From positions 23,314,001 to 23,378,000 of the forward strand of contig OZ249436.1 in assembly GCA_965235115.1 (NCBI GenBank): a DNA stretch of 64,000 nucleotides. The letters are read 5' to 3'. Below, piece after piece: positions 1 through 64,000 of this stretch. The number at the start of each line of letters is the position of its first letter. Positions within the stretch are counted from its first letter, which is position 1. Both the position numbers and the translations under genes were made by a program. The stretch is from Laetmonice hystrix. Its lineage: Eukaryota. A model generated the notes under the pieces. The model had not been told where the DNA came from and did not search any database. It saw only the letters and a list, made by a program, of their open reading frames with translations.

Positions 1-1758
1 GGGGGACCGATTGACCACCTACTCTAGTGTGCGACTACAACTCGCTTTAGCCTGGCATTGCGCTTTTGTACAATGATTTTTGTTTTTAGCCTCACGGAAA
101 TATTATCCAAGCTATTGAGTTGTAACATTAACAACTAAGAGACAACATCATGAACTGATATTAAGAAAAATTTCATTGAATTATAATCATTAATTTTTGA
201 AATATTGACGTTTAAAGTTCGGGGCGTTTTTTTTTATCCACTCGATATATACAATGAAATGTTGGACACTGATTTGTGCTGGTTTTTCTTCTTCAATCTA
301 TATATATTAGGTTGGAGCATCCCGTTGCTAAGGAAATTTCAATATTCATGTATGTTGCTAGGCAACGGGCTGGTATTACGAAATGACTGATGTGACCACA
401 GGAACCCCTAATATCACTTTAGTGAAGATAAGTGTTTCCTTTTCTCCATGGAGCCATATAAAAAGCTGGTTGCTAAGCATGCTACTGTTGCTAGGCAACA
501 GGAACCCAAAACAGCCCCAATTTTTTTTTTGATGCCAATTGGTCTGGGTTTTTTAAGCACATGTTAATGTATACATACACATGCCAAATTTCATGACTTT
601 ATCACAAAATGAACGATTCTTTGGTCTGAGTTGACTTACCCTCCACACTAGATCCATGCAAAACCTGGACGATATAGGCATAATGATGATATGGGCACTA
701 TGCAGCTATGTAATGAAACAACTGGTAACAGAGGTAAATATGCACAGATCTGGAAAATATTTGGTACACTAAAGCAGAATCGTCTCCTCTTTCCAATGGC
801 ATACACCGAAATAGTCTCTGTCATTTTTTTCTATCTCATTTTGAAACTTTCCTATGTCATATGTTTAAAATACCCCATTTTTAGCCATTCTTTGAGTTCC
901 GGTGACCTTGACCTTGGGGTCAAAGGTCAAAAGCAAGAACATTCTGAAGGAGCATTTCTCTAACCAGCATCCTACAAGGTTTGGTTAAAATATGAATCTT
1001 TGTTCCAGAATTATTTAATAAAAAGTAAATTTAGTAAATTTTGGCCCAAAACCAAGTTCTAAACCGTTTCCATGGCAACGGCAACACATCTGGACCTTTT
1101 TAACCTCGATGCATAAACCCCCATGAGTTTCTCTTTGATCTAGTACCATTGGAAATTTTCTACCATTCCGTGTCGAAAAAATGCCATTTTTGGGGTCTGG
1201 GGCTCCGACTAGTAGCGTAACGTTAACTTAAACTTTAAAGCGTGGGCTAAGCAGAGTCTAGACACAGAGTAGGCTAAACACATAGGCCTACAGAATGCGC
1301 ACAGAGAATTTGGCGTGCCCAGGCGATCGTAGTGCCACACGACGGTGCGTGTGCCTGACAGTGCCAGTCAGGACGGGGTGTGACTAATTACCGAAATCTA
1401 CCGGAATATAGATCTCTACCGAAATCTACCGAAATCTACCGGAATCTACCGAAATCCAGACACCCCATGACTAATTACCGAAATCGACCCCCAGACTTTT
1501 TTTTTTTTTTTGATAATTTTTATTTTGGGAATTGGGGTTCAGTCAATGACTGGTCTTCCACCCCCTCCCACTAAATCACACTACAGATAATACATAGAGA
1601 ATACGGCTACCTTCGCTGGAATCCAAGATCATTGTTGAAAATGAAATAATGATGGAATGAGATGGTAAAATTTCAAACTCCATATAATTATTCTGCGGAT
1701 ACAAACTGTATATTTGTATTTGTACATCGAAGCTATATACCACTCACGTAACACGGTG

Positions 1759-4116
1759 TTAACCATTCTCTGTATATGTATTGTTTAATAGATCATCCAA
1801 CAGCCGTTTAAATTTGCATTTCCTATTGACTAATGTCATTGAAGGAGTTAATCTATTCCACGATTCAGCAGCTCTGTAGTATATACTTCTATAATATCTT
1901 GTATTCTTAATCTTAGGTAGACGGAGACGTTTACCTTCACGTGATCTTGTTGGTATTTGCCTAAGATCAAGGTTATCTGGTTTAGAAGCAAGATCATATG
2001 CATGAGTTAACAAATGTTTTTCTCGGCGGCACTCCAGTCTACATATTTTGGCATTTTCATGAAGTGCTTTCGTTGATAATCTTTGATCATAAGGAATCAA
2101 GTGTTGATTGTAGATTAATCTCAGGGCTCTGTTTTGTATCTTCTGTACTTGTTTATTAGCATATTTGATATTCTGCTCATACACCAAATCAGCATAGTCC
2201 AATAAAGGCAGCATCGTGGCTTTATATATATTGAGTGCTGCATTGACAGTTAAAAATTTCCTTATCTTGGCAAAGTAATTTAACTTCAAATTCAACTGGT
2301 TTATTAACTTAGTCCGATGATCATGAAAGGTTAGTCTATTATCGACATAGAGCCCCAAGTATTTATAACAATCAACTCGTTCAAGCATCTCACCGCCGAT
2401 GTTGAAACTGGCTGTATTGTTAACATTGCCCGAGCCAAAGACCATCCACTGGGTCTTTTTCGTATTTAGAGTTAAAGTATTCCTACAACACCAGTCATAA
2501 GTAGCTGTTAGGTTTTCCTGCAATACTACAGGATCCGTACCAAATAAGACTGTGTCATCGGCAAACATATGTAGACCATCCTTAATAATATGAGGTAGAT
2601 TGTTTATGTAAATTGAGAACAAAATTGGCCCTAATACGGAGCCTTGTGGTACTCCGTATTCGATATCTCTGAATGAAGATACATTCCCATCAAGTATAAC
2701 CCTTTGATACCGATTTGCTAGATAGCTGCTAAACCAATTTCTCAATTTCTCTGGTAAGCCTATCTCAGTTAGCTTGCTTAATAGTGTGGTATGTGAAACA
2801 GAGTCAAGGGCTTTTTTAAGATCTAAATAAATCACATACGTTGACTGAGAGTTGTTCAAATTGTTATAGATATTGTCAAGTAATGCTGTAATAGCGCTTA
2901 AGGTCGATTTTCCTGTACGGAAACCATGTTGTTTTTCAGACAAAATTTCATTTAGTTCGAGAAATTTGCTTAATCGCTTACTAACAATTCTTTCAAGTAT
3001 TTTGCCTGGCAGAGGCAGCAACGAGATTGGTCTTAAGTCTACAGCCTCGGTAACACTGGGTTTTTTTGGCAATGGTACAACAGTGCTGCACTTCCAACTA
3101 TCAGGAAAGGATTCACTTTGAATGGATGCATTGAAGATTTTACATAGCTTATTGGGTAGATGTAAAAACGCATCTTTATATACCATGCTTTTAATGCCCA
3201 AGGCTGATGATTTCTTAATGTCAATCATCCGAATGATTGGTAACAATTCTTCCATAGTTATATTTTTTGTTAAATTATTCAGACCACGCAAGTTACCATT
3301 GCGCTCATAGGCTTGTATATTATAATTGGGGTAGCGTGCTAAATGCTTTTGAGCCAAGGTACTGCCAATACTTGAGAAGTATTTATTTATGTAGTCGGGC
3401 AACCTATCCTTATCAATAGTAGCATTTTTGTCAGGATCATACAGGGTATTAATAACAGTACACTTCGACTCTGGTAGTACCTCGCGAATTTTCTGCCAAA
3501 ATCGTTTAGGATTATTATAATTCCTGCGTAGTTCATCTTTAATCTTCTCAGCTTTATAATTTGCAATAGCACTATTCACTCTATTTCTGAGGAATCTAGC
3601 AATATTCCATGCATCCTCATTCTGAGTCCTTCTAGCTCTAGCATAAAATGCATCTCTATCACGCATTAATTCAAGAATATCGTTATTAATCCATTCAGCT
3701 TTTTTTTCAGGGATCATCATTTTAATTACAGGGCAAGTATAATCAAGAGCTTTGGTAACATTACTATTAAATATCTGCCAAGATACTTCCGGGTCATTGC
3801 TAACATCAAATTCAAACCAATCCATTGTATCTAGTAGGTTGCAGAAAACTCTCGGATTATATTGTTTATAAGATCGTCCCCACACCTCTTTTTTCTTTAT
3901 AGATTCTCGCTGTTTTTTCTTAATTAAGTAAATAGGGAGGTGATCACTTATATATTCCTGTATCACACCAGATGCTTGAATATAATTTATATCTGTGAAA
4001 ATTAAATCAATTTTTGAGCTAGATGTAGAAGAAATTCGTGTGTCCTCATTTATGACTTGCTTAAGACCAAATCTCTTTTCAAAGCCTTGTATTTGCTCTC
4101 TGAGTTGCTCTATCAC
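1759..4116 (-). CDS. LINE-A ORF2: C-terminal part of APE endonuclease plus reverse transcriptase (N-terminally truncated)
   Basis: IDLIFT and SDHLPI (APE C-terminus); RPISLL, QHGFR, YLDLKKALD, GVPQGSVLGPILF, FADD, YKYLG (CR1/L2-type RT). Confidence 0.93.
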   Translation of the reverse strand: MIEQLREQIQGFEKRFGLKQVINEDTRISSTSSSKIDLIFTDINYIQASGVIQEYISDHLPIYLIKKKQRESIKKKEVWGRSYKQYNPRVFCNLLDTMDWFEFDVSNDPEVSWQIFNSNVTKALDYTCPVIKMMIPEKKAEWINNDILELMRDRDAFYARARRTQNEDAWNIARFLRNRVNSAIANYKAEKIKDELRRNYNNPKRFWQKIREVLPESKCTVINTLYDPDKNATIDKDRLPDYINKYFSSIGSTLAQKHLARYPNYNIQAYERNGNLRGLNNLTKNITMEELLPIIRMIDIKKSSALGIKSMVYKDAFLHLPNKLCKIFNASIQSESFPDSWKCSTVVPLPKKPSVTEAVDLRPISLLPLPGKILERIVSKRLSKFLELNEILSEKQHGFRTGKSTLSAITALLDNIYNNLNNSQSTYVIYLDLKKALDSVSHTTLLSKLTEIGLPEKLRNWFSSYLANRYQRVILDGNVSSFRDIEYGVPQGSVLGPILFSIYINNLPHIIKDGLHMFADDTVLFGTDPVVLQENLTATYDWCCRNTLTLNTKKTQWMVFGSGNVNNTASFNIGGEMLERVDCYKYLGLYVDNRLTFHDHRTKLINQLNLKLNYFAKIRKFLTVNAALNIYKATMLPLLDYADLVYEQNIKYANKQVQKIQNRALRLIYNQHLIPYDQRLSTKALHENAKICRLECRREKHLLTHAYDLASKPDNLDLRQIPTRSREGKRLRLPKIKNTRYYRSIYYRAAESWNRLTPSMTLVNRKCKFKRLLDDLLNNTYTENG

Positions 4117-4333
4117 GCTGTGTCATGTCACATATGCCACCACAGATGCAGACAGTATCGTAGGGACAGTTCAGAAGCAGCTGTGACGCTGTCTCGAAAA
4201 TCCTAGCCAGTCCGGCTCCAGGGTTAACAGAGATGTGAACGGTTTCCTTGGTCAATAAATCAATCTGCTCCTGAAGCCCCCTGCCCCTAGAGTCCATGGC
4301 TAACAGTATTTTCATAGCCCGCTTGTTGCTCAC
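4079..4333 (-). pseudogene. SGNH/GDSL esterase-like ORF1 fragment of LINE-A
   Basis: ILLAMDSRG ... NPGA ... VCICGGICD resemble SGNH blocks I-III. Esterase ORF1 domains are known in CR1/L2 LINEs. Truncated where it meets ORF2. Confidence 0.55.
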
Positions 4334-5244
4334 AATTATAGTGTGTAACTTACAATTATTGTAATCAAATAAACACTATAATAGGCCTACAGTCTCCCGT
4401 GATACAAGAGTACTGTAAATTATGAGCCCAACAGGACAGTCTCAGATAATATATATATAAATATATGCCTGTAATCAGTGTTACTCAGACACCCTATAAT
4501 ACAGTCTCCCGTGATACAATAGGCCTACAGTCTCCCGTGATACAAGAGTACTGTAAATACAAGACTTACCGAAATCGACCTCTAATAGTGTTGGGAAGGA
4601 CCCATATTTACCGAAATCGACTTCTAATTGGGTTTAGGAGCCCCCAAACTTACCGAAATCGACCTTCAGTTGTGCTGGGAGCCCCCAAACTTACCGAAAT
4701 TTACCTCTAGTTGTGTTTGGGAGCCTCCAAACTTACCGAAATCGACCTCTAATAGTGTTCGGTAAATCTGGGGCCTTCCCAACACTATTAGAGGTCGATT
4801 TCGGTAAGTCTGGGGGCTTCCCAACACTATTAGAGGTCGATTTCGGTAAGTCTGGGGGTCGATTTCGGTAATTAGTCATGGGGTGTCTTGATTTCGGTAG
4901 ATTCCGGTAGATTCCGATAGATTTCGGTATATTCCGGTATATTGCGGTAGATTTCGGTAATTAGTCACACCGGTCAGGACGTGATCGCAATGCTATTTCA
5001 CTAGGGAACACGCTGCTCTTTACTCGTCAATTTGGAGACAAAATTCTATTCACCCGACTCCACACAGTTTTGAAAATGTTCATAAGATCCTCTACTGTCA
5101 AATGTTTGTCTGGATTACAAGGTCAACTGTCCACACTTTGAAAAACTTCAAATGGCGGAGACCGCCAAGTAACGCACCATGTTGACGGTAGGGCAGGCGA
5201 TGGGAGGCCGACCGGTGACAGAGCTGGGCTGGGGAGCGGTTCGA

Positions 5245-5910
5245 AATCCCAATTGATTTTTAAACTGGGTCACGAATTAGTGATATCAAAAATACAATTA
5301 GAGATATCAGAAATTATATTACAGATATCAAAAATAGGAAGAGAATTAGTGATATCGCTAATTGAATTAATAATATCTGCAATTCAATTTCTGATATCTG
5401 AAATTCAATTTCCGATATCAAAAAAACAATTTTTGATATCTGCAAATAGAAGAATTAGAGATATCATTAATTGAATTGGAGATATCAGAAATTGAATTAG
5501 AGATATCAAAAAATGAATTAATGGTATCACTAAATGATTTAACGATATCAGAAATTGAATTTGGCCTAATGATATCAAAAAATGAATTAGAGATATCAAA
5601 AATAGAAAGGCATTTAGCGATATCATTAATCCATTTATTGATATCGGCAATTCAATTTTTGATATCTCTAATTTAATTAGTGATATCTCTAACTCTATTT
5701 CTGATATCACTAATTCTATTTCTGATATCGCTAATTCATTTAGTGATATCACTAATTCTTTTTTGATATCTCTAAGTATTTCTTGATATCATTAAATATT
5801 TAATGATATCAAGAAATGATTTAGGGATATCAAGAAATGAATTAGAGATATCAAAAATTCATTTAATGATATCTCTAAATAGGAATAAATGTGAAAATGG
5901 CGCCCCATAG
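5245..5910. repeat. GATATC-rich (EcoRV-site) short-period repeat array, quasi-palindromic MITE-like
   Basis: Dozens of GATATC cores in ~21-bp periodic units (GAATTAGAGATATCAAAAA and its reverse complement). Ends with GGCGCCCCATAG. The ORFs here are repeat artefacts. Confidence 0.75.
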
Positions 5911-6841
5911 TTAAGGTAATCCTGGTATTGGCGTAGACTGTATTTTTCGTTTGAAATGCACGGGCATCAGGCGTAACCCAATTACTTTGACAATGTCCCT
6001 AAAGAGAAAAGTTGTATAGTCCTCTACAGGAATCTATATTTTCCTAGATAGAGCTACCCATGATTTCTACCGAACATGGACTGTTAAGGTCATCCTGGCA
6101 CTGGCGTAGAGTGTGTGATTAGGTCCCTATATACCCCACCTGACTGTTTTGATTAGTTCCCTATATACCCCACCTGACTGTATTTCTCTTTTGAAATGCA
6201 CGGGCATCAGGGGTAACCCAATTACTTTGACAATGTCCCTAAAGAGAAAAGTTGTATAGTCCTCTACAGGAATCGAACCCAGGCCCTAAGATTACTGCAC
6301 CCATTCGCATAGCATAAGGTGTCGACATCCATGCCCACTAGGCCACCGCCACTCCCCTAAAAAAGGAGCTTTGGTGGTCGAGCAGGACAATGGACCCTCC
6401 CCCCTACACACATCTTTTTGAAATGAGACGGAATCCATATTTTCCTAGTTAGAGCTACACATGATTTCTACCGAACATTGACTGTTAAGGTAATCCTGGC
6501 ACTGGCGTAGACTGTATTTTTCTTTTGAAATGCACGGGCATCAGGGGTAACCCAATTACTTTGACAATGTCCCTAAAGAGAAAAGTTGTATAGTCCTCTA
6601 CAGGAATCGAACCCAGGCCCTAAGATTACTGCACCCATTCGCATAGCATAAGGTGTCGACACCCATGCCCACTCGGCCACCGCGACTCCCTAAAAAAGGA
6701 GCTTTGGTGGTCGAGCAGGACAATGGACCCTCCCCCCTACACACATCTTTTTGAAATGAGACGGAATCCATATTTTCCTAGTTAGAGCTACACATGATTT
6801 CTACCGAACATTGACTGTTAAGGTAATCCTGGCACTGGCGT
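5910..6841. repeat. ~334-bp tandem repeat containing a tRNA-derived segment
   Basis: TGCACGGGCATCAG recurs at 5957, 6197 and 6531. The last two units carry, on minus, TGGCC(T/G)AGTGG (A box) and GGTTCGATTCC (B box). Confidence 0.8.
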
Positions 6842-6863
6842 TGTAGGGCCCTATATACCCCAC

Positions 6864-7005
6864 CAAACAGTACAGTGAGGCCAAACAATACAGTGAGGGC
6901 AAACAGTACAGTGAGGCCAAACAGTACAGGGAGGCGAAACAGTGCAGGGAAGTCAACCAGTACAGTGAGGCCAAACAGTGCACGGAGGCCAAACAGTACA
7001 GTGAG
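6864..7005. repeat. 18-bp minisatellite (AAACAGTACAGTGAGGCC)n
   Basis: About 7-8 imperfect tandem copies. Confidence 0.85.
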
Positions 7006-7379
7006 AAGTCCCTACATGGTACTGGCTGGCCTGTTTCCTGTGGGTTTACAAGGGAGCCTCCTGTTTGTTACCAGCCGTTTATTGCCATTCTACATTCCCA
7101 AAAAACCCTAAAATGACATATTTTACATCATTCTAAGGCAAGTGGTTCAAAAGTTAAATTTTCATGACGGCGTCTGGCGGCCATCTTGGATTTATGCAGA
7201 TTACGAGATTTGCCCAAACTTGCCATCTGGGCAACCAAGTTGAATTTGTTCTAGGACCCCATTAGAGTACAAATCAACAAAAAATGTCATAGGAAAGAAC
7301 ATTTCTAGGTGGTGTATTGAACACATAGGACTGTCAAATGGACTATATTATGACCAGTTGACGACGGTTCGTGAGAATC

Positions 7380-7710
7380 GACATGTGTACGGTAACGGCA
7401 ATACGATTATCCGACAATCGTTACGTAAGATTATGGAGTATATAGGCCAAAATCTCTAAATAACAGTACACGTTGACGGGTCCGTTTTATGTTTCACCGT
7501 TACATGTGTACACTCATTGCCGCATGGCCGTTACCGCTACCACAAAAACGCTACATGTGTACAAGGCTAAAGCTGTGTACACATGTAGCGTTTTTGCGGC
7601 AACGGCAACGATAATGCGGCAATGCGGCAGCGGCCAAAAAAATCGCAAAAATGAAATCCAGTGCATGTGTACACATGCGTACGGTAACGGCAATACGACT
7701 ATCCGACTAT
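7380..7710. repeat. Palindromic MITE-like fragments (CATGTGTACAC motifs)
   Basis: Direct and inverted copies of ACATGTGTACGGTAACGGCAATACGA and GTGTACACATGTAGCGTTTT. Confidence 0.5.
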
Positions 7711-9169
7711 CTGCCGGGCCTTATCAGCAGCAACTAGATCGCGTGTGGCGATGCCACAAGGGATCCCATCCCCTGGGGGGTGACGTCATGCAGTTATAGT
7801 GACGTCGTCATGGAACTCGGTGTCAATTAAAAGACTATAATGACTTCCTATTCCTGTTCAGTAGGCCTGCTAACCATGGCTTTATCTCCCACCGTTTATG
7901 AGTTATAGGCCTTAGAAAATATTGATGACGTCATTATGACGTCATACGTGATGCTACATAATTAATCTTGGAGTCAATTGAAAGAGCATATATGACTTCC
8001 TATTCGTGTTCAATAGTAACTATGGTCCTGTCCTGCAATGTTTTCGAGTTATAGGCCATGTAAGATACCAATGACGTCATTATGACGTCATACGTCACGC
8101 TATCTAATAAATGTTGGTGTCAATTGGAAGAGAATATATGACTTCCTGTTCGGGTTCAATAGTAACTATGGTCCTATCCTGCACCGTTTTCGAGTTATAG
8201 GCCATAGAAAATACCAATGACGTCATTATGACGTCATACGTCACGCTACCTAATAAATGTCGGTGTCAATTGAAAGAGCATATATGACTTCCTATTCATG
8301 TTCAATAGTCCTTAGAAAATATTGAAGACATTATTATGACGTCATACGTGATGCTACATCATTAATCCTGAAGTCAATAGACTATTTCCAAGAATGGCCG
8401 CCGTCCCCAGCAACGCCTAGCAACGAGCCGAGGTCTGTGAAGCGAGCAGCCTATATGCCCATTAACTAGCATTACACGCTACGGCACGGACAACCTTAAA
8501 ATTGTACAAGGTAGCTTCTGTATAAAACACAACCACTATCACCAACAGGTCAAGGATTACTCTAGGAACACGCACAATTTGTTAGAACATGCAGTGGTTT
8601 GCATACAGCCGAGGAGAAAATTACCACATTTTGTCGACCGTATGAGACAAACAGCGGGCGACAATAGCAGAACATGCCAACGTGTTCGTGGGGACTTTGC
8701 AACAGTAACTCACAATATGGGCCGCAAGAAAAGCGGCTACGGCAAGAAATAAATAATAACAGAATGCCCTCCAAAAGAAGCATTTTTCTCTGTTCTGGGA
8801 CTGTTCGCTGTGTTGAGGCAATCTTGTGACACATCTCAATGTGTCATTGTGTGCGCCACACTTAACAAGTCATGCACCCGACCCTCCTCATTGTATGGTT
8901 CACACCTCCCCTCATTGTTTGGCTCAGGGGGCTCATTTTATTAATAACCAAACAGTAATGTTTTTTTAGCAACAACTATATAGACGCCACACCCTGTCTC
9001 AACAGAACGAAGTGTTGTTATAACTTTAAAGGTCTGCTTCCAGTGCCCCTCTGGGTTGATCTGTCTCCCCTCTAGACTTCAAGCATGACTGGGATATCTG
9101 AATGCAACTAGGATACAGTTTCTCTGATTCATCTGTTATTTTCTTTAAATACCATGAATGAGTACCATT

Positions 9170-9420
9170 ACTCTAGTCCGCAAACGTGCCATCAACTGTC
9201 AGACAGCGATCACCGAAGCTCTTTTGATAGGCATTCAAGTTCTCTCCATCATAGTGATCAGCCAGACTGCAGATCAGATAGTTAAAAATATCACGAACTG
9301 TGAGTAGTGGCGCACTGCTGAGGTCATCCGCAAATCCTTGAATCCTTGTAGAGTTAACAAATCACCTTGATCCCCAGTGAACTCAACCTTTTGGATATCT
9401 CATCAGCCACATTCCAAGTA
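9170..9420 (-). pseudogene. Degraded fragment of an ISL2EU/Kolobok-type accessory (SWIM-associated) protein
   Basis: Minus strand reads GFADDLSSAPLLTVRDIFNYLICSLADHYDGENLNAYQKS, resembling the DIxNYL...LxAYKS motif of such proteins. Flanked by stops. Confidence 0.4.
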
Positions 9421-9439
9421 CTGAAGTCTGGATCCACGT

Positions 9440-9608
9440 CAGTGCCGTGCCCAGAGATTGGTGCAGGGGGGTGTTATTCGTGCAGGGGGGGGGGGGGTTA
9501 CAGTGGACGGATCCAAGTGTTAGTTAGGACCTAAAAAACAAAAAGAAACAAATCTGTGGCACCCAGGGCGGTTACAGACACCCAAAAACCCCCTTGGGCA
9601 CGGCCATG
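9440..9608. mobile_element. Small MITE
   Basis: CAGTGCCGTGCCCA ... TGGGCACGGCCATG inverted ends. CACGT duplicated at 9435-9439 and 9609-9613. Confidence 0.6.
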
Positions 9609-10517
9609 CACGTCCAAGTTCTGTTCTGAAAAACTCTTGCAAAGAGAAACTATAATTGTTAAAGACACAGTCAAATAAGCTGACACTGACACAAATGATA
9701 CAAATTCATTAAAACGGTACCAAATGTCGTTATCAGTTATCAGTAAAGCGATAAGTTTATAAGTTTATATCTCTCTCATTTTCCTGTTCTATGTATAGTT
9801 TATGTTCGCTGTGATGAGCGACTCTGTCTGTATGACTGTACTGCCTTCATTGATAAAACAACTTCCCAAACGAAAGCTGGGGAACACCATCAATGGAGAA
9901 CATATGTTACTCAAGAGATTATATTGTTTTGATTATATTGTTTGTTAACTTAATGCTGGTAGCAGACCATGAATACAAATGTCTATAATGAACATATAAT
10001 CTTTCTAGGGGTAAATCAGAGGTACACATTAGAAATGAACATAAGAATTGTCTCTGATATAATTATAAGATGTTTGTTCATTATTTTGAGCAAGAGTAGC
10101 CCATAGTGAAACTAGGGGTACGATAGTGCATTCAAATGATACAAATTCATTAATACGGTACCAAATGTCGTTATCAGTAAAGCGATGTTTATATCTATCT
10201 CATTTTCCTGTTCTATGTATAGTTTATGTTCAATTACGTCAGATTCATGACAATAATGTTCATCGTTTTTCAATGTAGCAAATGATGCTACATTGAGGAA
10301 AATCAAAGTAAAACTAGACATCATGATTGCAAGCAATACACTAATCCCATTTCCTCCGGACGTCATGAGGAAAACGCCAGGTGCCATTCGTATGCTATCA
10401 AGTACCTAAGTGGCCCATAGCCTTACCACTCTGCCATCTTGGTTTTACTGTCAGTCCTGGAACCTTTGTCCCAAATCTCAGAAAGGGTAGGACAGAAGGT
10501 TAGGTTATGGGAAAATT

Positions 10518-11260
10518 ATCTCTGAAAACCATGTATGTCAAAATATTTCATAACTATGATTTTGACAAGGCCTCATATCCTGCCTGGTGGTGTTTTGGTA
10601 TTCAGAGTCTGAAATATGAGAAAAAAAAATTTCCGTATTTGGTGGGATTCGAACCCATGATCTCCGGCTTTTAGGTCGGGCATGCTACCAACTCAGCTAT
10701 TGAGACTCACGCTTGTAGAGGTACCTAGGTCCTATTTGAAATAGGTGGATGACGTCATGACACAAAAGAGTGACGTCACAGAAAAAAGTTTGCATAAATC
10801 TAGCTCAGCATCCCATCCTCTTTAAGCCTATTAAGTTTCGTTAAGATCTGTTAAAAACTGCCAGAGATATGACCGATTTCTGGTAAACTTTATCTTTGAG
10901 AACCATGTATGTCAAAACATTTCATAACTATGACTGTGACAAGGCCTCATATCCTGCCTGGTGGTGTTTTGGTTTTCAGAGTGTGAAAAATGAGAAAAAA
11001 GTTTTTGTACTTTGTGGGATTCGAACCGATGATCTCCAGCCTTTAGGTCGGGCATGCTACCCACTCAGCTATTGAGACTCACGGGTATGGAGGTACCTGG
11101 GTCCTATTTGAAATAGGTGGATGACTTTATGACACAAAAGAGTGACGTCACAGAAAAAAGTTTGCATAAATCTAGCTCAGCATCCCATCCTCTGTAAGCC
11201 TACCAAGTTTCATTAAGATCTGTTAAAAACTGCCAGAGATATGACCGATTTCTGGTAAAC
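10518..11260. repeat. ~372-bp tandem duplication, each unit with a tRNA-like (pol III A/B box) segment on minus
   Basis: Units start ~10518 and ~10890. Minus strand TAGCTGAGTTGG ... GGTTCGAATCCC at 10641-10701, with a second copy at ~11013-11072. Confidence 0.75.
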
Positions 11261-11920
11261 TGACCAAAGAATCAAACTTTGATGTCACGTGATTCAGTGA
11301 AAAAAGGTCCGATCGCTAAACAACGGCCCCACAATTTTAAGCTATCCACTAGGAACACCCAGAAGTGGTTTGGTCAAGATTTTCAAAAAAATGAGAGAGT
11401 AGTAAGGATTTAACCATATTGTGACCTTTGACCCGAATCTCAGAAAGGGTAATGATCCAAGGTCAAGTTATGGAACAAGTATCTTAGAGAACCATCCACG
11501 AAGAGGATCTATAACCAATATTTCCCCAAGTAACAGTAGTTTTGTGTTGGGAGTTGATAAATTGATGCTCCATGTGACGTGTTTGAGACGTCATAAAACC
11601 AAGACATGACGTCGCATGAAGTCCTGCTTCATATGCACAGATCTTCATCCCATGATGAACCCTCCCTGCAAGTTTCAACCTGCTATCTTAAAAAGTGACC
11701 AAGATATACACTTTGTCTTACAACAGGAATAATAATAATAATAGTGTAGACGAAACCATACAAAATCAAAATCCCATTTCCCCGTCAGGGAAATGGGATA
11801 ATTAAGTTTACTGCTAGCACTTTTCTACCCATAATTTCGACTTAGATTGAATATACATGTCTTTTAACCTGCCCAACTTTTCCCTGCTTCACTGGTCAAT
11901 GGTCACTTTCCACAAACCAC

Positions 11921-12544
11921 TCAGAATCGGTATAGAACGTTGCTACATCGGTAAGGGGTCAATCTTGGTATAGGTCGGCATAAATCGGGCCGGGATCTTG
12001 ATAGGACGAAGTTCAATCTGCATAGGTCGGCAGTGAACGTTGCGCGGTCGGGAAGGTCGGGGCGATGTCGGGATATAGAACATGATAGCACGCAGCGTGA
12101 TCGTTGAGAGATCTTTGGAAAACCGTTGCCCAATCGCCGTTAAACGTGAAAATTTGTGTCTAGGTCTTCGGGTTGTCATTATTTCATCACGATTCATCAC
12201 GACTTAAAATAAATTTCAGATCTTGATAGAACGGCATAGAACGTAGTACAATCGGCTTTGGTGGGACTGGGGTCAATTTTCTGGCAATTGTCCTACGATA
12301 AACCACGACTGAACAACGAACTATCCCGATTGTTCCCCGACTATTCCCGACTGAGCAACGTTTGACCTACGATATAGCGCCGATTTGAGCTTTTTCCCGA
12401 CCAATGCCGATTGTTTTGAACAGTTCAAAATTATTGTCGCGACCTATAATGATCTATCAAGACTACTCTGCGAGTTAGGACCTTTCCCGATTGTACGGGA
12501 TTTATCAGATCGTGACATGTCGTAGCTTTGGTGGGACTGGGGCT
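11921..12544. mobile_element. PIF/Harbinger-like MITE family H1 (left-truncated copy)
   Basis: Ends GCTTTGGTGGGACTGGGGCT followed by TAA. Homologous to 13354-14619 and 21892-23160. Confidence 0.75.
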
Positions 12545-13353
12545 TAAGTCTCACCACTGTACGCCAGAATAGATTCACTTGTTAATTGATAAGTAAACAC
12601 TGATCCTGAAACCTTAGCTAACGGTATGTGCATTACTCCTGTTACACTTTATAACTGGCCCAGATATTTGTTGCATGTCGACATCTATGCTTTCACCTGA
12701 GCACCGCCAGCAGAGTCGATGGGCTTAAAGTGTCTTCTTCGTGTAAAGGGTTGCGTATCGACTGATTTTGTTACAGATCCATTCGGTCCCCTTCCTGGAT
12801 TACATTGGACAGCAGTCTGTTATTAGTGTGGTGTGGTATTTAAATAGGTGACTGACTGGATGACTGACAGAATGATTGAAAATACAACAGACAACCTTTA
12901 CAATCTGAGATCCCATCATTCCACAGAGGTTACACAGACATGCAAAACGTACTTAATTAAAGATATCCAGGGTGGGAAGGGACGTCCGTTCAACACTCTT
13001 TTAAAGGGCTATAATTGCACGCTTTTTAGAATCCCAATCTGGTTCTGTCCAACCCGAACTATATACATTTGCAAGAACTGGCCTGATACCCGACGGATGA
13101 CTCATAATAACGGAGACCACTTGGAACTCTTTTGCCTCTCAACTTGTGCACGGACCACGACCTGTTCACACCCCGACTGTGACGTCAGTAGCATGTTACT
13201 CTTGCGCCAAAGATGAAAGTGAGGCTCCATGCGCTTAGACAGGGGGATTCCCCAACATGTGCTCAGTTGTAAAGTAAACAGACATTCGTACTTTCGTCTC
13301 ATTACTTGTTGCAACGGTTGAACGGCAGCATGCCACGTACGGGACGTCCCTAA

Positions 13354-14619
13354 AGCCCCAGTCCCACCAAAGCCGATTGTACGACGTTCTATGCCGTTCT
13401 ATCAAAATCTGAAATTTAGTTTACGTCGTGATGAATCGTGATGAAATCATGAAAACCCGAAGACCTAGCTACGAATCTATCATGTTCTATCCCGACATCG
13501 GCCCGACCTTCCCGACAGCGCAACGACTAAAGCAACGTTCACTGCCGACCTATGCAGATTGAGCTTCGACCTCTCAAGATCCCGGCCCGATGTATGGCGA
13601 CCTATACCAAGATTGACAAAAGATGTAGCAACGTTCTATGCCGTGCCCCAGCCGAGCTACGACCTGTCCCGATGACATCTGGTCTAGATCAGGGCTAAAG
13701 CCCCAGTCCCACCAAAGCCGAATTAGCTACGACGTGTCACGATCTGATAAATCGTGTAGAATCGGGAAAGGTCCTAACTCGGTCGTACAGTAGTCTTGAT
13801 AGATCCCCATAGGTCGGGATAGGCCACGATTGCACCCCGACAATTTTAAACTGTTCAAAACAATCGGCACTGGTCGGGAAAAAGCTCAAATCGGGGATAT
13901 ACCGTAGGTCAAACGTTGCTCAGTCGGGAATAGTCGGGGGACAATCGGGATAGTTCGTTGTTCAGTCCTGGTTGATCGTAGGACAATCGCCAGACATTTT
14001 CTAGATCTAGCCCTGACGTCATCGGGACAGGTCGTCGCTCGGCCGGGGCTCAGACGGCATAGAACGTTGCTACATCGTTGGTCAAACATCGGGTCGGGTT
14101 CTTGATAGGACGTAGCTCAATCTGCATAGGTCGGTAGAGAACGTTTCTCGGTCGGGAAGGTCGGGGGGATGTCGAGATAGAACATGATAGCACGCATCGT
14201 GATCGTTGAGAGATCTTTGGAAAACCGTTGCCCAGTCGCCGTTGAACGTGGCAATTCGTAGCTAGGTCTTCGGGTTGTCATTATTTCATCACGATTCATC
14301 ACGACTTAAAATAAATTTTAGATCTTGATAGAACGGCATGGAACGTAGTACAATCGGCTTTGGTGGGACTTTTTTGGCAATTTTCCTACGATAAACCAGG
14401 ACTGAACCACGAACTATCCCGATTATTCCCCGACTATATTCCCGACTGAGCAACGTTTGACCTACGATATAGCCCCGATCTTGAACAGTTCACAATTGTC
14501 GCGACCTATGAGGATCTATCAAGACTACTCTACGACCGAGTTAGGACCTTTCCCGATTCTACACGATTTATCAGATCGTGACACGTCGTAGCTAATTCGG
14601 CTTTGGTGGGACTGGGGCT
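13354..14619. mobile_element. PIF/Harbinger-like MITE family H1, composite (~1.27 kb)
   Basis: TIR AGCCCCAGTCCCACCAAAGC at 13354 and again at 13699, inverted at 14600-14619. Flanked by TAA/TTA. Confidence 0.85.
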
Positions 14620-15027
14620 TTAGCTTAGGCCTATCTTCTGCGATACTCCAACCAGTCAGAGTTTAGTCCTTACGTCCATACGGACTCTGACCGTCGAGTA
14701 CAAATAGTCTACACCGGGTTTAAACCACTTTTAGCGCTGAAACTTTTTTTTTTTTTTTTTTTTTTTGTTTATTTCCACAACAATCGCCTAGCATGGCGTT
14801 CTTCCTTGAGTGGTTAAAGGAAGTGTAACAGAATTCAACCTAGTTAAGACAATTAAGCATTAAAACACATTTTCACTTCCATCTGAACAGTAAACACAAC
14901 CAAAAATATGACTTATGTACAAATGGTTCAACAAATGACTAACATGAATAAAGTACAGAATTACAATAATACAGTGGGTAATGGCCAGGAGTTAATGTAC
15001 AGGAAGCAAAGGAAAATTGCAAGGGAA

Positions 15028-17885
15028 TTATAAGATCTGGTCAATGGCTCTTTTGAACGATTTTGGGCACGGAATGTGCTGAATATCAGCATGTAGCTTG
15101 TCCCATTCTTTCAAACCTCGTTGCATGGGACTTCTCAAAAAAAAGGCAGTGTGGGCTCGCCGCCGTTCAAAGCGCAGTTTACGATCACCTCTGGTTCTCT
15201 GTCTATTATTAACTATGGCTTTGCCTGCTATTGCTCTTTTATGCATTATCCGGAGTAGTTGCCTTTTCCTGCGGGTAGTTAAGAGATCTATTCCGGTTAG
15301 TGCATGTAGTTCGGCTATGGAATATTGTCTCAAGTTAGCCCGTAGGCAGAGGCGTAATCCTCGATTTTGGAGTTTTTGTAAGCGGTCATACTCAACGCGA
15401 TTTGCGCTTTCGTGCATGAATCCACAATAATCAAAAATTGGCAGTATTGTTTGTCTGTAGATTGCTAAACATACCTCGTTTGTTAGGGATTTCCGGAGTT
15501 TACCCAGCTTAAAAATACGGTTACTTGTCTGCTTGACTACTTTGTTAATGTTTTGTTTGAGTGTTAGTTGTCCGTCTAGTTCAACACCTAGATAGCAGTA
15601 GGTTGTAGTATGAGGTAACAGTGTATCACCCATGGTAATATTGAGATCATTCAAATTCCCGATCTTATTTAAAGCCCCAAACCACATGACCATTGTTTTC
15701 TTCCTGTTAATGGTTAGACCATTAGTAATTGACCAGCGGTACAGTCGGTCAACATCTACCTGCAGTCGGGCCTCAGCAATAGCCGCTGAGTTGGCACTAA
15801 CATACAACATGATGTCATCAGCAAACATAAAACATTTACAGTATATGAATTGCTGAGTGACATCATTAATAAATAGGATAAATAAGAGCGGTCCGAGTGT
15901 TGAGCCTTGTGGAACCCCAAATTTGACATCAGTGACCGGTGACTTGATGTTATTAGCCAGAGTACATTGCTTCCGACCACTGAGATAGCTAGTCACCCAA
16001 TTCATAATGTTGGTGGGGATACCAAGTTCCGATACCTTTCGCAATAACAACGGGACCGAGACGCTATCGAATGCTTTTTGAATGTCTATAAAAGCTGCAG
16101 CTGTTACCAGACCCTGATCCCTTGCAGTATAGAGGTCATTTGTGACATCAAGTACAGCGTCACTTGTGCTAAGTCCACTGCGAAAACCAAACTGGCAGGG
16201 TGATAGAAATTCCTTTTCCTCTAGTATTGCAGTTAAATAACGATGTACGACCTTTTCTAGTAACTTGCCTGGTAATGGTAGTAGAGTTATGGGACGCCAG
16301 TTAGAAACCATTCTCAGGTTACCTTTCTTGGGAATAGGAATTACCTTGCCCACACACCAAGCACTTGGGAATATTCCAGAGTCTAAGGAGTTAATGAAAA
16401 TTGTCACAAGTCTACGGGTTAGTAGCTGAAAGGCATCCTTTAGCACTCTGGCGTTAACACCGTCCACGCCCGATGATGTGTGTACGTCGATGTCACTAAT
16501 TTACGTATAATCTGTTCGTTTACAAGCTCGGCACCACTGAGTTTAGGACCCGACAGAGAACCATCATAGTGACCCAACCACATATCGGGTTCCACTTCAG
16601 TTAGTTTCCGGAATAAGCTTTCCCCAATACCTGCAAAGTATTCATTAATGTAAGTGGCCGTTTCCGCGTGTGGAACATCGGAACCAGTGTTTTCATTTAT
16701 CAGGGAGATTACTGCGGTTGCTTTACCAGGGTCAAGTATTTTGTTTACCTCCCTCCAGAATTTCTTGGGTTCGGGCCGTGCCTCTTCTAGCTTGTTCTTG
16801 ACCCAGTCTGCCTTGGCATTACGCAACATTCTTTGTATGGTTCGCCTGAGGCCTTTGGCTATGGTCCACTCTGACTGGTCACCAGTGTTTTGGTAGAGTT
16901 TGATATGATCTTTCCTATCGGCTATCGCTTCACGTATGTCATTTGTTATCCACTCTTCTGTGTGTTTCTTAACCCTGCGTGGTTGGTAGGGACAACTATA
17001 ATCAAGGTAGTTCTGGATATTGTTTATCATGTTAGTCCACTGTAGTTCAGGGTTTGCAGTGCTATCAAAGGCCGACCAATCAGAGTGGATGAGGTAGTCC
17101 CACAGATCATATGTATTGTAATTTCTATAAGACCTACCATAAAAAGACTCGTACTCTCTTCTAGTTCTGGTTTTCTTTTTGATCGCAAAGACAGGGATGT
17201 GGTCACTAATGAGGTGGTCAATAGTACCACATGCGGAAACGACTTCACAGTTAGTTAGGATATTATCTATACATGTGCCACTTCCAGCTGCTAATCTCGT
17301 CGATTGGGTAATTAAATGTTTGAGGCCTGTCTGGCGACAGAATTCAAACATCTTTTTAGGGTTTGGGGAATTGCGCTTTTTAACATCGATGTTGTAATCA
17401 CCTACGAACCATAGCTCTCTATTTTTACAGGACTCATGTTCAAGTATATATGTTAGGTGATCAAAGAAAGCAGCTACATTGCCTGCTGGTGGTCTGTAAA
17501 TAGTTACAATCATTAACTTTTTATGGTTTGGCTGGTCTACCAGGATGCATAGTGTTTCAATATCGCTGTTGCTGAGGCATAGTTCATTGACCCGACTGCT
17601 GAAATGGGTTATTTTATCCTTAAGATAACAGGCGACACCTCCTCCCCTACCACGCTCCCTATCATTTCGGTAAATTGTTCGTCCTCTCCAATACAACAGA
17701 CTATCATCGTAATTATTATTTAACCAAGTTTCGGAGATACACACAACATCGTACCCATCTAGTTGTACCTGAACATCATGCAACTTCGGAAAAAGACTCC
17801 TGGTATTTAACCCACAGATCTTAAATCCCCTTGCAATCTCCTTTAAGTCATCCTGCTGGGTAAGCAGGTACTGAAATGTGGCCAG
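15028..17885 (-). pseudogene. LINE-B ORF2 (APE endonuclease + RT) with one frameshift near 16495
   Basis: Frame is open from a CTG at 17885: GFKICGLNTRSL, CISETWL, GGGVACY, IYRPP, GDYNID, SDHIP. After the frameshift: DIDVHTSSGVDG, WRPITLL, QFGFR, GVPQGSTLGP, FADD, YLGV. Confidence 0.92.
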
Positions 17886-18490
17886 TTACCCATGTTGATG
17901 GTTCAAGTGATATACAATGAAAGAAATAAAGTGTTTTAAACGATTCCCTCATTGAGACTATTGTCTGAACAGGGGAGAGAAGGGTGAGGCGAGGATTAGT
18001 CTCAACTTGCCGCACTGATCTGTTGAGTGCATAAATATATAATTAAACAGAACTACAGATTCATATATATACAAGTTAGGGCTCCTCTGCCCTATACGAA
18101 GGACTTCACATACTGGTAACAAGTTACAGATTCAAGCTGAGTGCATTAGAAAGGGCCAAGAAGGCCAAGATAATAGCACCACAATAATCACTGCATTGTG
18201 ATTGTTGTGTTATACAACACGGTATACGCATATAGTACACAAGTATAGGACTTAGCATGCCATCCAAGTGTGGATACATTTTACAATTCACTTTAAAGAT
18301 GCATTCGCATATCAAGGATATCCTAAGATGTAGTTTTACACATTCCGGAATTCATTTTAGATCTTCCTATCACGGTTGTGAGTTAAGCGAATGTGCAGCA
18401 GTAAACGTAGTATGGTAACAGTAGTCGTATACGCAGTATGGTGCTAGATTCGAATGTTACAATAATATTGCTTCAATACTTCCATTTAAT

Positions 18491-20263
18491 TTAATTAGTA
18501 ACACGCAAACGTTGACGGATATCAACCAAAAGTTTACCGAGTTCATTACGACCGGTGTACACCCCCTGTGTCAGGTGTTCACTTGCATAGTTCTCGCCTG
18601 CTCCCCAGAAGGGGTCCCGGGTCGATTCGACTAGTGGTTCAGGATAAGTGCTTAATAGTTCGTTACGTAGGCGGTCATGCTGCAGGTATTTGCACATATT
18701 GATTTCCATCATTACTCTAAGGCGAGCGTTATACCAGGGATGGTCATCGGGGAGGACAACTAGTTTCCCGATCCCTAGTATTTTGTAGGGATTTTGTTCA
18801 CTTAGTACCTCTTTGGCCCGTTCGTATTGCCCACAGAAAATACATTTAGCGTACTGATATGCCATTTCATTGCAGCTAAAGTTCATAGCATCCAGTGTAG
18901 TACCATCTTCCTTAGCAGGGGCGTATGATATGGTGGCTTCGTACATATTACTGAGGGGTGCATTGGGTCCGTTAAAGATTAGCCCCGAAGCAGTTTTACG
19001 GACTCGCTGAGTTGCGGTACTTGGCCGGTCACGATGATCGGTTGCTGCAGCATCATTTTGGCGTCCAGTGCCCTGGTCCTTGTCGGCTCCTGTACCGGTG
19101 TCCGTGTTTTCCTGTTGGAGATCACGGGCATTTATGTCTAGGCGTAACGACATAGGCATGATGTCATCCGGGAGCTGTGAACTTTGACTGATTTCGTACA
19201 GTTTGCCATTAATTGTTATTCCTTCAGCATGAAGAGAAACCTTCGCCCCCTGACGTCTGTGGTATCTGGCAATCTGCCTGTATTTCCAGCGGGTTCTCCT
19301 TATCTCTGGAGGTTCGTCATAATTAAACCACACGTGTTGGCCCTCATTTGCAAGATTTTTCAGTTTCGCCTTTATCCGCATTACCTTTTCTAAGGCAGTC
19401 TTATTGCTAAAGCATACGATGATTTTGGGAGGTCGTCCGGGGTCAAGTTTGGCGTCTTTGCTGATGAGTCTCGATATTCTTAACACGTCAGGCTCATTGA
19501 GAGTTACTCCGAGTTGTGCTATCAGCTGCCAGAATTGTTTTTTGACATCTTCATTTGTAGTCATTTTGAGGCCACTTATGATTAGATTTCGGCCTCGGTC
19601 TTCATGCGCATAAAGAAGCCCGGCACTGTCCTTCCCTTTAAGGGCACAAGCATAAGTCTTAGTACTATTGAGCTCTTCTTTAATTGAGTATTGCGCTCTA
19701 GTCAGTTCATCTATTTGCTTCTGTTGGGAGGCTAGTTTTTTATTGAGCAATTTATTCACCTCATTACTTTCGTTTTGGTAGTTCTTATTATCAGCCTTCA
19801 CTTTCTCGATTTCCGATGAAACATGTGTATACATCTGTGTAAACTTAGCATCTAACTCGTGCTGCATGGCTAAAATATCTTCCTTTTTCGCCATAGTTGA
19901 AAGTTGGTTGTTCATATTTGCAAGTAGTGCAGAAATGTTACCCAGCTCTATGTTTGTCGCAGGAGTGCAGGCGCTTGTAACAGAGTCACTATTGCTGGGC
20001 ATATGTTCGGTCACACCTGGGTGATCATGTGTAATAGGTAAGGGTGTCTTTTCGGGCTCCCCACCTGTGCTCAACTCGTTGTGTGATACTTCATTATCAG
20101 ACATATTTTCACGGATTTCACTTTCAGTATGAGTATTTACATGGTCTTTTACACGTTTTGATTGGTTTCCCACACTGTTCGGTGATAGTTGGCCGGATCG
20201 CGACCGTTTTTTCCTTCCCCTAGGTTTGGTTTGCTTACCGGGGCCTACTTGCTGTTGACTCAT
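18491..20263 (-). CDS. LINE-B ORF1p: basic N-terminus, coiled coil, L1-type RRM/CTD and C-terminal NADAR (YbiA/DUF1768-like) domain
   Basis: Intact 590 aa. RNLIISGL...RPPKIIVCF...VWFNYD...ITINGKLY is ORF1 RRM/CTD-like. The C-terminus FNGPNAPLSNMY, NEMAYQYAK, KYLQHDRLRNELLST, LVESTRDPFWG, GRNELGKLLVDIRQRL is the NADAR signature. Confidence 0.88.
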   Translation of the reverse strand: MSQQQVGPGKQTKPRGRKKRSRSGQLSPNSVGNQSKRVKDHVNTHTESEIRENMSDNEVSHNELSTGGEPEKTPLPITHDHPGVTEHMPSNSDSVTSACTPATNIELGNISALLANMNNQLSTMAKKEDILAMQHELDAKFTQMYTHVSSEIEKVKADNKNYQNESNEVNKLLNKKLASQQKQIDELTRAQYSIKEELNSTKTYACALKGKDSAGLLYAHEDRGRNLIISGLKMTTNEDVKKQFWQLIAQLGVTLNEPDVLRISRLISKDAKLDPGRPPKIIVCFSNKTALEKVMRIKAKLKNLANEGQHVWFNYDEPPEIRRTRWKYRQIARYHRRQGAKVSLHAEGITINGKLYEISQSSQLPDDIMPMSLRLDINARDLQQENTDTGTGADKDQGTGRQNDAAATDHRDRPSTATQRVRKTASGLIFNGPNAPLSNMYEATISYAPAKEDGTTLDAMNFSCNEMAYQYAKCIFCGQYERAKEVLSEQNPYKILGIGKLVVLPDDHPWYNARLRVMMEINMCKYLQHDRLRNELLSTYPEPLVESTRDPFWGAGENYASEHLTQGVYTGRNELGKLLVDIRQRLRVTN

Positions 20264-21891
20264 GTCATGTAGCTTGTTTCTACAGCGTTGGTAGAGTTGA
20301 TGGCGTCAGGTACATATATCCGTTGATCAGAGTCCAGTAGGGTGCCACATCTGGTATTTGGTCACTTATATCACATCAGCACATATTGGGTATAGATCCG
20401 TGTTATTGGCGCATTGTGATTCCCCCTAGATTCCACGTAAAAAAGAAACTTTCAGGAGCCCTAAAACGCCGCGTCTCAAACGGCCGCCATCTTGATATTT
20501 TTTGAGGGTACTTGCTGAGGGTACACAAAAGAGGTTACTTAAACAGATACGTAAATGTATTTTGTTGGATGTTATCTTAGTAGGTGAAATTCTCTGTTTG
20601 TTCAAATACAGGGCAGCGCCGGCGACGACTGGGTGTGCGTATTTCCGACCTCTAGATCTATACTATAGACTAACGTTAGTATGGATCCGGAACGGACAAC
20701 ATAAGTAGGTTGCGCTACGTGTTCAAGCAGACACTGACGGCACAGAGTGAAGCAACCCGTTTCGGGTACTAGTCCTGAGCGATCTAATTTTTATCAGTTC
20801 CCGGTCACTCGGTGCGCCTGCCGATGCATTTGAGCGATGGACGCATTATTTACGGGAGGTGTTAAGAGTTGCGACAGTGACAATGCCGGGCTTGCTGAGA
20901 TTCTACTCGACAGGTGCGATTTTAATTAGACGTTTGGTCACTTGAGCCAGCCGCGAAATCGGCCGGGGCTTGTAGGATCGCCGGTAGATAGGCATACAAT
21001 CAAAGTCGTTACCGATGCCATCTTGTCTGAATGTGTCAACAAGCAGGTGCGCGTCACGTGACACCATGGAATTCCCCTGTCCGTTCCCCGTCCCAGTTCA
21101 AATGGCGTCTCAATGCGCAAGAACGGATTAACAGTGCACGGCTGACGAATTCATGTTAATATGTCCAGATTAGCGTTCCTTTCTCAGCTAAAAGGCAGCT
21201 TCGTCCTAGGATAGCGTTCTGCTTGATGTTTACAGCGTTTGGGGGAAATATAGGAAAATTGTCAACATTGGATGTATTGTAATTGGTTTAAGACTTTCGC
21301 ATGTACCACCCGCTCTTTCCTTCACCGAGGCCTTTGTATGTGCTAATGCGGAATTGTTTGCACTGGGATTTATGATCAGTAGATCCAGGCGATATAGGTA
21401 TGCCATACTTTTAAGATACACCCTCAATGCATGACCCCCCCCCCCCCCCCCCAACCCACACACATCCACATATTTTCTACAGGGACCTATATTATGACAA
21501 TTTTCTCTATTCGAACTGGCTACTTCTTGTCCTTGGCTTCCGGCGCTACTTTAAAGTAAGCCCAGCTTCAAAGCTCGAATCTCTTCTTAGCGTAGGGCAA
21601 GTTACAAAGAAATATTACACTAACTAACCTACACTAACCTTTATACGCGTTTCAACTCACCCATATTGGAGAGAAAAGGCAATAATGTTGAAAATAAATA
21701 TAAGCTGCTGCCACATGTAGCTTCAGATGTCACACCTCGGTAACATGAGACAAGGACACCGCCAACATGTCCACGAGCGGCAGGTGTGACACATGTGACG
21801 TACAAGTACAAGACTGATACGGTATAACATTCACCAAGTGTCTCCACAAGAATGACCGCAAAAAAATATGGAACAACCACCTACTGTTTAA

Positions 21892-23160
21892 AGCCCCAGT
21901 CCCACCAAAGCCGATTGTACGACGTTCTATGCCGTTCTATCAAGATCTGAGATTTAGTTTACGTCGTGATGAATCGTGATGAAATTATGAAAACCCGAAG
22001 ACCTAGCTACGAATCTATCATGTTCTATCCCGACATCGGCCCGACCTTCCCGACAGCGCAACGACTAAAGCAACGTTCACTGCCGACCTATGCAGATTGA
22101 GCTTCGACCTCTCAAGATCCCGGCCCGATGTATGGCGACCTATACCAAGATTGACAAACGATGTAGCAACGTTCTATGCCGTGCCCCAGCCGAGCTACGA
22201 CCTGTCCCGATGACATCTGGTCTAGATCAGGGCTAAAGCCCCAGTCCCACGAAAGCCGAATTAGCTACGACGTGTCACGATCTGATAAATCGTGTAGAAT
22301 CGGGAAAGGTCCTAACTCGGTCGTACAGTAGTCTTGATAGATCCCCATAGGTCGGGATAGGCCACGATTGCACCCCGACAATTTTAAACTGTTTAAAACA
22401 ATCGGCACTGGTCGGGAAAAAGCTCAAATCGGGAATATACCGTAGGTCAAACGTTGCTCAGTCGGGAATAGTCGGGGGACAATCGGGATAGTTCGTTGTT
22501 CAGTCCTGGTTGATCGTAGGACAATCGCCAGACATTTCCTAGATCTAGCCCTGACGTCATCGGGACAGGTCGTCGCTCGGCCGGGGCTCAGACGGCATAG
22601 AACGTTGCTACATCGTTGGTCAAACATCGGGTCGGGTTCTTGATAGGACGTAGCTCAATCTGCATAGGTCGGCAGAGAACGTTTCTTGGTCGGGAAGGTC
22701 GGGGGGATGTCGAGATAGAACATGATAGCACGCATCGTGATCGTTGAGAGATCTTTGGAAAACCGTTGCCCAGTCGCCGTTGAACGTGGCAATTCGTAGC
22801 TAGGTCTTCGGGTTGTCATTATTTCATCACGATTCATCACGACTTAAAATAAATTTTAGATCTTGATAGAACGGCATGGAACGTAGTACAATCGGCTTTG
22901 GTGGGACTTTTTTTTGGCAATTTTCCTACGATAAACCAGGACTGAACAACGAACTATCCCGATTATTCCCCGACTATAATTCCCGACTGAGCAACGTTTG
23001 ACCTACGATATAGCCCCGATCTTGAACAGTTCACAATTGTCGCGACCTATGAGGATCTATCAAGACTACTCTACGACCGAGTTAGGACGTTTCCCGATTC
23101 TACACGATTTATCAGATCGTGACACGTCGTAGCTAATTCGGCTTTGGTGGGACTGGGGCT
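21892..23160. mobile_element. PIF/Harbinger-like MITE family H1, composite, near-identical to 13354-14619
   Basis: Same TIRs and internal second left TIR. TAA target duplication at 21889-21891 and 23161-23163. Confidence 0.88.
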
Positions 23161-24282
23161 TAATAGGGCGTAGCCGGTATTGCCGGGGGGCGCAAAAATA
23201 GTACATTTATGTAGGTGATGTTACAAAGTATCAGCTTATGGATATGATTTCCATGTTATGTAATTGCCAAGATGGGGTGTTCCGGCAAAAAAATGAAGCA
23301 AACAAACACCCCCACACACACCCACACACACACACAAACACCCAACAGGGTAAGTATAGATTTGATTTCGTTATTTCCCTTGGTGATTTCGGTGTTCAGC
23401 TTGGATCTTCGTATATCCCTTTGGTTATTTCAGTTAGAAGATTTCTATATATTTTTTGCGATGATTTCAGTCTTTAGGTGGCAGGCAATCATGTGGAATT
23501 AGGTGGGACGACGTAGATTAAGGAGATTATAGGAATCCACATGACTTGTGGCCACACATTGTGCCTGCGCGATGAGCCAAATTGATTATAAATCATGAGA
23601 TAAATTAAATCCATCAGACAGAGGCGATTTTCATGGAGGAGGGGGGGGGGTTAATACGGGAAACCACGGGCACAGTAGCCTGAAGACGCTATCAATATGC
23701 AAATACAGCCCGCAACAAAGTTGATAGGTAGCAAATTGTATTAGCACATAATTTATTGAATTTCATAGATACATCAAAGGGAAGGTGCCGGTTTATTGAC
23801 GCCTCGCGTGAAGCGTCAGTAGAAATGTCAATGACACCAAGGATCTTAAGAAATTAATTGTCGATGGAAGTCTGATTTGCCGCTCGTTCGCTGTATGGCC
23901 TAGGTCTACGATAAGAGGGATGACTTTTTCTATATCGCCCACCATTCTGACGGTCATCTTGGATTTTGCATCCTCACAGGATTGGGCCGGTAACGGTAAT
24001 GAGAAAAACTGATGCTAAGCCACCTGACTATTATCGTGTGACTTCTCTCTCACGACGATTGGATTTATCCAATCTTGCCGGCGATGCTCCCCGAAATTGT
24101 GGTGTGGAAAATCGTGTGGCTAAAAAAGCGATTTTTCACACGAATCGTGGCACTGTCGGCGATGCATCGCCGATGCCCATACGACGTGAAAATCGGCTTA
24201 GTGGACATCGGGTTTTGATGCTCCCCGACATCGAAGGAGCCACACGATTGTCGTGTAGAAAATCGTGCGGCTGTGTCCTTAA

Positions 24283-25484
24283 AGGCTCAGTCTCACTGGG
24301 CATTTTTGGCCTCGGGGATGTTCTCCCGATCTTAATTGAAGAGCCTCGGGAGGCTTCGGGAACAGGTTCCCCGGTGTTTCGAGGAAGCCTCGGGAGCGTC
24401 GGAAGCCATGTGGAACCATCGGGAGGCATCGGGAGAACTGCGAAAAATTTCAATGCCTGCATTGAAATTCTTCCCGATGTGTTCCCGACGTTTTGTCGGT
24501 AAAACAGGCCGGGGAGGCAACCCCGTAGCTTTCCCGAGTCCCGGGGAAGCCCCGGGGATGCTTCCCCTGAGCTTCCGCGAAACCTTCGTCCCCCCGAACC
24601 TCGTGTGTTGTTTCGGCGAAGGATCAGGGAACCTCCGGGGATATTTTGATCTCCGCCGCATGTCCGGCGACCTCTCAGCGACCTGTCGGTGATACATTCC
24701 CGATGTGGGTTTGCATTCCCGAATATTCGCCGAAATGTCGGTGATGGTTGAAAGTGCATTCTTCCCATACCTCCCCAATGCTTCCCCGAGGCACCGGGGA
24801 AGCATCGGTGAGTACTTGCGAACCATCCCCGGTGCCTCGGGGAAGGGTTATTGGGGAGGCACCGGGGATGGTTCGCAAGTACTCACCGATGCTTCCCCTA
24901 ATCTACGGGGATATTTCCCCGATGGTGTTTTAAATTCGGGGTAGCTCCGGGGCACCTTCGCCGATTATCGCTGAAGGTACCCCGGGGCTTTCCCGGCCAT
25001 CGGGAGCCATCCCCGATGATTCATGGCCATTGTTCGGGGGACATTCTCTGGACCATCCCCGATGCCTAATGCGTGCCATCTGTAATGGGACTGCTCCGTT
25101 GTTTGGGCCAAAAACTTAGGGAGCATCGGGAGCCATCGGGAGCCGATTTGTGTATTTCTACATCGCCGATGATTTTTCCCCAGTGGGACCTAAGCATTAG
25201 GGGAAGCATCCCCGGGGCTTCCCCGGGCCTCGGGAAAGCTACGGGGTTGCCTCCCCGGCCTGTTTTACCGACAAAACGTCGGGAACACATCAGGAAAAAT
25301 TTCAATGCAGACATTGAAATTTTGTGCAGTTCTCCCGATGCCTCCCGATGGTTCCACATGGCTCCCGATGCTCCCGAGGCTTCCCCGGAACACCGGGGAA
25401 CCTGTTCCCGACGCCTCCCGAGGCTCTTCAATTTACATCGGGAGAACATCCCCGAGGCCAAAAATGCCCAGTGGGACTGAGCCA
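24283..25484. mobile_element. PIF/Harbinger-like MITE family H2 (GC-rich, ~915 bp) plus an adjacent partial inverted copy
   Basis: Ends (A/T)GGCTCAGTCYCACTGGG ... CCCAGTGGGACCTAAGCA (25196) with TWA flanks. 25197-25484 is a reversed partial copy ending GACTGAGCCA. Confidence 0.82.
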
Positions 25485-25561
25485 TCAGCATAAGCGGGCA
25501 ACCATACTGCCGAACCACCCTATGGAAGGGATCATCGTAACCATATGAGAATAAAGTACTA

Positions 25562-26800
25562 GAGCTGGTGACACATACAAGCGTTTACCGCATCCGTACA
25601 CCGCGTCCAGTCATCGCATCCGTCCAAATGGGTTTGGACATTATGGTTTACAACCAAGCATGACACATACCTCCGACCACGATTATCGGGTGCGATCAAA
25701 CGGATCCGTTGATCGCAATTTTTGAACACTGCTTAATTTTTGCGATGAACGCGTCGGTAAACGCAAGGGGGACTCCATATTATGACGTCAAATTGGGGAA
25801 GCCCTCACACCAACTATGCCGCGGGAATATACAACCCTGACAAAGCAACAGGTTGGGGAGCTGATAGAGGGTGTCAGGAGACACCCCTGTCTATAATGAG
25901 GACACATATTGCACCATGACACAGAGAGGTGTCAAAATGCCTGGAAGGCAATCAAAAGTACACTACGAACGGAATTGAGCGGTGAGTAGCTAGACTGTGT
26001 GTGATGGTAACATGTTACGGACATATTGGCCCGTATAGGAATCGTGCAGTAGGAACCCGGTTAACCCATGTACCAGGCACAGTTACTTTCTTATCATGTC
26101 ATCATCGACATATATCCCCAAAAGGCGTAAATGCGGTATTTCAGGGGGTCACGACAGGGTGTCCCTTGCACTGCTCTCCCAATAGTCACAGACCTGACTT
26201 TTTTCAGACATTACACCCAGCCCCTCTAGAACCACTGCAAATCATATTACAGGGCTGCAAAACGAATTCATATTCCAGCAAACAAATTATTTCGGGTGTT
26301 TGGTGAAGAACAATTATTGCGACGAATGGACGTTTTGGTTTCGTCGCTTGTGTGTGTCATGTGTTGCCGCATGTTTGCCGTCCGTTCATCGCATCAGGTA
26401 CCGGGTGCGTCAAACGCTACTGCGATTACCGCAGGTATGTGTCACCGGCAGCCACCTTTTCATCAACGCATCCTGACATCCCGGGTACTCTTCACCTTGT
26501 ATGATCGGGATCCTCTTGTAATGCCGCGCTTGAATTTCTGCCAGGGTGTTCCAATATGCTGGCTGTTCTTCATGCCGGAATCTCAGGATCGCCTCGCAAA
26601 TAATTATTGTCGTACTGGTCTGTAAAGCATGACATACACAAGCGGCGAAACCAAAACGTCCATACGTCGCAATAGATTTTCTTCACCAAACCCACGAAAT
26701 GATTTGTTTGCTGAACTATGAATTCGTTTTGCAGCCCTGTAAAATGATTTGCAGTGGTTCTAGAGGGGTTGGGTGTAATGTCTGCAAAAAATCAGGTCAT
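25562..26800. mobile_element. Palindromic MITE-like element(s) with an internal inverted segment
   Basis: GCTGGTGACACATAC (25564) and GTATGTGTCACCGGC (~26394-26408) are inverted. ~26190-26355 is inverted relative to ~26635-26798. Confidence 0.55.
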
Positions 26801-28637
26801 AAATCAAGTGCATCAGCCTGCCCCAAGGCCTAAATATCATAGAAATTTGAGACAGAGCCGCTGATATCAGATATCACGTTTTGCAGATTTTGCATGGTCT
26901 ATCCATGGACTGACACTTAAATGACCATAAACGGGATGCCAATCAGTTTTTTTAGAAACGGTACTTTGAATGTGATTCACTGCGTGGTATCATGCTCCAA
27001 TCGTAGTGGCTTTTAGTTTAATTGCCTGTTCAAAAACGTAGTGAAACAAGTGATTTGCCATTAGTAGACCGATACTGAGTTCCCAACACATCCAGTACTA
27101 TATTCCAATGCAAAATTCTTTTCTCGCATATACTTTTCCATTCGGAGAGTCGCAGTGGGTTAAGTGAACGAAAGTTGCGGTCAGTGATGTGATCGACATC
27201 TAAATTCACAACACGATTCTTCCCGCCTCCACCACAATAATTCACAACACGATTCTTCCCGCCTCCACCACAATAATTCGCGCGCTCTGTGCCACCGTCA
27301 ATCGTCTGCTCCAGCCAGGCGTGAAATTGAAGCGTCCAAGATTCGGCCACAAGGCTGTCTATAAAATGGTATAGATTTTCATTCACGGGAGCATGTATGT
27401 GACAAATATGTTGCTGTCGCTCCTTCAGAGAAGTGGAGGTCGAGGAACAATGGATCACGCGCGGGTTAAGCGTGCTGTCTTGGACCCGTGTGGTCATGTC
27501 AGCCAATGATCGCGCTCTGGTTCGTCATCTATTCCGACGACTTCCAGGTCTAATCCCCGGGCGCTGACCACATGCTCAAGTTATCATGAGAAGCATAGTC
27601 TGGCGCAAAGTTTGACTATTCAATCAGAATATTACCTTATAACCACTGACACAGTCAATCCCTATACACGCTGACATTGAAAGATATATCGAGGAATTCC
27701 TTACAAATATCACACTATGCAATTTTCTTGATTATTTTCTTTTTATTTAAACTCCTCACAATATTCGTTTTCTCCACATGTCTAGCTCCTTCAAATATGA
27801 CTTCAACCACCAAGGCTTGTCAATCTCTTCTAAAGCCCCCGCCACACTTCCGGGATCAAGCGACGGTTTGGAATGATCCGTAGCACAAAGCGATCAGGCA
27901 GCTTCCGTGACCTGGAAAGGGGATGGTGCGTGAAACTCCGTATCTAGAACGGGTTGAGAAGGGTTGACACGGCTCCAGTAGGGGTTACTACGACAACTGG
28001 ATCACACATAGCCGACCAGCCGACCAATGGTTTCAGCCGAGGCTGCACCCGTCGGTTGCCTGTCGCCTGAAGGCTGCGACACACTATGCGATTGTTTCAG
28101 CCGATAACACAAGCGTCAGCTATCGTTTCTGTTGTCGGCTAGTGTGTCCAGGGCCCTGTTTCATAAAAAATCTTACATTTTAGATTTAATCATATTGTCG
28201 ATATACGATAGATTCTGTTTCATAAAAGATCGTTCTTGTCGAAGAACGATAAATTTGTCACGACCAAATGAAAAATCGCTCAAGTGTTTCATAAAATCGT
28301 TCTTGGCTTTTTTTCAATCGTTATTTCCTCGAAAATAGTCGTTGGCCACGACCACCCCGAGGGTTGTCGTAGGATAATATAAAAACACGAAATGAGTGAA
28401 TTTTGGCGAAATTTTACTACAACCGTCATTTATGGAGAGGAGAAGGAGGCGTCGGTGGTTCTTCGCGTGAATAAACCCAATTAATACTAGGTTTTACGGT
28501 GACTTATTCGTGAAACATATCGTTATTTCCTCGAGAAAAAAAAATCGTTGGCCACGACCACACCGAGGGTTGTCGTAGAATAATATAAAGGCGCGAAATA
28601 AGTGAATTTTTGCGGAATTTTACTTCAACCGTGAATT

Positions 28638-29120
28638 ATGGAGGGGAGAAGGAGATGGTTCTTAGCGCGAATAGACCCAATTAATAGGTTTGACGGCGAC
28701 TTATTCGGGAAACGGTATCGGCTGGACAAGGAGTCAGTGATCGCCCTTTCAAGAACATATGAAGACTCGCCGTTTTGCTCAACGTCCGGCGACCCAAGTA
28801 GTATCATGAATATAGTCAAAGCTTGAATTTGTGTAAAGAACCTAACATTTATTCAAAATTTCCCAAATGTATTACTTAGAAACAAGTAAGGTATACTTCT
28901 TTAATAGGGTAATTCTTCTTAAAGTAATTAAGATGTCTATATCAGCTGTGTAGGCCTAAAACTAACTCACCAAAAAATATGTTAATAACCCCTTCCTCAT
29001 TTTGCAGATGTGTTTGGCCCTGTGCTTCTACGCGACAGGGCCCAACTACAGAGTTCTGAGCGACCTCTAGGACTTTAGCAAGCCCACCGTTAGCCGGGCC
29101 GTAGGGGAGGTGACGGATAT
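28638..29120 (+). pseudogene. Harbinger/HARBI1-like transposase N-terminal remnant (two exons)
   Basis: RIDPINRFDGDLFGKRYRLDKESVIAL, then after TTTTGCAG (29007) MCLALCFYATGPNYRVLSDL*DFSKPTVSRAVGEVT, the HTH region of Harbinger transposases, with an internal stop. Confidence 0.75.
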
Positions 29121-29719
29121 TGAGGGAGTCCATACTGTGCCTCTCTCATCTTGTGCTTTATCTTGGGAGATGATGACTTTTTCTTCTCTTTGTGTTCTTT
29201 GTGTTCTTTACTGGGAACATCCGGGACATGGGGTTTCTTGTGGAGGGCAAAACATAAGACATCTATGCCTACAATGTAGGCCTACATGATTCTATCTTTT
29301 ATTTACCGGATAACAAGCACTAAGTCTTAGTACTAACCCTAACTAGGTATCTACTATAGGTCTATACGGTGTAGTGTTTTCCATTCAGCAGAAATACTTG
29401 GTCGCCCAACTACTTATGTTTTTTTTACCATACCAGCCCATTATAAACAAGCATGTGAAGCTTATAGCCCCCACCAATAACTATGGATTCTTGAAGAAAC
29501 GATGCACGACTTCAATTGATCTTTAAAGGGCAAAGAAAATATTGCCAAAGAAAACTTCGTATGTACTTCGTCCGCATCTTATAGTAACTATGCAGTTATG
29601 TACAATTTGATAGTGTTATCCGACGTCAAGTGTTTTGTCTAGATACAATTGCAAATATGCTTGACCTTGATTGACCTTTAGAGGTTAGTTAAATTCATGG
29701 AAATTCATGATTTTCTGAT

Positions 29720-30870
29720 TTGGAGGTACAGGCCATTAAAATCTGCATGACCTTGATTGACCTAGACAGCGATTTCTCACAAGTGTATGGGTCTATTTCT
29801 TTGAAACTTCACACAATGATCAGGGATGATCTGAGTATGACGCACATCAAACAGATTTTTGATATCATTCAAAATGGCCGCTTAGCGGCCATCTTGGATG
29901 TAAACACATTTTCATCAATAACTCAGCCAAAACAATACGATTTCTTTCAAACCTGGTACAGGGAGGAGGCATAATGATGGCCATTATGCATCGCAATACA
30001 ATTTCAATTCAGATCAAAAATGGCGACATGGCGGCCATATTTGTTTATTGACCCCCCACAATGACACTGTTTTGGCTTATATCTCGAAAACGGTGCAAGA
30101 TGACGCAATAGTTACTATTATTGCGATAGAGAGGAAGTCATATATGAAGTTTCATTTGGCGCCATTTTCCATGACCTTGAGCGACCTTGAAAGGTCAATC
30201 AAGGTCATGCAGATTTTCAATAGCCTGGGTCTTTAAAACAGTTGACGATAACAACATAATCTTGCATGAAACATACATAATGATCAGGTACAGTCCAAGG
30301 TAGAGGCAGGTCAAAGATATTTTTGACATCAGTCAAAATGGCCGCGTGGTGGCCATCTTGGATATAATCACATTTGGAGCAATAACTCAGACAAAACGAT
30401 CCCGATTTCTTTCAAATTTCGTAGAAAGAAGATGCATATGAGGGGCAATGAATAGGCCAATGTATTCCCAGATCAGAGCAAATATGGGGACATGGCGGCC
30501 ATATTAATATCTTTACCCCCCCCCCAACACTGTTTTGGCTCGTATCTCGAAAACGGTGCAAGATAAGGCAATAGTTACTATTATTTACAGATAGGAAGTC
30601 ATATATGAAGTTTCATTTGGCGCCATTTCCCATGACCTTGAGCGACCTTGAAAGGTCAATCAAGGTCATGCATATTTTAATGGCCTGTACCTCCAAACCA
30701 GTTGAAGATAACAACATCTAATCTTGCATGAAACATTACATAATAACCAGGGACAGTCTAAGGAGGATACAGGTCAAACATATCCTTAAAAATGGCTGCT
30801 TGGTGGCCATCTTGGATATGAAGAAATTCGAAACAATAACTCTGACATTTTCTGGACTTCTTGGTGACAG
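29720..30870. repeat. Tandem ~480-bp units of a common interspersed repeat (TGACCTTGA/AAGGTCAA, GGCGGCCATCTTG motifs)
   Basis: TATCTCGAAAACGGTGCAAGAT...AGGAAGTCATATATG duplicated at ~30080 and ~30545. Confidence 0.65.
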
Positions 30871-32856
30871 AAGGCATGAGGGGCAACAAGCGTGCCAAAA
30901 GTACACATAGTTCCTGGACCCACAGATAATTAGTCCCTACTCAGTTGGTGGGCTGTGACTCTGACGGGATCTGGTGAAATTTACTAATATTAGTAAAAAT
31001 TGAGAGAGAAAATCATGAATTTCCATGAATTTAACTAACTTCCAAAGGTCAATCAAGGTCAAGCATATTTGCAATTGCCTGTATATACAAAATACTTCAC
31101 GCCGGATAACGCTATCAAACTGTACATAACTGACCTCTAAAGGTCAATCAAGGTCAAGCATATTTGCAATTGCCTGTATCTAGACAAAACACTTCACGTC
31201 GGATAACACTATCAAACTGTACATGACTGCATAGTTACTAAGATGCAGACAAACTCACAAAGTACATCTTCACCCCGGATAACGCTATCAAACTGTACAT
31301 AACTGCCTAGTTACTATAAGATGCGGACGAAGTACATACGAAGTTTCATTTGGCAATATTTTCTTTGCCCTTCAAAGATCAATTGAAGTCGTGCACCGTT
31401 TCTTCAAGAATCCATAGTTCTTGGTGGGGGCTATAAGCTTCACAAGCTTGTTTATAATGGGCTAGTATGGTAAAAAAAGTAAACATAAGTAGTTGGGCGA
31501 CCAAGTATTTCTGCTTAATGGAAAACACTACACCGTATAGACCTATAGTAGATACCTAGTTAGGGCTAGTACTAAGACTTAGTGCTTGTTATCCGGTAAA
31601 TAAAGGATACAATCATGTAGGCCTACATTGTAGGCATGACATTTGGGAAATTTTGAATAAATGTTAGGTTTTTGACACAAATTCAAGCTTTGACTATATG
31701 CATGATACTACTTGGGTCGCCGGACGTTGAGCAAAACGGCGAGTCTTCATATATGTTCTTGAAAGGGCGATCACTGACTCCTTGTCCAGCTGATACCGTT
31801 TCCCGAATAAGTCGCCGTCAAACGTATTAATTGGGTCTATTCGCTTGAAGAACCACCGACGCCTCCTTCTCCCCTCCATAATTCACGGTTGAAGTAAAAT
31901 TCCCCAAAAATTCACTCATTTCGCGCCTTTATATTATTCTACGATAACCCTCGGGGTGGTCGTGGCCAACGATTTTTTTTTTCGAGGAAATAAAGTCACC
32001 GTAAAACCTAGTATTAATTGGGTTTATTCACGCGAAGAACCACTGACGCTTCCTTCTCCCCTCCATAAATGACAGTTGTAGTAAAATTCCGCCAAAATTC
32101 ACTCATTTCACGCCTTTATATTATCCTGCGACAACCCCCGGGGTGGTCGTGGCCAGCTACTTTTTTCGAGGAAATAACGATTGAAAAAAAGCCAAGAACG
32201 ATTTTATGAAACACTTGAGCGATTTGTCATTTGGTCTTGACAAATTTATCGTTCTTCGCCAAGAACGATCTTTTATGAAACAGAATCTATCGTACATCGA
32301 CAATATGATTAAATCTAAAATGTAAGATTTTTTTATGAAACAGGGCCCTGGCAGTGGCTAGGAATTCTGTCGCTTCAGTTGTCGTAACTTGGTCTGGCAA
32401 ATGCAGCGACAAAATTTATATTCACCATGTTGAATATTTTCCTGTTGCTGCGACAGGTCAAGCGATAGATGCGCCCACAGAACGGCCGACAGCAAGTCGC
32501 ATAGTGTGTCACCGATCCTCATTTACACTAAAGGCCGCGACACACTATGCGATTTTTTCAGCCGACAGCTATCGGTTTTGTTGTCGGCTAGAGTGTGTCC
32601 TGGCTGTCGCCAGGAATTCTGTTGCTTGAGTTGTTGTAACTTGGCCCGACAAATGCAGCGACCAATATTCAACATGATGCATATATTTTCCTGTTGCTGC
32701 GACAAGTCAAGCGATAGATGCGCCGACAGAACGGCCGACAGCAAGTCGCATCTAGCGACTCCGAATCGCCGGGCCCCACGACTCAAGTCGCTGGCGACCG
32801 CAGTCGCCCACGACTCTGAAATCGGCGTGAATCGCGCCCAATTACCCAGACACCAG

Positions 32857-35800
32857 GGGCCGGTTCCTCAGTCGCGCTAAGTATTACTTAGTCAAGATAT
32901 CATCCGAAAATGTTACTTAACCGTTCCTCAGTCGCGTTAAGATATGCCGAGCCTATCTTAACCATTACTTGCCTAATGCCCCCTCTCCACTAAGCCGATA
33001 TCTGAAGCGATAACAGGGGCGAAAAAGTTCGCTGCTAGATCGCCTTAGTGGAGATGGTTCTCGGTTGAGGTTCGCCCGGTCGCCTGAAGATCGGTTGAAG
33101 ATCGCTTCGCCAACCGATAACATTAAACTGCAAAACCCGTCTCCACTAAGCCGAAATCTGAAGCGATAACAGGAGCGAAAAAGTTCGCTTCTAGATCGCC
33201 TGCATGAGCCGAACTTCGCCTTAGTGGAGATGGTTCTCGGTTGAGCATCGCCCGGTCGCCTGAAGGTCGGTTCACGATCGCTCCGCCAACCGATAACATT
33301 AAACTTGTTTAATGTTCTCGGTTCTGAATCGGCTGATCGGCGCGTTCGCTTCAGTTTCCACTAGGCCTAGTCTTCTCAGCTAAGTGGTGTGTGCAAGGAC
33401 CTGTAGGTGTCGCTAAAAGTATGTCACGTGACACAATTCTTCTTTCGGCAATACAAAATATGACCGCGTGACAAGATGGTTCGAACAGCAAGAAATGTGC
33501 AAGGAAAGACGATCATTACCGAATATGGAAAGCGTAAAAAAAATATTCGAAATCGAACTGCAGCATCTGTAGCACATAAAAAAAGGAACAGATGGGCCAT
33601 CAGAGCGGAACCATCAAGGGAGGGGCCCGATGTCAGTCCAGATTGTGCAGTGGCGTACCTACTGGGTAGCGCCGACAATAGTTGTGAAGTACAACTCCAG
33701 CGAGGATCACTTTATCCACATTTCTTGATATCATTTCGATTTCGCGCCGAAAAATACTGAATTTTGTTGGACCATTCATATAATCATGGAATGTGGATTG
33801 GCGCCAGATCTGACCCCCCCCCCCCCCCATCACTGGCTCTTCCCTCCCCGCCAACATCGACGAAGATATTAAATTAGATTTTAGATTTTAAAGAAATTTT
33901 ACTCATAAATACTTTGATCCAATTCATAGGGCCATGCAAAATTTTATTTCTGTACTCCAAATAGTTTTCGAGATAAGGCTTTTTAAATTGTTCACCCCTT
34001 GGACCCTTTCCAGACCTAAGTTTCGCTTATTTTTGTGCCGATTTTGAGGACCTATAACAGCACAATTATAAGAGTGAGTATTCCCATATTTTATTAACTT
34101 ACTGTCCTTGGTAGGTATATGCAAAATACAAGACAACAGGTTCATCCTGGGAATATTGTTTCTGTACGAGTGGTGCCAAAATGGCGTTTTGGCCAATTTT
34201 TACCTAAAATATTTAGCTGTGCAACAGGGTTTTTCCCATTTGAAAAGGCATATTTTCTTTAATTCTTTATAGATCTTCACCAAACTTTCAGGGAATGCTT
34301 ACAGGCCATATTCCTATATAATCATAGTCCAAAACTAGTTCTTTGACCTTAAGCATAGTGATATCCGACTTTTTGGAGGAGATGGATATTTCTGAAAGTT
34401 TAAAGTGCTCTAAAAAAGTTAGTTTTCAATATTTTTATTTCAAGTTTGGCACATGGATAGTCTATGGGGAGTTCTTTTAAGAAAATATATTACAAGTTTC
34501 GAACTTGGATTAGATTTTTAATTAAGTCCTATCAAAAATGGCAAAAAAATGAAAAATATGGTATCAGGCCCCACATATGAAAAATTTTCACACAAAAGGG
34601 ATTGAGAGCACAGTCTCCAAACTTTTTTCAAATAATAAGGACATACATAGGTACAGTTGACAAAAAAATCAGTAATGTGCTAGCTTTCCTTCCAGTCTTT
34701 AATGTATCATGAATACAGCCATTTTTTTGACATTACAGGTGGGTCATTCCATGTTGAACCTATGGCAAAAAAGTTGATGTCTCCGAATTTCTTGAAATTG
34801 TAACCACATATTTGACAGCCGTATTTGGCCACCTCTGCAAAATTGCAGCTGGGTAACCCAAGAGTAGTTCCCAGGGGACGCGGCTATTGGGTACACCGAT
34901 AACGATAAACGATAATGTTCGCGGCGGGCAGTGGAGACGCCTTTCGGTTCAGTATCGTTCGTTCGCTTCACCAAGCGATTTCTATCTTTCCGATTTTTCG
35001 GATGATCGCCTTAGTGGAGCAGGCAGTGGAGACGCCTTTCGGTTCAATATCGTTCGTTCGCTTCACCCAAGCGATTTCCATCCGATGACAGCAAAGATCG
35101 GCTTGTCGCTTTATCGGATGATCGCCTTAGTGGAGAGCCTACATTAGTCAGGTGGGGAGGTTACTTAACGGTCACCGAGTGCCGATCGTGCAGAGCTGAC
35201 CGGCACAGTGAGCAAAGTGGTCCGGTCAGTGGCTTGCATGTACCGAAATGGAGGACGAGGGCTTTCGAATTCGGCGATGTTTGAGGATTCTCGACAGACA
35301 ACGCATAAAACGAAGGTTGCCAGACCCCTCAAACCCACTGGAGATATATAGGAGGGTTTCCATATTTTTAGGGAAAATTGTCATATATGTTATCTTTTAA
35401 CTAATATTCAAGCTGTTGGGCACAGTTTGGGTGCTAATCTATGTTTCTTTAAATATATATTGAGAACAGGAAGCAACACAATGTCAGCTTATGAAGTCCT
35501 CAGTAATATTGTAAGAGATAAAGTATAAAGTTTATTGTCACTCGGTGGTGGGAAGGTATAAAATAAACAGTTCTATTGGCAGTGCAACTATGGATTGTCA
35601 CTCCATGACACAAAAATGCTATGTCCCACCACTGGCGGATCCAGGATTTCACTAAAGGGGGCACAGAAAAGCAATTCATGATTGTTTGAATACTAATTAA
35701 AGCTCATGCTCTTGAATGAGAGTTTTAGAGGTATATGCCTACATAATAGCTCGGGGTTTCCCTCAGACACGCCGTCACTGTTAAAATTAATTAAAAATGA

Positions 35801-36420
35801 GTAGGCTATAGCCATGTAAGCCTATAATGCCCCATGTGCCCCCTCTCTGTATCCGCCTTTGCATTGTACTCAGCGTTCTCCCCAGGGCAAAATCTCAACT
35901 AGAGTTAAAAATTCAGTGACAGTGTGTCATGACAGTGTCTCAACTCCATGACATCTCTTCTACTTAAAATGGCCTAATTAAGAAATTTTAATTTGAAATC
36001 TGCTCTGCTGATACATGTTTTTAAATGTTTCCATAGCAGACTAAAAATATTCTAATATCATTTGGATCATTTTTTTTTAAATATCCAAGCAAAAATTCCC
36101 TAAAATTATAGAAACCCTCATAGCCTTGTCGCCATACTGTTCGACCGCTGTGGTTACCCGTCGAATGGCGGGGGAGAGGTCAGCCAGTTCCTTTTATTGT
36201 TTCCCGTATGGGAGAGGTTCACTCTTGTGTGATGGAAAATACGAATCGCTGACGCGTGCATTCGGAAGGGTCCACTGTCATGGCTTAGCTAAGCTGGGCC
36301 GTGCCTAGCTGTGCGTGACTCTTTCGACGACTGAGGAACCCATTTTTGGGAATGGGCACTGCCCAGCTTACTTGTTACTATGCCAAGTCGTACTTAGGCG
36401 CGCGACTGAGGAACCGGCCC
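32857..36420. mobile_element. Harbinger-derived non-autonomous element with nested insertions
   Basis: GGGCCGGTTCCTCAGTCGCGC ... GCGCGACTGAGGAACCGGCCC with CAG/CTG flanks. HARBI1-like start (RRLPDPSNPLEIY) near 35250-35350. Confidence 0.78.
32980..35140. mobile_element. Nested element with CTCTCCACTAAG / CTTAGTGGAGAG ends carrying a Harbinger transposase C-terminal remnant
   Basis: Inverted CCACTAAG repeats at both ends. Minus strand KVILAGVVLHNYCRR at ~33670-33720. Confidence 0.55.
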
Positions 36421-37349
36421 CTGGTACATGACAGTCGGCCATGAAAGTGACTGTTGGTACAGGCAACAGATGCAACAGATAATAATATAATAATAATAAT
36501 CATGTTTATTTCCACAAACTAGGGTGTACAGAAAAGGTAGCTGAGATACATCCGGCATAGGAAGCAAGAATTTGCTTATGAAATCCCTATTAATATTGAT
36601 TGTTTATTACTGTATAGCAAAGCATTAGAAACACACAGGTTTAAAGCATGGAATGTTAGGCTACATGAAATGAACGGCGGGGTAAAGTATTGAGTACAAA
36701 GGAACGTCGTGCTAATACCCCCATCACACTAGAAGGCGATCTAGCTGCACTCTAGAAAATGGGCCAGATCGCCGTAGAGCGTGGATAGAGTTCCTTGAGG
36801 TCCTTCTGAGCGTCATAGGAGCGAGATAGTGTCTCCCTGGGTCGTCATATTGTCACCATGAGCGCCATTAGCGGCGACCAATTTTGAACATGCACAAAAT
36901 TTACGCCGCAGGGTCGCCGTGGATCTAAAAGCGCAGTTAGATCGAAATGCGATCACCATCAGCGTCCTAGGAGCGCAGTACCAAATTCCTGAGAGAGCAG
37001 GTCGAGCGCCAGTGAACGGGGTAGCATCGGCCTTCCCGTCCCATGGTGCTGGCCCGGCGCTCTTACCACGATGCTACCGAGACCTCGGTGACCCTAATGA
37101 GCCCATTACACGCTCCGCACGGTGCTGCCGCTGCGCTCATGACGTCAGAGCTGCGTTCTTGCTGCGCAGTGAGCGCAGTGTGATCGTATAGGACGTGGTA
37201 GCAACGCCATACGACGTGGTAGGGACGGCCTAAATTGTCCGAGAATTGCATTTTTCCACGTCGTGGCAGCAGGGTGGGAGCGGCATTGCAGTCACACTTG
37301 GAGGGGTTTTCTGATGTTGACGGCGACCAATGGCGATCTGCGATCTGCG

Positions 37350-38640
37350 ATCGATACATTCCCGATGTGGGGTTGCATTCCCGAATATTTGCCGAAATGT
37401 CGGTGATGGTTGAAAGTGCATTCTTCCCATACCTCCTCAATGCTTCCCCGAGGCACTGGGGAAGCTTCGGTGAGTACTTGCGAACCATCCCCGGTGCCTC
37501 GGGGAAGGGTTATTGGGGAGGCACCGGGGATGGTTCGCAAGTACTCACCGATGCTTCCCCTAATCTGCGGGGATATTTCCCCGATGCTGTTTCAAATTCA
37601 GGGTAGCTCCGGGGCACCTTGGCCGGGGCTTTCCCGGTCATCGGGAGCCATCCCCGACGATTCATAGCCATTGTTCGGGGGACATTCTCTGGACCATCCC
37701 CGATGCCTAATGCATGCCATCTGTAATGCTTAGGTCCCACTGGGGAAAAATCATCGGCGATGTAGAAATACACAAATCGGCTCCCGATGGCTCCCGATGC
37801 TCCCGAAGGTTTTGGCCCAAACAACGGAGCAGTCCCATTACAGATGGCACTCATTAGGCATCGGGAATGGTCCAGAGAATGTCCCCCGAACAATGGCCAT
37901 GAATCATCGGGGATGGCTCCCGATGGCCGGGAAAGCCCCGGGGTACCTTCGGCGATAATCGGCGAAGGTGCCCCGGAGCTACCCCGAATTTAAAACACCA
38001 TCGGGGAAATATCCCCGTAGATTAGGGGAAGCATCGGTGAGTACTTGCGAACCATCCCCGGTGCCTCCCCAATAACCCTTCCCCGAGGCACCGGGGATGG
38101 TTCGCAAGTACTCACCGATGCTTCCCCGGTGCCTCGGGGAAGCATTGGGGAGGTATGGGAAGAATGCACTTTCAACCATGACCGACATTTCGGCGAATAT
38201 TCGGGAATGCAACCCCACATCGGGAATGTATCACCGACAGGTCGCTGATAGGTCGCCGGACATGCGGCGGAGATCAAAATATCCCCGGAGGTTCCCTGAT
38301 CCTTCGCCGAAACAACACACGAGGTTCGGGGGGACGAAGGTTTCGCGGAAGCTTAGGGGAAGCATCCCCGGGGCTTCCCTGGGCCTCGGGAAAGCTACGG
38401 GGTTGCCTCCCCGGCCTGTTTTACCGACAAAACGTCGGGAACACATCAGGAAAAATTTCAATGCAGACATTGAAATTTTGTGCAGTTCTCCCGATGCCTC
38501 CCGATGGTTCCACATGGCTCCCGATGCTCCCGAGGCTTCCCCGGAACACCGGGGAACCTGTTCCCGACGCCTCCCGAGGCTCTTCAATTTACATCGGGAG
38601 AACATCCCCGAGGCCAAAAATGCCCAGTGGGACTGAGCCA
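37350..38640. mobile_element. Family H2 MITE: full inverted copy (37727-38640) abutting a partial copy (37350-37726)
   Basis: TGCTTAGGTCCCACTGGG ... CCCAGTGGGACTGAGCCA with TAA at 37724-37726 and 38641-38643. Confidence 0.82.
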
Positions 38641-39186
38641 TAAGCATAAGCAATCAGTTATGGAGTTTTCGGCACTGATTAGCCAACATGGAAAACACCT
38701 AGACGTGTCGGATGCAATTCTTACTTCCACATTCACTAATGGGCTGTTAGAACCAATGGCGTCGGCAATGGTAAGGGAAGACCCTAAAAATATTCACGAG
38801 GCAGTTGACCTGGCCCTTAAAGACGAGGAAATCCCCACACTGTTGCATCACACTACGGGGTCGGCAAACGCTGTGTTAGAAACACAGTTGTCTCACATGC
38901 AGAGAGAGCTGAGTGATGTCCAAGTGCGACTGGCTAATCGCTCGGCTGCACTGGATAGAGCTCAACCCCAACCTCACTGCATGTCACACACAGTGGATGT
39001 AGATCCCAACACACACGCACAATTTAACGCGACTGCCGGAAGCATTCCCCCTACCAAACACACCGACATATCCCGTCAGGAAATAGCTGAACTCAAAAAT
39101 GAAATTAAGCAGCTAAAGCTGAAACAAACCCGGTATGACAGTAACACAGGGGGGGGGGGGGGGGCAAGACAGACACACCAGAACTA

Positions 39187-39613
39187 CCGTAAAATCTCTA
39201 ATAGAAGTCGCGACTTTTATTAGAGATTCAGTTTGGAAATACTCTGAAGAGAAGGCCAAAAGTAGGGGTGCGACTTCTGTTAGAGATTTTGGCTGAGCTC
39301 GTGAGAATAGTTATCTTAGAAACCACCAGGTGGCACCACTACAGAGACCACGTGCTTCCCTCCCACTGGAAAATAGGGATTGGGTCATGGTAAATAACTC
39401 GTCGGATGAATATTTTATTAACATTAGCAGTACTTTCAGGGACAAATATATTTTATTAACAAATTAACAGACCGTCCATTTGGGTCAAATGTTAAAAGTC
39501 TACCTGCGACTTCTTCTTGAGATTTTAACTAAATCGATGGGGGAAAAGTACAGATTCCAAAAGCGGGGGTGCGACTTCTATTAAAGGTGCGACTTCAATC
39601 AGAGATTTTACGG
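39187..39613. mobile_element. Tc1/mariner(pogo)-like MITE inserted in Gypsy gag
   Basis: TA-CCGTAAAATCTCT...AAGTCGC and GCGACTT...AGAGATTTTACGG-TA. Confidence 0.75.
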
Positions 39614-39647
39614 TACCAAAAATCAGGCCCAAAGTCCTTCCCATCAC

Positions 39648-40249
39648 CAGACCTGCCAAGTCCCCCAGTGAAACCGGGGGACTCCCGGTTTTTATCCTGA
39701 TCCCCCGTCCCCCCGGTATGTCACAATTTTCTCACGGTAAATTGAAAACTCATGTATGTAAACAAATGTACACAAAACACAAGAAAAAAGATAGATAAAT
39801 ATGTTTGGACAATTTTAAGTTTAAAATATAAACAAAAAATAATGTTTAGTATGTTTTTAAGTAGCATAGGTACCTATATGCAACGCAGAACACTAAAAAA
39901 AGGATAGATAAACAGTAAAGAAACAACATAAAGGAGCTGATTTCTTAGGACAATTTCAAGTTTAAAATATAAATAAGAACTAATTTTGAGTGTTTTTATT
40001 TTAAATTTATTAAACTGATGCTATGTAAGTTGTATACTTCATGTGTAGAATGTAGTGGCTCCATACTAAAGTTTCTGTATGCTCCACTCATAGGTCTATA
40101 GACTATATCAGCTGTAATCTCCAGGTTTTTCCCCAAAATCTCCAGGTTTTCCCCCAAAAATCTCCCGGTTTTCCTCCCAATTTCCAGGTTTTTGGACTTC
40201 AACTTTTAAAAATCTCCCGGTTTCTTCTCTCTGTAGGTTGGCAGGTCTG
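39648..40249. mobile_element. hAT-like MITE inserted in Gypsy gag
   Basis: CAGACCTGCCAA ... TTGGCAGGTCTG. CATCAC duplicated at 39642-39647 and 40250-40255. Confidence 0.8.
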
Positions 40250-41249
40250 CATCACGCGCACACAAAATGGTCAGGCATTCTGCACATGCACACCACCAGC
40301 GCTGGGGCCACTCCACGGAGGCCTGTAGGGCGCTCCAATCTTCTCCTGATAAAACGGTGACAACGTGTCAATGGTGTAAGAAGCTTGGTCATACCGCTGA
40401 CGCTTGCTATGCGCTCAACAGGCTTAACACCCCCAACTCTTCTCACCCGCAGGGAAACTAGCTGCCCACTCTCTCGCCAGTAGTACTCCGCCGACTCCGA
40501 GAAGAGTGGCAAGCAAATTCCCAATCAAACATACACATGTCAGAAAGCCAAACGGAAGCAGGCGGTCAAACAAACGTCTAAGACTACAGTTGAGTCGACC
40601 TAACCCTGGTAGTAGTCCAGTCCTCTCCATTTCCTTCTCAGATGGTACAAAACTACACACCCTTATCGACTCAGGAGCAGAGGAGAATTTCCTCTCTGCT
40701 GCTGCTTTGGCAAAAATCCCCAGAAAAGATATCATACTTAGGGAGCGCCATCCTCAGCAGATTATAGTTGGTAACGGGAAATTGGTAACAACACACACAC
40801 GGGTGATAGTTCGATTACAGGCTGAATCGCTCATTCTACATGTACCTTTCCTGATATATGACGAGTGTCACAAAGACATAATTTTGGGTGGTCCGTTCTT
40901 AAACAAGCATGACGCTGTACTTTTGTATGCCCGTAATGCTTTGTGTATTAAACCTGAGGCCATTATTTTGCTGAAAGAGTCTATTACCATCCCAACATCG
41001 GCGGAGATCAATGTGATGGGAAGGCTTACAAAGAAACAACTAGATGGGACATTAGGGGTGTGTGAGAACCTACACCGGCGTTCTATTACCACATTTAAGG
41101 GACTCCTACTGGGGAAAACGTTAGTCACAACATCGAACAACCAGGTCCCTGTTAGGTTGCTTAACCCTTTTCCTCACCCAATCAAGGTAAGAAAAAATAC
41201 CCCACTGGCCCACTTTGCAATCTGTGCCAGACAGAACATAATCTCATTA

Positions 41250-42149
41250 TGGCTCAGTCCCACTGGGCATTTTTGACCCCGGGGATGTTCTCCCGATGTA
41301 AATTGAAGAGCCTCGGGAGGCGTCGGGAACAGGTTCCCCGGTGTTCCGGGGAAGCCTCGGGAGCGTCGGGAGCGTCGGGAGCCATGTTGAACCTTCGGGA
41401 GGCATCGGGAGGCATCGGAAGAACTGTGAAAAAATTCAATGCCTGCCTTGTCGGTAAAACAGGCCGGGGAGGCAACCCCGTTGCTTTCCCGAGCACCGGG
41501 GAAGCCCCGGGGATGCTTCCCCTGAGCTTCCGCGAAACCTTCATCCCCCCGAACCTCGTGTGTTGTTTCGGCGAAGGATCAGGGAACCTCCGGGGATATT
41601 TTGATCTCCGCCACATGTACGGCGACCTCTCAGCGACCTGGCGGTGATACATTCCCGATGTGGGGTTGCATTCCCGAATATTCGCTAAAATGTCGGTGAT
41701 GGTTGAAAGTGCATTCTTCCAACACCTCCCCAATGCTTCCCCGAGAGTCCGGGAAAGCATCAGTGAATTTTTCGAACCATCCCCGGTGCCTCGGGGAAGG
41801 GTTGTTGGGGAGGCACCGGGGATGGTTCGCAAGTACTCACCGATGCTTCCCCTAATCTACGGAGATATTCTCCAGATGGTGTTTCAAATTCGAGGTTATC
41901 GATTATCGGTTATCCGATTTTCGGCGAAGGTACCCCGGGGCTTTCCCGGCCATCGGGAGCCATCCCCGATGATTCACGGTCACTGTTCGGAGGACAGTCC
42001 CCGGACCATCCCCGATGCCTAATGAGTTTCATCTGTAATGGGACTGCTCCGTTGTTTGGGCCAAACACATCGGGAGCATCGGGACCCATCGGGAGACAAT
42101 GTGTGTATTTCTACATCGCCGATGTTTTTTCCCCAGTGGGACCTAAGCA
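41250..42149. mobile_element. Family H2 MITE inserted in Gypsy pol between PR and RT
   Basis: TGGCTCAGTCCCACTGGG ... CCCAGTGGGACCTAAGCA; flanks TTA/TGA. Confidence 0.85.
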
Positions 42150-44233
42150 TGAGACACAGATGCCAACACACACACAAACGTGATATACGTGAGATGGCGG
42201 CTCACAGTAGCCCTACCACGAGACAAACATAGCAGTCCCGAATGGACGTACAGTTTGATTTGTCCGACTCAGCTCTAACTGACGACCAAAAAGACAAATT
42301 TTTGCACATGTTACACTCAAATCGGGATGTATTTGCCCAGACAGTGAAATACTTGGGGCACTGTACTCAGGTGGAACACACCATCGAACTTATACCCCAT
42401 AGTCATCCTGTATGCAGTCGCCCCTACAGACTGAACCCAAAGCTCCAGGATGTTCTCAACGAGCAAGTTGATGAGCTCCTGGATGCTGACATAATTGAAG
42501 AGAGCAACACTAGATGGAGATCACCCACAATACTGGTAAAGAAAAAGGATGGTACGTACCGTATGTGCATAGACTACCGTGAACTTAACAAAATAACATT
42601 TAAACAACCTTTTCCACTCAGTATGGCAGAGTCTATTTTCATTCATGTGGCATACCGTAAACCTCAGTATTTCTCCTGTCTAGATTTTTTGTCTGGGTAT
42701 TATCAGCAGTCCATCCATCTGGATTCAAGAGAGTACACAGGCTTCACCACAAGCTGGAGAAATTTTGTTTTTAAAAGGATCCCCGTCGGTTTAGTCAACG
42801 CCCCATTTGCATTTAGCCACCTAATCTCGACTGTCCTGTCCGAATTGACGCCTTCAATTTGCGCAGCCTATTTAGATGACATCCTCATCTATTCATCAAC
42901 GTTTGAGGAACATATAAAACATGTCGATGCAGTCCTCGGTCAACTCAGGAAAGCTGACCTCAAACTAAAACCCACAAAATGCGAATTTGCAAAAAGCAAA
43001 ATTGAGTTCCTGGGTCATGTACTCACACGTGAAGGTATCCTACCCCAGCGCAGCTTCTAGACAAAGTACAGGAGTTGGCCATACCAACCAATGTGAAGGC
43101 TGTACGTAAATTCATCGGCACGGTTTCTTATTATAAATCCTTCATTCCCAAATTCTCACAGATTACTAGACCATTGTATGACCTTACTAAGAAAAACAAA
43201 AAGTTTGTATGGACTCCAGAACTCTGAAAGATGCGCTTCTCGCACCTCCCGTACTGATTCACCCTGACTTTGACCGGATTGTCTCCCAAGTCGCCTTCGT
43301 CACTTCCGACCCAGACCGCGCGAGAGGCGAGAACCAAGATGGTGGTTAACGGGAGTACAGCTATTGTTTACATTTCCTTGACAATACATACTGAGCACAC
43401 GACATGGGTCCTAGATACATATTATGTGCGAGTACCTATACTAATATCATACCTACGCAAACCCCTCGTTTCTCCTCCATAAATGATCCCGGCTCTTTGG
43501 CGCCGAGCTCGGATTTATGCAGTCAAACTTGGAGAACGGGAATGCTTTGCTGTAGGCTACATTTTATTCATATAGTAACCCGTCGATCACCCCATGCAAT
43601 GGGGGACTCTACAAACATTATAATATGGTAAATGATAAATCTATATAAGGTGTAACTGATATATGTAACATAACATAATACCATAGTAATATAACACATA
43701 ACTGATAATACATTATATGGAAATACATAGTCCAAAATACATAGATATAGGTATAGTAATGCCTTATTAGGTGGAGACAATGCCACTAAGCGGAATCGAA
43801 GATGAAGCTGGAGCCACCAAAGAAGGCAGGAGAAAAGATTCCGAACGCAACCCGCTGAACCGCACCAGGAGCCAAATCTGAGCATTATATATACCGTCAG
43901 ACACAACTTGAAGAATCAGGCACAGATCATCTCCTGGCCTATAACGAACGGATAACGGAACCCATCATCATCCAGTCCTATTAGGGTGGTGTACCTGCAA
44001 CAAGCATAATCAAAGCTTTGAATCCTAAGACATACGGAAGAAGGCCTTAGATCCTTGGAGTCAACATCATAACGTCAGGTTAACAAGTTATAACACCCAG
44101 CTGCTTGACCAAACAGGAAGCACCCCCCCCCCCCATTAAACTCCATTACACCATGGCATACTTTACTTATCCCATTCTACCACCTGGGACCATACTATAA
44201 ATATTTAATAATAAATAACCGAACCAGGCAACA

Positions 44234-44377
44234 ATCCAAACTTCCTCGTCACTGAACCGGGCGACAAAGCTTCCTCGTCACTGCCCCGGACAACACATCC
44301 AAACTTCCTCGGCACTGAACCGGGCGACAAAGCTTCCTCGTCACTGCACCGGACAACACATCCAAACTTCCTCGGCA
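44234..44377. repeat. Short tandem repeat (~63-bp unit with CTTCCTCG(T/G)CACTG subunits)
   Basis: ATCCAAACTTCCTCG recurs at 44234, 44297 and 44360. Confidence 0.75.
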
Positions 44378-44392
44378 ACATCTAACATCTTA

Positions 44393-45456
44393 AGGCCCGG
44401 CCACACAGAGCCGACTACACCCAACCCGATGGTCGGAGGCCCGGGGGTCCAAATCGGCCAACTACTCAGTCAGTCTGGTATATGCCCAATCATGCCACAC
44501 TGAATGCGATCCGAAAGTCGGGAGTGGGATGCCACACTAGCGACAGCACTCGTGACCAGTATATACTATTGTAACTATTCATTCCCCTAGCGGTAGTTCC
44601 CACTCCGCCATGTTGTTTGTGTTGTCCCGCTCGCAGGGTATCTTGGGAGTAGCGTTTGTATGGTGCGCGCTGTGATTGGCTGGTAAGCAGCCCGACTGTT
44701 GAGTCTGGTCGGTAGGTATGCCACACAGGCCCGACTAGGCCCGACCAGACCAAACCGTTTGGTCGCTCATCTTGTGCAGGACAAGATGAACGACCGGACT
44801 GGTCAGTCGGTGAAAAACACCCGACTACGGCCGACTGACCGTGCCAGACAGCGCCGACTACCCCCGACTCGACTCCCCCAGACCAGCGGGTCGGGGGTAG
44901 TCGGCTCTGTGTGGCCGGGCCTCTAAGGCCCGGCCACACAGAGCCGACTACCCCCAACCCGATGGTCGGAGGCCCGGGGGGTCCAAATCGGCCAACGACT
45001 CAGTCAGTCTGATATATGCCCAACCATGCCACACTGAATGCGATCCGAAAGTCGGGAGTGGGATGCCACACTAGCGACACCACTCGTGACCAGTATATAC
45101 TATTGTAACTATTCATTCCCCTAGCGGTAGTTCCCACTCCGCCATGTTGTTTGTGTTGCCCCGCTCGCAGGGTATCTTGGGAGTAGCGTTTGTATGGTGC
45201 GCGCTGTGATTGGCTGGTAAGCAGCCCGACTGTTGAGTCTGGTCGGTAGGTGTGCCACACAGGCCCGACTAGGCCCGACCAGACCAAACCGTTTGGTCGC
45301 TCATCTTGTGCAGGACAAGATGAACGACCGGACTGGTCAGTCGGTGAAAAACACCCGACTACGGCCGAATGACCATGCCAGACAGGGCCGACTACCCCCG
45401 ACTCGACTCCCCAAGACCATCGGGTCGGGGGTAGTCGGCTCTGTGTGGCCGGGCCT
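44393..45456. mobile_element. Two head-to-tail copies of a ~530-bp PIF/Harbinger-like MITE (44393-44922, 44926-45456)
   Basis: TIR AGGCCCGGCCACACAGAGCCGACTAC; flanks TTA / CTA / TTA. Confidence 0.88.
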
Positions 45457-45861
45457 TTACGAAACCAGCGGAGTCCCCGACGGGTAAAGACAATTCCGTC
45501 GGCCCCGTATTTCATGGGCCGGTCAGACAGACGACGACGCGATCATCGGAACGCCAGTGTCCCATGCTGAATAGTTGATAAACGACGCGTGCGCCCTGCA
45601 GTTTGACGCCCACTGTGCACTGCCGATGGAACCGTCGCGTCGTAAATGTTCAACATCTCAACATTCCCGACGCGACAAATCCGTCGGCTGAATTGGCCCG
45701 ATGCGCGTCGGCTGCCCCGGCCACACAGACCGATGCATACCGACCCAATCGTCCCAGACGATCGGGTCGGTCTGTGGCGTTTATTTAATAAAACTTTATT
45801 TAATAAAACGGACAGCGGACCCCCCCCCTCATTTTGCCCTTAGGCTTATGCTGGACCCCGC

Positions 45862-46555
45862 TGAAGTTGGGTGGACCCCCAAACTGATCAACAACACAAG
45901 TCCAGATTTGGAGTAACGACTTCTTTGTTCACAATAGTGCGTCGTCTTGGTGAGTGTGGCCTGGAGAGCTTTCTGTAGCGTTCGCTCTGGATCCCCGTTC
46001 CCGTCTATATCTTCCTAGCTAAGCCCCGTCCCTTTATACTGCTTGCCTATCCTCCCGGGTTTTATAGCGATCTATTTTTAGCGCTGAGCCAGCATCACAT
46101 GCCGCTGCGTCAGCCCCCGGGTTTTCCCCAGAATGCTGACTCATCAGTCACAAGACTCCCAGCTCATACTCTTAACTATTGATACCTATTTTTAGGTTTT
46201 CTGGTTCTAACCGGTTTTGACTGGTTCTGACCGGTTCTAACCGGTTTTGGCTGGTCTCGTGATGCTGACTCATCCGGTCACAGGACGCCAATATCCTGGA
46301 GTTGTTTACACCACTCTGCACTAACATCCGGGAGTTATTTATACTACTTATCTTAACATCCGGGAGTTGTTTACATTGTTCCACCACTGTGGTGCTGACA
46401 TCAGCATCCTGTTATCTACATCCTTCATCTGAACCATTACTGGAATTTCTATACATTCGTATATATATATCTATGTTTTTGCACACTTCAAGACTAACTA
46501 CTTTTAATATATATTCTTCTTATTATTTTACTATTCTAAACACGACCTTGTTACA
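45862..46555 (-). repeat. 3' LTR
   Basis: TG...CA bounded (TGAAGTTGG...TGTTACA); near-identical to 56762-57451. Confidence 0.92.
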
Positions 46556-46571
46556 TACCTTCCCCCCTTTT
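46556..46571 (-). promoter_or_regulatory. Polypurine tract
   Basis: Minus strand AAAAGGGGGGAAGGTA immediately before the 3' LTR TG. Confidence 0.85.
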
Positions 46572-46919
46572 AAAAAGAAGCTCCTTTCTTTTTTTATCTT
46601 ATAACTTTCTTTACAAGGTCGTGTACCCCAGTTATGTACATATATACATGGGCTCATGTCCACTACAATGTGGGTTTCTTTATATATACGCCCATCTTCG
46701 TTTTATCTACCACCTTGTGGTTTACATATATATTTGCTTATATATTATATTATTTGCTTATATATTTTCGATATACATCTCCCCTAGTGTTATAATTTTA
46801 CCCCTACCTTATCCTATATTTGGTTATTATATATAGTTCGAGTTATTCATTATTTTCCCCCCTAACTAACCTTCTTCCTATATATATACCCCTTAACAAC
46901 TAAGGCCACACTCACCGCG

Positions 46920-47562
46920 TTACAATGATGTTGGCATGCAATTCTTAATTCTACTACAGTCTTCTTCGACGTCCATTTCAGTTTCGTACAATAATCTTCG
47001 TGGTCTCCCTTCCCGGTGGACACCGTCCTCCCGCTCGCATAACATTGGCATCATTGTTCGTGCTGTCCCTCACTCTCCTCATCAGAGATCGCAATCACGT
47101 CCATATCGCTCCCTTCACTGGAGATCGTTATTATTGTTCCGTTACTTATTGTCTCCCACCGGTCCCCCCCGATCTCGACCCCCCCACATGGGCTCGGCCA
47201 TGGGGTCGAACCCGGGTCCGAACATCTCACCGGCCCATCGTCTCGCCCGATCTTCCATGGCTCCCGCTTCCTCCATCGTTCGGTCGACCCATTGTCGCGT
47301 TCGTGCCACCATATCCTCATTTTCAATTTCATTCAGTAGGTCCCTCGTCAGCTCATCCTCAGTTGACGAGGGGGATGCTGGGGGTGGCGGCCTCTGGGGC
47401 GCCACCCGTGCCACGTTACTTTTTTCGCCGTTCTCAAACGTCACTTGTTGGCCCTCCACTGTACGCGTATGCGTAGGCCCCCTCTGGTTGGTCAGGCGGC
47501 GGATCAGGTCTCCTAATGGCTCGGGGACTCCTGGGCCCTTGGATTGTTGGTTCAAGGCCATC
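46920..47562 (-). pseudogene. Accessory ORFx: acidic/proline-rich, probably frameshifted, unknown function
   Basis: MALNQQSKG...PPPPASPSSTEDEL... (to 47142), with further acidic segments in other frames (IITISSEGSDMDVIAISDEESE; ETEMDVEED). Confidence 0.45.
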
Positions 47563-48027
47563 TTGGTTTCGTTTGGTAGGCGGTAGGTCTTCAACTGTTA
47601 ATATTGTCGGGTCAGAAATTCTTTCCAGAATGAGTTGTGCAACCCGGCGCCCCGTCTTTATATGGAATGTCCTGGATCCTGAATTTGATATCAACATGCC
47701 GACGTTTCCTCGGTAGTCCGGGTCAATCACTCCCGCTTTTACATCTAGTTCATGACGTAGGGCTAGCCCTGATCGTGATGCTACCCTTCCGTATGTACCC
47801 GGAGGCAGGGCCAGTGCAATGTCAGTCCTCACTAGCACCCTCCTTAACGGATGTATGATGTATTCGTAGGCGCTATACAGGTCCAGGCCTGCCGCTTGTT
47901 CCGAGGCCCGGGTTGGCACGATCGCTTTTGGTGACAGCAACTTTACTTTCAGTACTTCATTGTTGGCTGACGGCGGGGTCTTCGGCACTTCACTTTTGTT
48001 CGGTAACCAGAACCTTGGGTCGCACAT
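47434..48027 (-). CDS. dut: dUTPase (trimeric type) of the LTR element
   Basis: AAGLDL, RSGLA, GVIDPDYRG, RVAQLI (motifs 1-4). Motif 5 is degenerate (RNQDGLEPT). Confidence 0.88.
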   Translation of the reverse strand: MCDPRFWLPNKSEVPKTPPSANNEVLKVKLLSPKAIVPTRASEQAAGLDLYSAYEYIIHPLRRVLVRTDIALALPPGTYGRVASRSGLALRHELDVKAGVIDPDYRGNVGMLISNSGSRTFHIKTGRRVAQLILERISDPTILTVEDLPPTKRNQDGLEPTIQGPRSPRAIRRPDPPPDQPEGAYAYAYSGGPTSDV

Positions 48028-49895
48028 CTTCTGTTAAAGATAACTCCACAGTAGGTTGATCACTTTTTGTCTTAGCCTTTTTCCCATACTTTCGTCTCGC
48101 ATAACTTCCCAGGATCAGGATACCCACAATAGCGATAATTACAACCAGCACCAGGGCCGTCAGGGGAATGGTTGGCTTTGTATTGATCCCTCCCCAGTAT
48201 TTACGCTCATTTCCTTTCAGCATCTCTTTTATATTGTGAATTGGTAGCTCCCCTATATCCTGAAGAGGAGTGCCAGCTTCTTAAATTTAGGGTATTCATT
48301 TTCCGACGCCGAATAATTCCAAATGCCCGGCATTCTGCGTCTGGCTACCATTTGTGCATCTAAAAACGTGCGTAGCTCTCTGTCTGATTTTTCCTTAAAA
48401 TAAGGAGGGAACGACAGGTATTCTGACAATCCCACGCACCCTGCTTTAATTTTGATTTCTGTGATCGGCGGGCTAACCGTCACCTCACGTTTGTGCCTGC
48501 CTTCAAGGTTATAGCAGGATTCAACAATTTTAAACGTTTTGTTCGAGGCCACCGCCCACATCCCCTGCACAATATATCTAGCAGTGGGTGCTGACTGAGC
48601 GGCTCTCAGAATTTTCTTACAATTTTGGGCGACGGCCTGCTGATTACTCTGATACAGCGCCATCACACACGATGGTACACTGGCCAGCGCCATTGCTGGT
48701 TTTCCAATCGTGCAATAATTTATCTCTTTCTGGTCGCACTGGGTACTTTCGAAAGGGGAAACATAAATAAAGTGAGCCTTATCCCGTGCAACCCCTATCA
48801 TTTCTGTTTCTAAAGCGTATGTTGCTTCTAGAGGCATGTCCCCTTTTATAACCGGCAAACTTATTATTTTCATTAGTTGGAACTCGTCTTCTGGTCTGAC
48901 TAGCGGGAAGGTAGTGATTATATGGAACTTTCCTCGCCCCGGTATCAATAACGTTGGCAGATGCCTGTAATACCAATTTAAGTCGTTGGTACTGTCGGGG
49001 GCAAGTGGAAGTGTAAGAGAATCAGGAGCCTGTTTCTGAATATCTTTTAGTAGGTCACCCAGGATGGTGGTGTTTATCAATACGGGAGGCAGGCGACCCC
49101 GGACACACTCTGTGACTTGTTCCTGTAATAATATCAGGGTGGAGTCCAACTCGCCTGGCTCAATGCGAGCGTTTGCAAGATTCCCTGATAGTTTGTCGCC
49201 CACCTTAATATAGCAACTTCCGTCCTTACCCCAGTTCTCAATATTGTCGTTAAAGCGTCGAGCTGACTCCCGAGGCTTGTAACGGCCCCCTGCAGTGTTT
49301 TTACCGCATTTCTATTTTTCTTTACTTCCACATGGGTTACATTTATTAGCGTCAAGCTTTGATCAATCGCGTGTACTATGCTTTGTTGATTTGCCCCTAG
49401 CCTCCTTATTTGCTGTCTCAATTTATTCAGGTCTTTCTCGGTCGCCGTGCCAAAGAGGGAGGACATAACTTCCCCTAATATTGGGAGTATAGACCTCTTT
49501 CCCCTGTGCCCTCTTTCTTTTTCATTTACTATATCCAAAATCCCTCTAAGTCGTTTGGTCAATAATTCCTGTCTCAGTACCATATCCCTTAGCTGCCTCT
49601 CTGCTACTTCGTCATGTCCGGCCCGTATTTTGTCAATTCTTTTCTTTGTCATCGCCGTTGCGTTAACTGTGGCTACCTCGGCCATAAATATCCTATTCTT
49701 TCTCCCTATTTCAGTTAAACTCCTATCGAGACTAGCTATTTGCTCCCTCCAGGGGGTGGTGTTTATCATAATGGTCACCACCCAACTTGAGTATGTATTA
49801 TACATTTTGTTTCGGGGGACAAAATACACCCCCGTCTGGCCCTGTGCCATAGTTGCAATCACACTAATGAGGGCTACTATCGTGGCCAACGCCAT
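47990..49895 (-). pseudogene. env: Envelope glycoprotein, class I fusion (baculovirus F / errantivirus Env-like), two frameshifts (~49150, ~48255)
   Basis: Signal peptide MALATIVALISVIATMAQG; furin site RGKR followed by fusion peptide SILPILGEVMSSLFGTAT; heptad repeat; Cys-rich region; TM LTALVLVVIIAIVGILILG plus basic tail. Confidence 0.87.
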
Positions 49896-49935
49896 CCTCA
49901 GGGTTTTTCGCCCTGCAAAAACAATAAAATATAAC

Positions 49936-52900
49936 TTTACTGGAAACGCTTCGTTAGCCACTTCGCGTAGCCTTCCAATTGGCTAGATTTATCTTTCATC
50001 CTAAATTCGTCTCGAACAGACATTAATAGGACTCCCAGCATATTTCTACCGGTCACTTGGCCCTTCTCATAGGCGGGGTCCCCAAACTTACTCCCCCAGC
50101 CCAGAACGTATCTCGGGTTGCTTCTATCAATTTATGGGGGTAAGTATCTATCAACACTTGGCGTTCCCATGGGTTTTGGCTGAATTTTAGATGCAATATC
50201 ATCTTTTTTATGCCCACCCGTTTTTGAAACCATTCTAGGGTTGGTCGCACTGTGCCGCCCAATTTCTTTGCTGCTGCCGCGTCATAGGCTTCGGCCACAG
50301 CCCGCGCTAGCTCTGGCTGGCTGCACTCATCACATTTTATGTATTGGTATAAGTGTTCGCTCGTGGGGAATGACCGCCCGTCAAATTGGATGGCGTTCTC
50401 GTTCTGGTGGAAGTTACTTAATACCGAATTCTCTCCGCAGAACGTTATTCCTGCCCTTGTCACCTTTTGTTTCACCGGCTCATCCGGCTGAACCGTTCTA
50501 TTATGGAGTATAGGCCCTTTTTCTATGCGTGCCTCCTCCCGATAGGCAGGTAGCATCCCTTCTCCTTCCCACCTTCCTAGAAGGCATTCTATGCTCATGG
50601 GAGGGTCCTCTTCTTTGAACCTTTTGTTTGAGTTTCCTGGCTCTATGTCTTCCCCTTTTCTCTTTCCTAAGTCAACCCTTGCAGGGTCATGACCTAGTTC
50701 CCCTGTCCTACTTTTCTTTGGATCTACGTCTCCTCTTCCAGGCCTAACCCTTTTTCCTAAGCTAGTTTCCCTGGGATACCTATTGGCGCCCCCACTAGCT
50801 CCTGGGAGAGGTAGATCACTGGGTCGCCCTTCATCATTTTTGGGCCTGCCCCTCTTCTCCCGTGTGCCCGTGTTTTGTTCCACAGGCTGTCTGACCCTTT
50901 TTCGGAGGTTATATCTGGGCTCATTATTAACTTCAGCCGGCCCGGGCAGGTGGGGTGGTCCCACCTCATCGTCAGTGTCCGGTAGCGGGGTGTCCTGCGC
51001 CGTCAATTCGGGCTCAGGGGCCCCTGGGACTTCTCCCCCTCTATCAGGTTCCCTTGGCGGGGCCACCGCCTCCGGTTCGACCAGCCTAGCTGACCTCACC
51101 GGTCGTTCCCGCCCCCCATCATCTAGGTCGAGGGGCATCCCCTTCGCTCGAGTTTTATGGAGAACGTGTCTGGGCCTGTCCCGATCAGCATCCCAGCACG
51201 CTTCTGGGTGTGCTAACCGCAAGTTTTCTACATGTACCACTTTTGTTTTTCCTGTTAACTGACTCTTTATCCTGTATGTTACAGGTCCCAGCTTGTCTAA
51301 CACCCGGTAGTAGGGTTGCCATTTCTCCATCAGTTTTGCCGATTCCTCCCGGTTTATCCGCTTGATTAGATAGTACACTGGGTCTCCTATGTCGAGCTCT
51401 TTTGCCCTGGCCTTTCCTTTGAGTCTTTCTTTGTTCCGCTCCCTACTTTCTTCCATGTTCCGTTTCGTACTTACAAAGGCTTGGTGTAGCCGTTGAAGCG
51501 TTGTGGGAACGTATTCATCCCCCATGTATTTCATCTTTGGCCTCAACAGGGTATCCATGGGGAGGACGGGGTCCCTCCCGTACACCATAAAGAAAGGGGT
51601 GTGTTTCGTGGTCTCATTTACTGCGGTCCTATATGCCAGCAGTGCCCCCGACACTGCCTGATCCCATTCCAGTCCCGGCGTTTTTGCCAGTATGTCATTC
51701 AATACCCTATGGAACCTTTCCGTTTTACCATTACTCTGCGGGTGGTACGGGGTGGCATTACAAAATTCTGTTCCCTGATCTGAAATGATCAATCGGGGAC
51801 ACGAGTGTCGTGGGATGAATTTTGCCAATAGTAGCTTAGCCACTGTTTGAGCGGACTTATCTGGGGTCGGGTAAGCCTCCGGCCACCCCGACAGGTGGTC
51901 CACAATTGTCACTATGTATTTATTGCCATGCTCCGTTTCCACAAACGGCCCGCACGTATCTATTCCCACTATCTCAAATGGGTACTGCGGGATTGGCATG
52001 TCCTGCATTTCAGCTGTATGTTTCCGCATGTTTCTCTGGCTACAGGGCACGCACTTTCGTACATATCCTACCACCGCTTTATACATGCCGGGAAAATAGT
52101 ACCTCGGGCGTAGGGTGTTATAGGTTTTATCTATCCCTAGGTGTCCTAGCTTGTCATGATAGGAATCTAGTAGATTTAGGATCATTCGGGCCGGAACGGC
52201 CAATTGCATATAATGTTCCGGGTCATACTTGGTTGGCGGAACTATGTGGTACAGTAGTCCCTCGTCCATGACAAAATTATCTAGCCCTGTCGTCTCATCT
52301 CCCCCTTCCATCCGCTCTATTATCTCCTTCCACTCATCATCTTGTCTCTGGAGGTGCGCCATCTTATCTCGATTTGTTTTTAGTTCTTCGTAAGCTTTAA
52401 GGATTGGTGTCTCTTGGGGTCCGTCTTCCCCTTCCTTTTCCACACTGTCCACCTGGTTTTCAGGTGTCAGGCTGTCTGTATCAATCATTGTGACCTCATG
52501 TTCTTTGACCACCGGGCGACCCGTTTTTCTTATCCTGGAGAGCATGTCGGCCCGAACGTTATTCTTTCCGGATCTAAATTGGATGTCGCACCCATACTCG
52601 TTTATTAATATGGCCCATCTTTGTATCTTCGTGTTTTTCAGAGGTGAACAGGGACTTCAACGGCTTATGGTCTGTGTAGACTATAAAAGGTGCCCCCAGA
52701 AGGTAGTGTCTCAAATGAGTTATGCAATATACTATTGCATACGCCTCCCTTTCGATACACGGCCATTTTTGTTGACACTTGGTCAACTGGTGCGAGATGT
52801 ATTGCACAACCCTGTCTCCGTCCTCATATGCCTGAGTCAGCACCCCACCCACTGCATATAGACTAGCATCCGTATATAATTTGTACGGCCTGGTGGGGTC

Positions 52901-54630
52901 CGTGTAGGTCAAGATGGGCACAGAGGTCAGTTTTCCTTTCAATGTGTCGAACGCTTCCTGAGCCCTTGCATCCCACTGAAATCGGGCGTTTTTCTTTGTT
53001 AGGCTCGTAAGGGGCTTGGCTATGTTCGCGTAGTCGGCAATAAACTTTCTATAGTATCCAGCTGCCCCTAAGAATGACCTGACCTCCTTAACTGTGGTGG
53101 GTGGTGCCAATTGCTTAATGGCTGCCACGTTCTCATCGTTGGGCCTCACCCCATCCCTCGAGATGATGTGACCCAAATACTTTATCTCTGATTTCAAGAA
53201 ATCACATTTCTTCAACTTCAATTTCAGTCCCGCCTGATCTATTCTTCTAAGCATCTCTTTCTGATGTTCCATGTGTCCCTCAAACGTCTCCGAGAACATG
53301 AGTATATCATCAATGATGGCAATCATTGATGGCATACAAAAGCCGTCTTGTTTTTGTCCTCCTCCTTGACCTCCACTTGCCAATATCCGCTTTTGAAGTC
53401 CAAAGAACTGAAATACTTGGACCTCCCTAGTGTGTCAAAAATGTCCTCGATTCTCGGTAGTGGGTATGAGTTTTTTACTGTGACATTGTTCAGTTTCCGG
53501 TAATCGACACAAAACCTCAGGGTCCCGTCCTTCTTGGGTACTATTACCACCGGGCTTGACCATGGGCCAAATGAGGGTCTGATCACCTGTGCTTTCAACA
53601 TCTCATCCACATGCTCTTCTATGACATGTTTCCTAGTGAGGGGTACTCGGTACGGCGCCTGCCGAATGGGAGCACTGTCCCCCGTGTCTATCTGTGCTTT
53701 GACTAATCTAGTGTGTCCCAGGTCAGAGTCAGACCTCGCGAACAAGTGACTATAATTTCTTATCACTCGTGCCAAGGCTTCCTTTTCCTCTGGTGACACG
53801 TGTCCTAACACCCTATCTAGTTCTTCTGCCTCAATCCCTCCACCGCGTTTTTGTTTTCTTCCCCATTGCTGATCCCTACTCAATTCCTCGGCCGCTCCCA
53901 GACATATGCCCCCTGGGACATATATCGGACTTCTCGTTGTGTTTATCAGTCCTATTTCGGTATAGCCCCTCTTTATCCCGGCTATCGTATCTGGCATCTG
54001 AACCGCTGGATGCCTCTCAAAGAAACTACACTTCCTGATCGGCTGTACTAGGCATCCAGACCGTGTTATTCCTCTACCTCCCACCTGCCGGCACCTCACT
54101 CTCAATAAGGTGTGAGGTGGTATCACTTGGCCTTTCATTGTCCTAATTACCTTATTCCTATATCCAGCCCCTTTAGTTTTCAATGCTACTGTCTCCTCTC
54201 CTATTATCAGCATCCTAGTGTCATAATCTATTTTCGATTTCATTTTCGCCAGTGCGTCACTACCCAAAATTCCTGGCCTAGACAATCCCTTGATAACTCG
54301 GAATGGAATTGAATGTCTGGTTCTTCCTATCCTTATTTTCATTGCGTAGGTTCCCAAAATATTTAATTGATGGCCGCTTGCCCCAACTGTCGGAGGCGTC
54401 CTCACATTCAACTTACTCATAAATCTCGCAGGTATTATCTTAAATGTAGCTAAGTCTATTGCTGAAATATCAGCTCCTGAATCTACCAACACATCCATAT
54501 GTACATTTCCCATTAGTACTGTGCACATGGGGCATTCCGACCCCCTCGAATAATCCCCCATCTTTTCTTCTGGATTATTCCTTATTCCCAAAACTATGGC
54601 CCTACTAGTCCCGGGAGCTCCTAGTTTCCC
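49936..54630 (-). pseudogene. pol: pol: protease, RT, RNase H, integrase, disordered linker and C-terminal NADAR domain (disrupted)
   Basis: LVDSGA; RFCVDYRKLN, LDFKSGYWQ, IIDDILM (deletion upstream); YTDAS, EREAYA, TDHKPL; HDKLGH..CVPC, IDTCGP, ISDQG, ERFHR; then SVLSNFH, TSEHLYQYIK, KFSQN, IEATRDTFW and, after a frameshift at ~50053, GRNMLGVLLMSVRDEF. Confidence 0.92.
54585..54630 (-). promoter_or_regulatory. -1 ribosomal frameshift signal (G GGA AAC + hairpin)
   Basis: CAG GGA AAC TAG at the gag end. The -1 frame GKLGAPGTSRAIVLGIRNNPE joins pol. Stem TCCCGGGACTA/TAGTTTTGGGA lies 7 nt downstream. Confidence 0.8.
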
Positions 54631-56651
54631 TGCGTGGGTCGGTCTTGTCTAAATCCCTGAGACCCACTTCTGTTATCAGCTCGCCCGCCCCCTACTTGGG
54701 CTGCGTCCCTTCTTGTAAAGCAATCTCGGGCATAGTGTCCCAGTCTGCCGCACTGTCTGCAAATAGGCCTGCCATCTGGCAGCCACCGGTTCACCGATCT
54801 ATTCTGGTTTCCCCCGCTTGTCCACCCTCTCTGCATGCCCCGACCCGACCTGACTATTGGTGGATTGTTTCCGTTTCTAAGGAGGTCTAGGACTAGTTCA
54901 TGTGGGCACTGAGCCACCTCTGGCTCTTCTCTCGTCTCTGTGTCCCGGCTCATTGCCTGCACCATTCCCGATACTGCGTCTGCCAACCTTTCGACCTTGG
55001 CATCAATCATTGCCATCTTAAATTCTATCCCCCCTGAATTACCTTTCTCCTGACTTTCCTCACTCCCTTCTATTTCGTCCACTTCCATAGGCTCTTCATG
55101 CCTTTCTACCCTATGCGGGCGTCTTATCTCAAACTGCCTACTCGTGGCATATTCTTCCCTTGCCAACCGGACTGCTCCGTCAAAGGTCTGGGGCCCTTCC
55201 ATAATTAGGCGGCGGGCCACAGTGTCGCTACGAATGCCATCTATAAAGGTTTCGGCCAGCTCTCTTTGTACCATAACATTTGTTCACTCAGCTTGCGTAT
55301 AGGCTTCCTCTGCCTGTTCTCGCACTCGTTCCGCATAGGACGAGATTGATTCACTCTCGGCCTGTTTTACTTTCTTGAGCTTTTGTCTTGCCACTTGTTT
55401 TTCTGCGGCATCTGCGAAACGTTCCCTAATTAGCTCTCTCAATTCAGGCCATGTCAATGCGGGGTTGTCTTTGCACTGCCGCATAGCAAAGTCGGGATTA
55501 TTCTGGATTATTCCTCATTCCCAAAACTATGGCCCTACTAGTCCCGGGAGCTCCTAGTTTCCCTACGTGGGTCGGTCTTGTCTAAATCCCTGAGACCCAC
55601 TTCTGTTATCAGCTCGCCCGCCCCCTACTTGGGCTGCGTCCCTTCTTGTAAAGCAATCTCGGGCATAGTGTCCCAGTCTGCCGCACTGTCTGCAAATAGG
55701 CCTGCCATCTGGCAGCCACCGGTTCACCGATCTATTCTGGTTTCCCCCGCTTGTCCACCCTCTCTGCATGCCCCGACCCGACCTGACTATTGGTGGATTG
55801 TTTCCGTTTCTAAGGAGGTCTAGGACTAGTTCATGTGGGCACTGAGCCACCTCTGGCTCTTCTCTCGTCTCTGTGTCCCGGCTCATTGCCTGCACCATTC
55901 CCAGTACTGCGTCTGCCAACCTTTCGACCTTGGCATCAATCATTGCCATCTTAAATTCTATCCCCCCTGAATTACCTTTCTCCTGACTTTCCTCACTCCC
56001 TTCTATTTCATCCACTTCCATAGGCTCTTCATGCCTTTCTACCCTATGCGGGCGTCTTATCTCAAACTGCCTACTCGTGGCATATTCTTCCCTTGCCAAC
56101 CGGACTGCTCCGTCAAAGGTCTGGGGCCCTTCCTTAATTAGGCGGCGGGCCACAGTGTCGCTACGAATGCCATCTATAAAGGTTTCGGCCAGCTCTCTTT
56201 GTACCATAACATTTGTTCACTCAGCTTGCGTATAGGCTTCCTCTGCCTGTTCTCGCACTCGTTCCGCATAGGACGAGATTGATTCGCTCTCGGCCTGTTT
56301 TACTTTCTTGAGCTTTTGTCTTGCCACTTGTTTTTCTGCGGCATCTGCGAAACGTTCCCTAATTAGCTCTCTCAATTCAGGCCATGTCAATGCGGGGTTG
56401 TCTTTGCACTGCCGCGTAGCAAAGTCGGCCGCCGTTCCTCTGAGCGTTCTCATGGCCATATATTTTAGTTGTATGTCATCATCTACTACCGGTTCTAGTT
56501 GCCTCATGTCCTTCAGCCAACCTTGAAACATTTTATAGTTCTCCCCGTTGGCTGGCCTAATCTGTGCCTTTTCCCCTTGAATCCTCATTTCCCTTGCCAA
56601 CTTTTCAAACCCCTGAGAGAAAACGTCTGCTGGGACCGCCATTGTGACCAC
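54621..56651 (-). pseudogene. gag: gag with a 933-bp tandem duplication and an in-frame TGA
   Basis: TWPELRELIRERF, KQAESESISSYAER, FIDGI, EPMEVD, CRQCGRLGHYARDC knuckle. The 3' part is present twice. Confidence 0.9.
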
Positions 56652-56742
56652 CGCTCACCCTTTTCCGTCGTCAAGACTCTCCTCCTTTCTAGGCTTTTGA
56701 CAATCTGATCTCAACCTACTCACCTTCCTCTGTCGTCTCCAA

Positions 56743-56760
56743 ATCCTGGTCACGGCACCA
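56743..56760 (-). promoter_or_regulatory. Primer binding site, tRNA-His-like
   Basis: TGGTGCCGTGACCAGGAT 1 nt after the 5' LTR; closely matches the complement of the metazoan tRNA-His 3' end as I recall it (TGGTGCCGTGACTCGGAT). Confidence 0.8.
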
Positions 56761-56761
56761 A

Positions 56762-57451
56762 TGTAGTTGGGTGGACCCCCAAACTGATCAACAACACAAG
56801 TCCAGATTTGGAGTAACGACTTCTTTGTTCACAATAGTGCGTCGTCTTGGTGAGTGTGGCCTGGAGAGCTTTCTGTAGCGTTCGCTCTGGATCCCCGTTC
56901 CCGTCTATCTCTTCCTAGCTAAGCCCCGTCCCTTTATACTGCTTGCCTATCCTCCCGGGATCTATTTTTAGCGCTGAGCCAGCATCACATGCCGCTGAGT
57001 CAGCCCCCGGGTTTCCCCCAGAATGCTGACTCATCAGTCACAAGACTCCCAGCTCATACTCTTAACTATTGATACCTATTTTTAGGTTTTCTGGTTCTAA
57101 CCGGTTCTAACCGGTTTTGACTGGTTCTGACCGGTTCTAACCGGTTTTGGCTGGTCTCGTGATGCTGACTCATCCGGTCACAGGACGCCAATATCCTGGA
57201 GTTGTTTACACCACTCTGCACTAACATCCGGGAGTTGTTTATACTACTTATCTTAACATCCGGGAGTTGTTTACATTGTTCCACCACTGTGGTGCTGACA
57301 TCAGCATCCTGTTATCTACATCCTTCATCTGAACCATTACTGGAGTTTCTATACATTCGTATATATAATTATATCTATGTTTTTGCATACTTCAAGACTA
57401 ACTACTTTTAATATATATTCTTCTTATTATTTACTATTCTAAACACGACCT
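56762..57451 (-). repeat. 5' LTR (outer few bp missing)
   Basis: Matches 45862-46548 but lacks the terminal TGTTACA. TATAAA on minus near 56933-56938. Confidence 0.9.
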
Positions 57452-57679
57452 GCCCCCCCTGACTTGAATTTATAGGCCCCCACCGTTAGGCCTAGCCTAC
57501 ATATCCGCCCCTGTTCCTCACGAGGTTAGGTCTATAGGATAGGCCTAGGCCTAATTGTAGGCCTAATTCCGTCACGGCTTGCTTTTAAATAGGCTATTCA
57601 CCTCATTCACGGATTCGCCATTGTGAAACCAAAGCGAGGCTGACACCGCAATGTCACGCATGGCCTTGACGTAACCGTC

Positions 57680-60533
57680 ATGGCGCACTGTTGTGTACCG
57701 TTATGCACAAACGACGCCAGACGTGCAGAAAAGGATAGAGATAATGCAAAAAAGCTTTCTTTTCACAATTTTCCTAAAGACCAAGGCCTTAAAAAGCGCT
57801 GGATTATCGCCATTAGAAGAGACGAAGGGCCAAATTTCAAGGTAAGACAAGACTGTCAACCGAGCGATAATAGGTTATGGTAGCGGTTAGTCGTCGTCGA
57901 ATTTCTAGACTTTTTGAGAATTTCATCTAGGCTACTCAGATAACATCCATCAAAATACATTTACGTATCTGTTGAAGTAACACTCCTTTTTGTACTCTCA
58001 GCAAGTTTCAGTGCCAAAAAATGGTCTAAAACGTAACTTTGACAGTCGGCGTGAGTCGCTGGTGTAGCCTATTTACTCTGACCGTGACTGAGTCTGACTT
58101 GTTGGAGTGGGTTGCTGCCTGATCCCTTGGCCTTGTCTGCACGCAGACTTCGCTTAATCCAAAGTAGATTTTAGAGTTAGTCAGGGTCGTATTGGTAATT
58201 TATTGAAATCAAATCCTATTTAGTTGAGGGGACGAGAGGTGGTATAGGTTTCAATCAGTCATGTGCGCTATTCCGCTGGCGGGCCGCTCACAGTGACTGG
58301 ATGCCGTCTGGCTTCTGGGAGAGGCGACGGCTAAACCAAGCTGCCCGCGGTGCTAAACCCGTCACTCAAACCAAGGTGCGAGTTAACCAGGGCAAGTCGC
58401 CTGGGTGCGGGTTGAACTTGATAATTGTCATTACATTTTGGCTTCCTGCTGACCCCATGTAGCGGATGAAGACAGTCTCCCTGGTAGACCGCCTCCAGGC
58501 ATTTTGAACTTACCACAGCTAATGAGTCATGTAACTTATTGTAAGCTGAGGAGTAGGCTATACATGGTCAGGGATGACAGTTAACTATACTTATACTATG
58601 AATATGATGAAACTGGCAGGAGATCATTGGATGAACAATAGGCTAGCTTCATTTTTCCTTTCCTTTCTGCCGGTCTTAACTCTTTGTCTTATGCTGAGTT
58701 ATGGCAGGGTGGCACGGGCAGGGGCCACGCAAGGCAGCTGAGCCTGAGGCAGCTGCTTCGGCAGAATTTTTTTTAAACTGCTCAAATCTAAGCAAAGCTA
58801 TATTGCTGGCCACTGGCTTCAGCCAAAATAGTTAAATTATCTTCAAATTTAAGACCATGTTATGGGCATAATTACCGTTGGCATAACATTCATTTTGTTA
58901 AGTTTTTACTCTGTTTTGATTTACTACTGTGATTCATTTATTTTTGTACAGGTTACAAACAAAACGTATGTTTGTTCTGACCACTTCAAAGCAGAGAATT
59001 TGATGAAAACGTTAACAGGGATTCGAAAATTGAAGAAAGGTGCTGTTCCGTCTGTATTTGCATGGTGTGCCCATAGAAATACCAGGAACCCACCAGCTAG
59101 AAACACTGCAACAGTCGTCACCAGTGGAGTTTTGGATAATAGGTATAATTGTAAAAGAAGACTCTTTTAAATATCTCAATTTATAGGCCTATATAATATA
59201 GACAAGTTCAACACATACAAATAATAGGCATAAATGTCTATGTGTTGCAGTATCAGTATCAGCATAATTCTACTTTTTACCTTTTTAATCTTAAGATGTA
59301 TATTCTAGTGTTTGAGAATAGTTCCAAGTTTAAGTAAACTTGTAACATAGTGAAAAGGACAATAATATTTTTAGAATTACCTGTAATTTGATTGGAATTT
59401 TTAGCAAAAGAATATAGATTAAGTATTGTGTAATTTTATCTTTTTCATTCAGGCTGGTAGAAGTGAATGATGCAGCTTGTAACCACGCAAACTTCCATGA
59501 TTACTGTGTACAACCAAGACCAGCAGAAGAAAAACTGGAAGCAGCTCTTCAAAGGATTGCAGAACTGGAAGATGTAGTTCAGCAGCAGACAGTCAAGAAT
59601 TTTGGGATTTCGCGATTTACTCATGACCCTGAACTGATACGATTTTATACAGGATTTCCGACGTATGAAGTGTTCAAGGCGTTTTTTGAAAGCATTGCTC
59701 CACACGCTGCAAAAATGATTAGATGGACACAAGTTCAAAGACAGTGTAAAGGTCAAAGAGAGAGAATGCAGCACAGTGCAGTTCAAAAGTTGTTCCTTAT
59801 TGACCAGTTCTTCATGTTCTGTCATAAAATCAGGTTAGGGTCACTTGATCAGGACCTTGCAGACAAGTTCGGGGTCAGTCAGGCTACCGTCAGTAGAAAT
59901 ACAATTTCATGGGCAAACTTTCTGTATTGTCTGCTTGGATCACAACCTCTATGGCCTAGTAAAACCCAAGTGCAGAAACATATGCCCAAATCGTTCAAGG
60001 ATTCCTATCCAAATGTAAGAGTAATTTTGGATTGCACAGAGTTACGTGTTCAGGCACCGTCTAGTCTGGTACTCAGTTCCGAATTATTCTCTCACTATAA
60101 GGGAACCACCACTTTCAAGGCACTACTTGGAATCACCCCTTCAGGGTGTGTTTCCTTTGTAAGTTCACTGTATTCTGGCAGCATATCTGACAGACATATC
60201 ACAAGAGTTTCTGGTTGCCTTGATTTATTAGAACCTGGGGATGAAGTTATGGCAGATAAGGGGTTCCTGATAGAAGATCTTCTGGCTACAAAACAGTGCA
60301 AATTAGTTATACCATGTTTTTTGGCTAGAAAGGGGCAATTTTCTAAATCAGAAAACGAGCTGAATGCTAAGATAGCAAATTTGCGAGTTCACGTAGAGAG
60401 AGCAATACGAAGAATTAGAGGTTATCACCTGTTTGATTCAGTAGTGCCACTGAATCTTGCTGGTACCATCAACCAGTTGTGGAGTGTGTGCTGTATGCTG
60501 TCAAACTTTCAAGGACCATTGATTAAAAACTAA
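57680..60533 (+). CDS. THAP + HTH + DDE (DDE_Tnp_4-type) transposase, 3 exons (57680-57841, 58952-59142, 59453-60533), 477 aa
   Basis: GT-AG junctions keep frame. THAP CCVPLC..FHNFP..W..VCSDHF..AVPSVF; catalytic ILDCTE, MADKGF, HVERAI. Confidence 0.9.
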
Positions 60534-60804
60534 TGACTGTTATACCAGATTATGAGATCGTACATTGTTGAATCAAAATAACTGGACAAGCACAAATATA
60601 TTTTTAAAAATTTATTGGTAAAATAAATGCTTATAAATCGGACTGTACTTTATTTACTTTATTTTAACAATAAAGGCTACCGAATGTGACAATACCAACG
60701 ATTTCAACTTTCCACAAATATTCCTGAGAGTTTGGGTAATATTCTCAGTATGTACCCTGTTCTATGTATCTAACGTTGCCCCCTATTAAGGAATAAGTAA
60801 GTAC

Positions 60805-60970
60805 CACCGTGGCCTGGGTTCATTTCTAAGCTTTAACTGCGCATGTGTGGAAGTTTGACGAGTTCCTTGCGGTGGGTTGGTGGTTTCCTCTGAGTACTAC
60901 ATGTACTATGGCTCCTCCAGTACTCGCTGCCATGCGAGGATTCAGGCACTTAACTTGGCATTAAACAAAC
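60805..60970 (+). mobile_element. 5'-truncated SINE-like fragment between the converging genes
   Basis: Degenerate B box (GGGTTCATTTC), GGTGGTTTCCTCTGAGTACT core, GGCATTAAACAAAC tail. Confidence 0.4.
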
Positions 60971-60998
60971 GCTCCGAGTTGCGTATGCGTAGTCCTCA

Positions 60999-63900
60999 TT
61001 AGCATTCATTTTGCTTGGCCATGTAGGGTAAATAGTAATTAAAAAAGAATTTGTCTAATTTCTCTAACATGGTATTGAACTTTGGCTCATCAAAATATAT
61101 TCTCTCACAATGAAAGTCATTATTTGTATACACGAAGAAATCACACCATGGTGAGCCACTCAACCCCAGCTGGCCCATTATCTGGAAAAAATACTCGTGA
61201 TTTTCCTTTAAACAAAGATTGCCATCGTCTCCTTGCTTTAAATAGCCACAATGTACAACTGACTCCACACTAGGACATTTAATTTCCAACAACCCTTGAG
61301 ACTGCTCACAGTCGGGGTCAAAGACCCATCTATCTGGAGATGCACCTAAATGTATTAAATTAGGATTTGTAATCAGCCCTGATAAGTAGACATTTCTGCC
61401 AAATGTTTTTGCATACTTTTCTGCCGCAACAGGTTCCGTGTCCACTCCATGCTTCATTTCTTTTGTCTGAATATGTTTTTTTTTACTAAAGAGCTGAGAA
61501 GCTAGTGATTCATAATTACCTCTTCTGCTGCATACCCTTTTAAACACTGAAGCAGTTAGCCTGTGTTGTCTAAGATCATGCCACTCCTGACTACTACTCT
61601 GTCTTCTTGTCACCTTTTCAATTTCTATGCACTGGTTGACACCAAGAGAAAGACTCTCAAGAAGACATGTTTCCCCGTATGGAAGAGGACCATGAAAACG
61701 ACAATGGAGTGCTGGTGGGATGAATGAAGGTGAATTATGACCAGCAACTGTAATGATGTCTGATGAAGCATCTGCAGATGGAATAGATGATAACTGATAT
61801 GAGAGTACACTTCCTCTTGGAACTTCTCCATATATAGTGTTCACATACTGGATTTTAGATGGTGGTGTCCATAACTGCACTATCTGTGGCATGGGATTCA
61901 TTGGCTGCATTGAGGGCAGAAGCACCTGATCAAGTCTGATGTCTTTCAAAGGCTTTGCTACAGCATTATACAATTTCAGCGGTACACCCTCACTAGAGGA
62001 TTTCTTTTTCTGGCGGCTGTTTTGCATCTGCAGCTTCTGCACACGAATGCCTGTAACTGGTTTTGTAGTAAGACCTCTTCTTCTTGATGGGATATGCCAC
62101 TGCTGTAAAGAGTATAACGTTTATGAGAATAAATATTCGGGGTAATATGGTATAATAAAATGAATTATGCACATAGGAAACCAAACGAAAGATGTAGTCA
62201 TTGGTGGGCCTGCATCATCATGCATGCAACTAGCGTCACATTGAAAGGGACTCAGACAGAGCATTGCCCACAAAGCCCAGAAATAATGAAATCAATTAGC
62301 ACGCACCTAACATATTTAAAAAGTAACTTTCCTTAAAGAAAAAGTATTACTTCTTTAAAAAGAGTCATACTGAAATAAACTGCACATATACCTGGGGTTG
62401 TGATGTTTTAGATTCAACTGATGGCACTGCTTTCAACCCCAGATTTTTGTAGTGGACCAGCTGGTGAAGCACCGCTACTGTATGGTGGCACAAACTCTTC
62501 CCCCGAGCACATGAACAGGTGTTACTTTTAATAGTTACACCTTCAAAGTCAATCTGTGAAACATGCAATTTGCAATTTTACTAAGTAGACATTTATTAGC
62601 ACACATATTAATAAGAGTGCTTATGTGAGATATTTGTCGAATTGCAATAATATTTTTGTATTTTCCACAACTGTCTACAGAAAAGAACTGAAAGTGAAAC
62701 TGACCACTAAAACAGTGGTCTCTGGTAGTGGCCCACCGGTATATAAGATTGATATCCAACTTACTCTGATATTATGCGGTAATTCAGTTTTCTTTCTTGA
62801 CCTAAAGCACTGGGCTTTGAGAGACCACCTGTTTTCTTCTTGATGGCACACTGCAAAATTAACAGGCTAACGTTAGATGGGCATTGGGGGTGAAAACCAG
62901 ATCTACAATGTACATCTACACGTCAAGAGTAGTCTACTCTACTGCCACTACAATACAAATAGATTAGTGACAGTGGCAGCTCCAGCCAGGGTTTCATTTT
63001 TTAACATTATTTAACTAGACTCGGGGCCAGCGAGAGCGGGGTGTGGTGGGGGGCGTTGTAGTCCGACATTGGTGACAGCCCATTGCCATTGGTCCGACAG
63101 ACCAATCCCTAGCCTAGGACTAGGAGTATAGTATACTATACTATAGCCTATAGTATAGGTTAGCTAGTATACATGTACTACTAAATACTAATAGTAATAG
63201 TAACACTAAGCTATGCCATGGCTAGAGTTAGGATTAGGTTTATAACTTTAGCCCCTAGGCCAGGGCTAGGGTTAGTAGCCTACTAGTAGTACTACTACTA
63301 CTATTTGTAACTAGTAGTAGTAGTAGTAGGCCAAAGACAAAGTGGACTGTCAGATTAAAGCCAAAAGGACCTAGTCCTCTGCTAGAGCGAGAGGGGTGGG
63401 TCGCCCGACAGAGGCCAGGGATGGCTAGGGCCTAGACGGGTCACTAACTACCTAGATCTACACTACAGTTCTAGTAACTGTAAAGTTATACTATTAATAT
63501 TATAATTAGGCCCCAAATGGATGAGCGCCCGCCCCTGCCCCCAAAGCCAAAGGCCAAGGGTCCCGGTAAGGCCAAGGCCAGGGGAGATCCCCTCTGCCCT
63601 CTCTCTGACTCTGGCCCTGACAGTGACAATAGCTGTAACGTTAGGCCTAGAATAGGTTTGACAATTTCTTGGTTTGCTAAGTACTAACTGTCACTAGTAC
63701 TAGTAACTAGTTCTAGTCTAATGCTAAGGCTAAGCTACTACGACTACGAGGACTACCGTTACGACTTACGTTAACGGTTAGGCCCAGAGCCAGACAGTCG
63801 CAGACACAGCCACAGGACAGTGACAGTGTAGTGACAGTGTAACGTCGTTAGTGTAGTGTAGTCAGTGGTAGACTGTCGGATAATAAAAATTACCTTTGAA

Positions 63901-64000
63901 TCCATGGACATACTGCTCCAGAAAAAATTTATATCCCCTCTGTGAAGTTGTGTGGATTCCGCTGCACTGTTCCATATAGGCCTCGAGCATAGTCGCCGTG
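60999..64000 (-). CDS. SWIM zinc finger + YqaJ/lambda-exonuclease-like protein; exons >=64000-63894, 62850-62765, 62553-62392, 62102-60999
   Basis: In-frame GT-AG splicing gives RGYKFFLEQYVH, KAQCFRSRKK..PH, CSCARGKSLCHH (SWIM), QWHIP, RLTASVF, LGASPD, LLEIKCP, QIMGQL. Confidence 0.88.

Follow-up and report, generated by a model that had tools for sequence, protein, structure and literature searches.

Two kinds of retroelement in one genome, a LINE and a Ty3/Gypsy element, carry a genuine and well-conserved NADAR domain, a type of enzyme that removes ADP-ribose from the bases of DNA and RNA. Both elements lie in the window, as we call the whole 64-kb stretch of DNA analysed here, and a six-frame scan of the entire window with our own NADAR HMM found these two NADARs and no others. 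Chance similarity was ruled out by E-values and fold matches, and a reading of the domains as host exons was rejected because both are in frame within retroelement ORFs. Considering anatomy and evolution jointly, we regard it as nearly certain that NADAR is a long-kept accessory module of retroelements.

The general pattern is already in print. PMC12477816 (Genome Biol 2025), in its passage on such fusions, reports a YbiA-family NADAR in ORF1 of a Tx1 LINE of the oyster Crassostrea gigas and a NADAR in the Gypsy Pol of the brown alga Ectocarpus, and our literature search found no further paper on NADAR in retroelements. The initial annotation of this DNA had left it undecided whether the fusion had been described; the pattern as such had been, and that passage does not describe a NADAR placed after integrase in an element with env and dUTPase.

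The LINE-B element and the NADAR-bearing LINEs of the genome

The features of the LINE, LINE-B, are as follows.

14743..21000 (5' end approximate), minus strand: LINE-B, L1/Tx1-like and poly(A)-tailed, with ORF1, APE and RT in order
18491..20263, minus strand: ORF1, 590 aa, with low-complexity N-terminus, RRM-CTD, disordered linker and NADAR
19154..19600, minus strand: RRM-CTD of ORF1p, residues ~222-370 (from AF2 and Foldseek)
18503..18967, minus strand: NADAR ending ORF1p, residues 433-587 (PF08719)
15031..17885, minus strand: ORF2, here as two overlapping open frames (APE 16443-17885, RT 15031-16500)

The RRM-CTD of ORF1p, the APE and RT, and the poly(A) place LINE-B among L1/Tx1-type LINEs. 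At its 3' end, AATAAA (14768-14773) precedes a 24-nt A run (14743-14766). ORF2 matched the Pfam profiles Exo_endo_phos (E 1.7e-7) and RVT_1 (E 1.5e-38). In copies related to LINE-B, ORF2 is a single frame of 1002-1055 aa; zf-RVT was seen in one related copy, and ORF2 from an intact related copy had human L1 ORF2p as its best PDB match (E 1.4e-16). The RRM-CTD was modelled by AF2 at a pLDDT of ~90-96, and Foldseek matched it to the human LINE-1 ORF1p trimer 2YKP (E 1.1e-4, 169 columns). A PDB sequence search with this part gave 0 matches, so that L1 ORF1p was found by the fold search only. By jackhmmer, a homologue of the RRM-CTD was present in all 21 other sampled ORF1s.

That ORF1p ends in a NADAR domain, as first annotated, is borne out by the match to PF08719 (E 4.5e-28, 99 bits, cut-off 35.1) and by the AF2 model (pLDDT ~96), for which the top two Foldseek matches were 8BAU (E 1.9e-8, TM 0.71) and 2B3W (E 7.7e-7). 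The domain contains the motifs EMAYQYAK and ESTRDPFW. Using the catalytic residues E43, K50 and E125 as defined in section 12 of PMC11543638, we found equivalents of these three and of D130, W133 and W89 in the LINE-B NADAR; equivalents of R79, Y84 and K75 were not present.

A first look at the genome gave at least 741 candidate NADAR loci, and all 150 candidates scored against Pfam were above the cut-off. All 20 sampled loci were L1-like LINEs whose ORF1p consists of RRM-CTD plus NADAR, and in the context survey (10 loci, 8 kb each) APE/RT lay downstream of the NADAR ORF1 in 9 of the 10 loci with wide flanks. These data show that LINE ORF1p genes make up the majority of the several hundred NADAR loci; the encoded protein starts with a coiled or low-complexity region, continues with the L1-type RRM-CTD and a disordered linker, and has the YbiA-type NADAR at its C-terminus. 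Proteins were compared by an all-against-all HMMER search; a word-index protein search gave 0 matches for the ORF1 query and 1 for the Gypsy NADAR query. The 20 clusters of relatives that were looked up include Haliotis rufescens and Branchiostoma.

The equivalents of E43, K50 and E125 are kept together in 22 of 24 NADARs from this genome. Between LINE families dS is saturated and dN of the NADAR ranges from 0.24 to 0.89, being lower than dN of the remaining ORF1 in 8 of 10 family pairs. The selection check proposed with the initial annotation favours retention on the LINE side; selection is not demonstrable in the three-copy Gypsy family described below.

NADAR domains in Gypsy Pol proteins

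The second NADAR of the window belongs to an LTR element with the following features.

45862..57374, minus strand: env-bearing Ty3/Gypsy element, errantivirus-like, ~11.5 kb (from LTR pairs and domains)
50056..52656, minus strand: Pol open frame (integrase, then a low-complexity linker of ~240 aa, then NADAR)
49937..50433, minus strand: C-terminal NADAR with one frameshift near 50,09x (stop codon 49937-49939)
48256..49982, minus strand: Env-like frames of the baculovirus F type (Baculo_F, E 1.3e-8, 34.4 bits, cut-off 24.1)
47437..48033, minus strand: dUTPase frame downstream of env (PF00692, E 4.4e-35)

The LTRs (45862-46474 and 56762-57374) are 94-98% identical at a spacing of 10,890-10,900, and the element contains gag/CCHC, PR, RT, RNase H, IN, NADAR, Baculo_F env and dUTPase. 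Its LTRs, CCHC gag, PR-RT-RNaseH-IN order and env identify it as an errantivirus-like Ty3/Gypsy element. Within Pol, Integrase_H2C2, rve and Integrase_p58_C are followed by the NADAR at residues 742-857, in agreement with the position after integrase originally annotated; the main frame matched PF08719 with E 4e-16 and 60.1 bits (cut-off 35.1). The end of the domain (profile positions 130-163) was found in another frame at 49937-50131 (E 9.2e-5, 23.2 bits), indicating a frameshift within the domain of this copy, which breaks its last helix. The NADAR stop codon lies within the first part of the env frame. In the copy designated C4, the whole NADAR is in one frame and continuous with Pol; its AF2 model (pLDDT 89.2) again had 8BAU (E 7.4e-9, TM 0.74) and 2B3W (E 2.3e-7) as its top two Foldseek matches. 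The Gypsy domain contains EHLYQYIK and EATRDTFW and keeps all catalytic residues. Baculo_F env is also present in C4 and in a third copy, C19, and the dUTPase in C4 (E 3.2e-26).

The motifs that the initial annotation listed as common to both domains, LSNM/LSNF, E-x-x-Y-Q-x-x-K, E-S/A-T-R-D-x-F-W and G-R-N-x-L-G, are readable in each. Since the C4 and LINE-B NADARs are only 32.5% identical over 166 aa, recent copying between them was ruled out in either direction, as had been stated. The position of the Gypsy domain within the radiation of LINE-type NADARs makes the further claim of convergent capture doubtful where this domain is concerned. In a tree with NADARs from phage and plasmid records as outgroups, this nesting was weak (SH-aLRT 88), and forcing the Gypsy domain outside the LINE-type group cost 42.7 lnL (p-AU 0.045). 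The nesting suggests transfer between elements over separate capture; judged from these sequences, the source of the domain was probably a LINE-type NADAR and not the host. Its identity to any LINE NADAR of the genome is 32-36%, which implies long divergence since any transfer.

This relationship bears on whether the C-terminal NADAR of the window Gypsy has a function at all. It is quite possible, though clearly below an even chance, that in this family it is a functionless passenger, a piece of LINE-type ORF1 gained by recombination or template switching in a small and now dead family. The family has only three copies in the genome, each with stops or frameshifts; its nearest NADAR relatives are of the LINE type; and the closest Gypsy family (58% identical, with many copies and open 1403-aa Pol frames) is without a C-terminal NADAR. 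Pairwise omega was 0.4-0.7 over ~100-136 codons, values partly contaminated by out-of-frame sequence and not clearly below 1. However, the C4 domain is in frame with Pol, retains every catalytic residue and ends where env starts, and the low identity to the LINE NADARs of the genome likewise argues against a mere passenger.

A third architecture, with NADAR between protease and RT, was found in another Gypsy lineage of the genome. Families that share no more than 54-58% identity have it in common, their Pol frames being open over 1649-1667 aa, and NADAR is regarded as a gain in both Gypsy lineages because each has NADAR-less relatives. At E125, the position of the Glu that marks the YbiA subfamily, one family has His and another Tyr, the latter also having Gly at D130. 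The domains are otherwise conserved (51-52% identity, many invariant columns), so that the domain can be retained without the complete canonical catalytic set. Note that no NADAR was detected in another Gypsy fragment of the window (40428-43057), although its PR and RT are similarly spaced.

Possible functions of the fused domain

Each NADAR of the window, as originally pointed out, is part of a protein, ORF1p or Pol, that accompanies the nucleic acid of its own element. Given this tethering and the kept residues for base-linked ADP-ribose hydrolysis, the domain would most likely act in cis as a glycohydrolase. Attached in this way to the coat or the processing machinery of the element's RNA or cDNA, it may strip ADP-ribose from guanine or cytosine on element RNA, cDNA or single-stranded DNA of the target site, and would so counteract nucleic-acid ADP-ribosylation, like viral macrodomains and the orphan NADARs of phages. 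We put this anti-ADP-ribosylation mechanism forward tentatively, as somewhat short of an even chance. It is compatible with the enzymology summarized in PMC12945103, where G-ADPr on DNA and RNA is reversed by all four NADAR classes and C-ADPr by YbiA-type members as well. Both window NADARs can be assigned to the YbiA subfamily from their Glu at E125 together with E43 and K50.

As for the writer enzyme, no host ART modifying guanine or DNA was encountered in the kind of search suggested with the initial annotation: PF01375, PF14487 (the DarT1 type), PF03496 and PF22596 gave 0 matches each in the genome, in weak, exon-by-exon searches in which control genomes were silent too.

It is unlikely, in our estimation, that NADAR works chiefly in binding or RNA processing, recognizing RNA ends that bear NAD/ADP-ribose or NAD caps or giving ORF1p or Pol an additional region for general nucleic-acid binding, with base-ADPr hydrolysis not being the selected function. 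RNA processing is what PMC12477816 proposes in its passage on the fusions, and the variation at E125 and loss of D130 in otherwise conserved PR-NADAR-RT domains fit such a role. But of the 22 LINE ORF1 NADARs sampled, 20 have the complete Glu-Lys-Glu set, as do 130 of the 161 domains taken from the 150 best representative proteins, which would be unexpected for a purely structural domain.

E. coli YbiA is an N-glycosidase in riboflavin damage control. By analogy, the retroelement NADARs, being of the YbiA (Glu) type, might be N-glycosidases of nucleotides or small molecules that rid the surroundings of the reverse-transcription complex of damaged nucleotides or of those derived from NAD/ADP-ribose, a role like that of retroviral dUTPases. 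The window Gypsy family does carry a dUTPase, a classic nucleotide-pool enzyme, and ScARP-type ARTs modify free nucleosides and nucleotides as well, as stated in the part of PMC12945103 on these enzymes. Nevertheless, the YbiA-type enzymes tested to date and covered there act on G/C-ADPr in DNA and RNA, the fusion partner, a chaperone that coats RNA, suggests that the substrate is a polymer, and a retroelement has no riboflavin-pathway context; we hold this nucleotide clean-up to be improbable.

Known systems and wider meaning

The closest known counterpart of LINE-B is the C. gigas Tx1 LINE, which likewise has a YbiA-type NADAR in ORF1 and with which the L1/Tx1-like ORF2 found here is consistent. 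The account of it in PMC12477816 is one sentence from a Repbase search; here ORF1p was modelled, copies and catalytic residues were counted, and selection was examined. The Ectocarpus element is, like ours, a Ty3/Gypsy with a NADAR fused to Pol, and according to that account its position is comparable to that in the PR-NADAR-RT lineage. Unlike this brown-algal element, the window element resides in an invertebrate-type genome and has its NADAR after integrase, plus env and dUTPase.

The fold is that of the P. nicotianae NADAR (8BAU, a NADAR-ADPr structure) and E. coli YbiA (2B3W), with TM 0.69-0.74, although those proteins stand alone at ~160-190 aa and the retroelement domains are fused to ORF1p or Pol. 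The orphan NADARs with which T4-like phages neutralise DarTG1, as presented in the relevant parts of PMC11543638 and PMC11257639, offer the same proposed logic, a mobile parasite with an eraser and without a writer. The NADARs here differ from that of DarT1-NADAR, as characterized in PMC11543638, in being of the Glu type rather than the Asp/His type (one Gypsy family has His), in having a eukaryotic host and in being fused rather than free; the neighbours of both window NADARs are retroelement genes, not a DarTG1 toxin-antitoxin partner. Viral macrodomains and the NADARs of invertebrate nidoviruses provide a further likeness: PMC11848433, in its section on these domains, describes repeated NADAR insertion into nidovirus replicases, that is, recurrent independent insertion of ADP-ribose-processing domains into the replication polyproteins of invertebrate parasites. 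Nidoviruses, unlike the elements here, are RNA viruses, and the function of their NADARs is likewise putative.

A broader scenario, which we consider rather unlikely but worth stating, is that base ADP-ribosylation (G-N2 or C, by CARP-1/pierisin-like or other ARTs) would be an animal defence against retroelements and viruses. NADAR would then be a recurrent counter-defence, fixed once in ORF1p of a huge L1/Tx1-like LINE radiation, passed to Gypsy at least twice and inserted independently in nidovirus replicases. If so, retroelement ORF1p would combine the roles of chaperone and enzyme.

LINE ORF1 proteins are usually seen as RNA chaperones without an enzymatic role. Given a widespread ORF1p whose glycohydrolase appears to be competent, as predicted here, this view would have to change. 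If the RNA or cDNA of the elements is cleared of ADP-ribose by the fused domain, nucleic-acid ADP-ribosylation would amount to a restriction of retroelements in animals, parallel to bacterial DarT defence and phage NADAR counter-defence, and the guanine ARTs of the CARP-1 type, which in the survey part of PMC12945103 occur mainly in bivalves, would gain a physiological role. Even without an eraser function, a single accessory domain would have moved between LINE and LTR elements within one genome.

A LINE group with NADAR at the end of ORF1p

We placed the window on contig C1 of the 627-Mb eukaryotic assembly G000 and scanned its six frames with a purpose-built NADAR HMM, which found two NADARs only, one in LINE-B and one in the Gypsy element. 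The coordinates and motifs given for both in the initial annotation were correct. The two domains matched PF08719 at E 4.5e-28 (LINE-B ORF1) and E 4e-16 (Gypsy Pol). LINE-B is composed of the following features.

18491-20263, minus strand: ORF1, 590 aa, whose last 155 residues match PF08719 (E 4.5e-28)
16443-17885, minus strand: APE frame, downstream of ORF1
15031-16500, minus strand: RT frame, downstream of ORF1
14743-14773, minus strand: end of the element, AATAAA signal and 24-nt A run

ORF1 of the window copy is still open, and its ORF2 consists of two overlapping frames (15031-17885, minus strand). ORF2 is a single frame of 1002-1055 aa in families related to LINE-B, and three further LINE-B family copies have ORF1 frames of 586-604 aa.

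Residues 201-590 of LINE-B ORF1p were modelled with AlphaFold2 from a 27-row alignment (mean pLDDT 84.2), giving two confident domains with a disordered linker between them. In Foldseek, the NADAR model matched the Phytophthora nicotianae NADAR-ADP-ribose structure 8BAU (E 1.9e-8, TM 0.71) as well as E. coli YbiA (2B3W), and the upstream domain matched the RRM-CTD of the human LINE-1 ORF1p trimer 2YKP (E 1.1e-4, 169 columns). Furthermore, human L1 ORF2p was the best PDB match for ORF2 of an intact LINE-B relative (E 1.4e-16), and one related LINE copy has a zf-RVT motif. These fold matches, the ORF2 match and the zf-RVT motif point to LINE-B as an L1-like, putatively Tx1-like, LINE in which a predicted full L1-type ORF1p gained a C-terminal NADAR.

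Across the genome, PF08719 gave 741 first-look candidates, and all 150 that were scored passed the Pfam cut-off, mostly within open frames of 420-480 aa. Ten loci, hand-picked down the score ranking and thus non-random, were taken with 8-kb context; APE/RT frames lay downstream in nine of them, and both ORF1 and ORF2 were open in four. A jackhmmer search from the LINE-B RRM-CTD recovered a homologue upstream of NADAR in 21/21 other sampled ORF1s, including that of locus L001, where the frame lying downstream matches the N-termini of LINE ORF2s. Therefore, all 20 sampled non-Gypsy loci share an RRM-CTD-NADAR ORF1p and form a single LINE group. No stand-alone host NADAR was seen among the sampled loci, which came from the highest scores.

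Synonymous sites were saturated between the LINE families: NG86 gave no estimate in 14 of 20 region-by-pair comparisons and dS of 2.5-4.3 in the remaining six. NADAR dN between families stayed at 0.24-0.89, being lower than that of the rest of ORF1 in eight of ten pairs (in one by 0.002 only) and higher in two. These comparisons indicate purifying selection on NADAR in the LINE lineage.

Outside this genome, a HMMER search over 1.84 billion representative proteins matched 3735 at E<=1e-3 and 528 at E<=1e-10. The best 150 all have NADAR, C-terminal in 103 and internal in 47, and five of these 150 carry 2-7 tandem copies. Two tandem proteins, P0002 (Haliotis rufescens XP_048255699.1, seven NADARs) and P0044 (Branchiostoma, two NADARs), have no other Pfam domain; they could be either genes of the host or remnants of ORF1 joined in a chain.

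The stretch around LINE-B is flanked by copies of a ~1.27-kb element (13351-14623, 21889-23161 and an incomplete one whose end is at 12548), which is probably a non-autonomous DNA transposon; its two termini carry GCTTTGGTGGGACTGGGGCTT and the complement as an inverted repeat of ~20 nt. The window has further frames of mobile elements at 1762-4122 (minus strand), 40428-43057 (plus strand), 59418-60530 (plus strand) and 61002-62120 (minus strand). They include the RT of another LINE, another Gypsy fragment that has PR and RT but lacks NADAR, a Harbinger/PIF-like transposase (DDE_Tnp_4) and a frame for a YqaJ-like exonuclease.

Two NADAR arrangements in Gypsy elements

The window Gypsy contains gag/CCHC, PR, RT, RNase H, IN-NADAR, an env of the baculovirus F type and, downstream of it, dUTPase.

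45862-46474 and 56762-57374: LTR pairs, 94-98% identical, bounding a ~11.5-kb element
50056-52656, minus strand: Pol open frame with integrase domains, then ~240 aa of low-complexity linker, then NADAR (E 4e-16)
47437-48033, minus strand, and L025:1832-2227, minus strand: dUTPase downstream of env, inside the Gypsy element, in the window and C4 copies

The last NADAR helix lies in a different frame (49937-50131), and the window copy therefore has a frameshift inside the domain. In the C4 copy, a family member elsewhere in the genome, NADAR is complete within one frame; its model (pLDDT 89.2, pTM 0.84) matched 8BAU (E 7.4e-9, TM 0.74) and 2B3W, so that structure prediction bore out the NADAR fold in both element classes by Foldseek. 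Env was found in the C4 and C19 copies, and dUTPase also in C4. The gag region of the window copy has a 933-bp tandem duplication (99% identical, 54565-55797), leaving two zinc-knuckle (CCHC) frames, at 54624-55283 and 55566-56216.

The window, C4 and C19 copies, whose proteins are 81-88% identical, share the IN-NADAR order; the alignment of a fourth one (C10) ends at residue 655, and all copies of this family have stops or frameshifts. When the Gypsy C-terminal NADAR alone was used as query, it returned three copies only, the next matches being LINE ORF1 NADARs at 33-37% identity. The closest Gypsy family (58% identical, many copies, open 1403-aa frames) aligns to residues 4-610 only, and its Pol end has no NADAR. 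Since the arrangement is common to the window, C4 and C19 copies, the fusion is real and heritable, yet it is confined to a small, decayed family. In this family, NADAR omega was 0.4-0.7 on 95-136 codons, part of them out-of-frame sequence, and integrase omega was ~0.3.

A second arrangement, PR-NADAR-RT-RNaseH-IN, occurs in two Pol frames of 1649-1660 aa (C1:23019314 and C8:28856101).

L023:5315-9901, plus strand: NADAR between protease and RT
L024:1-4701, minus strand: NADAR between protease and RT
L043 and L044, two further loci of the lineage: NADAR between protease and RT

The PR-NADAR-RT order is retained in families as little as 58% and 54% identical, and a relative 42-50% identical aligns on either side of the NADAR segment and not across it.

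Source of the Gypsy C-terminal NADAR

The NADAR tree comprised 84 rows: 17 own-genome domains (seven near-duplicates dropped), 60 domains drawn at random from 161 representative ones, six phage/bacterial NADARs and the protein P0160. The 172 alignment columns were run as an IQ-TREE quick tree, whose deep nodes are poorly resolved. The Gypsy C-terminal NADAR fell in a group of 19 rows (SH-aLRT 88) together with LINE-B, the loci L035 and L036 and comparable ORF1-type proteins; the sister of the Gypsy domain is P0058, an ORF1-type protein (SH-aLRT 92). Constraining it to five prokaryote/phage rows cost 42.7 lnL units, a borderline result (p-AU 0.045) obtained without the long-branched E. coli YbiA/P0160 pair and for a group chosen after the tree was seen. 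The PR-NADAR-RT domain lay near the tree base with no resolved placement. The initial annotation had proposed that LINE and Gypsy captured NADAR separately; the HMM match, the fold and the in-element fusions stood, but separate capture became doubtful for the window Gypsy, as the grouping and the constraint cost are modest evidence that its NADAR would derive from the LINE-type pool.

Catalytic residues and the place of the fusions

PMC11543638 gives E43, K50 and the subfamily-defining E125 as key NADAR residues (P. nicotianae numbering), the last being Asp in DarT1-linked and His in phage NADARs, and D86, W89, R93, D130 and W133 as ADP-ribose contacts. As read from the phmmer alignment to 8BAU (chain numbering +2), LINE-B retains all eight, and K75, R79 and Y84 are not retained. 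The Gypsy C-terminal NADAR retains E43, K50, W89, R93, E125, D130 and W133. Counting E43, K or R at 50, and E, D or H at 125, the catalytic set is complete in 22/24 own-genome domains (exceptions L002 and L032) and in 130 of the 161 domains of the 150 best representative proteins. Within the PR-NADAR-RT lineage, one family has His at E125, and a second has Tyr there and Gly at D130; the remainder of the domain is strongly conserved.

An eraser acting in counter-defence is the best-supported reading, which we hold tentatively, as possible rather than probable. Guanine-N2 DNA ADP-ribosylation was shown in six clams (PMC11209040). The host guanine-modifying ART that the initial annotation suggested looking for did not emerge: four Pfam profiles (PF01375, PF14487, PF03496 and PF22596) had no match in the genome in weak searches, with exon-by-exon matching, silent control genomes and CARP-1 not among the profiles. 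Because of this weakness, a link between a writer and NADAR in this genome is offered as a hypothesis.

A YbiA-type NADAR in ORF1 of several Crassostrea gigas Tx1 LINEs, found by a Repbase query, is described in PMC12477816, which suggests RNA processing as its role and also notes NADAR in Gypsy Pol of the brown alga Ectocarpus; our literature search on NADAR/YbiA in retrotransposons found nothing besides this paper. A brief account of the fusion class was already in print in 2025; the present analysis confirms and extends the observation and supports the interpretation in part. New relative to the literature found are an animal-type Gypsy whose NADAR follows integrase, beside env and dUTPase; a PR-NADAR-RT Gypsy lineage within the same genome; the interpretation, from structure, of ORF1p as a putative full L1-type chaperone joined to NADAR; the tally of retained catalytic residues; and a hint of LINE-to-Gypsy NADAR transfer. 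With dUTPase and NADAR, one Gypsy element combines two nucleotide or nucleic-acid 'hygiene' enzymes.

What the first reader, a model, noticed from the sequence alone, without database searches (positions are those of the whole stretch)
18491..20263. LINE ORF1p with coiled coil-RRM-CTD-linker-NADAR architecture, fully intact
CR1/L2-group ORF1 accessory domains I know of are PHD fingers, zinc knuckles and SGNH esterases. Here a ~60-aa polar linker (QQENTDTGTGADKDQGTG...) connects the ORF1 core to a complete NADAR domain in an uninterrupted 590-aa ORF. ORF1p is the high-copy RNP protein, so the enzyme would coat the element RNA (inference).
Basis: partly seen in the sequence, partly recalled or inferred. 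Interest (0 to 1): 0.82.

Follow-up and report, generated by a model that had tools for sequence, protein, structure and literature searches.

The report
LINE ORF1 protein fused to NADAR
A young jumping gene (LINE) in this invertebrate genome makes an RNA-coating protein that ends in an apparently working NADAR enzyme, a kind that strips ADP-ribose off DNA and RNA bases; the fusion is real and widespread but was already mentioned once in print.

Summary
Window 18491-20263 (-) is an intact 590-aa ORF1 of a 5,755-bp poly(A)-tailed LINE (14744-20498). Pfam, a confident AlphaFold model, Foldseek and a family profile agree on the order: disordered N-terminus, long coiled coil, RRM, CTD (all like human L1 ORF1p), a disordered linker of about 35 aa, then a YbiA-type NADAR. 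The three residues needed for guanine de-ADP-ribosylation (E466, K473, E546) are kept in 59-66 of 67 relatives, and dN/dS between subfamilies is 0.08-0.16.

It is not unique. This genome holds many diverged LINE families with the same ORF1, and 133 of the 150 best database representatives have a NADAR directly behind the ORF1 core.

It is not wholly new either. A 2025 paper notes NADAR in ORF1 of Tx1 LINEs of the Pacific oyster, and this scan already reported an annelid case.

Three things are added here:
- The window element is not Tx1/L1-like; its ORF2 falls in a CR1/Jockey-like group that I could not name.
- The ORF1-NADAR(+esterase) 5' module has moved between L1-like and CR1-like backbones.
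- The ORF1 core is predicted to form a trimer.

The likely role, inferred and not shown, is removal of ADP-ribose from bases of the element's RNA or cDNA.

The parts
14744..20498 (-). Whole LINE copy, 5,755 bp
   Evidence: blastn against three other copies: 99.46-99.65% identity over 5,620-5,760 bp, with unrelated flanks. Whole-genome DNA search: 3 full-length copies, 1 starting at nt 140, and a series of 5'-truncated 3' pieces.
20264..20498 (-). 5' UTR (235 nt)
   Evidence: Shared 5' end of three copies, upstream of the ORF1 ATG.
18491..20263 (-). ORF1, 590 aa, intact (stop included)
19949..20263 (-). ORF1 aa 1-105: disordered, basic N-terminus
   Evidence: pLDDT 34-40
19637..19945 (-). ORF1 aa 107-209: coiled coil, predicted parallel trimer
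   Evidence: Helices 107-123 and 127-209. Three copies of aa 107-384: ipSAE 0.65 against best control 0.00, in-register heptad contacts at 110-208. The family profile aligns to the L1 ORF1p coiled coil in 2YKO.
19355..19588 (-). ORF1 aa 226-303: RRM
   Evidence: Foldseek hits to L1 ORF1p (2YKP, 2W7A) and many RRMs. Profile match to 2YKO at E 8.4e-13.
19112..19330 (-). ORF1 aa 312-384: CTD-like domain plus a helix
   Evidence: Model elements E312-315 to H358-363 and H371-384. Aligned with the RRM-CTD of 2YKO and 2LDY.
19004..19111 (-). ORF1 aa 385-420: polar, disordered linker
   Evidence: pLDDT below 50 for 383-417. Almost absent in some families, e.g. L042, where the core ends at aa 291 and NADAR starts at aa 293.
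18494..19003 (-). ORF1 aa 421-590: YbiA-type NADAR domain; E466, K473 and E546 match the catalytic residues of characterised NADARs
   Evidence: Pfam; fold; profile against 8BAU at 3.8e-30 and 2B3W at 2.4e-29; column counts; residue roles from PMC11543638.
17886..18490 (-). Spacer between ORF1 and ORF2 (about 605 nt), no long ORF
   Evidence: tblastn with five esterase ORFs of related families found no remnant here.
16440..17885 (-). ORF2, first frame (APE endonuclease); begins CTG in this copy
15028..16500 (-). ORF2, second frame (reverse transcriptase); the frame shift lies within 16440-16500 in this copy. Two of the three other copies compared have one 953-aa frame; the third has a 796-aa frame.
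14744..15027 (-). 3' UTR, with AATAAA (14768-14773) and a 23-nt poly(A) tail (14744-14766)

Best explanation
This is ORF1 of a young, recently active LINE. Its product is an L1-type ORF1p: a disordered basic N-terminus, a trimerising coiled coil, an RRM and a CTD. A flexible linker joins this to a catalytically competent YbiA-type NADAR hydrolase.

ORF1p coats the element's own RNA, so each trimer would hold three NADAR domains next to that RNA and, during target-primed reverse transcription, next to the nascent cDNA and the nicked target DNA. The most likely job is to cut ADP-ribose off guanine (and perhaps cytosine) bases of these nucleic acids. That would keep template and product readable and blunt any ADP-ribosyltransferase that marks foreign or single-stranded nucleic acid. 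This would parallel the orphan NADARs that phages carry against DarT1.

Shown here: the domains, the fold, conservation of the catalytic residues, purifying selection, and spread over many LINE families. Inferred: the substrate, the enzyme activity, and the counter-defence role.
For: **Domain and fold**
- Pfam NADAR is above the curated cut-off and is found in 67 of 67 aligned relatives.
- The NADAR part of the model has block pLDDT of 92 or more. Foldseek to 8BAU gives E 3.8e-9 and to 2B3W 2.6e-7.

**Catalytic residues**
- E43, K50 and E125 of the Phytophthora NADAR are the residues tied to guanine-ADPr hydrolysis in PMC11543638 (passages read).
- They align with E466, K473 and E546 here.
- They are kept in 66/67, 59/67 (plus 2 Arg) and 63/67 sequences that share only 21-28% identity with the query.

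**Selection**
- NADAR dN/dS is 0.08-0.16 between subfamilies (dS 1.3-3.1, near saturation) and 0.11-0.12 at dS of about 0.1.
- For L012 versus L008, NADAR is more conserved (67% aa) than the ORF1 core (56%).

**ORF1p nature**
- The family profile hits human L1 ORF1p (2YKO) at E 8.4e-13, and the fold matches.
- Trimer model: score 0.65, best of 3 controls 0.00. That mark was reached by 21 of 30 proteins solved as pairs of one chain and by 0 of 23 solved as single chains. The runs agree in at least 90% of contacts and partner pLDDT is at least 72. A like complex (L1 ORF1p trimer) is solved, so this pass may only reflect the likeness.

**Activity of the family**
- 4 copies are 99.5-99.7% identical, and one of them has both ORFs open. 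There is a 5'-truncation series at 80-100% identity.

**Biochemical precedent** (papers read as passages)
- NADARs reverse guanosine ADP-ribosylation on ssDNA and dsDNA (PMC11543638) and on RNA (PMC11833690).
- NADAR and YbiA types also reverse cytidine ADP-ribosylation. [quoted passage not shown]
- Phage orphan NADARs neutralise DarT1 (PMC11257639, abstract only, from the listing).
Against: - No enzyme assay exists for any LINE NADAR.
- No RNA data were available for this element, so expression is unknown.
- I could not show that this genome encodes a base-targeting ADP-ribosyltransferase.
- E. coli YbiA also has a small-molecule N-glycosidase role (recalled; PMC12945103 mentions riboflavin synthesis), so a nucleic-acid substrate is not the only option.
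- dS values between subfamilies are near saturation, so the exact dN/dS figures are rough.
- K473 is replaced in 6 of 67 relatives and E546 in 3-4 of 67.
Confidence: 0.55

Rival explanations
1. The NADAR domain is an active hydrolase with a different substrate. It could process NAD-derived adducts or caps on the element's RNA, or small ADP-ribose- or ribosyl-containing metabolites. It would then serve RNA maturation or housekeeping rather than any conflict with a host ADP-ribosyltransferase.
For: - PMC12477816 suggests processing of RNA intermediates for the oyster and Ectocarpus elements.
- NADAR domains are inserted in invertebrate nidovirus replicase polyproteins next to RNA-processing enzymes (PMC11848433).
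- The catalytic residues are conserved, which fits any hydrolytic role.
Against: - NADARs tested so far were inactive on phosphate-end ADP-ribosylated RNA and DNA and acted only on base-linked ADP-ribose (PMC11833690).
- No NAD-cap activity is reported in the passages I read.
Confidence: 0.17
2. The domain works mainly as a reader. It binds ADP-ribose marks (for example at PARP-marked DNA breaks or on modified RNA) and so steers the RNP, with catalysis being secondary.
For: - The 8BAU structure shows that NADAR binds ADP-ribose (title).
- Earlier notes of this scan describe LINE ORF1 NADAR-fold domains in another genome that have lost the catalytic residues (e1-7350017 and e1-7350018; not checked here).
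Against: Here the catalytic Glu/Lys/Glu are kept in 59-66 of 67 relatives, which a pure binding module would not need.
Confidence: 0.1
3. The domain is a YbiA-like N-glycosidase acting on riboflavin-pathway intermediates, carried along without relevance to retrotransposition, or it is a recently captured host exon that is decaying.
For: The closest solved sequences include E. coli YbiA (2B3W).
Against: - It is kept in frame behind the ORF1 core in 23 of 23 intact own-genome ORF1s aligned and in 133 of the 150 best database representatives.
- dN/dS is well below 1.
- It is present in three deep ORF2 lineages.
- A metabolic enzyme tethered to an RNA-coating protein has no obvious rationale.
Confidence: 0.04

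Closest known systems
ORF1 proteins of Tx1 LINE families of Crassostrea gigas (Repbase), noted to carry YbiA-family NADAR domains in PMC12477816 (Genome Biol 2025; passages and the legend of supplementary Fig. S2 read)
   Same: A LINE ORF1 ending in a YbiA-type NADAR in an invertebrate. In this genome the L039 and L042 families have the same ORF1 type with an ORF2 that matches human L1 ORF2p at E 1.7e-104, i.e. L1/Tx1-like.
   Different: - The window element's ORF2 is not L1/Tx1-like: E 8e-18 to L1 ORF2p, 953 aa, no Pfam domain beyond APE and RT.
- In the ORF2 tree it lies in another deep group.
- The paper gives one sentence and an alignment figure, with no analysis of structure, selection or distribution.
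- I could not see the Repbase sequences, so identity with any named family is untested.
Human L1 ORF1p (type II ORF1p; PDB 2YKO/2YKP/2YKQ, 2LDY, 2W7A)
   Same: Coiled coil, then RRM, then CTD in the same order. Supported by the profile match at E 8.4e-13, fold matches and a predicted parallel trimer.
   Different: - A C-terminal enzyme domain is added.
- About 16-18% identity in the Foldseek alignments.
- Pfam Transposase_22 did not match the window protein at E up to 0.01.
Characterised NADAR hydrolases: Phytophthora nicotianae NADAR (8BAU), E. coli YbiA (2B3W), DarT1-associated and phage NADARs (PMC11543638, PMC11125620, PMC11833690, PMC12945103)
   Same: Same fold and the same E/K/E residues of the YbiA type. 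The phage enzymes are likewise carried by a mobile genetic parasite.
   Different: - Those are stand-alone or toxin-linked proteins. Here the domain is fused to an RNA-binding, trimerising RNP protein of a retrotransposon.
- Activity is untested.
CR1-like LINEs with esterase (SGNH/GDSL) or PHD domains in ORF1 (Kapitonov and Jurka 2003; recalled, not read here)
   Same: An accessory hydrolase associated with the 5' coding part of a LINE. Several relatives in this genome carry a separate 211-217-aa GDSL-like ORF between ORF1-NADAR and ORF2 (Pfam hits are below the curated cut-off).
   Different: The window family has no esterase ORF or remnant of one. NADAR is a different fold and chemistry.
NADAR domains in Pol of Ectocarpus Gypsy LTR elements (PMC12477816) and in invertebrate nidovirus polyproteins (PMC11848433; PMC12377751 seen in the search listing only)
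   Same: NADAR recruited by replicating genetic parasites that pass through RNA.
   Different: A different host protein (Pol or replicase rather than ORF1p) and different element classes.

Membership tests
NADAR superfamily, YbiA type (Pfam PF08719) | Sequence match above Pfam's curated cut-off over the whole domain | tested here: met
   99 bits against 35.1, profile positions 9-163 of 163. 67 of 67 aligned relatives match.
NADAR superfamily, YbiA type (Pfam PF08719) | NADAR/YbiA fold | tested here: met
   Block pLDDT of 92 or more over aa 421-589. Foldseek 8BAU E 3.8e-9 with TMt 0.71; 2B3W E 2.6e-7 with TMt 0.69.
NADAR superfamily, YbiA type (Pfam PF08719) | Catalytic Glu and Lys (E43, K50) plus the subfamily-defining Glu (E125 of P. 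nicotianae NADAR; PMC11543638) | tested here: met
   E466, K473 and E546 align to chain positions 45, 52 and 127 of 8bau_A, which is the paper's numbering plus 2. Kept in 66, 59 and 63 of 67 relatives.
NADAR superfamily, YbiA type (Pfam PF08719) | Hydrolysis of base-linked ADP-ribose | not testable with these tools
   Needs an enzyme assay.
L1-type (type II) ORF1p | Coiled coil, RRM and CTD in this order | tested here: met
   Model. Foldseek 2YKP/2YKO/2YKQ at 9e-6 to 2e-4, plus 2LDY and 2W7A. Profile against 2YKO at E 8.4e-13 covering coiled coil, RRM and CTD.
L1-type (type II) ORF1p | Homotrimer through the coiled coil | tested here: inconclusive
   Prediction only: score 0.65 against best control 0.00. 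The calibration used two copies, not three, and a like complex is solved, so the pass may come from memory.
L1-type (type II) ORF1p | Match to Pfam Transposase_22 and related models | tested here: not met
   No such hit for the window protein at E up to 0.01. Not among the 25 families shown (of 53) for the 67 relatives.
   Only Exo_endo_phos and RVT_1 are found in the 953-aa ORF2. E 8e-18 to human L1 ORF2p, against 1.7e-104 for the L042 ORF2.
   AATAAA plus A23 in the window copy, and A-rich tails in all four copies.
   No named reference RTs were at hand. The ORF2 relatives found carry no clade names.
Tx1 LINEs with NADAR ORF1 (print precedent) | L1/Tx1-type ORF2 | tested here: not met
   Not met for the window family. 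Met for the L039 and L042 families of the same genome.

The most novel reading that the evidence does not exclude
LINEs of molluscs and other marine invertebrates carry NADAR on ORF1p as a counter-defence. The host (or co-infecting agents) would mark retroelement RNA, cDNA or exposed single-stranded target DNA by base ADP-ribosylation, for instance through the CARP-1 family of guanine ADP-ribosyltransferases that is concentrated in bivalves. The element would erase the mark in cis. This would be a eukaryotic transposon counterpart of phage anti-DarT NADARs. The transfer of the ORF1-NADAR(+esterase) module between L1/Tx1-like and CR1-like backbones would then show the module spreading as a selectable cassette.
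Probability: 0.25. Interest if true: 0.85.

Novelty: new member of a known kind. Interest (0 to 1): 0.5.

Why it matters
Base ADP-ribosylation of DNA and RNA is known as a weapon and a defence in bacteria and phages. Its role in animals is almost unexplored, although bivalves hold CARP-1-type guanine ADP-ribosyltransferases.

Many active-looking LINE families keep a catalytically intact eraser of this mark on their RNA-coating protein, and they exchange it between unrelated LINE backbones. That suggests the mark matters for retroelement replication in invertebrates.

The element offers a simple test system: ORF1p with or without NADAR activity, with or without a guanine ART. It also adds a clear case of modular exchange of the 5' coding part between deep LINE lineages.

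Tried and rejected
- **The search for homologous proteins, whole ORF1 and aa 421-590 with lengths 'shorter':** no hit at E up to 1e-5. This is a limit of the word index, because the exhaustive search found 3,379 hits.
- **ORF2 search for clade names:** 257 hits at E up to 1e-10 among 8,000 scored, best 44% identity.
- **Host ADP-ribosyltransferase:** Pfam PF03496 (ADPrib_exo_Tox) and PF22596 (Scabin-like) against the window's genome gave no match. The tool's 14 control genomes were also silent, so this says nothing either way. Both accession numbers were recalled.
- **Expression:** no RNA holder is listed for the element. The two runs laid are contigs of one sample and show only that the family and its flanks are present.
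- **Esterase remnant in the 605-nt spacer:** none found by tblastn with five esterase ORFs.
- **Target-site duplications:** no clear one in 3 of 4 copies. The fourth shows an imperfect 30-nt repeat about 40 nt upstream, probably a repeated target.
- **More ORF2 sequences (13 regions):** The trees therefore hold only the 15 loci with both ORFs in hand.
- **Idea that L038 or L042 are chance nested insertions:** rejected. Each architecture recurs at independent loci, with 5'-truncated copies.
- **Literature:** 'NADAR'+'retrotransposon' (140 papers, nearly all the surname Nadar; 20 listed), 'NADAR'+'ORF1'+'LINE', 'DUF1768'+'retrotransposon' (0 papers) and 'YbiA'+'non-LTR' (0 papers). Only PMC12477816 mentions the fusion.
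Full report
**1. The observation**

The minus strand of the window holds an uninterrupted ORF at 18491..20263. It is 590 aa from its ATG and 604 aa stop to stop. Pfam finds one family in it: NADAR (PF08719) at aa 433-587, covering positions 9-163 of the 163-position profile, E 4.5e-28, 99 bits against a curated cut-off of 35.1.

Downstream on the same strand lie an APE endonuclease frame (16440..17885) and a reverse-transcriptase frame (15028..16500), which overlap in different frames. So ORF1 is intact. In this copy ORF2 is split, and it starts with CTG where other copies have ATG.

**2. The element**

Comparison with three other genomic copies fixes the element at window 14744..20498 (5,755 bp). 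The copies are 99.46-99.65% identical over 5,620-5,760 bp and have unrelated flanks.

The parts are a 235-nt 5' UTR, ORF1, a spacer of about 605 nt, ORF2 (953 aa where whole), and a 3' UTR. The element ends in AATAAA (14768-14773) and a 23-nt poly(A) tail (14744-14766).

- Of the four copies, three have ORF1 open and one has an early stop.
- One copy has both ORFs open.
- ORF1 differs from the window copy by 3 and 6 nucleotides in the two other copies that have it open.
- A whole-genome DNA search lists 3 full-length copies, one starting at nt 140, and a series of 5'-truncated pieces reaching the 3' end at 80-100% identity. These counts are lower bounds. This is the usual picture of a LINE family that is still or was very recently active.
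- I saw no clear target-site duplication in 3 of 4 copies.

**3. Architecture of ORF1p**

I aligned the window protein with 23 intact ORF1s from other families of the same genome and with 44 hand-picked proteins (357-697 aa) out of the 150 best hits of the exhaustive representative search. This is alignment A1: 67 rows, 21-28% identical to the query.

AlphaFold2 on A1 gave mean pLDDT 77.7:

| Region (aa) | Model |
|---|---|
| 1-105 | disordered |
| 107-123, 127-209 | long helices |
| 226-303 | beta-alpha domain |
| 312-363, helix 371-384 | second small domain |
| 383-417 | pLDDT below 50 |
| 421-589 | block pLDDT 92 or more |

- Foldseek against the PDB returned 8BAU (Phytophthora NADAR with ADP-ribose; E 3.8e-9, TMt 0.71), 2B3W (E. 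coli YbiA; 2.6e-7), then the human L1 ORF1p trimer 2YKP/2YKO/2YKQ (9e-6 to 2e-4, TMt 0.51-0.59), 2LDY (RRM-CTD), 2W7A (RRM) and generic RRMs.
- A profile of A1 against PDB sequences gave 8BAU 3.8e-30, 2B3W 2.4e-29 and L1 ORF1p 2YKO 8.4e-13. The last alignment runs from the end of the coiled coil through RRM and CTD.
The linker is about 35 aa, not about 60, and is nearly absent in some families.
- Three copies of aa 107-384 were predicted to form a parallel, in-register bundle. The score was 0.65 and the best of 3 controls 0.00. That mark was reached by 21 of 30 proteins solved as pairs of one chain and by 0 of 23 solved as single chains. The runs agree in at least 90% of contacts, and partner pLDDT is at least 72. 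The calibration used two copies, not three, and the L1 ORF1p trimer is solved, so this shows likeness rather than proof.

**4. Is the NADAR domain a working enzyme under selection?**

PMC11543638 (passages read) ties guanine-ADPr hydrolysis to E43, K50 and E125 of the Phytophthora enzyme, equivalent to E88, K95 and D171/E173 in E. coli C7 NADAR. The paper uses the Glu at position 125 to define the YbiA subfamily.

In the printed alignments these residues are chain positions 45, 52 and 127 of 8bau_A. They pair with E466, K473 and E546 of the window protein.

- In A1 these columns read E in 66/67, K in 59/67 (plus 2 R) and E in 63/67. S438 is invariant, and W510, K525, W553 and G554 are nearly so.
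- Nei-Gojobori dN/dS was computed on NADAR codons between copies of different subfamilies. I left out the near-identical copies L001-L004, L032 and L033, and kept only pairs at 55-99.5% aa identity.
- The result is 0.08-0.16 at dS 1.3-3.1 (near saturation, so rough) and 0.11-0.12 for L012 and L014 against L010 at dS of about 0.1.
- Very close pairs scatter between 0.09 and 1.4 on a handful of changes.
- For L012 against L008, NADAR is 67% identical and the ORF1 core 56%.

**5. How common is it?**

The ORF1 protein search of the window's own 627-Mb genome gave 108 matches, with 74 of 747 candidates scored. Besides the four near-identical copies there are dozens of open frames of 400-630 aa at 22-37% identity.

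- Scanning every frame of the 49 loci in hand with my own core and NADAR HMMs found NADAR behind every full core domain.
- The exceptions are broken copies and L024, whose NADAR match stops at profile position 72.
- The exhaustive search of 1.84 billion representatives found 3,379 proteins at E up to 1e-3 and 491 at E up to 1e-10, none above 38% identity among the 150 listed.
- Of the 150 best, 137 have both core and NADAR, and in 133 the NADAR lies within 120 aa behind the core. Two have the core only and 11 have NADAR only.
- The top hit is a Haliotis rufescens protein of 4,240 aa (XP_048255699.1) with seven NADAR domains and no ORF1 core. Other hits have two or three NADAR domains.

**6. 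Which LINE clade, and a module swap**

The family's ORF2 has only APE and RT domains. It matches human L1 ORF2p at E 8e-18.

In the same genome, the L042 and L039 families combine ORF1-NADAR with a separate 217-aa GDSL-like ORF and an ORF2 of about 1,200 aa that matches L1 ORF2p at E 1.7e-104. These fit the 'Tx1' description in print.

An ORF2 tree of the 15 loci for which I had both ORFs shows three deep groups:

| Group | Loci |
|---|---|
| A | L039, L042 |
| B | window family, L034, L036, L037, L038, L046 |
| C | L040, L041, L043, L044, L045, L047, L048 |

- In the ORF1 tree, L038 sits inside group A with short branches: L038+L039 at 98/97 support, and with L042 at 100/100.
- The ORF1 data reject L038 grouping with the rest of B (log-likelihood 116 lower, p-AU 1.5e-5). 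The groups were named after I had seen the trees.
- Both architectures are real elements, not nested accidents. The L042 arrangement recurs at two loci at 99-100% identity with 5'-truncated copies. The L038 arrangement recurs on C6, C4 and C6 with graded 5' truncation.
- So the 5' module (ORF1-NADAR plus esterase ORF plus spacer) has been exchanged between an L1/Tx1-like and a CR1/Jockey-like backbone.

I could not name group B. The esterase ORFs in its members recall CR1-like elements (recalled from Kapitonov and Jurka 2003). The poly(A) tail does not fit that, and no named references were available.

**7. What it probably does**

NADARs of all four families remove ADP-ribose from guanine in ssDNA and dsDNA (PMC11543638) and in RNA. 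[quoted passage not shown] NADAR and YbiA types also act on ADP-ribosyl-cytidine (PMC12945103).

PMC11833690 relates the higher activity of one NADAR to its nucleic-acid binding. Fusion to ORF1p would supply exactly that.

I therefore read the protein as an RNP coat that carries three base de-ADP-ribosylases per trimer, next to the element's RNA, the cDNA and the target DNA. A counter-defence role is attractive for four reasons:

- Phages use orphan NADARs against DarT1 (PMC11257639, abstract).
- Invertebrate nidoviruses also carry NADAR (PMC11848433; PMC12377751 seen in a listing only).
- Molluscs hold multi-NADAR proteins.

All of this is inference. I could not show an ART in this genome or any expression of the element.

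**8. Novelty**

[quoted passage not shown] S2. Four other searches found no further mention.

This scan has also reported an annelid LINE with ORF1-NADAR, and, in another genome, LINE ORF1 domains with a NADAR fold but lost catalytic residues. I did not check those notes.

The fusion is thus a known kind. The window adds:

- a well-documented, young member outside Tx1;
- evidence for catalytic integrity and selection;
- a breadth estimate;
- the inter-clade module exchange.

**Verdict**

The clade placement is unproven and the novelty is overstated. Interest is moderate.

Noticed in passing
L038 (G000:C3:4044100-4053000), L042 (C2:40700100-40709000), L039 (C8:28935700-28944600): The 5' module (ORF1-NADAR plus a GDSL-like ORF plus spacer) is shared at about 60% aa identity between elements whose ORF2s belong to different deep LINE groups: L1/Tx1-like in L039 and L042, CR1-like in L038. 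The ORF1 and ORF2 trees disagree (AU p 1.5e-5).
   Followed up: yes
L034:2834-3478, L038:2907-3557, L042:2620-3273, L046:3269-3904, L039:5725-6378(-): Several NADAR-LINE families have a separate ORF of 211-217 aa between ORF1 and ORF2. It carries DSRGRG and DGCH motifs and weak Pfam Lipase_GDSL_2 hits in 3 of the 4 scanned (E 2.5e-5 to 8e-3, below the cut-off; none for L034; L039's was not scanned). These elements would thus carry two different hydrolases. The window family lacks this ORF.
   Followed up: partly
P0003 (Haliotis rufescens XP_048255699.1, 4,240 aa); also P0079, P0043, P0076, P0047: The best database hit to the LINE NADAR is a mollusc protein with seven tandem NADAR domains and no ORF1 core. 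Other hits have two or three NADAR domains. Whether these are host genes, the source of the LINE domain, or domesticated copies is open.
   Followed up: partly
L038:3848-4605 (C3:4047947-4048704); also C6:16017629-16018522 and C4:34744440-34744757: The spacer between the esterase ORF and ORF2 of the L038 family holds a tandem repeat of about 145 bp. The repeat contains a 32-nt word identical to one in the L042 spacer, and its copy number differs between insertions.
   Followed up: no
window 14000-14722 and 20507-21200: Both flanks of the LINE copy have contig word depths 50-350 times that of the LINE itself in the laid run. The element therefore sits within or between very high-copy repeats.
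   Followed up: no
L040, L041, L043, L048 (ORF2 N-termini): Group C elements have ORF2s of about 1,050 aa with a Cys-rich N-terminal extension ahead of the endonuclease. Some database relatives of the window ORF2 carry PHD (PF00628) and PF27108 annotations.
   Followed up: no
L024 (G000:C6:21678001-21682188), frame 1003-2949: An ORF1-like open frame of 648 aa whose NADAR match stops at profile position 72, after which the frame continues with unrelated sequence. This may be a truncated or replaced NADAR.
   Followed up: no
window 24000-25500: A GC-rich stretch with long overlapping open frames on both strands, and similar peptide strings recurring at about 24.3 kb and 25.1-25.4 kb. It looks like another repeat family.
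   Followed up: no

Follow-up and report, generated by a model that had tools for sequence, protein, structure and literature searches.

A defective Ty3/Gypsy provirus of Laetmonice hystrix with an F-type env and additional NADAR, dUTPase and orphan coding regions

F-type env genes have been described in Gypsy elements of annelids and other metazoans (PMC13524379), and dUTPase has been found inside Gypsy pol (PMC5408684, PMC2864245). NADAR domains are reported from the pol of a Gypsy element of a brown alga and from ORF1 of an oyster LINE (PMC12477816). In phages, NADAR enzymes undo the ADP-ribosylation of guanine by DarT1 (PMC11825919, PMC11125620), and the YbiA family is marked by a glutamate in the last strand (PMC11125620).

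We analysed a window of 64,000 nucleotides of Laetmonice hystrix, to which all positions refer. Positions 45862-57451 hold a minus-strand Ty3/Gypsy provirus, with every element gene on that strand. The layout of its family is 5' LTR, tRNA-His primer binding site (PBS), leader, gag, pol (PR-RT-RH-IN-linker-NADAR), F-type env, dUTPase, ORFx, polypurine tract (PPT) and 3' LTR. An earlier note had proposed an env-bearing Ty3/Gypsy endogenous retrovirus with the order gag-pol(NADAR)-env-dUTPase-ORFx between LTRs. This was borne out by the repeats and by matches to the Pfam domains Retrotrans_gag, zf-CCHC, RVP, RVT_1, RT_RNaseH, Integrase_H2C2, rve, Integrase_p58_C, NADAR, Baculo_F and dUTPase, and the limits it gave are the exact outer LTR edges. 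The features are as follows (a slash marks a splice junction).

56762..57451, minus, 5' LTR, without its first 7 bases, which the 3' LTR and other copies retain
56744..56760, minus, PBS TGGTGCCGTGACCAGGA, complementary to the 3' end of host tRNA-His(GTG)
56718..56726, minus, leader 5' splice site AAG/GTGAGT (consensus) between PBS and gag ATG; exon end 56724
54621..56642, minus, gag (Pfam; Retrotrans_gag, CCHC knuckle), in-frame stop at 56214-56216
54624..54630, minus, slippery heptamer GGGAAAC directly before the gag stop, pol being in the -1 frame
54229..54531, minus, aspartic protease (RVP, E = 4.6e-5)
53162..53541, minus, reverse transcriptase (RVT_1 profile 1-97 and 149-205, two frames)
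52616..52975, minus, RNase H (RT_RNaseH, E = 3.9e-31)
51214..52197, minus, integrase (H2C2 finger, catalytic core with a 16-codon gap, C-terminal SH3-like module)
50434..51213, minus, linker between integrase and NADAR, low-complexity, basic and proline-rich (translation)
50000..50433, minus, NADAR domain (YbiA-type), pol C-terminus (Pfam, E = 4e-16)
49913..49930, minus, candidate 3' splice site, pyrimidine tract plus AG (TTATTGTTTTTGCAG/G; consensus), 18 bases before the env ATG
47990..49895, minus, env, F-type class I fusion glycoprotein, in three frames with breaks near 49153 and 48269
49839-49895, minus, env signal peptide (sequence feature)
49494-49514, minus, env furin site RGHRGKR (sequence feature)
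49440-49493, minus, env hydrophobic fusion peptide (sequence feature)
48101-48163, minus, env transmembrane helix (sequence feature)
47434..48027, minus, dUTPase, a separate gene (Pfam, E = 4.4e-35)
47051..47561, minus, orphan gene ORFx, which overlaps the 3' end of dUTPase and is frameshifted in this copy
46558..46571, minus, PPT AAAAGGGGGGAAGG, 2 bases before the 3' LTR
45862..46555, minus, 3' LTR, TGTAAC...ACTTCA

The two LTRs form direct repeats of about 690 bp, which differ at 7 of 676 aligned bases, plus 4 indels. On contig C2, ARAGORN calls a tRNA-His within a tandem array, and the 14-mer matching the PBS forms the 3' end of that tRNA. There is no target-site duplication at the window's own copy because the first bases of its 5' LTR were lost; in family member C10 the ends are TG...CA and the target duplication is 4 bp long (AAAT). 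With the duplication taken from C10, the family shows the end features of Metaviridae (TG...CA LTRs, adjoining PBS and PPT, short duplication), and the PR-RT-RH-IN order of Pfam domains in the window's pol is that of Ty3/Gypsy (Metaviridae). The RT of C10 has Ty3 RT (4ol8, E = 1.8e-68) and Ty3 Gag-Pol (7q5b, E = 1.9e-67) as its best solved relatives, followed by caulimovirus-like and foamy enzymes (1e-46 to 1e-40), its assignment to Ty3/Gypsy being based on this ranking of solved-structure matches. Troyka elements, which require CG...CG termini and a 3-bp duplication (PMC12440569), were considered and rejected on these ends and the 4-bp duplication.

The window's copy is dead, which the earlier note had not recognised. 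Its gag has a stop and a direct duplication of about 0.93 kb (54565-55431 repeats 55498-56364), RT and IN carry deletions, and the reading frame is broken in pol, NADAR, env and ORFx. The gag stop and duplication are private to this copy, being absent from other copies, and its RT changes frame because about 100 bp are gone from the middle, where other copies are about 105 bp longer. The 'once-infectious particle' of the earlier note is therefore inapplicable to this copy, which is defective in almost every gene, and the search for intact copies that the note had called for found none among the family copies read through in the assembly. With about 20 LTR matches, the family is small. In C10, its youngest dated insertion, the LTRs show 2 differences in 750 bases, and NADAR and the N-terminus of env are missing. 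Downstream of GGGAAAC, an 11-bp stem-loop (54586-54616; fold -23.1 kcal/mol, z = -2.48) accompanies what is probably a -1 frameshift site. The linker after the integrase evolves at dN/dS 0.19-0.39 between copies and contains a KRGRPK stretch that we take to resemble an AT-hook.

The env matches Baculo_F (E = 1.3e-8), its first piece scoring 34.4 bits for a cut-off of 24.1 and its second 17.2, below the cut-off. It also matches the 'fusion protein' of PDB 9w4d by profile (E = 9e-16) and is 36% identical over 496 residues to the open 665-aa Baculo_F env of a sister family (E = 6.6e-23). The signal peptide, RGKR furin site, fusion peptide and transmembrane segment named earlier were all located, the last at the C-terminus, together with a long helix. 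The class I F assignment comes from sequence features and profiles; the structure model, with a pLDDT of 46, did not confirm the fold. As the third ORF, after pol, encodes a fusion glycoprotein, the family is an 'errantivirus' in the wide sense of PMC13524379. The leader donor is retained by copies C19, C10, C5a and C5e as well as by the sister family, the env acceptor is identical in copy C4, and both are probably used. Another possible acceptor, TTATCTTTAACAG/, lies immediately 5' of the dUTPase ATG.

In the window's copy the last NADAR helix is in another frame and pol stops at 49937. The C4 copy matches positions 9-163 of the 163 in the Pfam profile (E = 1e-25), and the PTSEH, LIEAT and D..W stretches align with E. 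coli YbiA. NADAR DNA is present in three of the four copies that reach this region (the window's own, C19 and C4); the fourth, C10, has an internal deletion of 1.17 kb spanning it. Relative to the window's copy, NADAR has dN/dS values of 0.25 and 0.70, the latter (C4) resting on 14 changes. Elsewhere in this genome, a first look gave 741 candidates for NADAR in LINE ORF1 (150 of 150 scored above the cut-off), and another Gypsy family has the order PR-NADAR-RT. NADAR was acquired independently here at least three times: in LINE ORF1, in the PR-RT interval of one Gypsy family and after the integrase here.

The dUTPase start overlaps the env end by 38 bases. Motifs I-IV are intact in the window's copy and motif V is degraded there. 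Trimeric dUTPases have five conserved motifs, the fifth with the consensus RGxxGFGSTG. Copies C5a and C5b read RNQDGFGSTG, keeping FGSTG, and in all copies an Asn replaces the first Gly. The closest solved relatives are animal cellular dUTPases (7bpd, E = 8e-42; human 2hqu, E = 5e-41), and no retroviral dUTPase is among the best 60 of 76 PDB matches, the former suggesting that the gene was once captured from a cellular-type gene. Relative to the window's copy, dN/dS is 0.06-0.49 for dUTPase and 0.11-0.39 for env (pieces of at least 190 codons), and it is 0.78-5.3 for the dUTPase frame where this overlaps ORFx.

In each copy long enough to include them, the extras (NADAR, dUTPase and ORFx) stand at the same junctions. 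Other family members also have env and dUTPase there, without LTRs or duplications of their own, so the refutation test proposed in the earlier note leaves its reading standing. Across copies diverged by dS 0.03-1.1, the dN/dS of the extras is well below 1. At the level of sequence comparison, this establishes NADAR, dUTPase and ORFx as integral to the family and kept by purifying selection. The sister family, L035, found in the same genome, is gag-pol-env; it shares the PBS, and the two integrases are 54% identical. NADAR is missing from the end of L035 pol, and dUTPase is absent. Relative to L035, NADAR and dUTPase appear to be a lineage-specific gain. The best overall explanation, which we consider highly probable, is that the locus is a dead insertion of a low-copy, env-carrying ('errantivirus-like') Ty3/Gypsy endogenous retrovirus in which the extras are integral and selected.

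It is improbable that the extras are instead decaying passengers, captured once and never useful to the element, with any toolkit illusory. Such a history would fit a small family with no intact copy among those read, the Asn in motif V, and the state of C10, which suggests that a copy without NADAR and the env N-terminus may still have moved with help. Selection on all three extras speaks against it, as does the independent acquisition of dUTPase and NADAR by other retroelement families of this genome, since repeated uptake argues for a benefit.

ORFx has no Pfam family, no Atlas match and no match among 1.84 billion representative proteins; its structure model is of low confidence and its frame is broken in the window. 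These traits would suit a 3' untranslated region in which a frame happens to be open, a reading we judge very improbable, because four other copies keep the frame open for 181 codons from stop to stop and it behaves as coding. Its own-frame dN/dS is 0.09-0.26 over 124-126 codons, against 1.1-3.3 for the other two frames. Compared with relics 74-86% identical at the DNA level, it shows 33-46 synonymous and 16-50 non-synonymous changes and no stops (dN/dS 0.09-0.17), whereas the control frames have 6-14 stop-bearing codons. The product is small and acidic, with a central helix and two C-terminal hydrophobic-acidic motifs, IITISSEGS and VIAISDEESE, conserved down to 70% identity, including the most distant relic, and modelled as short strands. 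SUMO-interaction motifs have a V/I-x-V/I-V/I core flanked by Ser or acidic residues. The ORFx motifs look like these, and one may speculate on this likeness that ORFx acts on host silencing. As a selected gene without relatives, ORFx is a candidate for a new accessory function.

It is scarcely credible that the dUTPase-ORFx block or NADAR arrived in this copy alone, by secondary insertion or as a fragment of a host gene: the cellular affinity of the dUTPase and its absence from the sister family would allow it, but the same 3' block recurs at eight family places on five contigs, with the same env overlaps and the same distance to PPT and LTR, without flanking repeats of its own and under purifying selection, and this recurrence rules out a private event. 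Ancient capture by the family ancestor is part of the explanation that we prefer.

An intact member of such a selected family might work as follows. Its full-length RNA would yield Gag and, via the -1 frameshift, Gag-Pol. The env of Drosophila gypsy is made from a spliced subgenomic RNA, and here the leader donor would likewise be joined to the acceptor before the env ATG. The dUTPase and ORFx, each overlapping the end of the preceding gene, could be translated from additional spliced transcripts or after reinitiation, in the manner of complex retroviruses. Cleavage of Env at RGHRGKR would free the fusion peptide and let particles enter cells. The dUTPase would lower dUTP near reverse transcription, leaving less uracil in cDNA, while NADAR, carried on Pol, would travel with the integrase and strip ADP-ribose from guanine (or other bases) of the element's nucleic acid. 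A cDNA-sanitising toolkit of dUTPase and NADAR is plausible, catalytic motifs and purifying selection being compatible with it. More tentatively, and rather unlikely on present evidence, host and retroelements would be in an arms race in which the host ADP-ribosylates bases of retroelement RNA or cDNA and the repeatedly acquired NADAR counters this, as the eukaryotic equivalent of the anti-DarT enzymes of phages; with dUTPase and possibly a SUMO-binding silencing antagonist (ORFx), this would be a truly 'complex' metavirus with spliced accessory genes. The repeated uptake of NADAR by unrelated retroelements of one genome points to an unrecognised pressure on the nucleic acids of marine-invertebrate retroelements. 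It also offers a concrete setting for asking what animal NADAR domains do, a role called unclear in PMC11125620.

How does the family compare with known systems? Each kind of extra has precedents, and the combination and layout were not found in print: our literature search returned no C-terminal pol NADAR, no separate post-env dUTPase gene and no ORFx. The description 'unusually complex for Ty3/Gypsy' thus holds for the arrangement and not for its parts, since env, dUTPase and NADAR are each published in retroelements and other Gypsy families of this genome carry PR-dUTPase-RT or PR-NADAR-RT. Insect errantiviruses are not known to carry dUTPase, NADAR or post-env genes. Drosophila gypsy and ZAM (Errantivirus) share with this family an F-type env related to baculovirus F, and the RNase H of the insect group is duplicated, one being a 'pseudo' RNase H (PMC13524379). 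The 'ancient errantiviruses' of non-insect metazoans, including polychaetes (Chary and Hayashi, eLife 2026, PMC13524379), resemble this family in their gag-pol-env order, F-type env and LTR length (a few hundred bases), and several catalogued polychaete elements share the last 12 PBS bases, GTCACGGCACCA, for tRNA-His(GUG). The main text of that study describes three ORFs and has no occurrence of dUTPase or NADAR, whereas here there are two more post-env genes and a pol NADAR.

Juno, Vesta and TelKA of bdelloid rotifers (Rodriguez et al. 2017, PMC5408684) are Gypsy-like and have dUTPase and varied captured third ORFs, with a paramyxovirus-like F env in one lineage. In these elements the dUTPase belongs to Pol and is flanked by PR and RT, in contrast to the separate gene after env seen here. 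A different Gypsy family of the same genome, L028, has this rotifer PR-dUTPase-RT arrangement. In the Ectocarpus Gypsy element (YbiA-type NADAR) and the oyster Tx1 LINE ORF1, NADAR is built into a retrotransposon protein, as here (PMC12477816). In Ectocarpus, a brown alga, the element has no env and the domain lies in the N-terminal portion of Pol, whereas ours is at the post-integrase C-terminus in an env-bearing animal element. The window also has a LINE with NADAR in ORF1 (18491-20305), resembling the oyster case. Phages offer a possible parallel, in that a mobile element carries a NADAR hydrolase that possibly undoes host DNA modification. There the attacking transferase is known, whereas here the activity of NADAR is only predicted and no host member of two DNA-base-modifying ADP-ribosyltransferase families (PF03496, PF14487) was found in the genome, a weak negative given short exons and controls that gave no signal.

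Complex vertebrate retroviruses (non-primate lentiviruses, betaretroviruses) have a dUTPase, small overlapping 3' accessory genes and a leader splice donor, the same logic as here. Retroviridae are a different family, with the dUTPase within pro or pol, and the present enzyme is nearer to cellular animal ones. The family has six coding units and accessory genes that overlap at the 3' end, along with a leader donor, an env acceptor, a -1 frameshift site and two nucleotide-hygiene enzymes together on one element. It shows that non-insect env-carrying Gypsy elements can match the gene complexity of complex vertebrate retroviruses.

The element is bounded by direct repeats of ~690 bp at 45862-46555 and 56762-57451, which are its LTRs, and the minus strand carries every long frame between them. 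The earlier note had proposed an unusually complex env-bearing Gypsy element at 45862..57451, and these positions match the outer LTR edges exactly. It described the LTRs as near-identical; they show 7 mismatches over 676 aligned bases, plus 4 indels. The gene order it read, gag-pol-NADAR-env-dUTPase-ORFx (ORFx being the orphan gene after the dUTPase), is borne out by the order of Pfam matches along the minus strand. The observation holds, and the element is correctly classified as an env-carrying Gypsy.

Coding features of the element in the window, in order along the minus strand (Pfam)
First in order, minus: Retrotrans_gag with CCHC knuckle
After gag, minus: retroviral protease
Next, minus: RVT_1, in two frames (profile positions 1-97 and 149-205)
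After RVT_1, minus: RT_RNaseH
After RT_RNaseH, minus: Integrase_H2C2, rve and Integrase_p58_C
50053-52656, minus: 867-residue frame with NADAR at residues 742-857 (E 4e-16)
49134-49982, minus: Baculo_F (34.4 bits, cut-off 24.1)
48253-49311, minus: weak Baculo_F (17.2 bits, below cut-off)
47434-48033, minus: dUTPase (E 4.4e-35)
47142-47597 and 47051-47332, minus: last frames, no Pfam match

The true LTR ends, TGTAAC...ACTACA, and a 4-bp target duplication (AAAT) are seen in another copy, on contig C10. The 3' LTR in the window opens with TGTAAC as in C10, two bases past the polypurine tract AAAAGGGGGGAAGG. The 5' LTR lacks its first 7 bases, hence the window's copy has no recognisable target duplication. 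One base past the 5' LTR lies the primer-binding site TGGTGCCGTGACCAGGA; its complement is found on contig C2 in a tandem array, of which one member is a tRNA-His(GTG) by ARAGORN and has the matching bases at the 3' end. Over C2:9016406-9034104 this array matches the tRNA-His 3' end at least 24 times, with spacings that alternate between ~750 and ~1030 bp. Supplementary file 1 of PMC13524379 gives the last 12 bases of the site as the primer-binding site of several polychaete env-Gypsy elements.

The NADAR domain, the dUTPase and ORFx are part of the element. The family has ~20 LTR-bearing places in the genome (627 Mb, 35 contigs). Four copies (the window's and those on contigs C19, C4 and C10) span the greater part of the element; shorter pieces lie on C5 (C5a to C5e denote separate ones) and relics on C8 and C29. 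NADAR DNA follows the integrase in three of the four copies that reach this part, and the fourth, C10, has a 1.17-kb deletion running from the linker into env. ORFx is open over 181 codons in C10, C5a, C5b and C5c. The junctions of these extra genes are identical in all copies. The earlier note held that a dUTPase missing from the rest of the family, or flanked by its own duplications, would count against its reading. The dUTPase is present at 8 family places, and comparison of the element with the family copies revealed no repeats bounding the extras. Their frames also evolve under constraint, as the following ratios indicate.

dN/dS by region, computed against the window's copy (ORFx: against relics 74-86% identical in DNA)
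gag and pol: 0.11-0.66
IN-NADAR linker: 0.19-0.39
NADAR: 0.25 (C19) and 0.70 (C4, 14 changes)
env pieces of at least 190 codons: 0.11-0.39
dUTPase outside the ORFx overlap: 0.06-0.49
ORFx, own frame: 0.09-0.17 (124 codons, no stops)
Two other frames of the same ORFx alignments: 1.1-3.3 (6-14 stop-bearing codons)

Within the 53-codon overlap of dUTPase and ORFx, the dUTPase frame gives 0.78-5.3, partly because its motif V is degraded in the window's copy.

The window's copy is itself a fossil. Its gag is interrupted by an in-frame stop and largely covered by a direct duplication of ~0.93 kb, and its RT lacks ~100 bp. The frame shifts between RNase H and IN, the IN core lacks 16 codons, and the last helix of NADAR has moved to a different frame; env contains two frame breaks and ORFx one. 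Contigs from three runs of a single sample, which are short and combine different family copies, are silent on the frame breaks and the gag duplication. The search for intact copies that the earlier note had called for found none among those read through. The LTR pairs diverge by 0.27% in C10, 1.04% in the window's copy and 4.1% in C19, so the family was mobile over an extended period. Two further sets of sequences contribute no context: the C8 relic is merely an ORFx-to-LTR fragment adjoining a zinc-finger gene, and three fragments at 26 Mb on C5 are rearranged segmental duplicates.

The env of the window's copy runs through three frames, the breaks lying near 49153 and 48269. The matching DNA forms a single open frame in C10 and C5a. 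The signal peptide, RGKR site, subsequent hydrophobic stretch and transmembrane helix claimed for it were all located.

Landmarks of env in the window
49839-49895, minus: signal peptide
49494-49514, minus: RGHRGKR
Immediately past RGHRGKR, minus: hydrophobic stretch SILPILGEVMSSLFGTAT
48101-48163, minus: transmembrane helix
Within env: six N-glycosylation sequons

Over 496 residues, the C5a frame shares 36% identity with the open 665-residue env of L035, a sister family in the same genome, which matches Baculo_F with E 6.6e-23. A search for env relatives gave only 2 matches. A profile of six such env proteins retrieved PDB 9w4d/9w4c, deposited as 'fusion protein' (E 9e-16). The AlphaFold2 model of the 534-residue open frame of C5a, built with 6 sequences, was poor (pLDDT 45.7). 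Hence, the F-type (Baculo_F) assignment of env is confirmed by sequence and not by fold.

The element carries candidate expression signals. A leader donor AAG/GTGAGT (exon end 56724) lies between the primer-binding site and the gag ATG (56642); it is identical in C19, C10, C5a and C5e, and L035 has a similar one, GGAAG/GTGAGT, in its leader. The gag frame ends in ...CAG GGA AAC TAG, which places the heptamer GGGAAAC (54624-54630) at its stop; pol is open in the -1 frame, and a stem-loop of 11 bp begins 8 bases past the heptamer (-23.1 kcal/mol, z -2.48). An env acceptor TTATTGTTTTTGCAG/G follows immediately on the pol stop (49937), 18 bases ahead of the env ATG (49895). We infer that the donor, the acceptor and the frameshift site were probably used in this element. 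Further downstream, the dUTPase ATG (48027) lies within the final env codons, with TTATCTTTAACAG just ahead of it, and the ORFx ATG (47561) lies within the 3' end of the dUTPase.

Among solved structures, the dUTPase is most closely related to cellular enzymes of animals (7bpd, E 8e-42; human 2hqu, E 5e-41). The dUTPase embedded in Pol of another Gypsy family of this genome shares 54% identity with it. Motifs I-IV are intact, and motif V reads RNQDGFGSTG in C5a and C5b but is mutated in the window's copy. The NADAR of C4 matches the full profile (9-163 of 163, E 1e-25) and aligns with E. coli YbiA (E 4.6e-10) at PTSEH, LIEAT and D..W. It shares only 30% identity with the NADAR of another Gypsy family and 28% with that of a LINE ORF1, both in this genome, so these are separate or old captures. 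A word search limited to proteins of 476-1518 residues found no relative of the NADAR part of pol at E <=0.001, which does not speak against the existence of relatives. The IN-NADAR linker (50434-51213, minus) contains EKRGRPKND, which resembles an AT-hook core; a genuine AT-hook could anchor integration complexes on AT-rich DNA, much like the chromodomains of chromoviruses. ORFx belongs to no family, has no Atlas neighbour and gave 0 matches among 1.84 billion representatives. Its low-confidence model (pLDDT 49.4), used solely as a secondary-structure hint, shows one helix (78-126) as well as two short strands that coincide with the conserved motifs IITISSEGS and VIAISDEESE. These presumably resemble SUMO-interaction motifs, a lead rather than a finding.

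Judging from homology and selection, a functional reading of the extras is plausible: the dUTPase would counter uracil in cDNA, NADAR would counter ADP-ribosylation of bases and ORFx may counter host silencing. Host ADP-ribosyltransferases (PF03496, PF14487) gave no match in a genome search whose own controls were also unmatched.

Other mobile elements lie in the window. An unrelated LTR element with protease and RT frames (40428-43060, plus) lies just upstream. Directly beside the 3' LTR are a 63-bp tandem pair (44234-44359) and a direct repeat with 534-bp spacing (44440-45273; 300 bases reported, 98% identical). On the other side, a PIF/Harbinger-type DDE transposase frame (59418-60533, plus; DDE_Tnp_4, E 7e-40) adjoins a YqaJ-like recombinase/exonuclease frame (60999-62120, minus; E 1e-20). 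Another RT frame lies at 1759-4122 (minus). A LINE at 15028-20305 (minus) has an ORF1 (18491-20305) with a terminal NADAR (E 4.6e-28), followed by an endonuclease (16440-17885) and RT (15028-16500).

Across the genome, a first look gave 741 NADAR candidates, and 150 of 150 scored above the cut-off. The three inspected, one of them within the window, are all in LINE ORF1 adjoining EN-RT frames. A Gypsy family represented by L026 (C1:23015000-23024999, at 4315-9294) and L027 has a single 1660-residue Pol frame, PR-NADAR-RT-RH-IN; within the LTR elements of this genome it is a second, independent position for NADAR. Frames of F-type env are numerous and several are open. A further Gypsy family, at L028 (C8:25540000-25549999, at 4546-9998), has Pol as PR-dUTPase-RT-RH-IN, then 238 open codons that match no known family, and then an F-type env; it combines a rotifer-like dUTPase position with env. 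The sister family L035 (C11:22929000-22938999) has gag, pol and env, and shares with the window's family the tRNA-His primer-binding site and the leader donor (54% identity in IN, 36% in env). An overlapping 200-codon frame after its env has no Pfam match and no significant similarity to ORFx (E 0.03). L035 lacks both NADAR and dUTPase; hence only the lineage leading to the window's family gained them, or kept them.

The literature searched yielded no separate dUTPase gene after env, no NADAR at the C-terminus of Pol and no ORFx, although supplementary annotations may exist. PMC13524379 describes Gypsy elements with env from across metazoa, among them many from polychaetes with F-type env; its main text mentions neither dUTPase nor NADAR. 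In the rotifer and fungal elements of PMC5408684 and PMC2864245, dUTPase is described solely as a domain of Pol. Among the matches listed, only PMC12477816 pairs NADAR with retroelements: an Ectocarpus Gypsy lineage carries it in the N-terminal portion of Pol, and oyster Tx1 carries it in ORF1. Set beside these systems, the family is an env-carrying Gypsy with a set of selected accessory genes like that of complex retroviruses.

What the first reader, a model, noticed from the sequence alone, without database searches (positions are those of the whole stretch)
49936..51200. Integrase C-terminal extension: long Pro/basic linker then NADAR in place of a chromodomain
After the GPY/F-like region (WQPYYRV...VHVENLR) Pol continues ~230 aa of disordered sequence with NLS-like repeats (RYNLRKR, KRGRPK, LGKRVR, LGKRKG), then NADAR. 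The last NADAR motif (GRNMLGVLLMSVRDEF) lies in another frame right after the TGA at 50053-50055, so the ancestral domain was complete. This position usually holds targeting modules, so the domain could erase ADP-ribose on cDNA or read ADP-ribosylated chromatin for site selection (inference).
Basis: partly seen in the sequence, partly recalled or inferred. Interest (0 to 1): 0.8.

Follow-up and report, generated by a model that had tools for sequence, protein, structure and literature searches.

The report
Retrovirus-like element with integrase–NADAR fusion
A decayed retrovirus-like jumping gene in a marine invertebrate carries, fused to the tail of its integrase, an enzyme domain that in other organisms strips ADP-ribose off DNA and RNA bases, which hints that it once used it to undo a host chemical mark on its own genetic material.

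Summary
On the minus strand lies an 11.6-kb LTR element (45862-57451): gag, PR-RT-RH-IN, a 255-aa disordered basic/Pro-rich tail, a YbiA-type NADAR domain, an F-type env and a separate dUTPase ORF. NADAR is in frame with integrase (Pfam 4e-16). One frame break follows 'WAGG' near 50092, and the last helix lies in the next frame. A sister copy has the domain uninterrupted (Pfam 1e-25). It folds at pLDDT 95.6 onto solved NADAR/YbiA structures, and the catalytic residues are kept. All 3 copies that retain this region show IN-tail-NADAR-env colinear. Two further copies lost the region by larger deletions.

Three related families share the first ~140 aa of the tail or the same IN-to-env plan but lack NADAR. 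This family alone has about 0.7 kb extra there. So NADAR was added to an existing tail. It did not replace a chromodomain.

Its nearest relatives are NADAR domains at the end of LINE ORF1 proteins, which fill this genome.

Function is inferred: most likely removal of ADP-ribose from element RNA/cDNA as a counter-defence. A targeting or reader role is not supported. NADAR in retrotransposons is already in print (2025), but not at this position.

The parts
56762..57451 (-). 5' LTR of the element (element runs on the minus strand)
   Evidence: Aligns with 45862-46548 at 669 of 676 ungapped positions, with 25 gap columns. A tRNA-primer-binding-like stretch lies just inside it (read output). No target-site duplication was recognised.
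54621..56216 (-). gag, duplicated in tandem (two near-identical ORFs, 54621-55283 and 55563-56216) with a CCHC knuckle
   Evidence: ORFs. zf-CCHC at 2.3e-5. Direct repeat with 933-nt spacing and 99% identity.
52657..54648 (-). Protease, reverse transcriptase and RNase H, split over two frames in this copy
   Evidence: RVP, RVT_1, RT_RNaseH and RT_RNaseH_2. ORFs 53323-54648 and 52574-53434.
51217..52656 (-). Integrase: zinc-binding H2C2, core (rve) and the C-terminal SH3/GPY-F-like domain ending VHVENLR
   Evidence: Integrase_H2C2 5.5e-18, rve 3.5e-9, Integrase_p58_C 6.8e-9.
50452..51216 (-). 255-aa disordered Pro/Gly/acidic/basic tail with NLS-like clusters, in frame with integrase
   Evidence: Composition and motifs. 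AF2 pLDDT 36-61. Its first ~140 aa align with the tail of a NADAR-less sister family (score 192). dN/dS against other copies is 0.15-0.44.
50092..50451 (-). NADAR domain, first three quarters, with all catalytic positions (E in SEH, K at +7, E in LIEAT, D and W in RDTFW)
   Evidence: PF08719 4e-16. Alignment to YbiA 2b3w and NADAR 8bau. AF2 pLDDT 92-98.
50086..50097 (-). Frame break inside NADAR, in a short homopolymer run whose length differs among the three copies
   Evidence: One run's contig also differs in length at 50092.
49937..50089 (-). Last NADAR helix (GRNMLGVLLMSVRDEF), a ~20-aa C-terminal tail and the Pol stop, in the adjacent frame
   Evidence: PF08719 profile 130-163 at 9e-5. 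Continuous with the first part in the contig-4 copy.
47990..49895 (-). env, baculovirus-F type, with signal peptide, furin-like RGKR site and transmembrane segment. It is broken into three frames in this copy.
   Evidence: Baculo_F 1.3e-8 and 2e-3. It is one 508-aa frame in the contig-10 copy.
47434..48033 (-). dUTPase as a separate ORF overlapping the end of env
   Evidence: dUTPase PF00692 4.4e-35. The same overlap is seen in the contig-10 and contig-4 copies.
45862..46548 (-). 3' LTR, preceded inside the element by a polypurine tract

Best explanation
This is a defective copy of an env-bearing Ty3/gypsy (errantivirus-like) provirus. Its Pol polyprotein ends integrase, then a 255-aa disordered NLS-rich tail, then a YbiA-type NADAR domain.

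Shown: the fusion is real, in frame and shared by the family. The domain is a complete NADAR fold with the catalytic residues of the active enzymes. It was added, as about 0.7 kb, to a pre-existing integrase tail in this one family. Its nearest relatives are NADAR domains at the C-terminus of LINE ORF1 proteins.

Inferred: the domain came from a LINE ORF1 transcript. It is made as part of Gag-Pol and so travels in the particle and pre-integration complex next to integrase. There it cuts ADP-ribose off guanine or cytosine bases of the element's RNA or cDNA that host ADP-ribosyltransferases have marked. That is a counter-defence in the manner of viral macrodomains and phage NADARs. The dUTPase ORF in the same element fits a theme of keeping the cDNA clean.
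For: Fusion: there is one 867-aa frame from RNase H through IN and tail into NADAR. Pfam NADAR is 4e-16 here and 1e-25 in the uninterrupted contig-4 copy. IN-tail-NADAR-env is colinear in 3 of 3 copies that keep the region.

Fold: AF2 gives pLDDT 95.6. Foldseek matches 8bau (P. nicotianae NADAR with ADP-ribose) at E 3e-9, TM 0.74, and YbiA 2b3w at TM 0.69; only these 2 hits reach E <= 0.001.

Catalytic residues: the equivalents of E43, E125, D130 and W133 of 8bau, and the E/K pair (E88/K95 of E. coli C7 NADAR), are all present (mapped to passages of PMC11543638 read).

Selection: against the contig-19 copy, NADAR shows 10 synonymous changes in 98 sites and 7 non-synonymous in 385 (Fisher p 4e-4). 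This is similar to IN.

Gain: sister families A (IN 72-73% identical) and B (71%) have pol and env but no NADAR. The distance from IN-match end to env-match start is 2065 nt here. It is 1394 in A, 1336 in B and 1293-1389 in a 45%-identity outgroup.

Source: in a 179-row FastTree tree, the two LTR NADAR rows sit in a 13-row set (support 98). Of the other 11 members, 5 carry an ORF1-like region upstream; the remaining 6 are short proteins.

Enzymology in print: all four NADAR families remove G-ADPr from DNA and RNA, and YbiA-type ones also remove C-ADPr (PMC12945103, passages). NADARs embedded in RNA-virus polyproteins, including annelid/bivalve picornaviruses, were proposed to counter host ADP-ribosyltransferases (PMC9503650, passages).
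Against: No activity, substrate or expression was shown.

Against the contig-4 copy, NADAR has 3 synonymous and 10 non-synonymous changes (dN/dS about 0.9, p 0.74). The selection signal therefore rests on one comparison with small counts.

The NADAR-bearing family is small and wholly defective: 3 copies with the region, 2 deletion derivatives and a fragment. The NADAR-less sister families have about 20 matches with long uninterrupted pol frames. NADAR is therefore not needed for success in this genome.

No host enzyme that would write the mark was identified. The one family search I tried was blank, and so was its control.

The tree is FastTree on a 164-column domain. The library rows carry no names. 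Four of the five ORF1-like clade members helped to build the ORF1 profile.

Whether protease cuts NADAR off is unknown.
Confidence: 0.5

Rival explanations
1. Neutral passenger. A LINE ORF1 3' end was captured by chance into the pol tail of one short-lived lineage and never mattered to the element.
For: The family has few copies and all are broken. NADAR-less sisters are far more numerous. The window-versus-contig-4 comparison of NADAR is near neutral, with 3 synonymous and 10 non-synonymous changes. One derivative lost NADAR by deletion.
Against: The insertion is in frame. It keeps every catalytic position in all three copies up to their private breaks. It shows a synonymous excess against contig 19 (p 4e-4). 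The deletion in the contig-10 copy also removes the env start, so that copy is a wreck and not a working NADAR-less form.
Confidence: 0.2
2. The domain is an active enzyme but acts on small molecules or RNA ends rather than on modified bases. Candidate substrates are ADP-ribose-derived immune signals, by-products of RNA repair or splicing, and NAD-capped RNA.
For: Such roles were proposed for viral NADARs (PMC9503650, passages). The Ectocarpus paper suggests RNA processing of the transposition intermediate (PMC12477816, passages). Fusion to the RNA-binding ORF1 in LINEs fits an RNA-linked role.
Against: The same review argues that NADARs embedded in animal RNA-virus polyproteins target macromolecular ADP-ribosylation. 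The only activities shown so far for YbiA-type NADARs on nucleic acids are base de-ADP-ribosylation.
Confidence: 0.15
3. Reader or targeting module. The domain binds ADP-ribosylated chromatin or DNA and steers integration, as chromodomains do in chromoviruses.
For: It sits behind integrase. Some errantiviruses of molluscs, annelids and cnidarians carry a chromodomain at that position (PMC13524379, passages).
Against: The catalytic residues are intact, which a pure reader does not need. The closest relatives of the domain are on LINE ORF1, not on an integrase. This clade has no chromodomain to replace. No insertion-site test is possible with about 5 copies.
Confidence: 0.08

Closest known systems
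NADAR domains of retrotransposons reported in PMC12477816 (2025): one Ectocarpus Gypsy lineage, and ORF1 of Tx1 LINEs of Crassostrea gigas
   Same: A YbiA-family NADAR is built into a retrotransposon protein. LINE ORF1-NADAR fusions are also abundant in this genome and include the nearest relatives of this domain.
   Different: [quoted passage not shown] Here it is the last domain of Pol, behind integrase, in a metazoan env-bearing element, and it groups with LINE ORF1 domains. I read passages only. The paper's supplementary figures and tables were not seen.
Env-carrying Ty3/gypsy 'errantiviruses' of metazoans (PMC13524379, 2026)
   Same: LTRs, gag, pol and an F-type env (Baculo_F) in a lophotrochozoan-type host. 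Some members carry an extra module behind integrase.
   Different: The extra module described there is a chromodomain. The main text has 0 occurrences of 'NADAR' or 'dUTPase'. Its supplementary element lists were not read.
YbiA-type NADAR hydrolases: E. coli YbiA (2b3w) and Phytophthora nicotianae NADAR (8bau)
   Same: The fold (TM 0.69-0.74) and the catalytic positions.
   Different: Those are free-standing proteins. This one is the tail of a polyprotein and has about 20 extra C-terminal residues that extend the last helix. Sequence identity is 24-26%.
Macrodomains and NADARs in polyproteins of positive-strand RNA viruses (PMC9503650)
   Same: An ADP-ribose-removing domain is embedded in the replicase polyprotein of a selfish element of animals. 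This is the model for the proposed counter-defence role.
   Different: Those are RNA viruses. The paper has 0 occurrences of 'retrotranspos' or 'retroelement'.

Membership tests
NADAR superfamily, YbiA family (Pfam PF08719) | Profile match above the curated cut-off over the whole domain | tested here: met
   60.1 bits (cut-off 35.1) for profile 9-134 in the window frame, plus 130-163 in the next frame. 91.3 bits for profile 9-163 in the uninterrupted contig-4 copy.
NADAR superfamily, YbiA family (Pfam PF08719) | YbiA fold (five core helices flanked by small sheets) | tested here: met
   AF2 pLDDT 95.6. Foldseek top hits are 8bau (TM 0.74) and 2b3w (TM 0.69), and nothing else reaches E <= 0.001.
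NADAR superfamily, YbiA family (Pfam PF08719) | Glutamate in the last strand (E125 of P. nicotianae NADAR), which marks the YbiA family, plus the conserved E/K pair, D130 and W133 | tested here: met
   LIEAT, SEHLYQYIK and RDTFW align to those positions. Residue roles come from PMC11543638 and PMC11125620 (passages). The 2-residue numbering offset of the chain is my inference.
NADAR superfamily, YbiA family (Pfam PF08719) | Hydrolysis of base-linked ADP-ribose | not testable with these tools
   Needs an enzyme assay.
Ty3/gypsy (Metaviridae) LTR retroelement, env-bearing (errantivirus-like) | LTRs, gag with CCHC, pol in the order PR-RT-RH-IN, and env downstream of pol | tested here: met
Ty3/gypsy (Metaviridae) LTR retroelement, env-bearing (errantivirus-like) | Target-site duplication flanking the LTRs | tested here: inconclusive
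   The flanks read show no matching 4-6 nt. The outer end of the 5' LTR may be cut short.
Chromoviruses (chromodomain behind integrase) | Chromodomain at the C-terminus of integrase | tested here: not met
   No chromodomain family at E <= 0.01 in the 867-aa ORF or in the linker. None is listed in the precomputed Pfam domains of the 51 closest Pol relatives.
Ectocarpus-type NADAR Gypsy lineage (PMC12477816) | [quoted passage not shown] | tested here: not met
   Here NADAR is the last domain of Pol. Its position in Ectocarpus is taken from the paper's text.

The most novel reading that the evidence does not exclude
ADP-ribosylation of nucleobases in retroelement RNA or cDNA is a working host defence in marine invertebrates. 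Selfish elements of unrelated classes have each armed themselves with NADAR to erase the mark: LINEs through ORF1, this env-bearing LTR element through the integrase tail, and picorna-like RNA viruses through their polyprotein. In this case the domain passed from one class of retrotransposon (LINE ORF1) to another (LTR Pol). CARP-1-type or PARP-type transferases would be the writers.
Probability: 0.3. Interest if true: 0.85.

Novelty: new variant of a known kind. Interest (0 to 1): 0.6.

Why it matters
NADAR enzymes were only recently shown to reverse ADP-ribosylation of guanine and cytosine in DNA and RNA, mostly in bacterial toxin-antitoxin and phage settings. Here a catalytically intact NADAR is welded to the integrase of a retrovirus-like element. 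The same genome holds hundreds of LINE ORF1-NADAR fusions. Together these point to nucleic-acid ADP-ribosylation as a live conflict between animal genomes and their retroelements. They also supply a short natural domain with which to test that idea. The case further shows an accessory enzyme apparently moving between two classes of retrotransposon, and an integrase tail that accepts new modules other than chromatin readers.

Tried and rejected
1. Word-indexed protein searches with the NADAR part found nothing at E <= 0.001. Proteins of 476-1518 aa gave 464 candidates. Proteins of 315-2000 aa, queried with the uninterrupted copy, gave 688 candidates. This is weak evidence, because the index needs shared 5-mers.

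2. A search of the IN C-half plus tail plus NADAR found 51 Pol relatives. All match the IN part only (at most 52% of the query), and none carries PF08719.

3. In the exhaustive representative search, the best non-repeat hit was 40% identical. None of the 150 listed proteins has IN, RT or RH by phmmer. Pfam on 39 of the 150 showed no rve or RVT. Only the top 150 of 6045 hits could be examined.

4. The metagenome contig scan gave 85 pattern matches and no relative.

5. The ESM Atlas gave no usable hit.

6. Sequencing runs: no RNA holder was listed. The 3 runs come from one sample and are kept as contigs. Laying them showed a one-letter length difference at the break in one contig, and contig ends near the break in the other two. 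Because several copies collapse in these contigs, this cannot tell whether the break in the window copy is real or an assembly slip.

7. An own-genome search for the Enterotoxin_a family (PF01375), as a stand-in for DNA-targeting ADP-ribosyltransferases, gave no match, and the control genomes gave none either, so it is uninformative. No query for CARP-1 or pierisin-type enzymes was available from the tools.

8. I tested the idea that NADAR was spliced in just before a conserved Pol C-terminal helix (LEGYAKWLTKRFQ here, against ...IRQWLKNKL and ...AYVWIKKHIK in the sisters). The local alignment score was 23 against a shuffle mean of 24.7. It is suggestive by eye but not supported.

9. A clean NADAR-less copy of the same family as an 'empty site': the contig-10 copy lacks NADAR, but through a 1171-nt deletion that also removes the env start. 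The contig-5 copy has lost all of pol.
Full report
WHAT IS THERE

The window region 45862-57451 is one LTR retroelement on the minus strand. Its LTRs (45862-46548 and 56762-57451) agree at 669 of 676 ungapped positions, so the insertion is fairly young.

Reading downstream on the minus strand, the element holds:
- gag with a CCHC knuckle, carrying a 933-nt tandem duplication;
- protease, reverse transcriptase, RNase H and integrase;
- a long tail;
- a NADAR domain;
- an env of the baculovirus-F type;
- a separate dUTPase ORF that overlaps the end of env.

This copy is dead. Pol is in three frames, env is in three frames, and NADAR has one break.

THE OBSERVATION

ORF 50053-52656(-) is 867 aa without a stop. 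It carries the integrase domains and then PF08719 NADAR at residues 742-857 (E 4e-16, profile 9-134 of 163).

The frame ends at the TGA at 50053-50055. The adjacent frame (49937-50131) matches the rest of the profile, positions 130-163. The break lies right after 'WAGG', near 50092, in a short homopolymer run whose length differs among the three copies.

The tail between VHVENLR and the first NADAR strand is 255 aa. It is rich in P, G, D/E and K/R, and only 19% hydrophobic against 35% in the integrase core. It holds three bipartite-NLS-like patterns. AlphaFold2 gives it pLDDT 36-61 with no secondary structure, and gives the NADAR part 92-98. The alignment is shallow over the tail, so low confidence there is only soft evidence of disorder.

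IS IT A REAL NADAR?

The contig-4 copy has the whole domain in one natural frame of 179 aa, with Pfam at 1e-25 over profile 9-163.

Folded with 43 homologues, it reaches pLDDT 95.6. Foldseek finds only two solved structures at E <= 0.001: P. nicotianae NADAR with ADP-ribose (8bau, TM 0.74) and E. coli YbiA (2b3w, TM 0.69).

The sequence alignment to these two puts:
- E of SEH and K seven residues later on the conserved E/K pair;
- E of LIEAT on the last-strand glutamate that defines the YbiA family;
- D and W of RDTFW on D130 and W133.

The residue roles come from passages of PMC11543638 and PMC11125620. All of these positions lie upstream of the break in the window copy.

IS IT PART OF POL IN THE FAMILY?

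The window's genome is 627 Mb in 35 contigs. Earlier notes of this scan call the organism a probable annelid. The closest named Pol relatives found here are gastropod proteins.

In this genome the family has the following copies:
- the window copy;
- copies on contigs 19 and 4, which keep IN, tail, NADAR and env colinear at 92-98% DNA identity;
- a contig-10 copy with a 1171-nt deletion (window 50691 to 49520) that removes the end of the tail, NADAR and the env start;
- a contig-5 copy in which gag is joined to env;
- a fragment on contig 1.

So 3 of the 3 copies that keep the region show the fusion.

GAINED OR ANCESTRAL?

Sister family A (integrase 72-73% identical, about 15 matches) and family B (71%) include copies with long uninterrupted pol frames and a 665-aa F-type env.

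Their Pol ends with a homologous tail. The first ~140 aa align with the window's tail, including PRYNLR(K/R)R and a KR cluster (score 192). There is no NADAR in them (Pfam) and no dUTPase.

The distance from the end of the integrase match to the start of the env match is:
- 2065 nt in the window family;
- 1394 nt in family A;
- 1336 nt in family B;
- 1293-1389 nt in a 45%-identity outgroup family (coordinates).

About 0.7 kb is therefore extra in this family alone, and a gain is the most economical reading.

None of the 51 closest Pol relatives in the public protein collection lists NADAR or a chromodomain. 'In place of a chromodomain' is therefore wrong for this clade. The tail was there first and NADAR was added to it.

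WHERE DID IT COME FROM?

The genome is full of NADAR. Of 532 candidates, 150 were scored, and 145 of those rows are 27-41% identical domains in frames of 79-629 aa.

The 15 loci I opened (L006-L020) are LINE elements. In 14 of them an ORF1 with a coiled coil and an RRM-like part ends in NADAR. In the fifteenth, the NADAR frame lies beside an endonuclease ORF. One such LINE lies in the window itself at 15028-20305(-), with ORF1-NADAR, endonuclease and RT. Their catalytic motifs are also kept (read).

In the exhaustive search of 1.84 billion representatives, the best single-domain hit is only 40% identical. None of the 150 listed proteins has IN, RT or RH, and 64 of the 150 have an ORF1-like region upstream of NADAR.

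In a FastTree tree of 179 domain rows, the two LTR rows fall in a 13-row set with support 98. They are apart from the 8 own-genome LINE rows sampled. Of the other 11 members of that set, 5 carry an ORF1-like upstream region and 6 are short proteins. Four of those 5 also helped to build the ORF1 profile.

The most likely source is therefore a LINE ORF1 of another subgroup. This is an inference from a short domain and unnamed library rows.

SELECTION

LTR divergence within the window copy is about 1%, while the copies differ from each other by 2-8%. Much of the difference between copies therefore arose while the lineages were still active.

Results for NADAR (161-168 codons):
- against contig 19: 10 synonymous changes in 98 sites and 7 non-synonymous in 385 (dN/dS about 0.17, Fisher p 4e-4);
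- against contig 4: 3 in 107 and 10 in 397 (about 0.9, p 0.74).

For comparison, integrase gives 0.19-0.36 and the tail 0.15-0.44. Constraint on NADAR is thus seen in one of two comparisons, and the counts are small.

HOW IT MOST LIKELY WORKS

What is shown is an intact-looking hydrolase domain made as the last part of Gag-Pol, tethered to integrase by a flexible, NLS-like tail.

What is known about the family comes from two papers. NADARs of all four families remove ADP-ribose from guanine in DNA and RNA, and YbiA-type ones also remove it from cytosine (PMC12945103, passages). NADARs embedded in polyproteins of animal RNA viruses, including annelid and bivalve picornaviruses, were proposed to undo host ADP-ribosylation (PMC9503650, passages). 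CARP-1-type guanine-specific DNA transferases are reported mainly in bivalves, but also in other animals.

My inference is that the domain rides in the particle and pre-integration complex, clears base-linked ADP-ribose from the element's RNA or cDNA, and so protects reverse transcription and integration. The dUTPase ORF in the same element, which the sisters also lack, fits a theme of guarding cDNA.

Against a necessary role, this family is small and dead while its NADAR-less sisters flourish. That leaves real room for the passenger reading. A low genomic copy number would also fit a more virus-like way of life.

WHAT IS KNOWN IN PRINT

- 'NADAR' with 'retrotransposon' returned 140 papers, nearly all matching an author's name.
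- 'NADAR domain' with 'transposable' returned 1 paper.
- 'NADAR' with 'integrase' returned 37, of which only the same paper is relevant among the 15 listed.
- 'DUF1768' with 'retrotransposon' returned 0.

The relevant paper is PMC12477816 (passages). [quoted passage not shown] Supplements of these papers were not read and may list such elements.

Earlier notes of this scan record LINE ORF1-NADAR fusions on other DNA (e1-7275890, e1-7350017, e1-7350018). None records an integrase-NADAR fusion.

VERDICT

It is a new architecture of a recently described kind (retrotransposon-borne NADAR), with an inferred counter-defence role that a simple enzyme assay can test.

Noticed in passing
window 15028-20305 (-): A LINE element whose 604-aa ORF1 (18491-20305) ends in a NADAR domain (PF08719, 4.6e-28). 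It is followed by endonuclease (16440-17885) and reverse transcriptase (15028-16500) frames.
   Followed up: partly
whole genome (G000): At least 150 NADAR matches were scored out of 532 candidates. All 15 non-family loci opened are LINE-associated, and 14 of them show ORF1 ending in NADAR, from several diverged families. This is a very large expansion of ORF1-NADAR fusions.
   Followed up: partly
window 47434-48033 (-): dUTPase (PF00692, 4.4e-35) is encoded as a separate ORF overlapping the last ~40 nt of env. The same arrangement is seen in the contig-10 and contig-4 copies. Sister families instead have an unrelated Pro-rich ORF there. A dUTPase gene downstream of env is an unusual position for a retroelement.
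   Followed up: partly
window 47142-47597 (-): A 151-aa ORF overlaps the end of the dUTPase ORF and has no Pfam match. It may correspond to the Pro-rich post-env ORF of the sister families.
   Followed up: no
window 54565-55797: A 933-nt tandem duplication (99% identical) inside gag gives two near-identical gag ORFs.
   Followed up: no
window 44440-45273: A 534-nt tandem repeat (98% identical) lies just outside the element's 3' LTR.
   Followed up: no
L024, L036/L037, L042, L043, L046 (own genome, contigs 8, 11, 18): Related env-bearing and env-less Ty3/gypsy families have long uninterrupted pol (about 1400 aa) and env (665 aa) frames. In the one copy measured, the LTRs differ at 1 of 704 positions. 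These families look recently active.
   Followed up: partly
P0001 (library protein, named Haliotis rufescens uncharacterized protein): The top hit of the NADAR search is a 4240-aa abalone protein with at least 7 tandem NADAR domains, several of them identical. It appears to be a host gene built of NADAR repeats.
   Followed up: no
window 50092, runs X1-X3: Contigs of one public run differ in length by one letter exactly at the NADAR frame break, and contigs of the other two runs end near it. The site is a variable homopolymer, and several copies collapse in these contigs.
   Followed up: partly
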